From Chiloscyllium plagiosum (taxonomy: Eukaryota), in NCBI RefSeq assembly GCF_004010195.1, contig NC_057719.1:16417929-16481928 (forward strand): 64,000 bases of DNA. Reading direction: 5' to 3'. Positions 1 to 64,000 of this stretch are shown here, piece after piece; within the stretch, counting starts at the first letter, position 1; every line of letters begins with the position of its first letter. Position numbers and translations under genes: made by a program. The notes under the pieces were generated by a model. The model saw only the letters and a program-made list of their open reading frames with translations, was not told the DNA's origin and searched no databases.

Positions 1-157
1 CGTCTGCAATGGGATACAGACAGGGGGAGGGTCAGATCGTCTGCAATGAGATACAGACAGGGGAGGGCAGATCGTCGGTAATGGGATACAGACAGTGGGA
101 GGGCAGAGCGTCTGCAATGGAATACAGACAGGGGGAGGGCAGGTCGTCTGCAATGGG
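1..157. repeat. Minisatellite, ~36-bp unit (cgtctgcaatgggatacagacagggggagggcagat)
   Basis: Unit starts at 1, 38, 73, 109 and 145. Truncated by the window edge. Confidence 0.9.
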
Positions 158-159
158 GA

Positions 160-470
160 TCCCTCCAGCCCGGCACCGCCTTCCTGACCTGCAGTCTTCT
201 TCTTGACCTCTCCGCCTCCATCCTACTCCGACCTATCACCCTCACCTTGACCTCTTTCCACCTATCACATTTCCAACTCCCCTCCTCCAAGTCACTCCTC
301 CCTACCTTTTGTCTTCTCCTGCTGAACACTCTCTGCTCATTCCTGAAGAAGGGCCTGTGCCCAAAACTTCGAATCTCCTGTTCCCTGGATGCTGCCTGAC
401 CTGCTGTGCTGTTCCAGCAATAAAGTTTCAACTTTGATCTCCAGCATCTGCAGACCTCACTTTCTCCTCG
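160..470 (+). mobile_element. Penelope-like element 3' end with decayed hammerhead motif
   Basis: Near-identical to 32564-32787 and ends ...ccagcatctgcagacctcactttctcct. Motif ATTC-CTGAAGA-A-GGGC-CTGT-GCCC-AAAA has GAAA mutated. Confidence 0.8.
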
Positions 471-471
471 A

Positions 472-945
472 AAATCTTCTCTGAACCCTTTCAAGTTTCA
501 CAACATCCTTTCGATAAGAAGGAGACGAGAACTGCACACTATATTCCAAAAGTGGCCTAACCAACATCCTGTACAGCCACAACGTGATCTCCCAATTCCT
601 GTACTCAATACTCTGATCAATAAAGGAAAGTATACCAAACACCTTCTTCATGATCCTATCTACCTGCAACTCCACTTTCAAGGAATTGTGAACCTACAAT
701 CCAAGGTCTCTTTGTTCAGCAACACTCCCTAGGACCTTAACATTAAATGTATAAGTCCTGCTAAGATTTGCCTTTCCAAAATGCAGCCCGTCATATTTAT
801 GTAAATTAATCTGCATTTGCCACTCCTTGGCCCTTTTGATCAAGATCCCATTGTACTCTGAGGTAACCTTTGCTATCCACTACACCTCCAATTTTAATGC
901 CATCTGCAAACATATTAAGTATACTTCCCATGTTCACATCGAAAT
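472..945 (-). mobile_element. CR1 LINE fragment (RT C-terminus)
   Basis: ORF 457..681 LYRMLVRPLLEYSVQFSSPSYRKDVVKLERVQRRF is typical of CR1 ORF2. Confidence 0.85.
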
Positions 946-1789
946 ATCAAAGCCTTCTAAAAATCAAAATACACCACATTCATTTTTTCTCCTTTATCTT
1001 TCATCAGTTACCCATTTAAAAATGCCACCAGGAAAAATGATTTATCTTTCATAAGTTCATGTTCATTTTGCACAATCATTATTTTCTAAATGCCCAATTA
1101 TCACAACCTTTTCAACAGATTCTAATGTTTTCTCTACTTCTGATCGGGTTAATGGTCTATAATTCTCCTTTCTTTCTCTCTCCTTCCTTTCTTAAATGGT
1201 GCATTTTCTATCTTCCAAACTGCAGAAAGCATTTCAGAATTTTGGAAGGTGACCACTAACTCATCCATTACAGGTTCAATTGTTTCTTTAGCTCAAAGTA
1301 AAATGAAGCAACAAAAAAGGTCCTATGATACATTAAGAGTTCTGTTTGTGTACCTTAACCATCATGAAAAATACTTACCGAAAAAGTCTGAAACAAGCTA
1401 GGAAGGGATTCACAGAGATACAACTAGTGGCAACCTCTGGAAGATTTGCTCCAGCAAGACTGGGATTAGGAACTGCCAGAGGAAGCCTAACTGTTGGTAA
1501 TCAGTTCAGGGATTTTCCAAAATAAAAGAGGCAAGTGGTGGTAAGGGTACATTACAAAGTAGCAAAACATGAACTCAATGGAAGCAGTGAATGATTGTGG
1601 ACTGTCCCTTTAAGGACTTTCTGTGAAGAATACCCTGCAAACTGCATGTATAAATACAGTAAAATAAAACAAAGAACTGCAGACGGAGATGTGAAACAAT
1701 CGCAGAAATTGCTGGAGAAACTCAACAGACCTTGGCATCATTACATCACAAAATCCCTACAGTGCAGAAAGAGGCCATTTCTCCCATTG

Positions 1790-2058
1790 ATGCTGCAATG
1801 ATCCTCTGAAGAGCATCCCACCCCATCCTCTTAACCCTGTATTTACCAGGGTTCATTCAGGTAGCCTGCACAACCCTGGACACTATGGTGCAATTTAGCA
1901 TGGCCAATCCACCTAACCGCACATCTATGGACAATGGGTGGAAACTGGAGCAGGTGGCAAAAACCCACGCACACAGAGAGAATATGTAAACTCCACACAG
2001 TCACCCAAAAGTGGAATCAAACCAGGTCCCTGGTGCTGTGTTAAGCCACCATTCTGCC
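1790..2058 (-). mobile_element. HE1-type V-SINE, degenerate
   Basis: Reverse complement of the SINE at 58341 (gtaaactccacacagtc, ggaaactggagca, caatttagcatggccaatccacctaacc). Confidence 0.75.
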
Positions 2059-2665
2059 CAAATCCCCAGCATCTGTGGGGAGAAAGCAGCATAAACCACT
2101 GAACTCTAAATGCTCTCTTCTGCTTTTTCCCCCACCGATGTTGCCAGTCCTGCTGAGTTTCTCCAGCAAGTTGTTTTTTTTTTTAAATAGTATGTGTGAT
2201 TACTTGTTCTGTGGAGGTATTAGCAAGGGTTGCCTTTGCTATAGTAAATTTGCACAATCTTTCCTCAATTATGCTTTATGCTTGTTTGACACAACAGAAG
2301 TTGCAAAAGTTGAAATGCTGTTGCGAAATTCATTCAATTGGTCACTAGGAATTTAAGTCACTTGTTTGAAATTAATTATTTGGACCAGGATTGTAACAGC
2401 TGCAGAATTCAGCACGATTCAGTTTCGCAGAACCAAGTAAAAAGTACGTGCTTCCAAAATTAAATGCACAAGTGACATCTAGAGCTTCTGTCATCCCACA
2501 TCTTTCTCCCCAGTAACATCCACCTTCAGCATTGTGATAAGAACTCTCATGAGACAGCTCACAACATACCATCTATCCAATCTGATGATCTTACCAATGA
2601 TATTCTCAAATTATCACAAACTCATTCAAAGAGCAAGTACCAAATGAAATGAGCACAGTACTCAC

Positions 2666-2755
2666 CTTTTCTTTCTGCAATTTCTCCTTTTCATGGATCG
2701 ACAACTGCAGACTTGCTTTCAGCTCTTGAATATCTTCCTTCCCATTGTACTTAGC
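2666..2755 (-). CDS. TRIP11: TRIP11 coding exon 9
   Basis: Acceptor cttttaag, 90 nt, AKYNGKEDIQELKASLQLSIHEKEKLQKEK, consensus donor AAG|GTGAGT. Confidence 0.85.
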
Positions 2756-3814
2756 CTTAAAAGAAGTTCAAATGGTGAACCACCACAATTTTTATGCCAT
2801 ATGACAGAACAACTTATAAGACAAATAATATTTGAAACATTTCTCAACAGGGATGCTGATTACTTCCTTCTCTTCTATATGGCAATGTGTAAAGAAACTC
2901 TTGCTCTGGATTAAAATACATGAAAGAAATCTCTCTAAATCTATCCAACAATGATGTATCTGGCATAAAGACTAAATAAGAAGTGATGACTGCCACCAGA
3001 CAGAAACTTTGTTAGTCAAATAAACTAACAATGTGCTCTTAAATTTGCACTTTTTTATATTCATTTGTTAACAATTTCATACAAACAAAATCAATGACAG
3101 CAGCTGATTTTTTTTGCCTGCATTCACATTAAATATATCACATACAGAGAATTCAATGTAAATACTCTCATTCCAATGATAAAAATAATAGAAAGAATGA
3201 GTGGGCCCGTAAGTCGAGAGGATATTTCAGATACAGGAGTCTCCTCCTTCACTGAAGAAGGCTCGAGTTCCATTTATTATAAATATACGACTAATTTGGA
3301 TTAATATTTCAATAGAAACACAAAATGCTTCAAACAAAAGATGTAATGACAATTGTTCACATACACATGAAGTTGGAGATTTGCTTGTTATGTTTCATAT
3401 TTAGTGCAAATATGCATTTTAATCATTGGGATTTGTCAACTGCACTACTCCTTTCAAATGAACACTCAAAGCTTGAATACGACAAGACAAAGGTAATCTG
3501 TGATTTATATTCACTCTACTTTCAAGCAAATAAAATGAATGAAAGCACCAAAAATATTAAAAATAAACAAAAAGCAAAATCTTGATATGAACCAACTCCT
3601 GAAAGTTGAATTTAATTAAGATTCCTATTGTGTAAGCTCCTGGTGCACGATTTGCATCCCACTCATAGATGATGCTAACTGTAACTCAATATATAATGGA
3701 GGAGTTAGCAAGACAGCCTGATAATAAGAAATATGTAAGAAAGAAACAGAATAGATCAACAAATTCAAGATAGCATGAGTCATAAAGCTCAAAGTGAACT
3801 TGCGTTTCACATAC

Positions 3815-3855
3815 TTCATTCGTGTTATTCAATCTCTTCAGTTTATTGTCTGCAT
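3815..3855 (-). CDS. TRIP11: TRIP11 coding exon 8
   Basis: Acceptor ttgcag, 41 nt, phase 1 to 0, (D)ADNKLKRLNNTNE, donor GAA|GTATGT. Restores frame. Confidence 0.85.
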
Positions 3856-5899
3856 CTGCAATTAAAGAAAACATGTTAAAATTCTAATATATATGACAAA
3901 ATCCATCATCATTCATCCTTGCAACTTGGCAGGAACAGATAAATGCTTTCATTTTCAAAATTATCTAAGCAAAAGATGCAAATTAAGAGCAGTTGAGGTT
4001 AAGGCAATTAAAGAAACTAACTTAAACTGTCTTTTTGATCCATACCTGGGATTGACTTCAGTGACACTATTAACATCAGGTATCTCAGTGTTGAGAATGG
4101 GTTAGGGAGTTAGAAAGGGAAAGAAGATATTCCTTAGTTTTTTCTAACATTTTCAACCTGTAGGAAATGGTCGCTACTCTTCTGGAGGGGAAAGTACCCC
4201 TGCAATGCAGGGATGGGCAAGTGTATAAGATCCAATATATTTTTATATATTAAAGCAGTATAGAAACTAGTAGACAAGGCGAGAGGTAACGGTATTAGAA
4301 CATAGAACATAGAACAGGACAGCACAGGACAGGACAGCACAGAACAGGCCCTTCAGCCCACGATGTTGTGCCGACCAGTGATCCTCATGTATGCACCCTC
4401 AAATTGATATGAGAAATGATGATCTATGTTCCCTCTAAATTCTCAAACCATTGCACAGATTTCCAAGGTTTGTGCACAGCAGCAGCTGAAGAAACAAATT
4501 AACGCATCAGCATGGCCTAGAATGCCAAATGGCATGCACAGATTCCCCCACAGCCACTACACAGTTGGTTTAGAGGGAACATTGATGACAAACTGACCAT
4601 GACAAAAGGATAAAGTACAATCCAAGAGTTAACAAACAGATGGTGCTAAAGGTTACAAAAATAAAAGGCAAAATTAAAGACTCAGACTCTGAATGCATAT
4701 GGTATTTGAAACTGAAAGCACAACAAAATAGGATCTGATGGTCGTTCAAGAGACATGGTTGCTGGATGACTTAGAATGGGACCGGAGTATTGAAGGGTAC
4801 AGGACTTTGACAAAGGACAGGAAGTTAAAAATGATTTTGGAATGGCTCTGTTAATTAGTTATAGCATCAGCACACTAGAAGGGAAAAGGCTAAGCACAGT
4901 GTCCGGAAGTTGTTTGAGTCGAGATGAGAAATAATCAAGGCAAGAAACAGTGATCTAAATATACTTTTCTCAATTTCATATTCATCCACATGATGCAGCC
5001 TCCTCCTCTACAATGGAGAGACAAGCGCAGATTAGGTAATCGCTTTTCTGAACAACACTTATATGCTACAGTACCTAGAGTTAAGAAGTATGCAAGATGA
5101 TCTCATTGAAACTAATAAAATTCTTAAAGGGTTTGATAGAATTGATGCTGTGAGGTTAACATCCCTGGTTGGAGAATCTGGAAGTACATGTCATAATCTC
5201 ATGTTAAGTGCTTGGTCATTTAGGAACCGAGATGAGGATAACTTTCTCCACTTAGAGCAAGGTGAATCTTCGAACATTTCCAGTTCAACTTCACACATTT
5301 ACGTTATACCGCATCTACCTTGCATTTGCCCGCCAACTTACTCAAACTGTCCAATCACTTTGAGCTCTCTTTCCTTTCTCATTACTAACTATCTCACCTA
5401 GTTTTGCCTCATGTGCAAACGTGGAGATATTACATTTTATTTTCTTGTTCAAATCATTGATATATTTGAAGGATAGCTGGGGTTCAAGCATCGATCTCTA
5501 CAGTAGTGCTTGTCATCAACCTTCAATTTAGAAAATAGATACTTTTTCTTATTCTGTTTTCTATCAACTATAAAAATCTCAATCCACAAACAGCATATTT
5601 TCTCCGATTGTGTGTTTTGATTTTGCATAATTTCATGTATCAATTGTTTCATGAAAATCCAAATTGAAATGTAAGATCAGGTATGATGTCATTGAATAAT
5701 AGAATGGACTCAAGTGATGAATGGCTTACTCCTGCTCCTATTTCTAGTCTTTTATGTAAAATGTGATATGTAACTATTTTGATTAGAAACAGTGGCTTCA
5801 TTTGAATATCTCAAGATGACAAGAAAATAATAACCCTATAGTATTTATCCTGTAGCGTTTTTTCACTATGGGTAAGTTGCAATAAAGAAATAAGAAATT

Positions 5900-6825
5900 T
5901 ACAAATGAATTTAGATAGGAAGGCAATTGAGCCAAAACTTCGTGGATTAAGTTTAATGTGGATAAATTTAAGGCTATCCATTTTGGTCAGAGGAATTGAA
6001 AGGCAATTTATTACTTAAATGGAGAGAAACTTCAGAGTGCTTCAGCGTAGTGTTTTCTGGGAGTCGTGTATGAATTGTAGGAAACTAGAACATATATTAC
6101 AAGAGTACAGCACAGAAACAGGTCCTTTGGCCCACGAGGTCTGTGCCAACCATGATGCCATTCTAAACTGATCTCATCTGCTTGCACATGGTTCACATGC
6201 AAGTAGAACAACTAATAAAGGAATGCAAATACAATGTTGATATTGATTACGAAGGAAATAGTATATAAATGTTGGGAAGTGTCGCTGCAACCATGCCAGA
6301 CATGAGTAAGATTGCACCTGGAGTATTGCATACTGTTTTGGACTCCTTACTTCAGGAGGAATATAGTTGCATTGGAGGCAGTTCAGAGGAGACTCAGTAG
6401 ATTCCAGAGCTGAGGGATTTGTCTTAAGATGACAACTGAGCAGTTTAGGCGTGCACTCTCTGAAGTTTAGAAGAATAAGAGGGTAATGGGGATTGATAAA
6501 TTAGACATAGTTAGGCTATTTCCTCATATGGGGCAATTTAGAACAAGGAGTCATAGCTTTTAGATAAAGGGATAGCAGGTTTAAGAGAGATGAGGAGAAA
6601 TTACGTCTCTCAAGTAATCTCTGAAACAGGATGCAATGGATGTCAGAATATTGAGTAAATTTAAGGACGAGGTCGAAAGATTTCTAATTAGCAACAAGTT
6701 GAAGGGTTATGGAGAGCAGACAGGAAAGGAGTGGAGGCTGAGATGAGATCAGCCATCATCACACTAAATGATGGAGCTAGCTCAAACGGCTGAATTGCTT
6801 ACTCCTGCTCCCAGTTCTTATGCCC
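5900..6825 (+). mobile_element. Old CR1 LINE 3' portion
   Basis: Degenerate RT C-terminal coding signature (cacctggagtattgcatactgttttgg) and CR1 3' UTR/tail (ggctgaattgcttactcctgctcc). Confidence 0.7.
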
Positions 6826-6870
6826 TTGGGAGTATTGCTGTACAGCATCCATAAAAAGAGCACATTGTAC

Positions 6871-7197
6871 CTGCAACAGCCTGCCTGAGTAGGTACACTT
6901 CTTCCTCCAGTGCCACTTTCCCTGATAATTGGTTTTTCTGTTTCTCTACAGTACCCTGCAGGTCCTGAATACAGTTTTGTGACTTCGTATATTCCTCCTG
7001 TAGTCTCTTGCATTCTTCTTTCAGTTGTCTTATCTCTGTTGAAGAATTTGCCTTCTCATGGAGCAAACCATCAGCTGGTTCCTCGTTCCTGGTCTTAACT
7101 TGATTTTCCAGCTCATCTCCAGACTGCTTTTTGGCTACTAATTGATCTGCTCTCTCCTCAAGGAGTACTGAATGGTCTGACGGCACAGCACCTGCTT
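6871..7197 (-). CDS. TRIP11: TRIP11 coding exon 7 (coiled coil)
   Basis: Acceptor ctttcag, 327 nt, phase 1-1, (E)AGAVPSDHSVLLEERADQL...IRQLKEECKRLQEEYTK...ALEEEVYLLRQAVA+G, donor CAG|GTACAA. Overlaps ORF 6818..7186. Confidence 0.9.
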
Positions 7198-7834
7198 CTG
7201 AAAGAGGTACAGATATACAAGTTACTAAAACACTGCTGATTTTTCAAACTGCACTGATAGACATTCATCACGACTCAACTGCAGCCTGAAATCCAGATGA
7301 TGAATTGTTCTTTTTAATTCTTAAATCCAGCAGTGAAGACGTTGCCAAGTCCTTGAAATTATTTAAGTGAATTTGTTGTTTAAATGATGACTTAGGCTAT
7401 CCAATCAAGTGAGCAGGACTTTACACACCCCCCCAGTTAAAGATGCAGCACTATATTTTTTAAATACAAGCGACAGCTGCTTGCAAGGTAATTCTCAAAT
7501 CAATTTTTGCATGGCAAACATTGTGTAAACTTGACCTTGGCTGAAACATTTTCCACACATCAAAAAGGGAGGTGTGAGTGCAGTTTATTTTTCTGTACAA
7601 ACTACTTTTACATTGCTTGAAATTTGCCCTTATTCATTTAGATTGCATACCCTGGATAGCCAGCAAAAAGCCAAATGGAAAACCAGGGCAACTCACCAAT
7701 ACTGCTGAGCAGGAGGAGTTTTTATGCCTCAGCTGTAAAATCTAGCAACTATCAGGCTTTTAAAACCAGCAGAGATATTAAGTTGGCTCTGAATGATCTT
7801 TCCAATAGAAACTGCATATATCAATGTGGGTCTC

Positions 7835-8596
7835 TGTGTCGGTGCTGCTCCAGTAACAAGGTTATGCGATCCTTGCTTTCTTTTCCAGAGACGTCGTAAA
7901 AGTAGCAATTCTGAAAAGTCTGGATTGGATGGGTTTTAGGGCCAATTCGATTATAGCTAACAGATACTGCCTCAGGTAAAAGGCTTTTAAATTTAAAAAA
8001 ACACTTGCACAACGAAAGGGAAGTGGCCAATTCTCCCAGCTCAGCTTTTCACTGGCCTGGCTATTCACTGAAAGCCGTCAGGCAGTTTTGAGGCTGCTAA
8101 TCCAAAAAACATCTACATGGAAGAGCGTGTTTCCATGCTGCCATCTCGCTCTCTCCTTTAACACCCTGTGCTTGGTTTTACCTTTATACCAATGGGTCTT
8201 ATAGGGATTGTTGCAAGTATTGGGAACAGCATCATTAAGTTGGGAATAATCTGTTGGGTTTTCAGACAGGTTAAGATATTCTGTTCTCTTCTGTTTGTGT
8301 TTCATTCAGCGATCTTGTAAATAGATTCTGTTTTGTTTAAAACTAAGTGGTTTGACCAGCTGCATCCCTCCTGGAATAACCGTGTTACACCTGCTTAAAA
8401 CAACTACCAAATTTAGGGTCTGCGCTACTGTCTTGAAATGTTTTGAGGGGGTCTGGCCTGGTCCATAGGGCTTACGCCCGAAACGTCGATTCTCCTGTTC
8501 CTTGGATGCTGCCTGACCTGCTGCGCTTTTCCAGCAACACATCTTCAGCTCTGATCTCCAGCATCTGCAGCCCTCACTTTCTCCTGGTCCATAACA
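7835..8596. mobile_element. Solo LTR with nested Penelope-derived fragment
   Basis: Begins TGT (7835), ends ACA (8596), flanked by 5-bp direct repeat GTCTC (7830-7834, 8597-8601). Confidence 0.7.
8468..8582 (+). mobile_element. Short Penelope-like 3'-end insertion
   Basis: gggcttacgcccgaaacgtcgattctcc...ctcactttct flanked by 11-bp TSD cctggtccata (8457-8467, 8583-8593). Confidence 0.85.
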
Positions 8597-10094
8597 GTCT
8601 CACATGACACAAGATCATCTATGAAATAATTTTTTCTTTTTTCTTTCCCCAGTAAACAAATAAATATGGCACGTGCCATGAGATATTCAACTAACTACTC
8701 TCTCAAATTGATCCAAGAGATTCCATGGTACAATTTAGAAGTTTCTGAACTTTTCCCTGGTGACCTGACCATTTAGTGCTGAACCAACATCAGAAAACAA
8801 AATTATCCAGTCATTCATTACCTCATTGCTGTTTGTGAAACGCAATGTTGTCCAAATTAGTTACCATCTTTCCTAAATTACAATGCTGAGTTCTCTTCAT
8901 TTGTTTTTAAAACAGTTGGAGATATCCTGAGATTGTTAAAGGAGCTATAATTAACACAAACCCTTCCTATATTTCCAGTAGGACATCTGATTTTTTTTCC
9001 TCTGAAATTTCCCTCCCTGCGGATATAACTGTAAATATCCTCTCTGCAGGGTGTTGCTTAGTTTACAAAGGAACAGGTATTTACGACTGAAGTTCATCAT
9101 TGCTGCTCATGAACTTTCCATAACTTGAAGACAGTCTGATATATCTTGTTTAAACTTGTCCACATAGGGTAAAGAAAACAGATTTTACAGTGTAAATGCA
9201 AGAAGCCAAATCACAGGCTCCCACAAAATGAAAGAAGCTGACCTTTGACAGTTGGTAAAGTCAATAACAGCTATCTAGAACAGTGAGGGGCGAAAAATAC
9301 GTTTAGGCTAAGAATATTTGCATCTCAAGTTTTTTCCTTAAAATGTTATTTTTCTTCTTATTTGAAAGGAGGCAGTAGAATTTTCAAAGAACATGCGTCC
9401 TCCATTCCTTCCAAAACAACTTAGGCTTACAGCATCAGCTTTGGTATCATGCCCAAGAAGCCAATTTGCAAATGTGGACCTCGCAGCGAATACTGGCCCA
9501 ACAAATTCCTGTCCTCAACAAATTTTCACATACACTCCTTTACCAGCAGGTGGCCTCCAGACAGTGATTAGGAGCATAAATACTTATAACTGAGACAAAT
9601 TATAATTTCACTATAATTTCACCAAATTCAATTCACTTTGTGAAATGCATCTGTCTCTACTGAACTGCAGGGATCCATTACGTACTGCCTTCATCAAACG
9701 AACTGCAGAGCTACCAAGGTACACAGTGACAAAGAAATAGCACCGGTCCGCCCAGAATTAAAAAAAAGTTTTTATAATTCTAAAAGCTGAAGTGCTCCAC
9801 AACTATTCTGAACTCATTCCTCCCCAACAGCTTAAGGTATAAATTAATACAAATTTTACAACTGGAAGCTTCAGACACAGTATTTTTTAGTTGCATACAT
9901 TTGTTTGGCTTAAATGATTCCACTAATTGGTAAATCATAAAACAGTTACAGAGAAACCAAGGTCCCAAGGAGAAATGATTTAAAATATCCATTTGATCAT
10001 GCGTAACAGTTTACATTAAGTGCGTTACTTTAATCCTCAAAAGACTTTTCTGCTGCATTAACAGACATGCATACAACTTCGTATTACTTCTAAC

Positions 10095-10257
10095 CTTGCA
10101 ACTGCTGCTCCAACTCTTCAATCCGTTCTTCATATTCTGCAAGTTCATCCCTATGCCGGAGCGTGAGGTTGGTTAGTTTCTGTCGATGTGCATCCTGCAG
10201 AGCTGACAGCTCATGCTGATGGTCATCAATCTCCTGACTAAGCTGCTTCTTCATCTC
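10095..10257 (-). CDS. TRIP11: TRIP11 coding exon 6
   Basis: Acceptor ttatag, 163 nt, [54 protein letters not shown]+G, donor AAG|GTTAGA. Confidence 0.95.
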
Positions 10258-11269
10258 CTATAATAATTAACCAGCTGGATATTATTAGAGATGTACCAAT
10301 TATTACCATAATCAAAGTATCTTTTAAGGAACATCAATCATGATCTGAATAATTCCAATTTCCTGTCCATTTAGCACCTCCCACACAATACACCAACATA
10401 TTGAGGCGGCTAAGGCATACAGACCACGACACACACACACAAAGAATCATATGCAAGCTTTGCCGTGGATAATATTAAAAGGTTTCTTCAATGTGTTCTT
10501 ATTATTTTGTTCTACAAACATAGATCAGGAGCAGTACGTTCAGCCACTTGGACCTGTTTCACCATTTAATAAGATCATGGTACTTCTAATTAACAACCCC
10601 ACCTACCCTGGTAATCATTCAACACGTCACAAGAATTTATCTACTCCTACCTTAAAAATAGTCAAGGACTCTGCCTTCGCCACTTTTTGAGAAGGGAGAT
10701 CTTATTAAATGGATGCTGAACATCAATCCAAGAACAGTGAAAGGTTTTGTAGTGATTGGGAATATAAAGCTATTAAGGCAGAACAATGGCTAGTTGGTCA
10801 ATCTAAGTCTTCATTTATAACTTGTGCTGCTGTTCTCAACTTTCAAGCAATAGACCAAGTTTTTATCAAAATACAACACAAAAGTGATTGATATTTACAT
10901 TTTTAACCTAGTTATGATAAATGGACTTTTGCTAAGTCATGTCAACTGTCTTAATACGTTTAAATATCTAAAACAAAATTGCTCTAGCATAAACTAACAC
11001 ACTTCAACAATTTAGCTCAACCACAAAACATTTTTCACTTGTTAAAACAATCTTGGTCAATGATTGATACGTCATTGCAACAGACACGACATAACACACC
11101 TTTCCAATGAGATAGCAAATTACTACTGAGTACAGCACAAAGCCTTATAGATCAGGAGATGTTGCTTGCAATCATTAATTCGGGCTGAATTAGTTGATTT
11201 CAGCTGAGTTGATGACAGCAACACACTTTTGACTTCAGTACTTGTGTCCTGATGAATACACTCCTAAGT

Positions 11270-12539
11270 CAAAAAGAATCTGGGATAAGGTGGAGGAAGG
11301 GGAAAATGAGGAAGCTGCTGAAATCAACATTGATCCCATGTGGTTGGAGGGTCCCAAGGCAGAAGATGAGGAGTTCTTCCTCCAGGCATCAGGTTAGAAT
11401 CTGGCAGAAGAGGAGGCCCAGGCATGTCCTTGGTGGAGTGGGAGAGGGGGTTGAAGTGTTCAGCCACTGGACGGTGGGATTGTTTTGTGCATGTGTCTCA
11501 GATGTTCTCTGAAATGTTCCACAAGTTGGCGCCTTGTTTCCGCAATGTAGAGGAGACTACATCGGGACCAACGGACACAGTAGATGACGTGTGTGGAGGT
11601 GCAGGAAAATCTCTGTCGGATGTGGAAGGATCCTTTGGGACCTTGGACGGAGTTTGAGGAGGGAGGTGCAGGCACAGGTTTTGCACCTCTTGCGCTGCTG
11701 GAGACTAGAGTCAAAAAGTGTGGTGCTGAAAAAGCACAGCTGGTCAGGTGTCCGAGGAACAGGAGAGTCGACGTTTCGAGCAAGAGGTGCAAAACCTGTG
11801 CCCACACCTTCCCCCTTGCCTCCATCCAAGTCCCCAAAGGATCTTTCCACATCCAGCAGAGATTTTCTTGCACCTCCACACACATCATCCACCTTGTCTG
11901 TTGCTCTCGATATGGTCTCCTCTACGTTGGGAAAACAGCACGCCAATTTGTGGAACGTTTCAGAGAACATCTCAGCAACGCGCACACCATACAACCCCAC
12001 CGCCCTGTGGCTGAAAACTTCCAATGTCCCCCTCCCACTCCGCCAAGGACATGCAAGTTCTGAACCGCCTTCACCATCAGATTCTAGCCACCCGTTGCCT
12101 GCAGGAAGAACACCTCATCTTCTGTCCTGGGACTCTCCAACCACACAGGATCAACATCGCCCCTCCCACTACCTTAACCCAGATCCATCTCTCCAACTTG
12201 GCACTGCCCTCTTGAACTGTCCTACTTGTCCATATTCCATAAGACGATAAGACATAGGAGTGGAAGTAAGGCCATTCTGCCCATCGAGTCCACTCCGCCA
12301 TTCAATCATGGCTGATGGGCATTTCAACTCCACTTACCCGCATTCTCCCCGTAGCCCTTAATTCTTTCTTCCCACCTATACACTACACCCTCCACTCCGA
12401 CCTACCACCATTGCTGAAGAAGAGCTCATGCTCGAAACATTGATTCCCATGCTCCTCGGATGCTGCCTGACCGGCTGTGCTTTTCTAGCACCACACTGTT
12501 TGACTCTGATCTCCAGCATCTGCAGGCCTCACTTTCTCC
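11270..12539. mobile_element. Penelope-like element (GIY-YIG region) with inverted segments and nested CR1 tail
   Basis: 13-bp TSD tacactcctaagt (11257-11269, 12540-12552). GIY-YIG-type text FSCTSTHVIYCVRWSRCSLLYIAETRRQLVEHFREHL on minus and a homologous copy on plus. CR1 3' tail at about 12233-12365. Confidence 0.88.
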
Positions 12540-12639
12540 TACACTCCTAAGTGTCAACCAGTGACCACTTGGTTAGAAGTGCAGACAACAGCGGAGGATA
12601 AAATCTGGTTTAGCAACAAAGCAATGAACCATAAATATA

Positions 12640-13000
12640 GCATGGAAAGGAGTACGGGTTGATAAGTGATCTCATACAGTTTTATAAGGCCATGGCGGGT
12701 ATAGATAGGGTTAAATGGTAAGTGTGTTTTCCCTAGGATAGGGGATTTTAAGACTGGGGAACTTTTTAAGGCGAGAGGAGAGAGATTTAAAAAAAGACAT
12801 GAGAGGGAATTATATTTACACAGAGGGTGGTTCATGTGTGGAATGAACCTCCTGAGGAAATGGTGGATAGTTATAACATTTGAAATTCACTTAGGTAATT
12901 ACAAGAAAAGAAAAAGGTTTGGAGGGATACAGGCCAGGAGCAGACAGGTGAGACTAATTTAGTTTGTGATTACGCTCGGTACTGACTGGTTCAACCGAGA
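12640..13000 (+). mobile_element. CR1 LINE 3' end
   Basis: Typical CR1 3' sequence (tttaaggcgagaggagagagatttaaaa...gtgtggaatgaacctcctgagg). Confidence 0.75.
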
Positions 13001-13414
13001 GGTATCATCACTCATCAGCAACAGATAAAGACAAGAAATACAGGGTACTTCTAAATTTTGATAAAAAATTCAAACTCCCAAGTTATGGACTGAAAACATT
13101 TAGCAAACGATTTTTCATTTTAAATCAAAATTGTGCATGAATTAATCCTGTGCCAATAATTTAATATGATATTTTGAAAACCCTTATTGTTTCATATAAA
13201 AAAGTCCAACAGATCATTCCCTCTTGCACTGTTGTTTCCACCCAAGAATTGTCCTACAGTTCACAACATTTTAACTGTTGTTTCACCTCTTTTGGGAGCA
13301 AACCATGAGAGCAAACCATGAGAGCTGATAGAAATTCACTTGGATTCTTCTCAGTTTCCCAGTCTGGCACTTATATTTTCAGAGCTCTCAATCTATGAAG
13401 ACACCACTGCTTAT

Positions 13415-13702
13415 GGGCGGCACAGTGGTTAGCACTGCTGCCTCACAGCGCCAGAGACCTGGGTTCAATTCCCGCCTCTGACGATTCTCTGTGTGGGGTT
13501 TGCACATTCTCCCAGTGTCTACGTGGGTTTCCTCCGGATGCTCCGGTTTCCTCCCACAATCCAAAAGAAAATGTGCATGCTAAATTGCCCGTACTGTTAG
13601 GTGAAAGGGTAAACGTAGGGGAATGGGTCTGGGTGGGTTACACTTCAGCGGGTCAGTGTGGACTTGTTGGGCCGAAGGGCCTGTTTCCACACTAAGTAAT
13701 CT
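13415..13702 (+). mobile_element. HE1-type V-SINE
   Basis: tRNA-like head (gtggttagcactgctgcctcacagcgcc, ggttcaattccc), V-domain core (gtgggtttcctccggatgctccggtttcctcccac), CR1-like tail. Confidence 0.9.
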
Positions 13703-14486
13703 CTTCCACTAGCTTTACCTGGCAGATCTAACAACTTTAACCATTTTTGGACTATTCTTTCTGAACTGGGTCCCTCTCTGAATTATTGCTTAGCTGTTAT
13801 AAATCAGGAATACCTCTGTGCCTGAATCACCTTTATGCTCCTTGCTTTGGCTGCTAGCAGATACACAACTGCCTTCTCAGTCTACCACAGTGACTCTGCT
13901 CTCCCTCTTCCCACAGACACAGTTAATCCTAATACAAAAGGGCCTCCTACCAAAGACAACCTAGCACCACCTGGATATTCCAGATGGAGATTCTAATCAA
14001 TCATTGACAAATTTCAAACCTGCTGTTTGTTTTGAAAAATATGTAGACATTTTAAGATTGTCCCTTATTTACCTGTTGCTTTTTAATCTTTCTTTAAGAT
14101 GAGGATCACATGAATAATTCCGATCTTTAACAACACAAGGCAAGTTTCCGTTAAGTATCTTCGGCTCCGTAGGTAAATAACCCCACCTGCTGTTTTATGG
14201 TTCTTGACCTTTAACTCTTGACCTTATACATACTGTTTGCAAATAATTTGGGTCTAGCAACTTCAGAATCCCAAAGTTTCAAATATCTAACATTTAAAAA
14301 TTTCATTACCCTAAAACTAGAAAGTTACATTCCTAAACAACATGATCAATGAAGTTACATCAACCTGCTAGGAAAATAACCAGGATATTTTCAACAGTAG
14401 AATACTCTCATTTTAGATTACCATGGACTGTTGGAACTTGGATCATGCTCAGCAATTGAGAGAGAAATTTGGTCAAAAGTTCTTAC

Positions 14487-14546
14487 CTCGATTGTCTTTT
14501 GCAATTTGTATTTTTCATCCTCGCCAGAACTGTCTGAACCTTGACC
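14487..14546 (-). CDS. TRIP11: TRIP11 coding exon 5 (5' boundary 14546 via AAG acceptor, or 14555 if a non-canonical GG is used)
   Basis: (APK)GQGSDSSGEDEKYKLQKTIE resembles TRIP11 [23 protein letters not shown]. Strong donor GAG|GTAAGA. Phase 0-0 with either acceptor. Confidence 0.85.
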
Positions 14547-15310
14547 CTTGGGTGCCCAAAATAAAGTTTAAAAGGATTGAATTTATTTTCAAAACTACAT
14601 TTGCATCTTAGCCCAAGAAACATATGAATTACTTTTAAGTTGGTCATTGAGTTGACTCTTGCAAATTAGAGCAAATGCAAGTTCAGTAACTTTATAGAAT
14701 TAACACTAGAACCAGAGAAAGTTAACAGCACAGACTCACCAGGATCATGCATTAAGTTATGAAGCAAGATTTACAGTACTGGGAAAATATTGATCAGAAC
14801 AGAGGAGATTTTATAGAAGCTTTTAAAATTATAATAATTTTAAACAGAAAGAAAGAACATTGCTCTGATTGGGAAGTCAATGACAAGGGGTTACTAATTT
14901 AATGTGGTCACAGTGGTTCGAAAAAATATTTTTTCTTGGAGGATGGAGTGTTTTGTTTTGCTTTGCTCCAAAATATGGTTGAAACAGTAACCAATTCATT
15001 CTTCAAGGGAAAAAAAAATGTTTTAATGTTTGAAGCAGAGGAAGGCATCAGGACAGCCTACAGCAGTGAGATTGGATTTCAAGTGCTTCGATAAAATGTT
15101 GAGGAGACATGATGGCTTAATGAGTTGCTTCTGTGCTGTCACCTTTTCAGATTCTCTTTTAAGGAAGATGAACAGTCAAATAGAGATCTTTCAAGATGTA
15201 AAGGCTGACAAAATCATAACTGAGCAGAAAATCACTGGCACTATTCATAGCAAAATATTCATTATTTATTCTTACCAAACACAATAATCATAAAATAACT
15301 ACCCACAATA

Positions 15311-15605
15311 GGGCAGCACGGTGGCTCAGTGGTTATCACTGCTGCCTCACAGCACCAGGGTCTCAGGTTCAATTACAACCTCTGACGACTGTCTGGAGTT
15401 TGCACATTCTCCCAGGGTCTACGTGGGTTTCCTCTGGGTGCTCCAGTTTCCTCCCATAATCCAAAGATGTGCAGATTAGTTGAATTGGCCATCCTAAATT
15501 GTCCATAGTGTTAGGTGCATTAGTCAGAGGGGGGTAGGTTACTCTTCGGTGTGGATTTGTTGGGCCGAAGAGCTTGTTTCCACACTGTATGGTATCTAAT
15601 CTAAT
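15311..15605 (+). mobile_element. HE1-type V-SINE
   Basis: Same head, V-core and tail as the 13415 and 58341 copies. Confidence 0.88.
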
Positions 15606-15635
15606 ATCGTTGTTATACAATGCTAAATCAAGTGT

Positions 15636-15919
15636 GCATTTAAAATCCAGCACACTTCCTCTTGAGAATTACGCCACACATTTACGTTACGATTCACTTC
15701 GGTCAGACAGATCCAAATAACAGGATTGTGTTTTTGTTTAAAATGTAGTGTGATTTGTGAAATGGAAATTGGAGCAAAGGTCAAAGATCAGCACAACACA
15801 AGACTAAGCTCTTCAACCCACTAAGCCTGCGCAGACATGATGCCTTTTCTGAATAAAAACCTTTTGCATCTACACAGTGCATCTTTCTCTATTCACTGAC
15901 TATTCGTGTATCTATCAAA
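15636..15919. repeat. Direct repeat copy 1 (284 bp, identical to 17050-17333)
   Basis: Base-by-base comparison from gcatttaaaatccagc to tgtatctatcaaa shows no differences. Confidence 0.95.
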
Positions 15920-16346
15920 GAATGTCAATATCTCTTTCTCAACAGAAAGATTGAAATACTTGCATGCTTACTAAAATACATATGCTTTCATTTCTGTAAA
16001 ACGCTTCTGATGATATTTTAAGTCTTTGTATTCCTGAATCAGTGATCAATTTCTATCACTTTGCACGCTAAAACTATTTCCAAAACTGTTGACTGGAGTT
16101 GTCATGCACTGATCCTGTTTAATTGGTATGGAACAACATTTATGAACAATGTTCCTGTGCATTGAATAATGTGTTTACTTGATACAAGACAAATTAAAAT
16201 CATCCAGAACTCAAGTTGTCTGAACACTGGCATTCAAATATGCACACTGTAGAGGTTAATGAGGCAATATGAAAAAAATCTAAAAACCACAATGATCTAA
16301 CTGCTCCATCTTATGTTTGATCGCCTATATGAAGTCATCCACTAAC

Positions 16347-16616
16347 CTGGGCTAGCACTTTCCAATGGGCAACTTCAACTTCCAACCTAGAGACCTCTTT
16401 GGAAAGCCTGTTAATTTCGTGTTGGGACCAGATAACATCTCCAAAATCCATGGTATCCCCATGAAATGTGGATGTGTGAGGCACATCTACCGTCAGAAAG
16501 GCAGTGGAGGTTGTGCTTGAGGTAACACCAACTTGTGATGACTGAGCAGCAGATTGGAGCTTCTGTACTTGATCCTGTAAGGAATTCTGTCTTGCTTTCA
16601 ACAGGCTTATTGTAAC
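16347..16616 (-). CDS. TRIP11: TRIP11 coding exon 4
   Basis: Acceptor ttttaag, 270 nt, phase 0-0, [26 protein letters not shown]...[35 protein letters not shown], donor CAG|GTTAGT. Confidence 0.96.
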
Positions 16617-17049
16617 CTTAAAAAAAGACAAAATGATGAACGAGGCAACCGCAAGCACTGAGCTGAATTAAACCTCAATTCAAAACAAAGTAAAGGCACA
16701 ACAAATTAGAATATATATTAGGATTAATGTGATTTTCCAAACATGTAGTCATTTATAGCACAGGAGACGGCCATTTGAACCATTAAATTCATACCATCTC
16801 CTTGCAGAACAATCCAGTCAGTCAGTGAAGCATGTTAAATGCTGATTGATTCAGATTGTCTTATAACCCAATGAGAATATGGAGTCTTTAAACTGGCCTT
16901 AGGCTTTGCAGCAACAAATGAATTTGGTAATTAAAAATCTAGTGACGGTGATAAATTGACTATTTAAATACAATAAATTATGAATGTGTTCCCATTTCCT
17001 AGCTAATGTGTGCTCATCCTTCAAACACATAGCACATGGTTATGAAGTA

Positions 17050-17333
17050 GCATTTAAAATCCAGCACACTTCCTCTTGAGAATTACGCCACACATTTACG
17101 TTACGATTCACTTCGGTCAGACAGATCCAAATAACAGGATTGTGTTTTTGTTTAAAATGTAGTGTGATTTGTGAAATGGAAATTGGAGCAAAGGTCAAAG
17201 ATCAGCACAACACAAGACTAAGCTCTTCAACCCACTAAGCCTGCGCAGACATGATGCCTTTTCTGAATAAAAACCTTTTGCATCTACACAGTGCATCTTT
17301 CTCTATTCACTGACTATTCGTGTATCTATCAAA
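17050..17333. repeat. Direct repeat copy 2 (284 bp)
   Basis: Identical to 15636-15919 and continues into a CR1 3' end. Confidence 0.95.
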
Positions 17334-19400
17334 ATGTTTCTTAAACATTGCTATGGCATCTGCTTCTCCCATCTCTTCTGGCAGTTCATTCCAGGTGCTT
17401 GCTACACTCTGTAACAAAAAAACCTGCCTCTCATTTCCTTTACATTTTCCCCTTTTACGTTAAACCTATGCCCCCTAGTAACTGACATTTCTTCTCTGGG
17501 AAAAGACTCTGTCCATGCTGCTCATTATCTTTAAACATCAATCAGGTTGCCCACTCAGCCTCTGAAGTTCAAGTGAAAACAAAATAAGTGTGTCTAAACC
17601 CTCCTCATAGCAAATACCCTCCAAAGCAGGCAATATCCTGGTAAACTTTTCTGTACCCCAGGTCTGAAAGACTTAAAACACAGAACAGTAGATAAATCCC
17701 TGAGACCTGATCAAGTGTATCCCAGGACATTATGGGAAGCTAGGGAAGAAATTTTGGGGGTCCTAGCAGAGATGCTTGTATCATCTACAGCCAGTGGTGA
17801 GGTGCCGGAAGACTGGCAGGTAAATAACGTTGTGCCTTTATTTCAGAAAGGATGCAAGGAAAAGCCAAGGAACTATAGACTGGTGAGTCTGAGCTCAGTT
17901 GTGGGGAAGTTGTTGGAGGGGATTCTGAGACACAGGATTTATATACATTTGACGAGGTAAGGACTGATTAGGGATAGTCAGCATGGCTTTGTGCATGGGA
18001 AACCACTTGGTTTGAGTTTTTGAGGACAGAACCAAGAGGACAGATGACGGCAGAGCAGTAGGCATTGTCTACATGGACGGTCTTATTGCAGCTGTACAAG
18101 ACGTTGGTGAGATCACATTAGGAGCACTACCTGCAGTTCTGGTTGCCCTTCTAAAGAAATATTATTAAAACTTAAAAGAATGTAGAAAAGATTTACTAGG
18201 TTGCTACCTGGACCAGAAGATTCAAACTATAAGAAGTTGTTGGATAGGTTGGGACTTTTTGTCCCCTGGAGCATTGAAGACTGAGGGGTGACCTTAAAGA
18301 GGTCTATAAAATCGTGAGAGGCATAGATTAGGTAGATAGCCAACAGCTTTTCTCCATGGGAGGGGAGTATAAAACTAGAGGGCATAGGTTTAAGGTGAGA
18401 GGGGGGAGATATCAAAGATTTGAGAGAGGCATTTTTTCCCCCAGAGTGGCAAGTGTCTGGAACAGGCTGCCAGATGTATTGGTGGAAGGGAGTATAATTT
18501 AGTCATTTAAGAAACATTTAGACAGGTACATGGATGAAATAGGTATGGAGGGATATGAAGCAAATACAGGTAAATGGGACTAGCTTAATTGTGAAAACTA
18601 AGTGGTTCAGGTCTGTTTCCATGCCATAAACCTCTTTGACTCTATGGACCTGTACACCTAGATCCCTCTGAATTTTCATTTTCTGCTATTTACTGTATAC
18701 TTTGTTCCTGTAATAAATCTTCCAAAATGCATCACTTCAGATTTGCCAGGATTACATTCCATCTGTCATATCTCCACCCAAGTCGCCAACCTATGTATAT
18801 CCTCAACAGCTACAGCTCCCCAAACTTTTTGTCGCCCATAAACTTAGTAATCAGACCACCTATATATTCTCCTCCAAATCACTCATATATATTCAAACAA
18901 GAGGAGTCCCATCATGGATGGAACACCTCTCCATCTCCAGTCAGAGAACACCCTTCTACCACTACTGTCTTGTGACCATGCCAGTTCTATATCCATTTTA
19001 CCAGCTCACCACAGATCCCATGCAGCCTCACCTTCTGTATTAGCCTGCCACGAGTGGCCTTGTTAAAGTTCATGTAGTCAACATCACCACCCTGCGCTCA
19101 ATCATTTTTGTCACGCCTTGAAAGAAAAAACTCAAGTTTGAAATGTAACCTCCCCCACACAAAGCCAAGCTGTCTATCTCTAATAAGTCCATATTTTTCA
19201 AACTGCGAGTAAATCCTGTTCCTAAGAATCTTCTCCAATAATTTCTCTATGACGTAAGGCTCTTTGCCTGGATTATCCTGGTTACAATTCTTGATCAAAG
19301 GAACAACACTGGCTATTCTCCAGTGGGATCGCTCCTATGACTAAACATGATCTGAAAACTTTGTAGAAGGCCCCAGCAATGCCCTCCCTTGTTGGGAAAG
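17200..19400. mobile_element. Cluster of CR1 LINE fragments in alternating orientations
   Basis: Plus ORF 17715..17960 (VPEDWQVNNVVPLFQKGCKEKPRNYRLVSLSSVVGKLLE) and minus ORF 19098..19298 are CR1 RT N-terminal pieces. CR1 3' ends are also present. Confidence 0.8.
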
Positions 19401-19844
19401 ATTTTGAAATCAAACCCTGGGAGAGGATATTATTTTAGCAATAGAAATGTACACGTGTATACACACACACACACAAAATGAAATTAAGTGATTCTTGGAT
19501 TCTTTATTATTTTCCTTTCAATCTGAAAAGAAAGATTTTTTTCAATTCAAATTTTGATATTGCAGCCAAGAAAGAAAATTCATACACAGGAACTCCAAAG
19601 CTATTATTCTGTTGTGATTTAGGTTGTTAGTCAGTAAATCACTGAAAGGCCCCAGAGGTTTGATATCTGATTTGTGTTTTAGCTAACGTAATTAACTTCT
19701 TGGGATGCTACAACATCCCAAGGTTTTATTTCAGCTAAACCGGGAAAGGAAAAGCAAACATCCTATTAGGGTCTCAGAACCAATCTCTGGTCAGAAATCT
19801 ACGTTAGAGAGCCAGTCATTATGAAAGGACAGGATCAAGCAATT

Positions 19845-19998
19845 AGGAGACAGTGAGGTCTGCAAATGCTGGAGATCAGAGTTGCGAGTGTGTTGCTGGA
19901 AAAACACAGCAGGTCATCATTCTTGATGAAGGGCTCCAGCCCAAAATGTCGATTTTCCTGCTCCTCGGATGCTGCCTGACCTGCTGTGCTTTTACAAC
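19845..19998. mobile_element. Short fold-back Penelope-end insertion
   Basis: 11-bp TSD atcaagcaatt (19834-19844, 19999-20009). Inverted terminal segments around a decayed TTGATGA-A-GGGCT-CC-AGCCC-AAAA motif. Confidence 0.78.
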
Positions 19999-20286
19999 AT
20001 CAAGCAATTGGTCATCCAATAGCCTGTCAACACATTTGTCAATATGGACACATGAAAAATAATCACTTCAACAAGCAACAGGGCCAGACCAGTATCCACA
20101 AAGAAAATATTCGCCCATTCAACAAAAAAAATTCATGAGAAAGGACAAATTAACAGCTTGGAAGATAATTAAAATTGCCTGCAGTAGCCTTTATCTAAAA
20201 GGCACTTCACAATCTATTTGACCCTGAAACTAGAAGCCATATTGTAAAAAAAAAAAGAGTAAAAATACATTAAACCCTTGACCTAC

Positions 20287-20397
20287 TTCTTTCTGCTGTA
20301 GCTGGTTTCTGTATTCTGAAGACAGCTGCTTTATCTGGAGTTCTGCGGCTGCCTCTTTCTCTTCGAGATCAGAATAAAGTTTCTTCAACCGTTCATA
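20287..20397 (-). CDS. TRIP11: TRIP11 coding exon 3
   Basis: Acceptor ttccag, 111 nt, [37 protein letters not shown] (TRIP11 NERLKKLCTDLEEK...RNQLQQKE), donor GAA|GTAGGT. Confidence 0.95.
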
Positions 20398-21746
20398 CTG
20401 GAATTGGAAAACAAATGCATTTAAAAATACTTAAATGAAAAGGAAAATGTGCAGATATATAAAGAGATTTCTAAAATATACTGCATGAGTTTTCTTCAAA
20501 GTAAACAATAAGAGTTGTGCATAACATAGATTTAAATCCAGCTATGCCAATGTTTCAAGTCAAACAACAAAATTACTTTTGTTAGATGCCAATACACTTG
20601 AAAACGCTGCTATATTCCATGTGTTCACACTCCACAAACTTCGAATAAATGCAGAGCCAACATTTTGTTGCGGGATGTGATAACCTGACGGACTCTGAAG
20701 TGGAGCAAGACACCTCTCCAGGGAATCTTATTCTTTTACATTCTAATATTACATCAGATCCTGAAACTAGAGTCAAATACTCAGTGGATTTAGGAAAATG
20801 ACCTGTCCTGACTACTTCACTCTGGTTGAATGAACTGGTATTTAGAATGGCCTTCATTGTGAAGAAATTATGAGTTTGGAGTTTAACAAGTTAAATGGAC
20901 TGACTGTTGAATTTGATACTTTTTACTTTAAAATGCTCAATTGAAATTTATTTAATAATTAAATTCTGTTCGTCACAAACTATGAATTTCTAGGGGTATT
21001 TGATCCCCTAGTCACTGCAATTTCTCTTGCTTTTAAACTGCTGTGATGTGGGATACACTGGAGCTATTTTTACTTTTGACCAACTTGCATAAGAAAAATA
21101 ATTCACATTCTAGCTGATAAACTACTAAAGAACCTAATTGCTCTTCAACAAATCCAGTCTCCACTGAAAGAAAGACCAGACTTTACCTGAAAAGCAACAT
21201 TAAGGTTCTTTCCAATTCTCCGTTTCAACTATTTCCATATTGAGATGGCTCTAGAAGCCCATCCCAGCTGATCATGTGTGTTTTATGAAAAACATAATTA
21301 GAAGATTAATGGAATGAACTTCCACAGCTATGGGATGTATTATTAAAAGTCGAGGATTCTTCCAAGAGTTCACTGTACCCCACTGCATTGTGCTCAAATT
21401 TTCATTCAAACATCACATTATCGTGAATAATTTATTCCAATTTTACAGACCTTAACCCTATAATGAAGTTGAACAATTAAAACGTTCTATGATCAGAAGA
21501 ATCACACCAAGGTTGAAAGAGTTTCAAAACATGCCTAACTATCAAATCTGGTGCTGCACTCAAGTACAGACAACCTGTAAAACGACAAACTCGATTCTCA
21601 TACACAAAATTAATCAGACTTCAATGAATCAAAAAGATGAATGGCCAATGTTTCAAGAACATGGAAAACTTGAGTCATTTTAAACATTTGCCCAAGTAGA
21701 GTTTTAATAGTTCGCTATTTGTAGTATAAAGGATTTATGTACAAAC

Positions 21747-21823
21747 CTCTGATTTTTGTGTTGAGTAAGCTATTTCAACATCCTTCAGTCTGGAATTGGA
21801 TACATGCAGTTCACTGGCAGGAT
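21747..21823 (-). CDS. TRIP11: TRIP11 coding exon 2
   Basis: Acceptor cttcag, 77 nt, phase 1 to 0, (D)PASELHVSNSRLKDVEIAYSTQKSE, donor GAG|GTTTGT. Keeps frame between exons 1 and 3. Confidence 0.88.
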
Positions 21824-23285
21824 CTGAAGTTCAAGCACAGCACAGAAATGAGCATTCATTTTCACATGGTTTAACGTCATACTAATAAAATGATCCCTGT
21901 CTTTACCAATGGAACAGTAATCCATTAAACCAAGAATAAAATTTCAAATCTTTGACTTCAATTTCTTCCTTCGTAATATGCTGGCAAGTATCCTTTGGGT
22001 CCTTTGGAACTCTCTTCCTGAAAAAACAGCTGAAGCAGAGTCTACGAATATGGATCTATTAAGACAGAGATCTTTGTTAAGCAAGATGATGAAATGTTAT
22101 CACAGGTTCTGAAGACGTAGATGAAATTGTAATCAGATCAGCATGCAGAACAGGCTGAAAGGCTACTTCTGCTCCTTCGTCATATCTCTCAATGTCCTAT
22201 CTGTAACAATGCAAAATGCACACAGCACTATAGCTGTGGTCTAAGCAGTTTTTCTTGGACAAACCATTTTTTCACTCATGGAGCTCATTGCCCAGATGAA
22301 TAAACACCAAAATACTATTGATTTTTTTTTGTGGCTTTCATGGAATTATGGATTTTAACCCATTGGTTAATACTGATCCAAGAAACAGCCTATAACAAAG
22401 GCTCCCACTTGGACAATATTATTCTGCTGTATCTATAGGTAAAAATCAATGCATATCACTGCACAATCATGCTTACACAATATCTCCATCATTAGACTGA
22501 GTGAACCCTCATTCCCTAATTCTACCCTTTAAATATAACACATATGTATCCAGACAAACTGCAAAAATTCGACCAGCCACAAAACTAAACCTTGCTGAGC
22601 TCTTTACAGCCCCACATTCTTTAACAAACCTGTTCCCTCTCTCATTCACAGATTGAGATCGTGATTGCTCAGCTCAAATTTAAAAATATGTATATACCTG
22701 TAACTAAGCTAAAACAAACCAAACCATTCATTATTAATTTATGCTCAGAACACTAACGATATTTTTCACCTTCTGGAATACGTTTATTTTGTGCACAATC
22801 CATCTTAACTTTGGAGACAATCTACAGCTACCTATTGCTCAGATCATTCATATTTGCCTCTTACTGAAATTCCTCTTAACAAACAAGCTTCCTAATTTTT
22901 GACTCCTCGGCATACACTTCTGTTTTGTACTGAACCCAATAATGTTATGGTCATTATTTCTCAATTCATCCCCCATTCACAAATCAATTACCAAACTCAT
23001 TAAATTTAATTAACACAAACAATATCTCTTTAATTGTACTTTAAATGGACTCAGATACATATCCTAAAAACACTGCCCCTTTCACATTGTGTATTTCACT
23101 CTATTTTGGTATAATTAAAATTCATCCAATGTTCTGACATGTCTTGCTGAATTATTTGCAATCTCCCTACATTAGCATAAAAAGAAAATTTTGTTTCACA
23201 TTTTTGGCAACTGCAAAGAATGCTGAAGAAACTCAGCAGGGCCTATACTATAATTGCACCACTAAGGGCATCACACAAGGACGTA

Positions 23286-23512
23286 CAGGTCATTCTGCTC
23301 TACCATGACATTTGCGTTCCTCTGCAACCTCGCATTGTAGAAAATCATGCTGTGGAAAACTGCCAGAGAAAATAACGCTGTAGGATCACTAATAGAAAGT
23401 CACTATACCCGTTCAGTAGAAAATCCGTGTTATCCAAACAACGTTCACAATTCATCAATTCCGTTATAGCCAATTAACGTTGATGAAGTGTACGTAATAT
23501 CAGAACAACCTG
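23286..23512. mobile_element. Tc1/mariner-pogo (Tigger-like) MITE
   Basis: TA|CAGGTCATTCTG ... CAGAACAACCTG|TA: imperfect TIRs (10/12) flanked by TA on both sides. Confidence 0.7.
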
Positions 23513-24766
23513 TATGCTGGGGAATACTGGGAGTGGAAATGTTCCAAATGCAGAGTAATTTCCAAATTATTGTTGTTGAAATCTCTACAGTGATTGTAGT
23601 TCTGGGTGATTCTGAAGATTGCAATTTCATGGTGCACTATGGACTTGAGCACACGTAACTCAAGTTTACATACCAGTACCAAGAGTCACAGAGAGTCAGT
23701 GTTTTTACAACATGGAGAAAGGACCTTAGGACCCATTACTTCCATGACAGTCATCAAGTATCTATCTATCTATTATAATTCCATTTTCGAACACTTGGTC
23801 TGTAGCCTTTTACGCTATAGTGTTTCAAGTGCTTATCTAAATGCTTCTTAAACATTTTGATAACTCCTGCCTCTATCACCCTTTAGGCAGTGAATTCCAG
23901 ATGTCAATCACCCTCTGGGTCAATTTTTGTTTCTCAAATTCTCACGAAATCTCCTGTTCCTGATGTTAAAACAACACCCTCCAGCCATGTAAAAGTTCTC
24001 TGGAATATTATTTCTCACAAACTTATTCTGGTTTAAAGCTAATGAACCAACAAATGAATACCAAGATTCAAGCGAGTGTATTTTATAGAAATAATGGAAG
24101 TATGGCATAGTTGTACTACCATATCAATCCTGCCTGAGTACAATGGCCATCCTGAGAGACAAAGCGCCATGTAAGTACTCACTATTCTCCAAAGGATTGT
24201 CACACAAAACTCAAAAATACTTTTCCATCCTTATATTCCCACGAGTGAATTCTAGTCTTCTATATGAACCACCTTTAAAGAGGACTTTGACTATTTTGTT
24301 GTCATATCCACTGATCGCATTTTTAGGTATTTATTCAGCTACATTTTTCTCTTCAATTCAAATACTTTTGCTCTAGGTTACAGTCCACATGCACACACAC
24401 ACACACATACCCCTCCTCCCCAACTCTGATGAAAAGTTAAGGAAGGATTGGTTCAGATGAAAAGTAACAACCTGAGATGTGAACTGCTTTTCTCTCTCCA
24501 CAAATGCTGCCAAATCTGCTCAGTGTTTCCAGCACTTTTTCCAACATCCACATCATTTAACTTTTGGATTAGTTTAATTTGCTGCAATTTCTATTTTAGG
24601 AATGCCAACCTTGAAGTTCGGCTCAATTCTGCCATTCCTACCTTTTTCCCTTGTTCACCTTCATTGTTTGAGCAAACACCAGATGTGAAATTTCAGTGTT
24701 CGACCACATTTTCTTCAGCAGCAACTGTCCCTGGCTCTAATTTATTCCTTGTGAATGCCAACTGTA

Positions 24767-27330
24767 ATGAGAGCCATAGAGATGTACAGCATGGAAATAG
24801 ACCCTTAGGTCCAACTCGTCCATGCCGAACAGATATCCCAACCCAATCTAGTTCCACCTGACAGCACCTGGCCCATCTCCCTCCAAACCTTTCCTATTCA
24901 TATACCCATTCAGATGCCTTTTAAATGTTGCAATTGTACTAGCCTCCGCCATTTCCTCTGGCAGCTCATTCCATACACGTACCACCCTCTGCATGAAAAG
25001 GTTGCCCCTTAGGTCCCTTTTATATCTTTCCCCTCTCACCCTAAACCTATGCCCTCTAGTTCTGGACTCCCCCATCCATACCCCTCATTATTTCATAAAC
25101 ATCTATAAGGTCACCCCTCAGCCGATTCAACCTCTCCCTACAGCTCAAACCCTCCAACCCTGGCAACATCCTTGTAAATCTTTTCTGAACCCTTTCACGT
25201 TTCACAACATCTTTCTGATAGGAAGGAGACCAGAATTGCATGCAATATTCCAACAGTGGCCTAACCAATATCTTGTACAGCCGCAACATGGCCTCCCAAC
25301 TCCTGCACTCAATACTCTGACCAATAAAGGAAAGCATACCAAACGCCTTCTTCACTATCCTATCTACCTGCGGCTCCACTTTCAAGGACCTATGAACCTG
25401 CACTCCAAGGTCTCTTTGTTCAGCAATACTCCCTAAGATCTTATCGTTAAGTATAGGTGTCCTGCTAAGATTTGCTTTTCCAAAATGCAGCACCTCGCAT
25501 TTATCTCAATTAAACTCCATCTGCCACTCCTCAGCCCACTGGCCCATCTGATCAAGATCCCATTGTACTCTGAGGTAACCTTCTTCGCTGTCCACTACAC
25601 CTCCAAGTTTGGTGTCATCTGTGAACTTACTAACTATACTCCTTCTGCTCACTTCCAAATCATTTATATAAATGATGAAAAGTAGTGGATCCAGCACTGA
25701 TCCTTGTGGCACTCCACTGGTCACAGGCCTCCATTTACCAAAGCTATCTCATGTCCCCTTTTTGCCCTCCTGATTTACCTCAAGTATACTCCTACCACCT
25801 TTATAATCTTCTAAGGATTCACTCGATCTATCTTGTCTATACCTGGTATATGCTTCCTTCTTTTTCTTAACCAAACCCTCAATTTCTTTAGTCATCCAGC
25901 ATTCCCTACACCTACCAACCTTTCCTTTCACCCTACCAGGAAGATGCTTTCTCTAGACTCTCATTATCTCATTTCTGTAGGCTTCCCATTTTCCAGCCGT
26001 CCCTTTACCTGTGAACATCTGCCCCCAATCTGTTTTTGAAAGTTCTTCCTAATACTGTCAAAGTTAGCCTTCCTCTAATTTAGAACTTCAACGTTTAGAT
26101 CTAGTCTATTCTTTCCCAATACTATTTTAAAACTAATAGAATCACGGTCGCTGGCCCCAAAGTCCTCCCCCACTGACTCCTCAGTCACCTGCCCTGTTTG
26201 ATTTCCCAACAGTTAGGTCAAGCTTTGCACCTTCTCTAGTAGGTACATCCACATATTGAATCAGAAAATGTTCCTGTACACACTTAAATTCCTCTCCATC
26301 TAAAACCATTGCACTATGGCAGCCCTTGTCTATGTTTGGAAAGTTAAAATCCCTTACCATAACCACCCTATTATTCTTACAGATAACTGAAAGCTTCTTA
26401 CAAATTTGTTTCTCAATTTCCCTTTGACTATTAGGGGATCTATAATACAATCCCAATAAGGTCATCATCCCTTTCTTATTTCTCAGTTCCACCCAAATAA
26501 CTTCCCTGGATGTACTTCCGGGAATATCCTCCCTCAGCACAGCTGTAATGCTATCCCTTATCAAAAACACCACTCCCCCTCCTCTCTTGCCCCCCTGTCT
26601 GTCCTCCTTGTAGCATTTGTATCCTGGAGCATTAAGCTGTCAGTTCTGTCCATCCCTGAGCCATGTTTCTGAAATTGCTATGATATCCCAGTCCCATGTT
26701 CCTAACCATGCCCTGAGTTCATCTGCCTTCACTGTTGGTCCTCTTGCACTGAAATTAATGGAGTTTAATTTATCAGTTCCCACCTTGCTCTCTGTTTTGT
26801 CCCTGCCTGCCCTGACTCACTTCTTTCCTCAACTGTACCAGTCTCAGGTTGATCTATTTCCTCACTAGCTCCCTGGGCCCCAACCCTCTCACCTTCATAG
26901 TTTAAATCCTTCTGAGCAGCTCCAGCAAGTTTCCCCGCCAGTATATTACTCCCCTTCCAATTCAGATGCAATCCGTCTTTCCTGTACAGGTCACTTCTAC
27001 TCCAGAAGAGAATCCAATGATTCAAAAATGTGAATCCTTCTCCCATACACCAGCTCCTCAGCCATGCATTCATCTGCTCTATCCTCCTATTCCTACCCTC
27101 ACTAGATCACAGCACCAGGAGTAATCCAAATATTACTACTCGAAGACTTCCTTTTTAAACTCCTGCCTGATTTTCTACATTCTCCCTTCGGAATCTCATC
27201 CTTTCCCCTTCCGATGTCATTGGTTACAATGTGTACAATGACTTCCTGCTGGTCCCTCTCCCCCTTGAGAACATTCTGCACCCTCTCAAGACATATCCTT
27301 GATCCTGGCACCAGGGAGGCAACACGCCAT
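24767..27330 (-). mobile_element. CR1 LINE, internally deleted (ORF1 esterase, endonuclease, RT and 3' UTR remnants)
   Basis: ORF1 SGNH-like NAWLRSWC...DLYRKDGLHLNWKG (26765..27073). APE endonuclease EVIWVELRNKKG...LGLYYR...DFNFPNID (26181..26573). RT GVPQGSVL...INDL...KFTDDTK (25506..25724). Confidence 0.9.
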
Positions 27331-27559
27331 TCCTACCCTTCTAGTTTCAGATTCACCTACAATTACAGATTGAACATTCAACACTTAAAAACAAACTCAG
27401 AAACAAATACATTAAGTACTGAAGAACCTTGACAAATCTGGCAGTAAATGTGAAGAGACAAACACAGAGTTGACTTTTAAGTCCACAATGACTCTTCTTC
27501 AGAACTGAAGTTCTATGTGCGTTCCAGTTTCCTAGCATCCACAGTATTTTGTTTTTATT

Positions 27560-27995
27560 TGAAGGTTTGAGTTATTAAGAAAGGCTGGATAGACTGGGAT
27601 TTCTTTCACTGGAGTGTAGGAGGTTGATCTTATCGAAGTTTGTAAATGAGAGGTATAGATAGAGTTAAATGGTAGTTATCTTTTCCCCAGGATGGGGATT
27701 TCAAGACTTGGGAGCACATTTTTTGAGGTGAGAGGAGAGTGATATATCAAAAAGGCAAATTTTTTACACAGAGGGTGATTCTCATGTGGAATGAACTTCC
27801 TGAGAAAATGGTGGATGCGGGTACAATTACAATGTTTAAAAAGACATCTGGATGGATACATGAATTGGAACACTTTAGAGGGATCTGAGCCAGGAGCAGG
27901 CAGGTGGGACTAGTTTAACTTGGGATTTATGTTCGGCATGGACTGGTTGGACCAAAGGATCTTGTTTCCATGCTGTACGACTCCATGACACTCTG
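27560..27995 (+). mobile_element. CR1 LINE 3' end
   Basis: CR1 3' consensus ending gtttccatgctgtacgactccatgac. Confidence 0.75.
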
Positions 27996-28959
27996 ACTCA
28001 AAACTCTATTCTCACCATAGCACCGAATGTGGATCACAGGATTTGCAATGCCATATAAATGCTCTTGACCTCGCTCTTCAACACTGTCAAGTCACCATCT
28101 TATAGGTGTGCTGCTCTACATTTTCACCTTCTTGAATATTATTTCACTGCCACTCAGTGAACATTCTGGAACACCCTCTTTAACAGAACCTGACCGACTG
28201 TACCTACATCACATGGTCTGCCTGCAGTAGCTCAAAAAGATAGTTCATCACCACTTTCTTCAGGGCAAATAGGAATGGGCAATAAATACTGGCCATGTCA
28301 GTGACACCTATATGCCATGACAAAAAATTTTCAAAACAAGTCTGGACAAAGGCAAAATCAGAATATGAGCTCTTCTATTAAACGAACAATCTTTCTCCAT
28401 ACAGACATCCCTTTGCTGGAAATGACAAATTTCTTCATTTTGACTGCAACAGTTTTGTTTTTGAACACTAATCATGTACTTTAAAAAAATTCAATCAAAT
28501 TCAGTGGGATTAAGCAGGAGGATTGAAATGCAAACTGTCAGTTTACTGTTAATGATTTCAGCAATGATCATCTGTTGACTGCTGATATGTTTATACTCAT
28601 TAGGTAAATCAAGCATTACAAAATTAATCATGCTGTATGTCAGAATTACAATAGAGCAAATAGTCACTGCCGTAAATGCCAGACAAGGAGAGCACCGGGA
28701 TGTTACAAAGTGGCAAAATTCCCTTGCTGGGATTTAAATGCAGCATGATTCCAGTGTGGGACCAAAATTATTGCAGATGCTAGAATCTGTACTCAAAACA
28801 AAAGATGCTAGAAATTGCAACAGGTCAGGCAGCATCTGTGAAGAGAGAGCAAACTAACATTTAAAATCTAGATGACTCTTCATCAGAGCTGAATGAAGAA
28901 TCATCTAGACTTGAAACATTAGCTTGCTCTCTCTGTACAGATGCTGCCTGACCTCTCAC

Positions 28960-29521
28960 CTTAAAAATACACCTCTGGGACACCTGCACCAACCAACCCA
29001 ACAGCCCTGTGGCTGAACACTTTAATTCCCCCTCCCACTCTGCCAAGGACATGCAGGTCCTTGGCCTCCTCCATCGCCAGACCATGGCAACACGACGCCT
29101 GGAGGAAGAGCGATTCATCTTCCGCCTAGGAACCCTCCAACCACAAGGGATGAATACAGATTTCTCCAGCTTCCTCATTTTCCCTCCCCCCACCTTTTCT
29201 CAGTCCCAACCCTCAGACTCAGCATCGCCTTCTTGACCTGCAATCTTCTTCCCAACCTCTCCGCCCCCACTCCCTCTCCAGCCTATCACCCTCACCTTAA
29301 CCTCCTTCCACCTATCGCATTCCCAATGCCCCCCCCCCTCAAGTCCCTCCTCCCTACCTTTTATCTTAGCCTGCTTGGCACACCCTCCTCATTCCTGAAG
29401 AAGGGCTTATGCCCGAAACATTGATTCTCCTTCTCCTTTGATGCTGCCTGACCTGCTGCGCTTTTCCAGCAACACATTTTTAAGCTCTGATCCCCAGCAT
29501 CTGCAGTCCTCACTTTCTCCT
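28960..29521 (+). mobile_element. Penelope-like element 3' fragment (GIY-YIG C-terminus plus terminal repeat)
   Basis: ORF 29009..29236 AEHFNSPSHSAKDMQVLGL...RRLEEERFIFRLGTLQPQGMN. Hammerhead motif at 29391-29426. Family terminus ctcactttctcct. Confidence 0.88.
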
Positions 29522-29524
29522 AGG

Positions 29525-31290
29525 AGTATTTCATCACACTGGCTATGCCTTGTAAACTTTGGGATTCAGAAGAGGAGTTACTTTCTGCAGCACTCCTAAC
29601 CTCAGACCTGCTCTTGTATCATAGTATTTATATGATTGGTCTAGTTCAGTTTCTGGTTAATAGGAACAAGATGTCAGTGGGAAAATACAGTGAAATTAAT
29701 GACACTGCCTGTCAAAGGACAATAGTCAGATTCACATTGTTGGAGGTGGTCAATGACAGGCACTTGTGTTGTACGAGTGTTACTTGCCAGTTGTTAGCCC
29801 AAACATGGATGTTGCCCAGGTCTTGTTGCAGTTGGCCTAGATTGCATCAATGTCTGAGGTAAGGTGAATGGCGCTGAACTTATTCAAACAACAAACATTT
29901 CCAGTTCTGTCCTTACGATTCAGGGAAGGCCATTGACAAAGCAGTTGAAGGACAGAACCCTGAGCAATGCCTGCTGAGATGTCCCGCAGCAAAGATGACT
30001 CACCTCCAACCACAGCCACCTTCTCTTCTGAGAGATATGATTCCAACCAACAGAGAATTTTCCATCTGTTTCCTATTAATTCCAAATGTGTTGGAGGTCT
30101 TTGATGTCACATTTGGTCAAATGCAGCTTTGGTGACTAGAGCAGTTATTCTCACCTCAATTACGTAATTTAGCTCTTCGGTCTATGTTTGAATGAAGGTT
30201 GCAATTAGGTCAGGAGCTACGTAGCTCTGGTGGAACCCAAACTGCATCAATGAGCAGCTTATTGCTAAGGAAGTGCTGCTTCATAACAGTGCACAAGACT
30301 CCTATGACTTCACCAACGATCGACAGTAGATTGATGGGGCAGTGACTGGACAGGTTGGATTTGCCCAGCGTTCTGTGTACATGACACAACTAGGTCATTC
30401 CCCACATCATCAGGTAAAGTCAAACATTATAGCTGTACGTGCAGCTTGGCTAGAAAGATGGAAGTTGTGAAGCAGAAGTCTTCAGTACTGTTGCAGGAAT
30501 GCTTCAAGACCCAAAACATTTAAAGCATCCACTGCCTTCAGCCATTTCTTTATATCACATGGGGGAGTGACTCAGATTTGGTAACAAAAATCATCTGTGA
30601 CATCTAGCACCTCTGGAGGTGCTTCTCAAAACTCGCTAAGACCTCTGGAGGAGGCCAAAATGGATCATCCACTTGGCATATCAGACTAGAGATTGTTACA
30701 AAAACTCGGACTTGATTTCTGCACTCAAATGTTGCCTCTTCCATCACTGGGGATAGCAATATTCGACGAGACCTTTCTTCCAGCGAGTTGTTTAATTGTC
30801 TATTACCAATTGTGATGAGATCTGGTGGTACTGCAGAGTTTAGATCTGATCCACTGGCTGTGGATTCTTTTAGCTCTATGTATTAGGTGCTGCTTGGCAT
30901 CCAAGTCATCCTGTGTTGTCACTTCATCAGGTCAAGATCTCATTTTTAAGTACACCTGGTGCTGACAAAGGTCTGTCTTTGACCTCCTGGTTTAATAATC
31001 ATGGTACAGTGAGAAATATGTTGGGTCATGAGATTGGAGATTGAATACAACTCTGCTGCTACTGATGGACTGCAGCACTTCATGGACCCCAAGTTTTGAC
31101 TTGCTAGATGTGTTGGAAATCTATCCTATTTAGCATGATGACAATGCCACAACATCATAGAAGGAATATTCAATGTGAAGATGTCTTTGTCTTTACAGTG
31201 ATCATGTGAAGGCCACTCCCACAAATAGATGCATCTGTGGCTGCAGCTTGGTGAGGAACTGGTTAATTTTTTTCCCCCCTCTTAGTTCCT
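29525..31290 (-). mobile_element. Old CR1/L2-clade LINE, degenerate
   Basis: ORF 29837..30085 WLESYLSEEKVAVVGGESS...ISAGIAQGSVL is an RT remnant. Confidence 0.6.
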
Positions 31291-31299
31291 TCCTGAAAG

Positions 31300-32095
31300 G
31301 TGGCAGATAGAATTTAATTTAAATAAATGTGAGGTGCTGCATTTTGGAAAGGCAAATCAGGGCAAGACTTATATACATAAATGGTAAGGTCAAGGGGACA
31401 TTGCTGAACAAAGAGACCTTGGAATGCAAGTTCATAGTTCCTTAAAAGTAGAGTTGCAGGTAGATAGGATAGTGAAGGCGGCATTTGGTTTGCTTTCTTT
31501 AATTGGACAGAGCATTGAGAAGAGGAGTTGGGAGGTCATGTTGCGGCTGTACAGGACATTGGTTAGGCCACTTTTGGAATATTGCCTGCAATCCTGGTCT
31601 CCCTATTGGAAGGATGTTGTGAAACTTTAATGTTGCCAGGGTTAGAGGATTTGAGCTATAGGGAGAGGCTGAATAGGTTGGGGCTATTTTCCCTGCAGCA
31701 TCGGAGGCTGAGGGGTGACCTTATATAGGTTTATAAAGTCATGAGGGACATGGATAAGATAAATATCCAAGGTCTCTTCTCTGGGGTGGGAGAGTCCAGA
31801 ACTAGAGGACATAGGTTTAAGGTGAGAGGGGAAAAAAATTTAAAAAGGGACCTAAGGGGCAACTTTTTCATGCAGAGGGTGGTGTGTATGGAATGAGCTG
31901 CCAGAGGAGGTGGTGGAGGCTGGTACAATAACAACATTTAAAAGACATCTGGATGGATATATAAATAGGACAGTTTACAGAGATATAGGCTGAGTCCTCA
32001 CAAATGGAATAGATTAGATTAGGATATCTGGTCAGCATGGACGAGTTGGACCGAAGAGTCTGTTTCCATGCTGTACATCTTTACCATTCTATGAC
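31300..32095 (+). mobile_element. CR1 LINE 3' portion
   Basis: ORF 31424..31630 LYRTLVRPLLEYCLQSWSP plus CR1 3' UTR. Confidence 0.88.
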
Positions 32096-32364
32096 TTCAG
32101 AAAAGTTCTAGCAGCTATGCCATTTAGGACTGGGCCAGTTTTTTTTTAATTCTCATGAGATGTGGGCATAGCTGACAAGGCTCTTGTCAACTGTCAATCC
32201 CCAACTGTCCTTGAACTAACTGTCTTGCATAGCCATCTTAGATGGGAGTTAAGAGACAGTCACATTTGTGGGGAGAAAGTGAGGTCTGCAGATGCTGGAG
32301 ATCAAAGCTGAAACTTTATTGCTGGAACAGCACAGCAGGTCAGGCAGCATCCAGGGAACAGGAG

Positions 32365-32400
32365 ATTCGACGTTTCGGGCACAGGCCCTTCTTCAGAAAT
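32365..32400 (-). ncRNA. Minimal hammerhead ribozyme motif (PLE type)
   Basis: AUUU-CUGAAGA-A-GGGC-CUGU-GCCC-GAAA-CG-UC-GAAU. Core intact, GUC cleavage triplet, helix I AUUU/GAAU, helix II GGGC/GCCC. Confidence 0.72.
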
Positions 32401-32699
32401 GAGCAGAGAGTGTTCAGCAGGAGAAGATAAAAGGTAGGGAGGAGGGACTTGGAGGAGGGGCGTTGGAAATGTGATAGGTGGAAAGAGGTCAAGGTGAGGG
32501 TGATAGGTCGGAGTAGGATGGAGGCGGAGAGGTCAAGAAGGGGGAGGGAGGAGTCCGAGACTGTTGACCTCTCCGCCTCCATCCTACTCCGACCTATCAC
32601 CCTCACCTTGACCTCTTTCCACCTATCACATTTCCAACGCCCCTCCTCCAAGTCCCTCCTCCCTACCTTTTATCTTCTCCTGCTGAACACTCTCTGCTC

Positions 32700-32735
32700 A
32701 TTCCTGAAGAAGGGCCTGTGCCCGAAACGTTGAAT
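32700..32735 (+). ncRNA. Minimal hammerhead ribozyme motif (PLE type)
   Basis: AUUC-CUGAAGA-A-GGGC-CUGU-GCCC-GAAA-CG-UU-GAAU, with a GUU triplet. Confidence 0.65.
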
Positions 32736-34334
32736 CTCCTGTTCCCTGGATGCTGCCTGACCTGCTGTGCTGTTCCAGCAATAAAGTCACATTTGTGGGT
32801 CTGGAGTCACACATTGGCCAAAATGGACAAGGATGGCAGAGTTTATTTCCCTCAAAAGACATTAGTGAACCAGATGGGTATATAAGCAGGAATGCAGGAG
32901 CAAAAGTGATGAAGCAGAAAACCACAAAACCACACAATGCATATCCTAAAGTGACTCTAGTCTCAATATATCATTTCACAATCTATACAGTGTTACCTGT
33001 AGCCCTCCAATTAAGACTTTCTCCCATTAGCCAAATAACCTGCAGGGTAACTGCTTCAAGTGAAAACAGAGATTACAAAGTTTGACCCTCAGTGGCAATT
33101 CTCAGGCAAACTGCACTTCTTTTCAACTTCAACTTGCGTTTGGCAGAGCACACAATCTACCACAAACCATCGCAATCAGGCAGTGTTTTAACAACAATGT
33201 TTTTCTTCACTTTTGCATTTAAAACTATTCCTAATTATGCTTGGAAGTGGTAATCCAGCACAATGTCATCAATATAAATGAAAATAGAATGTTTTCAAAA
33301 ACAGTATGCATGTTTAATTCAGATATCCTGTGAGCAACTCGACAAGTACAATTGAAAATTACTTTTAAAACATACACAAACTAATTTTTCAATTACATTC
33401 AAGTACCATAGTCACTAGGTGTAAATCCAATAAAATCAAATGTTTTAACATTGCTTTTTAAAGACCTTGCACAAAATAAAAGCTTAATTTTTCCAGCCTC
33501 CTCCAACATAGGGAAGTAAACATAATTATCATTTTGAGTTTCTGCTTATTAAGTCGATGTGGTGAGCCAGATTGAGAGACCAGGGCAAAGTTTAATATGT
33601 TTATACTAGTGCACTGAACAAAAATTGTGTTTTGCACTGAATTTAGTTTGTGTAACCTTTTTCATCAGTTTGACTGATTTCAGATGAATGGAAATATAGA
33701 AACTAGAAAGAGTCAGCCACTTAATCCTTCAAATCTGTTCTGCCATTCAATGGTTAATCCTCTATCTCAATGCCACATAGCCATTTTGTCTCCATATCCT
33801 TAAACATGTGTCAATCTACTTCTTGAATACATTCAGTGACTTGCATCTTTTGAGGCAGACAATTGCACAGGTCTACTACCATTTGAGTGAATTTTCTTCC
33901 CCCACCCGCCCCCCAATATCCTCCCTCCATCTAGTCTGTGCAACTGTGTTTGAAATGTATAAGGTTTATCAGCGCCCCTTTCATTCTTCTCAACACTAGA
34001 GAACATACGCCAAGTCAAACCTCTCTCTCCTCTCTCTACATCCTGCCATCCCCCAGCATCAACCTCAGGAACCCACACTGCACACCCTCTTCCAGGTGTG
34101 GTCCAATTGAAGCTCTGCAAGGCTACTTCTGCTTCCAGTTCTTATCTTATGATTTCCTTTGGACACCCAGCCAATATGTCAAAAAACATGGATCCAAAAT
34201 CACACAATTCCTCGTAGCAAAATTTCTCTACACCACTCTCAAAGTCATAGAGAGAGAGTTGCACTGCACGGAAACAGACCCTTCGATTCAACTCATCCAT
34301 GCGGACCAGAAATCCTAAATTATTCTAGTCCTGA

Positions 34335-34456
34335 TTTGGAGATGCCGGTGTTGGAGTGGACTTTACAAATTTTAAAATTGCACAACACCAGGTTCTAGTC
34401 CAACAGGTTTCTTTGGAAGCATTAGCTTTCAGCGTGCTCATCCTTCATCAGATGGT
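34335..34456 (-). mobile_element. Second short Penelope-type terminal family with hammerhead-like motif
   Basis: Homologous to about 42378-42500. Minus strand CAU-CUGAUGA-A-[decayed helix II]-GAAA-GC-UA-AUG at 34420-34454. Confidence 0.6.
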
Positions 34457-35049
34457 AGACAACTAAAGCACAACCTCTCTACTCTTGCACTCAATTCCCC
34501 TCGCAATAAAATATAACATTGTGAGCTTTTCTGCTTACTTACAGTTTCTGCATACTAATCTTTTGCACTAGGATATCCAGATCGCTATGCATCTCAGTGT
34601 TCTGCAACCTCCCACCATTTAGGTTTTTTTAATTCTCTCTGCCAAAATGGACAGTTTCACACTTTCCCACATTATACTCCATTTGCCAGATCTTTGCCCA
34701 CTCACTTAACCCAAGTGGATCCTCTTCATGTAACTGAAGTTTCTCATCCCGAGAACCATTCTCTTAAAACTCTGTACACTCTAATGCTTTTACATTCTTT
34801 GCAAAATGTGAAGCTCAGAACAGGATTCAATACTCCCATTAAGAGCGGTGTTTTATACAAGATCATGTCACACTCCTCTCCATTCAAATATCTAAATTTT
34901 CATCAATGTTTTACCTATTAATGTCTCAAGCTTAAATCAGTCATTTGCCTGCCCGTTCTACCAATTTATCCTCATCCTTCTAAAGATCTATACCATTCCC
35001 TTCTCAGTTCACAATACTTCTAAGTTTTATCTACAAATTTGAAAAATGC

Positions 35050-36470
35050 CCTTGTACACCAAAGACTAGTATTAAACAAACTAATAGGGTTAAAGGCAGA
35101 TAAGTCACTGGCCCTGATGGCTTGCACCTGAGGACCCTAAAAGGGGCAACTACAAAGATAGTGGAAGCATTGGTTACTATTTTCCAAATTGTTTGGATTC
35201 TGAAGAAGTACTGGTGGATTTGAAAATTGTGAATTTTATACTCCTATTCAAATAAGGAGGGAGGCCAAAAGCAGGTAACTACAGGCCACTTACCCTGCCA
35301 TCTATTGGCACAAAAGTACTGGAGTCAATTATTAAGGAATTAATAGCAACACATTTGGAAAATCATAAACTAATCAAATAAAGGCATTACTTTGATGGCT
35401 TGATGGAAGGGAAATCATATTTGGCAAATTTGATTAGAGTCTTTCAACAAAATCTCAACCTGAATTGATAGATCTGTTGCATTGGGACTTCCAGAAGATG
35501 TTCGACAAGGTAGCTCTCAAAATGTTGTCGTAAGAGCCCATGGTGCTGAAAGTAATATTTTGATGTGGATAGAGAACTGGCTAATGGGAAGGAAACAGCA
35601 AGTGGGGATCACGGGTTCTTTTTCTGGTCAGCAACCTGTAACCACTAGGATTTCACAGGGATCTGTGCTGAGACTGCAACCATTTACACTATACATTAAT
35701 GACTTAAAGAAAGGAAACAAACGTAGCAAAAGTTGCAGATTACAAAAATAGGTGGAAAGGGGAATATAAACAATTTACAGAGATATTGATAGGTTAAGTA
35801 AGTGGGCAAAATGTTGGCAAATGGAATATTGTGGATAATGTGAAGATGTTTATTTTAGAAGGGAGAACAAAAGAACAGAGCATTACTTTTATTGAGTAAA
35901 GTTGCAACACAAAGGGACTCGGGGTGCTCGTGCATTAAACATAGAAAGTGAGCACACAGGTGCAACAGGTCATCAGGAAGGCTAATGGAATGTTGGTCCT
36001 TAATTCAAGGGGGTTGGAGGATAAGAAGCAAAGTCTTACTGCAACTGTTTAAGGGGCAGGTGAGACCACATCTGGGGTACTCTAAGCAGTTTTGTCCCCT
36101 TATTTAAAGAAAGATATAATTGCACTGGAGGCAATTCAGAAAAGGTTCACTTGGGTGATCCCTGGTGTAGACTTTTGGCACCCCTTATTTTTCTGGCTGA
36201 GATGAAGACAAATTGCTTTTCTCAGAGGACTGTGGGTCTTTGTACCTCCTTGCCATACATTGCTGTGGGGGTAGAGTTCTTGTGTAGAGTATATTTAAGG
36301 CTGTGATAGATGAATTCTCGATCAGTAGGGGAAATAAGAGTTACAGAGAAAAGGCAGGAAAGTGGACATTAAAGTCAAAATGTTGGATAAGACATGATTC
36401 TACTGAATAGTGGAGCAGGCTCAATTGGGTTGACCAACCTACCCCTGTTCCTATGTCTTATGGTCTAGGT
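35050..36470 (+). mobile_element. Old CR1 LINE (RT region to 3' UTR)
   Basis: ORF 35482..35751 WIENWLMGRKQQVGITGSFSG...ISQGSVL...YINDL. Confidence 0.8.
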
Positions 36471-36789
36471 TATTGTATATTTTGCAAGAGAAGTGATCAA
36501 AACACAAACTACTGGAGAAATTCTACTGTAAACACTCCTGTTTCTAAAAAAAAACACATTAATCACTATTCTCTGTTGGTTTTCACTTTTGTCTCCAAGT
36601 TGTTACCATCTCTTATTTCATAAACTCTAGCGTCGCTCAAGAATGTGATGTGGCATCCAAACTAAATTTCTTTTGGAACATCATGTCACATCAACAGCAT
36701 TACCCTCATCAATTCTCTGTATTACCTCATTAAAAAAAAATCGCCAAATTAGTCAAACACAATTTTTCCTGAAGTAATCCACGCTCATT

Positions 36790-37570
36790 TATAGAGTCAT
36801 AGAATCATAGAGATGTACAGCACGGAAACAGACCCTTCGGTCCAACTCATCCATGCTGAACAGATATCCCAACCCAATCTGCCAGCACCCAGTCCATATC
36901 CCTCTAAACCATTCCTATTCGTATACCCATCCAGATGCTTAAATGTTGCAATTGTGCCAGCATCCATCACTTCCTCTGGCAGCTCATTCCACACACTTAC
37001 CACCCTCTTTGTAAAACGTTGCCCCTTTAGGTCTCTTCTGTATCTTTCCCCTCTCACCCTAAACCTATGCACCTATGCCCTCTACTTCTGCACTCCCCGA
37101 CCCTAGAAAAAATAACTTGTCTATTTACCCTATCCATGTCCCTCATGATTTTATAAATCTCGGGTCACCCCACAGCCTCCGATGCTCCATGGAAAACAGC
37201 CTCAGCCTATTCAACCTCTCCCTACATCTCAAACCCTCCAACCCTGGCAACATCCTTGTAAAGTTTTTCTGAACCCTTTCAAGTTTCACAACATCCTAAT
37301 AGGAAAGAGACCAAATATGCATGCAATATTCCAAAAGTGGCCTAACCAATGTCCTGTACAGCCACATGACCTCCCAACTCCTATACTCAGTACTCTGACC
37401 AATGAAGGAAAGCATACCACACGCTTTTTTCACTATCCTATCAACCTATTACTCCACTTTCAAGAACTATGAACCTGCACTCCAAGATCTCTTTGATCTT
37501 GGACCTTACCATTAAGCGTATAAGTCCTGCTAAGATTTGCTTTTCCAAAATGCAGCACCTCACATTTATC
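36790..37570 (-). mobile_element. CR1 LINE 3' portion
   Basis: ORF 36797..37072 HRFRVRGERY...RVVSVWNELPEEV, with (tagag/tagaa) tail repeats. Confidence 0.85.
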
Positions 37571-37574
37571 CTTC

Positions 37575-40460
37575 TGTAGTAAGTACATATTGATGAACAA
37601 GTCTAATTTGACGGTACTAGACAGGAACCTTCAAAAGTTAATTGGGGAGGCTGTTCGCAGGTCAAGGAATGACTGGTGTGTAGGAGGTTTTCAAAAGTGA
37701 GATAACAAGAGTTCTGAGACTGCATGTTCCTGTTAGAGTGAAGGGCAAGGATGACTAGAGATAATGGGTCTGTGGTCAACAAAAAGGAGGAGGTATATGT
37801 CAAGTATAGACACCTGGGATCGTGAACCCCTTGAGAAATATAGGAGGGGAACAAGTACACTAAAGAGTAAATCAAGAGGGCAAAAAAGGGCTAACAGATT
37901 GCTTTGGTCAATAAGATTAAGTAGAATCCAAAGAGATTTTACAAGTATATTAAAAGAGTTACTAGGGAGAGAATAGGGCCCATTCAAGATCAATTAAGCC
38001 ATCTACGTGTGGAACCACAGGACATGGGAGAGATAATAAACAAATAGAACATAGAACAATATAGCACAGAACAGGCCCTTCCGCCCACGATGTTGTGCCG
38101 AACATTTGTCCTAGCTTAAGCACCCATCCATGTACCTATCCAATTGCCGCTTAAAGGTCACCAAAGATTCTGACTCTACCACTCCCACAGGCAGCGCATT
38201 CCATGCCCCCACCACTCTCTGGGTAAAGAACCCACCCCTGACATCTCCCCTATACCTTCCACCCTTCACCTTAAATTTATGTCCCCTTGTAACACTCTGT
38301 TGTACCCGGGGAAAAAGTTTCTGACTGTCTACTCTATCTATTCCTCTGATCATCTTATACACCTCTATCAAGTCACCCCTCATCCTTCACCGTTCCAACA
38401 AGAAAAGGCCTAGCACTCTCAACCTATCCTCGTACGACCTATTCTCCATTCCAGGCAACATCCTGGTAAATCTTCTCTGCACCCTCTCCAAAGCTTCCAC
38501 ATCTTTCCTAAAGTGAGGTGACCAGAACTGCACACAGTACTCAAAATGTGGCCTAACCAAAGTCCTGCACAGTTGCAACATCACTTCACGACTCTTGAAT
38601 TCAATCCCTCTGCTAATGAATGCTAATACACCATAGGCCTTCTTACAAGCTCTATCCACCTGAGTGGCAACTTTCAAAGATCCATGAACATAGACCCCAA
38701 AATCCCTCTGTTCCTCCACCTCACTAATAACCCTACCGTTAACCCTGTATTCCGCATTCTTATTTGTCTTTCCAAAATGAACAACCTCACACTTGGCAGG
38801 ATTGAACTCCATCTGCCACTCCTCAGCCCAGCTCTGCATCATATCCAAGTCCCTTTGCAGCCGACAAGAGCCCTCCTCACTATCCACAACTCCACCAATC
38901 TTCGTATCATCTGCAAATTTACTGATCCACCCTTCGACTCCCTCATCCAAGTCATTAATAAAAATTACAAACAGCAGAGGACCCAGAACTGATCCCTGCG
39001 GAACTCCACTTGTAACTGGGCTCCAGGCTGAATATTTACCATCTACCACCACTCTTCGACTTTGCTTTGGAAGTTACTGTGGAGAAAGAAGTGGAAACTA
39101 GGGGAACTGAGGGAAATAAATAGTGATGTCATGAAAAGAGTCCTTATTACAGAAGAGGACATGCTGGAAATCTGAACACAAAGGTAATGAATCCTCAGGA
39201 CTTGATCAAGTGTATCCCAGGACATCGTGAGAAGCGAGGGAAGAAATTGTAGGGCCCCTAGCAGAGATATTTATATCATCAACAGCCATGGGTGAGGTGT
39301 CAGAAGACAGGAGGGTGGCCAGTATTGTGCCATTATTTAAGAAAGGCAGCAATGAAAAGCCTAGATATGATAGATCGGTGAGCCTGACATCAATGGTGGG
39401 TACATTATTGGAGGGGATTCTGACAGACAGGATTTACATGCACTTGGAGAGGCAAGGACTGATTAGAGTTAGCCATCAAGGCTTTGTGCATGGGAAACTG
39501 TGTCTCACAAATTGGATTAAATTTTTGTTTTGAGGGTGTGACCAATAGGACAGATGAGGACAGACCAGTATACTTTGTCGAAATGGGCTAGCAAGGCCTT
39601 TGACAAGGTTCTGCATAGTTGGCTGTTCAGTAAGGTTAAATCATATGGGATCCAGGGAGAGCTAGCCAATCGAATACAAAATTAACTTGGCAGTAGGAGA
39701 TAGATGGTTGTGGGTAGAGAGTTGTTTTCGGTCTGGAGGCCTATGACCAGCCGAGTTCCTAAAAGATCAGAGTTGGACCCACTGTTGTTTGTAATTTATT
39801 TAAATGTGTGAGAATATAGGAGGCATGGTTCCTAAGTTTTCAGATGACACCATAATTGGTGGTATAATGGACAATAAAGAAGATTATTTAAGAGTACAAC
39901 AGGATCTTGATCAGCTGGACCAAGGTGTGACAAATGAATTTTAATTTACATAAATGCAAGGTGTTGCATTTTGATAGAACAAACCGGGCAGGACTTAGTT
40001 AATGGTAGGGCCCTGGGAAGTGTTGTCAAACAGAGGAACCTAGGGGTGCAGTTGCATAGTTCCTTGAAATCATGTCTTAGATAAACTAGGTGATAAAGAA
40101 GGCATTTAGCATGCTTGCCTTCATTGGTCAAAACATTGAGTATAGGAGTTGGGACATCATTCTGCAGCTGTATTGGACATTGGAGAAGCATCTTTTGGAG
40201 TACTGCATACAGTTCTGATTGCCCTGCAATAAGAGAGATATCAAATTGGAAAGGTGGCAGAGATGATTTACAAGATTGACACACAAATTCATGAAATGTT
40301 GCATATTTTTAATTGCAACATTTAAAGGGTATCTGGATGGGTATTTGAATAGGAAAGGTTTAGAGGGATATGGGCCAAGTGCTGGAAAATGGGACAACTA
40401 ATCGGCATGAACGAGTTGGACCGAAGGGTCTGTTTCCATGCTGTACATCTCTATGACTCT
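37575..40460 (+). mobile_element. CR1 LINE interrupted by a younger antisense CR1
   Basis: Plus-strand ORF2 remnants on both sides of 38045-39056 (37764..37976, 39288..39533) and a 3' tail near 40450. Confidence 0.8.
38045..39056 (-). mobile_element. Young 5'-truncated CR1 LINE
   Basis: Uninterrupted 221-aa RT ORF (SGVPQGSVLGPLLFVIFINDLD...KFADDTK), a further C-terminal ORF 38111..38383, and (agaac) tail repeats. Confidence 0.92.
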
Positions 40461-41399
40461 CCTCAGTCCATTGGCTCATCTGATCAAGATCCCATTGTAA
40501 TCAGAGGTAATTTTCTTCGCTGCCCACGACACCTCCAATTTTGGTATGATCTGCAAACTTACTAGCTACACCTCTTAAACTCACATTCAAATCATTTATA
40601 TAAATGACAAAAGTAGTGAACCTAGCACTGATCCTGTGGCACTCTACTGGTCACAGACCTCCAATTTGAAAAACAATCACCACCACCATCTGTCTTCTAC
40701 CTTTTTTCTTAAAAAAACTTACGCTTATTCTAGTATCTTCTATTTTTGTCCAAAATTATTGTTTCTGAAAGTTTCCCCACTACTGGGGTTGTATTGATCA
40801 GCTTCTAATTGCTAGATTTACTTTCACAGCCTTTTCAAGTACCCATTAATGATCAATAAGCCAGGTAGCCTCCTTCAGTTCTTTAAGCATTCTACAATCT
40901 TTATTTTTTTTTCCAATCTAATAGGATACATCACTGCATACCAAAAATTATTGCCCAATGATTTTATGTACTGTAAAGCACAATGCCAGAGATCGATCAC
41001 ACACAATAAAACACAGATGAAACAAGGCAAACAATGTATATTCATTGTATTCTCATTGTGTGAGTCTTGATCCAATTCTGAATCCATAACAGCCTGCAAA
41101 TACCACTAAGCATTTGGCAGGAGTTCAATTCCACGTGAAAAACACATAAAACCTATCGCTCTCATACTTTTGTAAACTTCACAACACCACTAATTTGCAA
41201 GCCAACCCACAGTAAACTCGGTCGATTTGACTAGCTTAAGACAACCGGGTACATCATAAATCTTAACAGCAGTTGTAATGTCACTTGCCCAAACAGCTGT
41301 TGTGGAAAAATGTACCTAACGAAAGCAAATAAACCCTGTTTACTAACGTCACTATCCCCAATATTTGGGACACGTTCTCATTTTCTAGATTTCAAAAAC

Positions 41400-42120
41400 T
41401 TATAACTCGGGAGCTGGTCAGCGGGTCCTCACCTTGCACTTCCTCGGCACCTTCTGCCAACATGTCTTTGGTGAAGCTGGAGAGCTGGCCAGTCAGGGAG
41501 GTCAGACTGCCCCCGACCTGACCCAGAGATTGCCCCAGGCCCGAGCCAATCCCACCGAACCAGGAGGACATGGTGCCGGCGGAGGGGACGGTGTGGTAAA
41601 GAGGAATGGAGAGACGGCTAACCAGCGGTGGGAGCGGACGACCAGCGGGTTACCCGAGTCCCTGGCTTCCTCCCCGTCGCCAGGCCGTAGGCCCCGAGCC
41701 TCCGGGACAGGTATCAGCAGCCCAACGGGGCAGGAAGGAGGTCGAAATACGGCGGAGACAATCAAATACTCGGCCGATCGTATCGCAATCGGCGGCGCTA
41801 CTACTTATTGTTGCTGTTGTTGCTGCTCCTCCGCCGTCCCTCACTTACTACCCCAACCCCGGTTCTGCCAACTCAACGGCAGCCATATTGTTAGCGTCAG
41901 CAGCTGCGCGCCGCCCGGCACTCTGGGTACAAAGCAGCGAGATAGACCACTTTCACAACCGCCATCTTGGAAAGTACCGCCGCATAGGATTGTGGTATAA
42001 CAACAATAAAAGACAGAAGATGTTCGAGAAACTCAGCTGCCGCGGAGAGACAAACAGAGTTAACGTTTCGACTGATACGACCCCTTTTCAGAATTCAGAA
42101 GAAACGTAAGAGGCGTACAG
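41400..42120 (-). promoter_or_regulatory. CpG island: TRIP11 promoter and 5' leader with two YY1-type motifs
   Basis: Sharp rise in GC and CpG in an otherwise CpG-depleted window. AAGATGGCGG (minus, about 41959-41968) and AATATGGCTGC (minus, about 41879-41889). Confidence 0.8.
41433..41571 (-). CDS. TRIP11: TRIP11/GMAP-210 coding exon 1 (ALPS amphipathic helix)
   Basis: Strong Kozak GCCGGCACCATG at 41571. Translates [46 protein letters not shown]+G, matching the vertebrate TRIP11 N-terminus ([23 protein letters not shown]...). 139 nt, donor AAG|GTGAGG. Confidence 0.97.
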
Positions 42121-42196
42121 ATCTGCAACATGGAAAAAGCTGCTTCGGTCCACTCAAACAGTAAACAATTATCCAACTATTCTCTGATGTGGAGGT

Positions 42197-42369
42197 TCTG
42201 GATTAGTGGTGCTGGAAGAGCACAGCAATTCAGGCAGCATCCGAGGACAGGCAAGATTTTGCCTGTCCTCGGATTTTGCCTGTCCTCGAATCGTGCCTGA
42301 ATTGCTGTGCTCTTCCAGCACCACTAATCCAGAATCTGGTTTCCAGCATCTGCAGTCATTGTTTTTACC
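42197..42369. mobile_element. Short fold-back Penelope-end insertion upstream of the TRIP11 CpG island
   Basis: 16-bp TSD tctctgatgtggaggt (42181-42196, 42370-42385). Inverted arms tctggattagtggtgctggaagagcacagcaattcaggc. Same family as 52015-52233. Confidence 0.88.
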
Positions 42370-43289
42370 TCTCTGATGTGGAGGTGCCGATGTTGAACTG
42401 GGGTGGACAAAGTCAAAAATCACAGGACACCGGGTTATAGTCCAACAGTTTATTTGAAACCGTAAGCTTTCTGAGTCCCCGCTCTCCTGCCTGACGAGGA
42501 CCAAATATTTTGACCAAATATTCTATGAAGAGAAAATAGAGTTAACGTTTCCGCGCCAGTGACCCTTCTTCAGAACTGGACCCGAAATGTTAACTTTGCT
42601 TTCTCTCTATAGATGCTGACAGACCTGATGAGGTTTTCCAGCAATTTTTGTTTTTGTTTCTGATTTCCAACCTCCGCAGTTTTTTTGCTTTTTTTCGTTT
42701 GTCTACCGAATTATTCTAAATCCATTTTCCAGTATTTGTCTCAAATACTTGTATGCTTTGTCACCATTAATTCACTTTCTCCACAAATGCTGCCAGATTC
42801 TCTAGCCTTTTCTGTTTTTCATTTCAGAATTCCAGCATCCGCAGCATTTTATTTTGAAAGAAAAGTTGAATTAACAAAAACTGTGTGAACCACCGCTGAG
42901 GATTGACTAATAGCATATTACAACTCCTGTATACAGTATGTGCATTTCTACTTTGTCAAATTTTCTTTCACATTTTGTTTCAAAGGAAAATAAGAACTAA
43001 AAACACATGACTAAAACGCGGAGTGACGAGATATAAAATACATATTTTATATTAACAATTTCACTACAGCATTTTACGTGAAGATCTCTCGCGCACAGGA
43101 AGATGAGCTTGGATGCCATGGTCCGGATCTTGCCAGCCCAATAGTGGCGAACACGAATAGGTTCAACGCTTATTGAGAATGACTAATATTCTGAGGAGCT
43201 AGGTTCAAATCCTGTTATGACTGATGGTGCAAATTAAATTCAATCAAGAATTAACAGCCAAATGATAACCATGAAGCCACTGTCAATTA

Positions 43290-43970
43290 TAGAGTCATTG
43301 AGATGTACAGCACAGAAACAGACCCTTTGGTCCAACTCATCCATGCTGACCAGATATCCTAAAGAAACCTAGTCCCATTTGCCAGCACCTCACCCATCTC
43401 CCTCTCAACCCTTCCTATTCATTTACCAATCCAGATGCCTTTTAAATGTACCAGTCTCACCACTTCCTCTGCCAGTACATTCCATACACACACCACCATC
43501 TGTGTAAAACATTGCCCCATAGATCCCTTTTAAATCTTTCCCCCCTCACCTTAAACCTATGTCCTCTAGTTTTGGACTCCCCCAGCCTGTGGAGAAGACC
43601 TTGTCTATTTACCCTATCCATGCCCCTCATTATTTTATAAATCTCTACAGGATCACCCCTCAGCCTCTGATGGTCCAGGGAAAATAGACCCAGTCTGATT
43701 AGCCTCTTCCTGTAGCTCAAACCATCCAACTCTGGCAACGTCCTTGTAAATCTTTTCTGAACCCATTCAAGTATCACAACATTCTTCCTATATCAGGGAG
43801 ACCAGAATTGAACACAGTATTCCAAAAGTGGCCTAACCAATATTCTGTACAGCTGTAACATGATCTCCCAATTCCTTTACTCAATGCACTGACCAATAAA
43901 GGCAAGCATTCCAAATGCCTTCCTCACTATCCTATCTATCTGAGACTCCATTTTCAAGGAGCTAAAAACC
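43290..43970 (-). mobile_element. CR1 LINE 3' portion
   Basis: ORF 43457..43777 LEWVQKRFTRTLPEL...RLRGDPVEIYKIMRG. Confidence 0.85.
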
Positions 43971-46900
43971 TTGTCAGGAGAAAAAACCCTTTGGATCATT
44001 CATGTTCTTTATGGAAGGAAATCTGCCTTCCTTCTTTGGTTTGGCCTACATCTGAGTCCAGACTCACAACAATGTGGTTCATTCTTAACTGCCCTCTGGG
44101 CAATTAGGAATGAGCAATAAATGCTGGCCTACCAGAGATGCCCAGATCCCATGAGCAAATGAAAAATATTGATGACAAACTTGTAATTAACTTTGAAAAT
44201 ACCTCCGTGTCTCTTTTTAAAACTGAATTTTAATGTTGCCTTTTCTTTGCAAAATTTGTTGGTAGTTGTGCACCGGACAATGAAGGGATGTGTATATTGT
44301 AAGAATTGTGGAGAATAAGTTGAACAACTAGTGACCTTTTGTGCAAGTTGCAGGTGCTTATTTCATTATAGATAATTTTCCCGTCATTGCATTGTGAAAT
44401 TTAAAATAAATTGAAGACAAATCTCATGTTTTCTCTATTACCCAGTGAATTTATTGGGAATGTGATATCTGATCTTTTCTCAATTACATTTTTAAGCATT
44501 CAATTTTTTATTCACTTAAATTTAATACTTTTGTTATTTTGTTGAATAAAATAATGATTGCAATTAAAGTGACAGTGATTGTCTCTTATTTTAGGGATCA
44601 GCAGCTTAAATATAAATTGCAGCTTTATCCATTGTGTTATGTATGATTTCATTATTTTCATAATCAAGTTTCCACAAGTCTGAACTCAAATCCATGATAA
44701 GATTGGAAGAGAACATGTTAACCAGTTCAGCAACAAACATTATTATGAATACTCCTCTGAATTGATAATGTTGAAAAATTATGTTAAATATGATCCAATT
44801 TGATCTTGGACATACTTAACATATATAAACTAATAAGACAGGTGTAACTTTATACTCTGTTTTAGTGCAGATGGATGGTCGACAACATGAAATGTTTTAA
44901 ATTTGGAAATGTCAAATGTTTTCTTGTGTTTTCAATTGTACCTCAATTGCATGACCAGATCCTAGAAAATAGATTCCAAAAATTTCACCTCCCATTGCAG
45001 AATAAGGGAGAAAGGCAAGGGATATATGAATAAGGGTGGAAATTGTACAGCCTTTTAGTTAGCAGCCAGTCAAACCAATTGTCTTTAAATCCTAAAACAT
45101 CACAACCATTTAGCCAGTTCAATTACATTATACTGATGGTTCAATGGTACCACAGCTATTCAAGTGCTATTTCTGTGAAAACATTCTGTACTAATTATAA
45201 TTCTATTAGATTGACTTGCAAACACAAGTTAAGTGACAAATTGTAAACAATAGATGGAACCTTATGTTACGCCATAGCTTTCTATATAATCATGACCAAT
45301 CAACTGGTTCTTCAGTTGTTTAACTTCATCTTTTTAAAAGTTGGCCATCTCTAGAGTTGCAAATTCAGGGAAATATTTAGAAACAGTGAAAGTCAATTGG
45401 ATAAGCAATGGAACTCAAAAAATGGTGAGTGAGAATTATAGAATATAGCAACTGAATAGCTGTATGGGACCATTAGAGAGGAAAAGGTTACTGAATTAGC
45501 CATGACCAAACTGGCAAATTGGTGAACGCGTTGTAGGGTTGTCAGATGCTGGAACATCATGTGAATTCCTATCTAGTCAGTCTTGTCTCTCACTTCAAAC
45601 TATCTTATATCTAATAAACAAACATGATCAGAGGAAGTGAAAAAAAAACACTTTTTTCAGACCCCAGTTTTCTCCTGGGTTGCTAGCAGCAGTGACAGAG
45701 ACTATTTATCTTTAATTTCTGGAGATTTCAGGACAGGCTGCAGGTTCACAACTCTAACAAAAACTGAAAGAACTGTGGTTGCTGTAAATCAGAAACAAAA
45801 ACAGAATTTCCTAGAAAAGCTCAGTTTTGAGGAAGGGTCACCCAACCTGAAACGTTAACTCTGATTTCTCTCCACAGATGCTGCCAAACCTGCTGAGCTT
45901 TTCCAGCAGTTTCTCGTTTTGTACACAACCCGAAGAGACTGAAATCAATAATAACTACAACAACCTGAAATGTCCTACTGAACACCAATAATGCAAGCTC
46001 CTCATTAGATAAGTGAGAGAAAAGTAAATAAATGAATATAACAGAGTAAACAAATGACATCAGGCATACTATGCATATGCAAGATGAACTTTTTTTCCCA
46101 AAAATATAGAAACATAAGAATGGGAATTGTTGAGCTGCCCAACATCCAATATGATCATGGCTGATTGAACACTTCAATGCTTTTTACCAATCCCACACCA
46201 CCACCCGCATCACCCCACCACTCCATCCACCTGACCCATGCCCAAAACCTTGCACACCACTGGTAATCAGAAGTCTATATTTCTCCATCTTAACTATACT
46301 CAAAGACTGAGCTTTAAGAGCCTTCTATGGTAAAGAACACAATCTTCTGATGAAGGAAATTTCTCTTTATCTTGGATCTAAGAAGGCATCCTTCTTATTT
46401 TTAAATTGTGCCCCAGTTTCTAGACTCCCCAACAAGAGATATATCTTACCGTGTCCATCCTTTTATATATTTTATAAACTTCAATAAGGTCACTTGTCAT
46501 TCTTCAAACCTCTGGACACTACAGACCAGTTTGTTCAATCTCTCTTCTTAGGATGGTCCCTCTATTCTTGAAAAAGTCTGATGAATGTTAATCATAGTCC
46601 CTCTACGTCATTAGTATCTTTCCTGTGAAACCAAATATGATTGACTGTCAACTTCCCTTGGGGCAATTAAGGAAGGGTAATAAATACTGTCCTGGCCAGT
46701 GACATCCGTCCCCCATGAATGAATTTAAAAAACTGCAAACTGTACTCCAGGTGCGACCTAACCAAGCTCCTGCACAACTGAAACCAGACTTCACTACTTA
46801 AATATAGAAATTTTCTTACAATGAAGGCTAACCATCTATTAACTGTCCTATGCTCTATTTCTAAAATTTATAAAAGGATACCCAGTTCAAAGTTGATATT

Positions 46901-49739
46901 ATACAATATGAGAAATATATCTATTTCTCTTGACAGTGAATGCAATTCACTAGATTTACAATCATTTAAAATTCACTATATATGTTATGACTCAAACGTA
47001 CAGCCCCTCAGTGTACTACGGTGGGAGGTCCTTAGACAGTGACCTATCCTTGGTGTGCTTTGTGAAAACGGTTTACTCCAAGCTTTAGTCCCTCAACATG
47101 TAGTTTTGAAATGTGCTGGACTTTGACACTTGGAATCAATAACTCTTTTTTAATGGAAGATCAACAAGTTTCAGGCCTTTTTTTTATTGAGATATTTGCC
47201 CTCCAGCAATATGTGGTGGAAAAACAAATTGCTACACAGAAACAACGGGAGCTGAAAAGGAAGGGAAAAATAAATCTAAGCCTTAGTAATCACCATGAGA
47301 CTCCTCATTGCAACAAATTCTGGATTCATTTTCTGGTAGCATTTGATGAAGAATGTTGCCCTTAATTATAGTCATATAATAAACTCTTCTCGCTGTTTAT
47401 TTTGTTTAATGAACACAGTAACTTACACTGGCAATTTAATTGCAATCTCAGTACATACATCAGGAAACATATTAAGGGTGTGTACCTCAATTATCTACAA
47501 CACCAGAGAAAAATGATTTCTGCAGTAAAATCAATATCAACAGAACATTACTCGAATAGTAACAATAATTCACTATCCCTAAACCACTGAAATGATCTGG
47601 GATTCAAACCTCTTCATTCTTCAGCATTTGCTAGCATAATTTACAAGTTTGCTTTAGAAAAGCAGTTTACTTGATGAATAAATATTTTTCAGTGTTTATT
47701 TTTTCTAGGACAAATCTAGAAATTTGCCCCAATGATTGTTCTATATTGTTTTGATAGATGATACAAGGAATAGGTGCTAGCAGACACCTAAAAGTGAGTA
47801 AAAACCATTTTGATTCTTTTCAGAGTTGAGAAGAATGAAATGTTTGAGGGAAGTAATTATCACAAAACAAACTGCCACAACTATTTGTTTAATGAGTAAG
47901 TAATGTAATGATGTACAATTTGATTTTGGCTCTCTGCTTTTTCTGCATTTTTGGACTAAGAAGGCTGGCTGAGATAATGCCTTCAGGATTATTATTTTAA
48001 AACTAAATGATTACCACTTGGAAACTGACTGAAATGCAGGAATACCATGCCCACCTTTGATTTTGATGGGTGAAATCATGATAATTGCTTATTTTGCTAT
48101 TTCAGCAATAGCTGCATTATGACACAAGAGTCCCAAGAAAATATGGAGTTGCATAAAATCATTTCCTCAAAGATGTACCATTTTTCATTATTTATAGGCT
48201 CCTACCACACACTTCCATCTTCAAAATGACACAATTTCCCAGGGACGTCTGAGCTTATATCGTTTGTGTAATTTGTTGTCATTAGATGTAGATAATGCCA
48301 CTGAACTTACATTAATCATTGTTACTTGTATACAGTAAGGTTACGTGTGCCTGGGTGAGTGGCATTTAGTAGAATCTTAGATGATTACTTCAGCAATAAT
48401 TGAACAGCTGTGGAGAAGCTGGTGTCATGGTGGTACAGTAATCCAGAAATGAAGTTAAAATTCTGGGAATGTGTTCAAATCCCACCATAGCAGATGGTGA
48501 AATTTAAATTCAACTTTTAAAATATGGAATTAAAAGCTAGTCTGATAGTACCCATGTGGTCTTTGTCATAAAACCGCATCTGGGTTCAGTAATGTCCTTC
48601 AGGTAAAGATATCTGTCACCTTTATATCTGACTCCAGACCCACAGCAACGTGGTTGACTCTCATCTGCCTTCTAAAATGGGCCAACAAGCCATTCACTTT
48701 AAAGGTTATTAGAGACAGGCAACAAATACTGGTCTTGCCAGTGATACCTACATCCCATGCAAGAATTGAAAGAAATATAAAAAGACACTATTATTACTGG
48801 TGCTGGGTCATAGAATTAGGTCCTACACATTTGTAGTGTTTAACTTCAGTAATAAATATAAAACCTGAATAAAATTTACTTTCAGTCTTGTCAGAAGCTT
48901 AACAAACACCAGTAGTTCTTAACTCCATCCATAAAAACAATCATTCTGAAGTCATTGTGCAGTTTAATGGATTGGTTAGGATTGAGTCTTTTTAAAACTT
49001 TTAAACTTGAAACATCTGAATTTGCACAGTGCAGGCATCCCAGTCCAACTGCTGAAATTCATTTCTTTTCATCTATCTTCTCTTCCATTGCATTTCAGGA
49101 TAAGTATCTTGTTTATTTTTGGAATATTTCTGTCTTCCATTCTGCGTAATTCAGTTCCTACCTTTAACTGTTATTCACATTATATCTTGTTGTTTTGATA
49201 TTTCCTTATATTTGCTGATCTGCTATAAGTTTTTTTGATTCATTAATGGGATGATAGTGTCATCACTTGGCCACCATTTATTGCCCAGAGGGCAGTTAAG
49301 ACTCAATCACATTTCTTGCATCTGGAGTCACGTGTAGACTAGACCAGGTAAGGATGGCAGCTTCCTTCCCTGAAGGACATTAGTGAACTAGATGGGTTTT
49401 TCCAACAATCAACAATGGATTCGTGGTCATCATTAGACTCCCAATCCAGATTTTTTATTGCATTCCTATTCTACCATCTGCTGTGGCTGGAATTCAAACC
49501 TGAATCCCTATAGCATTGCCTGGATGTCTAGATTAACAGGCCAGCAATCCTGCCATGAGGCCATTGCTTCCTCTATTGTAAACCAATAATAGCATCCAAG
49601 AATAATCCATCCACAAACTAATATATATCCGTAAAATTGATATTTAACAACAAAGCCAAACTAGAATTTTCACTTGTTTTTCCATTCTTTTGCAAATAAT
49701 GAAATACAAGAACATGATGGATACAAGAACATGATATCC

Positions 49740-50082
49740 ATATAAGATAATCAGAGAGTTAGATAGGTAGGACAGTGACTACCTTTTTCCTCAAATGGTG
49801 AGGGCTAGTATGAGGGGACATAGCTTTAAATTGAGGGGTGACAGATACAGGAAAGATGTTCGAGGTCGTTTCTTTACTCAGACATTAGTAGGGGCGTGGA
49901 ACGCACTGCCTGCAACAGTAATAGACATGCCAACTTTAAGGGCACTTAAATGGTCATTGGATAGGCATATGGAAGAGAAAGGAATAGTGTAGGTCGGATG
50001 GGCTTCAGATTGGTTCCACAGGTCGATGCAACATTGAGGGCCAAAGGGCCTGAACTGCACTGTAATGTTATATGTTCTATGT
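49740..50082 (+). mobile_element. CR1 LINE 3' end
   Basis: ORF 49795..49992 RGHSFKLRGDRYRKDVRGRFFTQ...AWNALP plus tail. Confidence 0.82.
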
Positions 50083-52014
50083 TTATTGTAAAGCTGCCTG
50101 GTTCATGTATCAAATTAATCTGCCTATCAATGAGCATTGATTTGGTTTGGATGCCTCGAATCAGGCATGCCATCCTGGGAATGCTTTCAACCCTCCTTAG
50201 ACCCACTTACATCACTCCACAGTGCGATAAAATCATAAGGAATAGAAGCCAGAGCAGCCTTTATGGTCCTTGTGCCTACTGCACCATTCCATGGAATCAT
50301 AGCGCATTACCTTCCTTAAGTCTACATTCCCACCATCCCCACACATTCTCTGGTTTCTGTGGTATTTAAAAAATTGTTTTGATCTCAGTCTTGGACGTCC
50401 TCAGTAACTGAACACCTACAGCCCTCTGGAGTAGGGAATACCAGCAATGTACATCCCTATGAGTTCAAAAATTCCATCACAGTCCCAAATTGCTATGCCC
50501 CATAACTCTCACCCTCCATTTTGAGATTTTTTTGCCAGGGGAACAGACTGTCAGCATCTTCCCTTAGCAAGCTGTCTAAAATGTTGTATATTTTAGTGAG
50601 ATCACCATTCAGTCTCTGAGTTCTATAGGATGCAAGTACATTCTGCTAAATTTCTTCACACAGGATAACTACAATATTCCTGGAATAAATCTATTATCAA
50701 AAATGATCTAACCTCAAATGTTTGTTAACTTTTCAGTATATCTATTTTAACTCCATTTACTCCCACAAGTAACAGAATCATTATCTGAGGTGCTGCATAT
50801 CTATACAGCTACAGGTGTGGAGACGTAACGTTGGCAATGAGAAACCAAACAACAGAAATTCTCTTTAAAGATGATATTTGAAGTTGTAGTGTTTCTGATC
50901 ATTGATCTATAGTTTGACTTTCATTGTAATATTTCATGTTAGTTATTTACCTATGTGCAAGCAATTATTTGAATTGAATTTGAATTGAATTCACTGTCAC
51001 GTGTACCGAGGCACAGTGAAAAGCTTTGTCTTGTGAGCAATACAGGCAGATCACAGAGTTAAGTAGCATAGATAGTAAATAATAGGTAAACAGTGACAAA
51101 AAACAAAAACACAGGTACAGGGGAATGTTAAGAGTTTGTGAGTCCATTCAGTATTCAACAGTAGGGTGGAAACTGTTTCGAAACCGGCTGGTGCTTGTGT
51201 TCAGGCTTCTGTACCTTCTGCCCGATGGTAGAGGTTGTGGAAAAACATTGCCAGGGAGGGATGGACCTTTGAGAATGCTGGCGGCCTTTCCTTGACAGCG
51301 GCCCTGGTAGATGGATTCTATAGATGGGAGGTTAACCTTTGTGATTGTCCGGGCTGAGTTCAACACTCTCTGTAACTGTCTTCGATTTGAATGGTACAGT
51401 TGTCATACCAGGTTGTGATGCATCTAGACAGAATGCTCTCGATGGCGCACCTATAAAAGTTGGCAAGGGTATTCGCTGTCATGCCAAATTTCGTCAGCTG
51501 CCTGAGGAAGAAGAGACCTTGTTGGGCCTTTGTAACCAATGCGTCCACATGAAGAGTCCAAGAGTGCTTGTTGTGGATGACCACTCCTAGGAGCTTGACA
51601 CTTTCCACTCATTCCACCTCTGTGCTGTTAATGTGTTGGGAGACATGAATAACATCCCACCGAAAGTCAATATTGAGTTCTCTGGTTTTGTAAGCATTGA
51701 GAGCTAAGTCGTTCTCAGTGCACCATTTTTACAGGTCTTCCACCTCCGGGCTGTAGTCTGTTTTGTCGCCATCTGAGATTCAACTGACTATGGTGGTGTC
51801 ATCAGCTAATGGCATTGTAAATGGCATTAGTCTAGTATTTGGTGATGCAGTCATGGGTATACAGTGTGTACAGTAGTGGGCTGATGCACCCCTGAGGGGG
51901 CTCCAGTGTTGAGTGTTAGTGAAGATGAAATATTGTCCTCAATATTCACTGATTGTGGCCTGTCGGTCAGGAAACTGAGGATCTCGTTGCAGAGACTAGG
52001 GTTTAGTCTGAGAT

Positions 52015-52233
52015 TGAGGTAAAAACAATGACTGCAGATGCTGGAAACCAGATTCTGGATCAGTGGTGCTGGAAAAGCACAGCAATTCAGGCAGCATCCG
52101 ACGAGCAGCAAAATCGACGTTTCGGGCAAAAGCCCTTCATCAGGAATGAAGGGCTTTTGCCCGAAACGTCGATTTTGCTGCTCGTCAGATGCTGCCTGAA
52201 TTGCTGTGCTCTTCCAGCACCACTGATCCAGAA
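52015..52233. mobile_element. Fold-back Penelope-end insertion (89-bp arms) with hammerhead
   Basis: 13-bp TSD tttagtctgagat (52002-52014, 52234-52246). Arms 52052-52140 and 52146-52234 with a 5-nt loop. Confidence 0.92.
52112..52147 (-). ncRNA. Minimal hammerhead ribozyme motif (PLE type)
   Basis: AUUC-CUGAUGA-A-GGGC-UUUU-GCCC-GAAA-CG-UC-GAUU. Canonical CUGAUGA/GAAA core and GUC triplet. Confidence 0.72.
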
Positions 52234-52683
52234 TTTAGTCTGAGATCACTAAGTTTAGTAATCAGTCTCGAGGGGATAATAGTGTTGAAGGCTGAACTGC
52301 AGTCAATGAGTAGGATTGTTATGTAGCTGTTCTTGGTGTCAAGATGTTCTAGGGAGGAGTGAAGGGTAAATGTTATGGCATCTGACATGGAAATGTTGGT
52401 CTGATAGGCAAATTGGAGTGGGTCAAGATTAGTGGGGAGGCTGGAGTTGATTAATGCCTTTCAAAGCACTTCATGACCACAGACGTTAGGGCCACTGGGC
52501 AGTAGTCATTGAGACATGCTGCATGAGCCTTCTTAGGGACAGGGATTATGTTGGCCCTCTTGAAACAGGCAGTGGCCTGCTGTAGGAAGAGGTTGAAGAT
52601 GTCCGAGAAGACCTCTACCAGTTGATCTGCACGTGATCTGATGCATGGACTGGTACTCCAACTGGTCCCATCGCTTTCCTTGG

Positions 52684-52996
52684 ATTAGATTACATTACAG
52701 TGTGGAAACAGGCCCTTCGGCCCAACAAGTCCACACCGACCTGCCGAAGCGCAACCCACCCATACCCCTACATTTACCCCCTTACCTAACACTACAAGCA
52801 ATTTAGCATGGCCAATTCACCTGACCTGCATATCTTTGTGACTGTGGGAGGAAACCGGAGCACCCGGAGGAAACCCACGCAGACACGGGGAGAACGTGCA
52901 AACTCCACACAGTCAGTCGCCTGAGGCGGGAATTGAACCCGGGTCTCTGGTGCTGTGAGGCAGCAGTGCTAACCACTGTGCCACCGTGCCACCCAC
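52684..52996 (-). mobile_element. HE1-type V-SINE, young
   Basis: Near-exact reverse complement of 58341-58645. Confidence 0.93.
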
Positions 52997-55900
52997 AAAG
53001 GATTCACACAAAGGAAAACGGATCTGATCTCTGATGCAATGACTGTTGGGATAGGTTCATCAGGACTTGTCGGAATAGGTGCTATCTCTCTGCCGAAATT
53101 CTGCTCAAAGCAAGCATAGAAGGCATTGAGACGATCTAGGAGGGATGTGTCATCGTCTGCTATCTTGCACTGTCTCTTTTTAGAACCTGTGATGTCATTC
53201 AGTCCTTGCCATAGTCACCAGGTGTCTGTCTGGGTCCCTATTTGCATTGGTATTGGTCCTTGGCTGTCTTAATGGCTCTGCGAAGATCATACTTGGATTG
53301 CTTATATTTAAGTGAGTCTCCTGATCTGAAGGTCTTACATCTGGTTTTTAGCAAGTTCTGTATGTCCTGATTAATCCAGGACAGACCTGGATAGACTTCC
53401 TCGGTATGCAGTCCTCCACACACTTGTGACAGTGGTGGCGCACTTGTCCAAGGTACCTACAGACTGTTTGAACATGAGGGGGGTCTCCTGCTTGAGCTTT
53501 TGCCTGTAAGCTGGGAGAAGAAACACGGCATTGCAGTTGGAGTTCCCGAAATGAGGGCAGGGGATGGAGCGGTAGGCATCTTTCACGGTGGTGTAGCAGT
53601 GGTCTAAAATGTTCAGGGCCCTGGTGGGGCAGATAATGTTCTGGTGGTACTTGGGCAGCACCTTCCTTAGATTAGCTTGGTTGAAGTTGCCAGTTACAAT
53701 AAACAACCTCGGGATATTCCATCTCCATGGTATTAGTAGTGGAGTACAGCACATCCTGAGCTTCCTCAAACTTTGCTTGTGGCGGTATGTACTCAGCAGT
53801 TAGTATAGCAGCAGTAAATTATTAACATATTAATAAAATATACAAACTGCTTATCAAAATGTTTTTGCAAACCATCCTTTAATTCATCCAGCCCCTTTTA
53901 CACCATTATATGTACCATTTTAGTTAAGACAGTTTTTTCTATATATTATTGTATTTTCTCGGTTCAAACAGATCAAAACTCTGGAATATCCTCCTTAAAA
54001 AGTATTAACTAGATAGGATCAAAGTTCAATGCTCCGTGGTAAAATATTTTTAAAATCTTTTAATCACTACTTATGCTTTTGGTGTGGTTTCCTAATCCTG
54101 AAATTAATCCCTTCACATCTTCAATCTAAAAAAATCTCTCATCTTGTTTAAGGCATGCCAGTTTTGTGCTCAAATCCATTGATTTTCTATTTGTGGTTGA
54201 AGTTAACTAATCTAGTTACATCCGTCTTTCAGCATTCTAAAGATCTAAATTTATATTCTGTTCAATTATCTTTTCACCATTGTAAACATACATAATTCTC
54301 AGAGTCTGTTTTCAGAATGTGTAACCTTAGAAAGATAGAAATGAGAATTGGTGATTTATCCCCCTCTAGACGGTTTGGTGATGTAATGAGATTATGGACG
54401 ATGCCCCACACACTCCTTTGCCCCATATTCATACTACTTATGGTTAACAAAAATCTATCAATCTCAGATTTAAAACTTACAACTGATCTCACATTAATGG
54501 CCAAGGGAAATCCAAATATTATATGTCGGTGTTTCCTGTCTTCATGTCAGAAATTTCCAATGTATAGGCTCTAGTCCCAAGTCAAAATTCCCCAACCAGC
54601 TGGAATAGTTTCTCTCTCCCAAACTTATCAATTCCTCTGAATATTTTGAGAACTGCAACTGATCATTATTTAAGCATCTAAAGTCCAGTGAATACAATGT
54701 TAGTTTCTACCCTTTCTCCTCAGAATTTCACTCTTGGAGGTTAGGTATCATTCTAGAAGTCCAATACATCCTTCCAGAACTGTGACAGCTAGAACTGAAG
54801 GCAGATCTCCACAATGATGTGACCAGGACTTTATACAATGTGTATTATCAAATCAATTCTAGTCCTTTGTATTTTAGTCCCCTGGATAGAAAGCTCAACA
54901 TGCCATTAGCATTTTCTGTTCCTGTCCATGTCATTTTAATGACCTATGTAAATAATCTTTGCATCTCCACTCTTCCTAATTTTTCATTTGTTCTTTTCAG
55001 ATCTAAGGTGGGTGACCTCCCAATTATCAACAAAGCAAAGCGATCACCCAGTTTACTGTTTGGTCTCACCAGTGTAAAGAAGAACACCTCCACTCTCTCA
55101 GTAAGAATGACCGTGACCTTCCAGTTATTTACTATTCCAAGAAACCAACTTTCTCCAATTCGAGCCAACTCTAGATTGTAATGGGGCCTACAGGTAATGG
55201 ACAACAATTGGCTCATTAATTAACATCATACTATCACTGACTGGAAAACTGCTCCAATCCCCTCAGCCGTCTGACTCAACTGGAGGACGAAACTGATGCC
55301 AAACATCTTCCACAATTGACGGGACTGGCTGCAGAAAATCCATCCCTTCATAGCTGTTTCATGCTTTTCCCCATCAAATGTGGCACTTAACTTGATTATA
55401 TTATGGCTGCAATTTCTTGGGACTTGACTGCACCAGTCAGGCAGCCCCTGACTAAGGGAGGGATTTCTAGTGAAAGTGGGTGTTGCCCTGTTGTCAATCT
55501 AAACTTTGCTGCCACCTGTGGGTCATTCCCAATTCCACAGGGAGTCCATTAGGAGTCACCAGGCGAACTGTCCACTTAGCAGTGATCCATATGCCACTGA
55601 TAAAATGCCAGCGAGAGGCCCTTAATTGGCTGTTTTAAGTGACATAGTTGGCTTTTGGGAGGATGGGTCATCCTCCACCTTCCCAGTCACTAGCCAAATG
55701 CGATTATAGTGGGCAGTGATAAGCAATTCATTGTCCCCAACTGTACCCCCCCCACCACTCCCCCACTCCCTCACCATTTTCTGCAGATCCTACCAAGCAT
55801 CCTATTCTTAAAGGGCTAGTAAAATCCAGCTCAGATAGTCAATATTATTTGTCTTGACATCAATAAATGACCATGAGAGGCATTCTCATATCTGTGAGAT

Positions 55901-56070
55901 TGTCCGGTCCATGGACATCAAGTCAGGATCAGGCACAATTGAGATCCTCTCATGGTTAAACAGCCTGCCACCAACACCCATGAAATGAAGGCACATGTGC
56001 AAGTTATTCTGTGTGTTAGTAAAGAAATTGGGTGAAAACAAAACAAAAAAGGGAAATAGTCTTTCCAACA

Positions 56071-57620
56071 GCAAGTTTTGAGAAGATTTGTAGCTCAGGT
56101 TGAGATTCTGGATGTAATTTTGCTTGCTGAGATGAAAGGTACATTTTCAGATGTTTCATCATGATACTAGGTCACATCATCAGTGAGGATCTGGTGAAGC
56201 ACTGGTTTCTATTCATCTGTTTAGGTTTCCTTGGGTTGGTGATGTCATTTCCTGTGGTGATGTAGTTCCTGTTTCTTTCTCTCAGAGGTTGGTAAATGGG
56301 GTCCAAATCATTGCGTTTGTTGATAGAGTTCCAGTTGGAATGCCATGCTTCTAGGAATTCTTGTGCGTGTCACTGTTTGGTTTGTCCTAGGATGGATGTG
56401 TTGTCCCAGTTGAAGTGGTGTCCTTCTTCATCTGTATGTAAGGATACTAGTGAGAGTGGCTAGTTGATGTTCATGTATCCTGGTGGTTTTCTGCCTGTTT
56501 GTCCAATGGAGTGTTTGTTACAGTTCTTGCAAGGTATTTTGTAAATGACATTAGTTTGCTTGTTGTCTGTATGGGGTCTTTCAAGTTCATTAGTTGCTGT
56601 TTTAGTGTGTTGGTGGGTTTGTGGGCTACCATGATGCCAAGAGGTCTAAGTAGTCTGGCAGTCATTTCTGAGATGTCTTTGATGTAGGGGAGAGTGGCTA
56701 GGGTTTCTGGACATGTTTTGTCTGCTTGTTTGGATTTGTTGCTGAGAAATCGGCGGGCTGTATTCATTGGGTCCCTGTTCTTTTTGAATACGCTGTATAG
56801 GTGATTTTCCTCTGCTCTTTGTAGTTCCTCTGCACTGCAGTGTGGGGGGACTCATTGAAATAATGTTCTAATGCAGCTTTATTTGTGGATGTTGGGATGA
56901 TTGCTTCTGTAATTCAGTATTTGATCCGTATGTGTTATTTTCCTGTAGATGCTGGTTTGAAGTTTCCCACTAGCTGTTCACTCTACTGTGACATCTAGGA
57001 ATGTCCCCTATGTTAAAGACAAATCAGAAATGACTGCCAGACTACTCAAACCTCTAGACCTCTTGACATCATGGAAGCCCACAAACTCATCAACACAATA
57101 AAACAGCAGCTAATGAACTTGAAAGACCCCATATAGACAACAAGCAAAACTAATGTCATTTACAAAATACCTTGCAAGAACTATAACAAACACTATACTA
57201 GATAAACAGGCAGAAAATAGCCACCAGGAAATATGAACATCAACTATCCATAAAAAGACATGAACCACTCTCACTAGTATCCTTACATACAGATGAAGAA
57301 GGACACCACTTTGACTGGGACAACACATTTATCCTAGGGCAAGCCAAACAGAAACATGCAGAATAATTCAGAGAAGCGTGGCATACCAACCAAAACTCTA
57401 TCAACAAACACATTAACTTGGACCCCATTTACCACCATCTGAGAAAAAAGAACAGGAAATGACATCACCACAGGAAATGAAATCACCAACCCAAGGAAAC
57501 CTAAACACATAAATAGAAAGTGGATCACTAACACCAGTGCTTCACCGGAGGCTTACTAATAATGTTACCTAGTATGGTGGTGTAATGTCTGAAAATGAAC
57601 TTTCCAGCAAACTTACATCC
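56071..57620. mobile_element. Penelope element: inverted pair of 5'-truncated copies
   Basis: Minus copy ATLPYIKDISEMTARLLRPLGIMVAHKPTNTLKQQL...KDP followed by a VIYKIPC-type GIY-YIG segment. Plus copy from about 57004. Degenerate TSD agtctttccaaca/agtcttttcaata. Confidence 0.87.
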
Positions 57621-58340
57621 AGTCTTTTCAATAATGAGAACAAGTGTTGCTTGATCAAAATGTTCAAACAGTGGGTGTCTGGAATTCACTGTTTGATTTA
57701 CTGGTGGAGGCAGAGATCCTAAACTCTTTTAAAAAGTACCTGGATCTGCACCTTACGTGCTGTAGGCTGCAGAACTACGGGCCATGTGTAGGAAGGTGGA
57801 ATTACAACGGGCACCTGGGTGTCTCTGGGTCAGCATGGACAAGGTGGGCTGAGTGGCCCCTTCTGTACTGTATTATTTCTGTGGTCCAAAAATGTTTGTC
57901 TTTTATGTTACATTGCAACACAAAAATAAAGACATCTCAGCTATGGATCTTCCATTGATCAATGTGATATTTTATGATTTTACCATTCTTGAAAAAGTAA
58001 GCCAAAGGATAGGTCCTCTACATAAAGTGGATATATTCAAAACCTATCAGTGGGTACAGTATTTTCATGAGCATGGTGATAAATCTCTAGATTTGACTCC
58101 CTGGGAATATGGTGAAAGCAGTTTGTAGTTCAAATCCAAGTGAGAGATGTTAACGTCATGGGTTAAAATTTACCAGTGACTTGAGATATGACCTGTGATA
58201 AATGTAGCTTGCTTTGAAGAAATAAAGGTGTCCTTACAGTTATAATGGTCCCCAAAACTGTTTTCTTGTCTCGTTCCTGAGTCATTGTAGACTGATTAGT
58301 AGAGATTGATTGTTATAATCAGTCAATAATTCCCATTTGT

Positions 58341-58645
58341 GGGCGGCACGGTGGCACGTGGTTAGCACTGCTGCCTCACAGCGCCAGAGACTCGGGTTCA
58401 ATTCCCGCCTCAGGCGACTGACTGTGTGGAGTTTGCACGTTCTCCCTGTGTCTGCGTGGGTTTCCTCCGGGCGCTCCGGTTTCCTCCCACAGTCCAAAGA
58501 TATGCAGGGTCAGGTGAATTGGCCATACTAAATTGCCCGTAGTGTTAGGTAAGGGGTAAATGTAGGGGTATGGGTGGGTTTCGCTTCGGCGGGTCGGTGT
58601 GGACTTGTTGGGCCGAAGGGCCTGTTTCCACACTGTAATCTAATC
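58341..58645 (+). mobile_element. HE1-type V-SINE, young
   Basis: tRNA-derived head with A/B-box-like motifs, V-core, CR1-derived tail, and many intact CpGs. Confidence 0.93.
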
Positions 58646-60559
58646 ATTATTACTGAATAATGTGACTTTCCACAAGGTAGAATATGAATGAGATGGAGTT
58701 TGAGCTTTTTAGTATCTCATAGTTCTTATATTTATCTTTTTCTAAAAGGCCTAAATTATCCATGCTGTGGGTTTTTGAATTTGGCTGGATTATCAACATT
58801 GGAATTGGATGAAGGATGAGATTGGGGAAGAAAGAAATAAAATAATTTAATTTATACAGCACCACAAAATACCAACTCGGTGGTTGACACCTTGTGAGAT
58901 ACACAGGAAGAAAGTAATAAGGAAGTCATCAAAACTGCTCTTCCTTCCAACTGATTGAAACATGATGTTGAAAAATACTGGGTCTGAGCAACTGCCTATT
59001 CTTTCAGCTTGTAAATGGTGTAGGACATGGTGGCAATAATAAAGAATACAATCAATCAGTCTTGCAAACATGTCTAGGCTGTGTGGTAGGTATTTAGTCA
59101 CAGAGTATGCACATAAAACTGAAGGTTTGTAACTGAGGAGGTGGAATAAAGGTGTAACAGAGTCTTAGGTCTTTGGCTGTGTTAAAGACATTACTGGAAC
59201 CACATGATTGTGTTAAATTACCCTTAACCATTCCCGGCACCATGTACTATCATTTAAAATACACCTTATGCAATCTGTTTATTGCTTTTAGAAAACCCAC
59301 TTAGTTTTACCTTGGAATTAAGATTGAACTAAATCCACTGTGTTCTACAGTCTACTACTTATGGATTTAATACACATAATTAAGACTTCTGTCGTCAAGA
59401 TGATTTACTTCACTGCAATTTAAGTTTAATTATCTGCACAGCTGCAATTTTGACTCATATTTAGAAATGCTTTACAACATGTCCATTTTTAGGTGTCTTG
59501 TTCTTTTCAAAGACGATTGAATGTTATGAAATTCCTAACACCCTCTGCACCTTCCTCCCATACACACATTCCTCATTGTTCTTTGATACCAAGTTTTCTA
59601 TTCCTCAAGCATTAAAATGGCCAACCATTCTAAAAAGAAATGGCCTGATGATGTTGGCTCCCCTCACTTTCATTGTGGAAACATCTTTTTAATTGAAGGG
59701 ATTGCCTGTTGTGTCGTGACTTGGAAGATCAATGACCTCCTACTTCACTACACCATATAGAAATTCAGGAATGTTAGATTTTCCTGAATGCTGTTCCACT
59801 CTCATGATTACACTCCAGTTTAAGGCTGATTGGAAGAAATGGAATCCAAAACCTTTTTCTTCTTTTTTGTTTCTGAGTATAAAATCTGAAGTCAGCCATC
59901 AAGAATGACTTTTGATCTGTATGTTTATCAATGGTTTTATTGTTTTTCTCAGTGCTGGTAGATACAGTATCCATGTAGTGTATGATGTGAGTTTGCCTTC
60001 TGTAGGATGTTTTCCTTGATTCAGCAATGCTTACATTATTTTATGTAATATGAGAAACCAAGTTCAGACATCAGACATTTATTACAACTAACATTTTATT
60101 GTTCAGGCACACAAGTATCTAATATTAAGCAATTTATAACAACAGAACAGCATGATACCAGAAGAGTGTCATTCTTCAACTGATCTGAGGTAAGATGGGG
60201 TATGAGAACTTTATACCCTTATGTCATTTGCTATGATACAATGGTGATATCATGAGTGTATCTCTTGAAGGTTTACTAACCTTGAGACATAACATAACAG
60301 GATATGTTGATTTCTGCTTTTAACTTGAACAAAATAACATTCTATACATTCAGCATCTCTATTAAACATTAAAAATTTTAAACTCTAACATTTTTCTTCT
60401 GGTTTGATGCTTAGCTTGCAATTTACTTTTCAGTAATTTGTGACCTTGGAGGAACTTTGACTGTTGTGTTCATTCAAAACACAACTGAATGCAAATAAGA
60501 ACACAACTATTTGGCAATGTAAGCAGCTTGTTGGCATTGTCTTCACAGACCTGTCCATT

Positions 60560-61000
60560 TGGAGTCAGTTCTTGTCTGAGCAAGATGTACCAGCTGTTGT
60601 ACAGTTGGCAACACTTACCCTTTTGAGACAAGAGTCCAGATTGAAATTCCCTCCTTAAACTATAGACTGCCACTTGAGTGAAGAGGGGAGGCTGCATTGT
60701 CAAAAATACTGTCTTTTGATGTCGGCTATACCGAGGCCCATCTTCCTATTTGAGTGGATGTAAAGGATTCCATGGTATTATTGTGTGGAAGAGCAGGGAG
60801 TTATCCTCAGTGTCCTGGCCAATAATTATACTTCAAGAAAAATCACAAAACTAGATTAAATTGTCATTAACATATTACTGCTGTTGGGAGTTTTCTGTGT
60901 GCAAATTGACAGCTACTTTCAAACAGTGACTAGCTCTCAAAAAGTGTTTAATTGGCTCTCATCTGCTTTAGCTATGAAAAGTGCAATATAAATGCAATTT
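60560..61000 (+). mobile_element. Deu-domain SINE (SacSINE1/AmnSINE-like), old
   Basis: gtggatgtaaaggattccatggtatta...gaagagcagggagttatcctcagtgtcctggccaataatt matches my recollection of the Deu-domain core. Confidence 0.6.
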
Positions 61001-62639
61001 GTTTTACAATAATTCTATGATGCAGCAGTTCTTTTCTGCCATTAGATGGAGTTTCATGTACTCCACTTTCAAGTGCAGCATTTAGAAACCTAAAATTATC
61101 ATATTAGAGTCTTTATACCTCTGCAGTTTTCAGACACAAAAACTATATATTATCTGTTTTGCTTGGGTACAGTCTTTGAGGTATCATTGTCTGACCCCAT
61201 TTAGGTGCAGCTTCTAACTGCTCTGCTCTGATACTCCCACAATTGGTTGTTCAAGCACCCTCAACCCTCACTCCAATGATTGCTCTCAACACAGGACTCT
61301 GCCTTCCAACTACTTCTGGAAAGTGAATGTGCTCTTCCATGCTGAATTGATTAGTTCTTGACTGTCAGTCAAACAGACTTCCATCCACTTCTCCGAAGGC
61401 ATTTACCACTAACAGAAGAAGTTGTCAAAGCATTTAAAAAAACCTTGTTTTATTCCAATACCCCAATGATTTTTAACCAAGACTGCTGGTAGCAGGAAGA
61501 CTCCAGGAGGGTTGGGAGCCTGACTGCTTCCTCTGCCTCCCTTTAGCCAGAGCGAAGAACTGAGAGCCCAATTTCATGAGTGTAATTCTCCGAGTCTGCT
61601 GCTGAATTATAGATACTGGATTTAGACATTTCAGGTGCTCAGTGGCAGATCTCCTGCAATTAAAATTGAAACCAGTCAGATCTGAACGAGTTCTATTTTC
61701 CTCGCTTTCTGGAGCTGCTTTTGGACATTCTCCAATTAAATCTGAAAGCCAGAGTACTGGAGCTCTACCCTTCAGCTAATGCTTTCCCATCTTGACTGTG
61801 AACAGCAGCTAAAAGGAAGATAAAAGGAGATGGGTTACGGACGGTTGCTGCACCACTCCCTCAGGACCATTTCTGTCATGTAAAAATACCATATGGTGTG
61901 TCTGTTAATGCATGAGCCTGAATCCTCACAGTTGCTGACTGTAATGCTCCAGCAACTCAATCAAAGAGAGGGGAGAAAATGCAGGATACAGATACACAAA
62001 ACAAATCACCCAAGACTGAACACTGAGAGTCTCTGAGCAGGTCGTTGTGTGAAATCTTACAAGCATCAGCCATGAATGACTTACATCTGTTGACAACTGG
62101 CAGCTGTTTATGTATGTGGATTTCACATTTGCATAACATTACACAAGCATCCATAGCCTTTGGGTCTGGTGATCAGATCTCTCGCTGAAACAAACAGGAA
62201 CAGAAATTGCTGGAGAAACTCAGCAGGTCTGACTTAATGATGCTGAGACATGAATGATCTGTGAGTCTCATTCTGAAGCAGGACTGAATTTAACACTCCC
62301 AATGCAGCCTGCTGTCATCACAACGAAGTATCATCTTGATGTCAGCTTCTTGTCATTTTGAATTAGCTAATTATTGCCCATTAATGCTACGAACAGTACA
62401 TTTGACTGAAGGAACATGCCCCCAAGATGGGAATATAGTCTGTGCACATCAAACATGTCAGACATGAAACTTGATATGTTTTTTTTCCCAGTCTCTGGAA
62501 AGGGAAGATGTGAAACATGGAGGTGAGTTCATGCCTGGCTTTAGCAGGAAAAGCTGCTGAAAGGCATTCAATCGTGAAATCTTTGGTGTGTATGCACATC
62601 TGAATATAATCAGGGCTTTCCCTCATTATAATACCTGCT

Positions 62640-63200
62640 AACTTAATGACACTATATTCTTGTTTTGGTGCCGAGTCTCCTGTGGGCATGGTGGAATCTC
62701 TGAGAGATACCTCCTCAAGACTGGAGGGGAGGAGGAGGAGGAGACAGAGGAGCCAACAGTCACATGGTGTGGAGGAAGGAGGCCAACCTGCTGAGGAACA
62801 AGGGGCTGCAGGCATACAGGTGCAGATAAAAGGCATATAAACTGCCCATGGTGTATAAAGGGTGAATATGTCATATCTGCAGTGATTTCATGCCTTGCAA
62901 GTCCCTGAGAGAGCATTCAATTGTGTGCATGGCCATTTGATATCTGTGACATTAAAAGTGCTTCTAGCTGTGAACCTCTACGACTCCAGGTCAGTAAGAG
63001 CTGGCTATGGAGACCTGAGTGGGACAAACTACTCTGGAACACACAACCGTATAAAGCTTTCAACAAATATAATACTTTTTTGCCATAGTCATCAATTCGT
63101 TAACTTCAATGTAGACAACAGCGATCACATGGAAGGAGGAGTTTCCCAAGAATGCAAGATGTCATTTATTATATCCATGTCCCCATCATGACACCAACTC
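62640..63200 (+). mobile_element. PIF/Harbinger transposase relic
   Basis: ORF 62895..63191 GHLISVTLKVLLAVNLYDSRSVRAGYGDLSGTNYSGTHNRIK resembles the Harbinger helix-turn-helix segment (VAVKVTVALNFFASGSFQ...GDL.GISQS..H..I). Confidence 0.5.
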
Positions 63201-63454
63201 AACAGTCAAGGGTTATAAGTAGAAATGTGTACCACTCCAGCAACAGCCAATAGTTTTCAACCGCCAAAAGACACCACGTAGGTGTGTGCAAGGGAGCACC
63301 TTGACTCTTGCATCCTTAGGAACTCCCAGGTGCCATGAATGTTTTCTGTGATGGATGCTGCTGATTGATAGAGGCCACCCTGTGAAGAGGTGACTCATGA
63401 TGTCTAAACATACTTAAACCAAGAGCCATTATTACCCAAGTCAGAATCATGCCA

Positions 63455-64000
63455 CAAATGGTAATGTTGAAGGACAGATGGACTTAGGGGTTTGGTTACA
63501 TAATTCTTTGAAATTTGTGTCACAGGTAGACAGATTGGTTAAAAGGTATTTAGCACGTTTGCTTTCATTGCTCAATGCTTCCATTGTAGGAGTTGAGAAG
63601 TCATGTTGAGGTTGTACAGGACATTAGTGAGACTCCTGGAGTACCGTGTTGACTTCTGGTCACCCAGTTAGAGGAAAGATATTAATAAGCTAGAGAGGAT
63701 TCAGAAGAGATTTACCAGGATGTTATCAAGTATGGAAGGCTTGAGCTATAAAGAAAGGTTGTATAGGCTATGAGTTTTTTCACTGGAGCATAGGAGGTTG
63801 AGGGGTGAACTTATAGAGGTATATAAAGTCATAAGGGGTACACATAGGTAAATGGTAGTTGTCTTTTCTCTAGGATGGGTATTTCAAGACCATGAGGCAC
63901 ATTTTTAAGGTGAGAGGAGAGAGATTTAAAAAAGGTTGATGTGCAAATTCTTTACACAGGGGATGGTTCGCATGTGGAATGAACCTCCTGAGGAAGTGAT
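63455..64000 (+). mobile_element. CR1 LINE 3' portion, runs off the window edge
   Basis: ttgtacaggacattagtgagactcctggagtac...ttcagaagagatttaccagg is CR1 RT C-terminal sequence. Confidence 0.8.

What the first reader, a model, noticed from the sequence alone, without database searches (positions are those of the whole stretch)
339..57595. Minimal hammerhead ribozyme motif shared, with covarying helices, by at least four Penelope-related repeat families
Seen: the pattern helix I - CUGA(N)GA - extra nucleotide - helix II - GAAA - 2 nt - UH - helix I' recurs with different helix sequences. AUUC/GAAU with GGGC/GCCC occurs at 32365-32400 minus, 32700-32735, 29391-29426, 52112-52147 minus, and decayed at 339-374. 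A compensated GAGC/GCUC helix II occurs at 12410-12445. AGUU/AACU with a GGGUC helix occurs at 45823-45860 and 42540-42577 minus. CAU/AUG with an AGCU helix III occurs at 34420-34454 minus. UCA/UGA occurs at 56147-56186 minus, with a decayed twin near 57550-57595. Helix III is a palindromic tetramer (ACGU or AGCU) in the undecayed copies. Established: Penelope-like elements carry minimal type I hammerheads in their terminal repeats that are thought to cleave as dimers through this palindrome. Inference: about 10 such motifs in 64 kb implies a very large ribozyme-bearing repeat complement in this shark genome, which I am not aware has been characterised.
Basis: partly seen in the sequence, partly recalled or inferred. 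Interest (0 to 1): 0.75.

Follow-up and report, generated by a model that had tools for sequence, protein, structure and literature searches.

The report
Shark Penelope elements' minimal hammerhead ribozymes
These are mostly decayed copies of a known self-cutting RNA motif at the ends of four Penelope-type jumping-gene families, present over 160,000 times in this shark genome, and many short copies begin exactly at the motif with an extra G, so they were likely copied from capped RNA that the ribozyme had not cut.

Summary
Largely confirmed, and of a known kind. All 11 sites belong to four Penelope-like element (PLE) families: A, B and C Neptune-like, D Poseidon-like. Each carries a minimal type I hammerhead in its pseudo-LTR. 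Exact core patterns occur 132,898 (ACGU) plus 31,577 (AGCU) times genome-wide, against 85 and 11 controls. Helices covary across families (30 of 32 Watson-Crick pairs, shuffle mean 15.7). Corrections: only 3 of 11 window copies keep core, helix II and palindrome. Helix I is AUUC/GAUU (U·U), not AUUC/GAAU, in most family-A subfamilies. Inserted copies decay neutrally, and 13 of 175 have a same-strand partner within 1 kb. Short copies start at helix I (49 of 149 family-A copies at -7..+1), preceded by G in 59% of junctions versus 9 of 100 at a control position. They were likely reverse-transcribed from capped, uncut RNA that starts at the ribozyme. Cleavage was not shown. PLE hammerheads are published (Cervera 2014; Frangieh 2024). 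This scan already noted the motif and the start-site reading in this and other shark genomes. New here: scale and fossil-end evidence.

The parts
173..468 (+). Family A (CUGU-loop subfamily) pLTR fragment with tail; hammerhead 339-374 decayed (G12A, palindrome ACUU)
8467..8585 (+). Family A stub that starts inside the hammerhead (lacks CUGANGA); 11-nt target duplication
11475..12060 (.). Inverted pair of Neptune-like GIY-YIG fragments (11764-12060 +, 11475-11651 -) with a partial antisense hammerhead and tail at 11785-11696
   Evidence: Pfam GIY-YIG E 0.00076, below curated cut-off
12410..12541 (+). Family A (GAGC/GCUC helix II) hammerhead 12410-12445 and tail, about 350 nt after the GIY-YIG; helix I first pair G·G, palindrome decayed to ACAU
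19844..20002 (+).
27401..28954 (.).
29000..29522 (+). Family A (UUAU loop) ORF end, pLTR with TATA-like box, hammerhead 29391-29426 (AUUC/GAUU, palindrome ACAU) and tail
32272..32787 (.). One insertion: inverted pair of family A (CUGU loop) pLTRs, 32272-32540 (-) and 32564-32787 (+), 15-nt target duplication; hammerheads 32365-32400 (-) and 32700-32735 (+), the two most intact in the window
34330..34460 (-). Family C (AGCU palindrome) stub; hammerhead 34420-34454 with intact core but helix II reduced to 2 pairs
42009..42660 (.). Cluster: family B copies 42095-42009 (-), 42540-42577 (-, helix II broken) and 42575-42660 (+); family A inverted tails 42196-42371; family C tail 42477-42398 (-)
45823..45927 (+). 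Family B hammerhead 45823-45860 (AGUU/AACU, C3U) and tail
52017..52239 (.). Family A (UUUU loop) fold-back stub: full hammerhead 52112-52147 (-) starting at helix I, inverted partial partner 52146-52239 (+)
56081..57639 (.). Family D Poseidon-like inverted insertion: ORF fragments 56471-56848 (-) and 57003-57230 (+), hammerheads 56147-56186 (-, helix II and palindrome decayed) and 57550-57595 (+, core destroyed)
2666..41571 (-). Host gene TRIP11, first seven matched exons; all copies left of 41400 lie in its introns

Best explanation
The motifs are minimal type I hammerheads in the pseudo-LTRs of four Penelope-like retrotransposon families; the copies in this window are truncated and mostly decayed, and in the active parent elements the motif likely forms the first 35 or so bases of the capped transcript and would cut only with help from the element's protein or a second copy. 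Shown: position about 340 nt behind a GIY-YIG frame, inverted and tandem arrangements, 35-40 nt tail, target duplications, covariation, neutral decay of copies, pile-up of 5' ends at helix I with an extra G. Inferred: transcription starts at the A of helix I (family A), about 30 nt behind a TATA-like box; the reverse transcriptase starts internally at one of two tail sites about 90 and 127 nt downstream, copies through the uncut ribozyme and the cap, and inserts a 90-130 nt stub, often with an inverted arm. Inferred: the cut is a conditional, later step that would drop a capped 32-nt leader and, with the cut in the downstream pLTR, leave a unit-length RNA; it is not needed to make the short copies.
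For: PLE link: RT and GIY-YIG upstream on the same strand for A (Pfam RVT_1 E 5e-7), B (2 of 15 loci), C (GIY-YIG with CxxC linker by eye in L027; no Pfam hit), D (RVT_1 E 9e-8). L096 has two same-strand motifs 3,135 nt apart around an RT, with N gaps. 3' ends bimodal at 84-92 and 124-128, as for the PLE tail (PMC8557442, PMC11167929). Selection in parents: core fixed while N7 and loop II vary; 117 of 128 subfamily cells paired, shuffle mean 75, max 91; family level 30 of 32, mean 15.7, max 26. Neutral copies: non-CpG core divergence 3.3% against 4.8% in tail columns, G12 lost in 17 of 98 through CpG decay. 5' ends: 49 of 149 family-A copies at -7..+1 (5.4 per nt) against 0.16 per nt upstream and 1.3 per nt downstream; family C 10 of 42. 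Base before the motif: G 1,974, A 894, T 487, G expected 20% from genome or 37% from inverted arms; control position G 9, A 37, T 54 of 100 listed rows. Of 40 G junctions, 7 had a simple target duplication: G untemplated in 3, G-A-T microhomology in 4. Folding: helix II P 0.87-1.0 in family A, helix I P<=0.1, active dimer 5-15 kcal/mol above the cofold minimum. In Anolis PAc the hammerhead cuts only with protein and uncut RNA is the main template.
Against: No cleavage, start site or cap was observed: RNA reads gave no pile-up of molecule ends (library not suited, so no test). 33 of 40 G junctions are complex, so the G is not traced case by case. In family D the TATA box lies about 50 nt upstream and only 5 of 17 copies start near the motif, so the start-at-helix-I reading does not hold for D. 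A local excess at the predicted cut site is possible (486 at +28, 103 at +29, 279 at +27), though inverted arms inflate it. D. virilis Penelope has a TATA-less internal promoter. No gap-free full-length element was obtained.
Confidence: 0.72

Rival explanations
1. Obligate dimer processing (Cervera and De la Pena model): the two pLTR hammerheads of a tandem pair through the palindrome, excise a unit-length RNA, and that RNA, possibly circularised, is the main template for new copies.
For: Palindrome kept in all four families as CG or GC, other states mostly CpG decay; paired same-strand motifs in L096; possible excess of 5' ends at the cut site; dimers cut weakly in vitro and the review passage on Lunse et al..
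Against: Short copies keep the 5' half of the motif and an extra G, which a cut RNA would lack; 5 of 149 copies start at +27..+30, no more than background. It may still hold for long copies, so it is not exclusive of the best explanation.
Confidence: 0.17
2. The motif is a vestigial hammerhead kept as a protein-binding fold or promoter-initiator element and does not cut in the dominant lineages.
For: Most family-A subfamilies carry U·U in a 4-nt helix I; helix I is not predicted to form; an intact copy sits on the sense strand of a TRIP11 intron, though inside a 224-nt inverted repeat; hammerhead mutants do not affect PAc insertion in vitro; Naiads thrive without it.
Against: All catalytic positions, G10.1-C11.1 and the palindrome are fixed across Neptune- and Poseidon-like families while N7, loops and helix letters change, the pattern expected for a catalytic fold; the PAc motif does cut with protein.
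Confidence: 0.1
3. Chance matches or one repeat counted many times.
For: No Rfam hit; only 2 of 11 pass the strict descriptor.
Against: Reverse-pattern controls 85 and 11 against 132,898 and 31,577; four families with unrelated or only partly related flanks and different helix letters.
Confidence: 0.01

Closest known systems
[quoted passage not shown]
   Same: Core, extra base between 9 and 10.1, G10.1-C11.1, palindromic 15.2-16.2, short helix I, many consensus families, mostly single truncated copies, opposite-strand pairs 100-700 nt apart, rare tandem pairs about 3 kb apart.
   Different: Copy number: over 160,000 exact here against about 4,000 (coelacanth) and 9,000 (Xenopus), with different descriptors. 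Helix II is 4-6 bp. U·U in helix I of the main lineage. Sharks are not mentioned in the parts read.
Poseidon of Anolis carolinensis (PAc), Frangieh et al. 2024, PMC11167929 (parts 1-2 of 4 read)
   Same: Two RT start sites giving the tail, hammerhead in the pLTR, uncut RNA as template, no RNA ends at the cut site.
   Different: PAc ORF starts inside the hammerhead; the ORF start was not located here. No cap-G or start-at-helix-I evidence in the parts read.
Neptune and Penelope/Poseidon clades, Craig et al. 2021, PMC8557442 (passages)
   Same: C-terminal GIY-YIG, CxxC linker in A and C, partial tandems, inverted 5'-truncated copy, 30-40 nt tail.
   Different: Clade placement here rests on motifs seen by eye; no tree was built.
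Non-LTR retrozymes (PMC7229834, passages; bioRxiv 10.64898/2026.07.22.740005, parts 1-2 of 5 and passages)
   Same: Type I hammerheads in very high copy (126,247 in axolotl); reported in one chondrichthyan.
   Different: Retrozymes are tandem 150-450 nt non-coding repeats; these copies are dispersed PLE ends tied to RT and GIY-YIG frames.

Membership tests
PLE minimal type I hammerhead | Core CUGANGA, GAAA, UH in type I order | tested here: met
   8 of 11 window sites; 132,898 + 31,577 genome-wide
PLE minimal type I hammerhead | Helix II with G10.1-C11.1 and an extra base before it | tested here: met
   13 G-C and 3 G·U of 16 subfamilies; extra A or U in all
PLE minimal type I hammerhead | Short helix I | tested here: met
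   positions 1-2 paired in 31 of 32 cells; position 3 in 9 of 16, U·U in most of family A
PLE minimal type I hammerhead | Palindromic positions 15.2-16.2, no helix III | tested here: met
   CG in A, B, D; GC in C; other states mostly CA/TG
PLE minimal type I hammerhead | Compensatory covariation between families | tested here: met
   30 of 32 at family level; 534 against about 20; R-scape not run and shuffles ignore relatedness
PLE minimal type I hammerhead | Self-cleavage as dimer or with protein | not testable with these tools
   folding only; RNA reads gave no test
EN+ Penelope-like element | RT followed by C-terminal GIY-YIG upstream of the pLTR | tested here: met
   GIY-YIG Pfam score below cut-off for A, none for C and D
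EN+ Penelope-like element | Partial tandem and inverted 5'-truncated copy | tested here: met
   L096; 89 of 175 with opposite-strand partner
EN+ Penelope-like element | 30-40 nt optional tail | tested here: met
   bimodal 3' ends in A and C
EN+ Penelope-like element | Intact single ORF between two pLTRs | tested here: inconclusive
   all 20 fetched RT loci carry N runs
Neptune versus Poseidon clade | RT phylogeny | not tested
   assigned from CxxC linker and RT motifs by eye; motif labels partly recalled
Non-LTR retrozyme | Tandem short non-coding repeats each with a hammerhead | tested here: not met
   13 of 175 have a same-strand neighbour within 1 kb; window copies are dispersed
Rfam hammerhead families | Covariance-model hit | tested here: not met
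   no hammerhead family among 48 matches at E<=10

The most novel reading that the evidence does not exclude
In shark Neptune-like elements the hammerhead is the capped first 35 bases of the transcript and acts as a protein-gated decapping switch rather than a processing step: tens of thousands of genomic stubs record reverse transcription through the uncut ribozyme into the cap, and the most successful lineages carry a weakened helix I. With over 160,000 exact cores in 3.56 Gb this may be the densest hammerhead complement described.
Probability: 0.3. Interest if true: 0.62.

Novelty: new member of a known kind. Interest (0 to 1): 0.38.

Why it matters
What the PLE hammerhead does in vivo is open (Craig 2021 calls it unclear; Frangieh 2024 found it dispensable in vitro). 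This genome gives enough copies to read RNA ends from DNA junctions: they point to capped, uncut RNA as the template of short copies and to a start site on helix I, which makes the question testable with one CAGE library and a few constructs. It also supplies a large natural set of covarying minimal hammerheads that Rfam does not detect. The association itself is not new.

Tried and rejected
Rfam: no hammerhead hit; snR86 and miRNA hits come from long inverted repeats. MAFFT put family C one column out of register (one row of 62 had wrong coordinates), so pair counts were made by structural parsing in Python, and the count of structure pairs and covariance models were not used. Full-length element: 20 RT loci all had N runs; the ORF start was not found. 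Sequencing runs: no RNA holder listed; raw single-cell reads X22 map to both strands, 87-95% running on into unrelated sequence, with no pile-up of ends; X23 laid nothing: no test of start or cut site. Cut-site excess inconclusive. Strand bias in TRIP11 introns: 20 antisense against 13 sense core-covering copies, too few to judge. Lunse et al. 2017 (PMC5785218) is not held; seen only as a reference and review passage. Supplements of the 2026 bioRxiv preprint are closed and may list shark hammerhead counts; supplement 1 of PMC4209133 could not be searched. Retrozyme reading rejected (dispersed, ORF-linked).
Full report
Observation. All 11 motifs are at the stated places. A strict minimal type I descriptor passes 2 of them (32365-, 32700+) against 0.035 per shuffled window; a version allowing one mismatch in helix I adds 29391 and 52112. 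Eight of 11 keep the exact core and three keep core, helix II and palindrome. Profiles built from genome copies find 26 family hits in the window. Rfam finds no hammerhead. The window is G000:C10:16417929-16481928 of a 3.56-Gb genome. An exon at 6872-7204 is 100% identical to a protein that the tool labels TRIP11 of Chiloscyllium plagiosum; the gene runs on the minus strand from 41571 leftwards.

Scale. Exact patterns genome-wide: family A 93,197 (control 0), any ACGU form 132,898 (control 85), any AGCU form 31,577 (control 11), family D 18,423, family B 674. In 577 kb picked by position, 44 structured core-intact motifs occur against 0 in 10 Markov controls, and 125 copies cover the motif when decayed ones are counted; 175 do in 1.22 Mb for families A, C and D. 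Extrapolated, this is roughly 0.5-0.75 million copies including decayed ones. Published counts are about 4,000 and 9,000 minimal motifs in coelacanth and Xenopus and 126,247 type I motifs in axolotl; descriptors differ, so the comparison is loose.

What carries them. Family A lies mostly 330-350 nt behind a GIY-YIG frame and 750-1,000 nt behind RT on the same strand (Pfam). Family B has the GIY-YIG upstream in 2 of 15 loci. Family C has a GIY-YIG with a CxxC linker and a (CA)n spacer in L027 (seen by eye, no Pfam hit). Family D follows a Poseidon-like RT and GIY-YIG in L144. L096 shows motif, RT, motif at 3,135 nt spacing with an inverted piece in front, across N gaps. 3' ends fall at 84-92 or 124-128 nt from C3 in family A and similarly in C, the PLE tail. 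Target duplications of 10-16 nt flank five window insertions. Clade names rest on motifs, partly recalled; no tree was built.

Covariation. By structural parsing of core-intact copies (249) into 16 subfamilies, 117 of 128 helix cells pair (shuffle mean 75, maximum 91 in 20,000), and 30 of 32 at the level of four families (mean 15.7, maximum 26). The shuffles ignore relatedness, and copies were selected on the core, so core invariance in this set is by construction; anchors on the tail and shows the core as uniform as the most conserved tail columns while N7 and loop II differ by subfamily. The GAGC/GCUC change occurs 534 times against about 20 expected. Against the finding: the third pair of helix I is U·U in 6 of 8 family-A subfamilies, including the largest, and this is inherited, not decay.

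Are the copies working? Mostly not. Non-CpG core positions diverge by 3.3% and tail columns by 4.8% (the latter includes subfamily differences) in 98 copies; G12 and the palindrome sit in CpGs and are lost in 16-28%. Helix II folds in family A, helix I does not, and the active dimer lies 5-15 kcal/mol above the best cofold. Of 175 full-motif copies 13 have a same-strand neighbour within 1 kb, 89 an inverted one and 82 neither (10-kb pieces truncate some neighbours). An inverted partner cannot form the dimer and would pair with the motif.

Where copies begin. This lead came from earlier scan notes and was tested here. Of 149 family-A copies at least 88% like a reference (208 found), 49 begin at -7..+1 relative to C3, 5.4 per nt, against 0.16 per nt further upstream and 1.2-1.3 per nt downstream; 5 begin at the cut site (+27..+30), equal to background. 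Family C gives 10 of 42; family B loci look the same by eye; family D does not (5 of 17 near the motif, TATA about 50 nt upstream). A TATA-like box lies about 30 nt upstream of these starts in A, B and C. For three family-A subfamilies the base in front of the motif, when the base before it is non-template, is G 1,974, A 894, T 487, and template C 3,694. G is expected at 20% from the genome or 37% from inverted arms; at a matched internal position it is 9 of 100 listed rows (small deletions inflate T there, but G:A is 9:37 against 2.2:1). In 40 G junctions read directly, 2 abut an inverted arm, 3 show an untemplated G after a target duplication, 4 a G-A-T microhomology and 33 are complex. Genome-wide counts at the cut site are 486 (+28), 103 (+29) and 279 (+27), confounded by inverted arms, and well below the 7,049 counted at -4/-5 with one flank filter. 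RNA reads also break off at the A of helix I (107 loose ends), but these are read-through of genomic stubs, not independent evidence of a start site.

Mechanism. Shown: the anatomy, covariation, neutral decay, end positions and G excess. Inferred: an upstream pLTR starts a capped RNA on helix I; RT starts internally at the tail, as in PAc, runs through the uncut ribozyme, copies the cap as an extra G and inserts a stub; longer copies come from the downstream pLTR. Inferred from fixed core letters and from PAc: parents keep a conditional ribozyme that needs protein or a partner. The cut would free a capped 32-nt leader and, with the downstream cut, a unit-length RNA. The dimer-and-circle model remains possible for long copies (0.17) and a non-cutting role less so (0.10).

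Known or new. Minimal hammerheads in PLE pLTRs, their families, covariation and weak dimer activity are published. Searches found no paper on shark PLE hammerheads or on a cap-derived G in PLEs, in a library that lacks most subscription papers; one preprint reports tandem retrozymes in one chondrichthyan. The scan has noted the same motif and start-site reading before, in this genome and others (702 findings hold the words). Verdict: real, new member of a known kind, interest 0.38.

Noticed in passing
window 32272-32787: An intact hammerhead lies on the sense strand of the first TRIP11 intron but inside a 224-nt, 99% inverted repeat that would pair with it in the pre-mRNA.
   Followed up: partly
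window 32315-32320 (minus), 32772-32777 and 425-430 (plus), approximate: The CUGU-loop subfamily has AAUAAA in its tail; 48 reads have T-rich loose ends at 32309 (agreement 0.55). Could be polyadenylation or AT-rich flanks.
   Followed up: no
family D motif, e.g. window 56160-56175: Loop II starts with a second palindrome, CUAG, kept across nearly all D subfamilies.
   Followed up: no
L027:800-1150, L111: Family C carries a long (CA)n-rich spacer between the GIY-YIG frame and the pLTR.
   Followed up: partly
L259, L267, L271: A second B-type subfamily has helix I AGCU/AGCU and helix II GAGUC/GACUC, a further compensated set.
   Followed up: partly
L132 (334 nt), L044/L045 (206 nt), L080 (544 nt): A few short same-strand tandem pairs of motifs, candidates for retrozyme-like dimers.
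   Followed up: no
window 40214-40310 (+): U6-like match below the Rfam gathering score (33.6 bits), probably a pseudogene or LINE-linked piece.
   Followed up: no
window 465-945, 24756-25680, 36787-38972, 43277-44040; 13416-13696, 15387-15589, 52688-52985, 58358-58645: Many CR1/L2-type LINE 3' fragments and a SINE-like family (labels recalled).
   Followed up: no
L003: Frames resembling retroviral protease and RNase H next to a family-A stub; observed only.
   Followed up: no
L099:1-2760 (minus): Open frame of at least 920 codons unrelated to the PLE RT.
   Followed up: no
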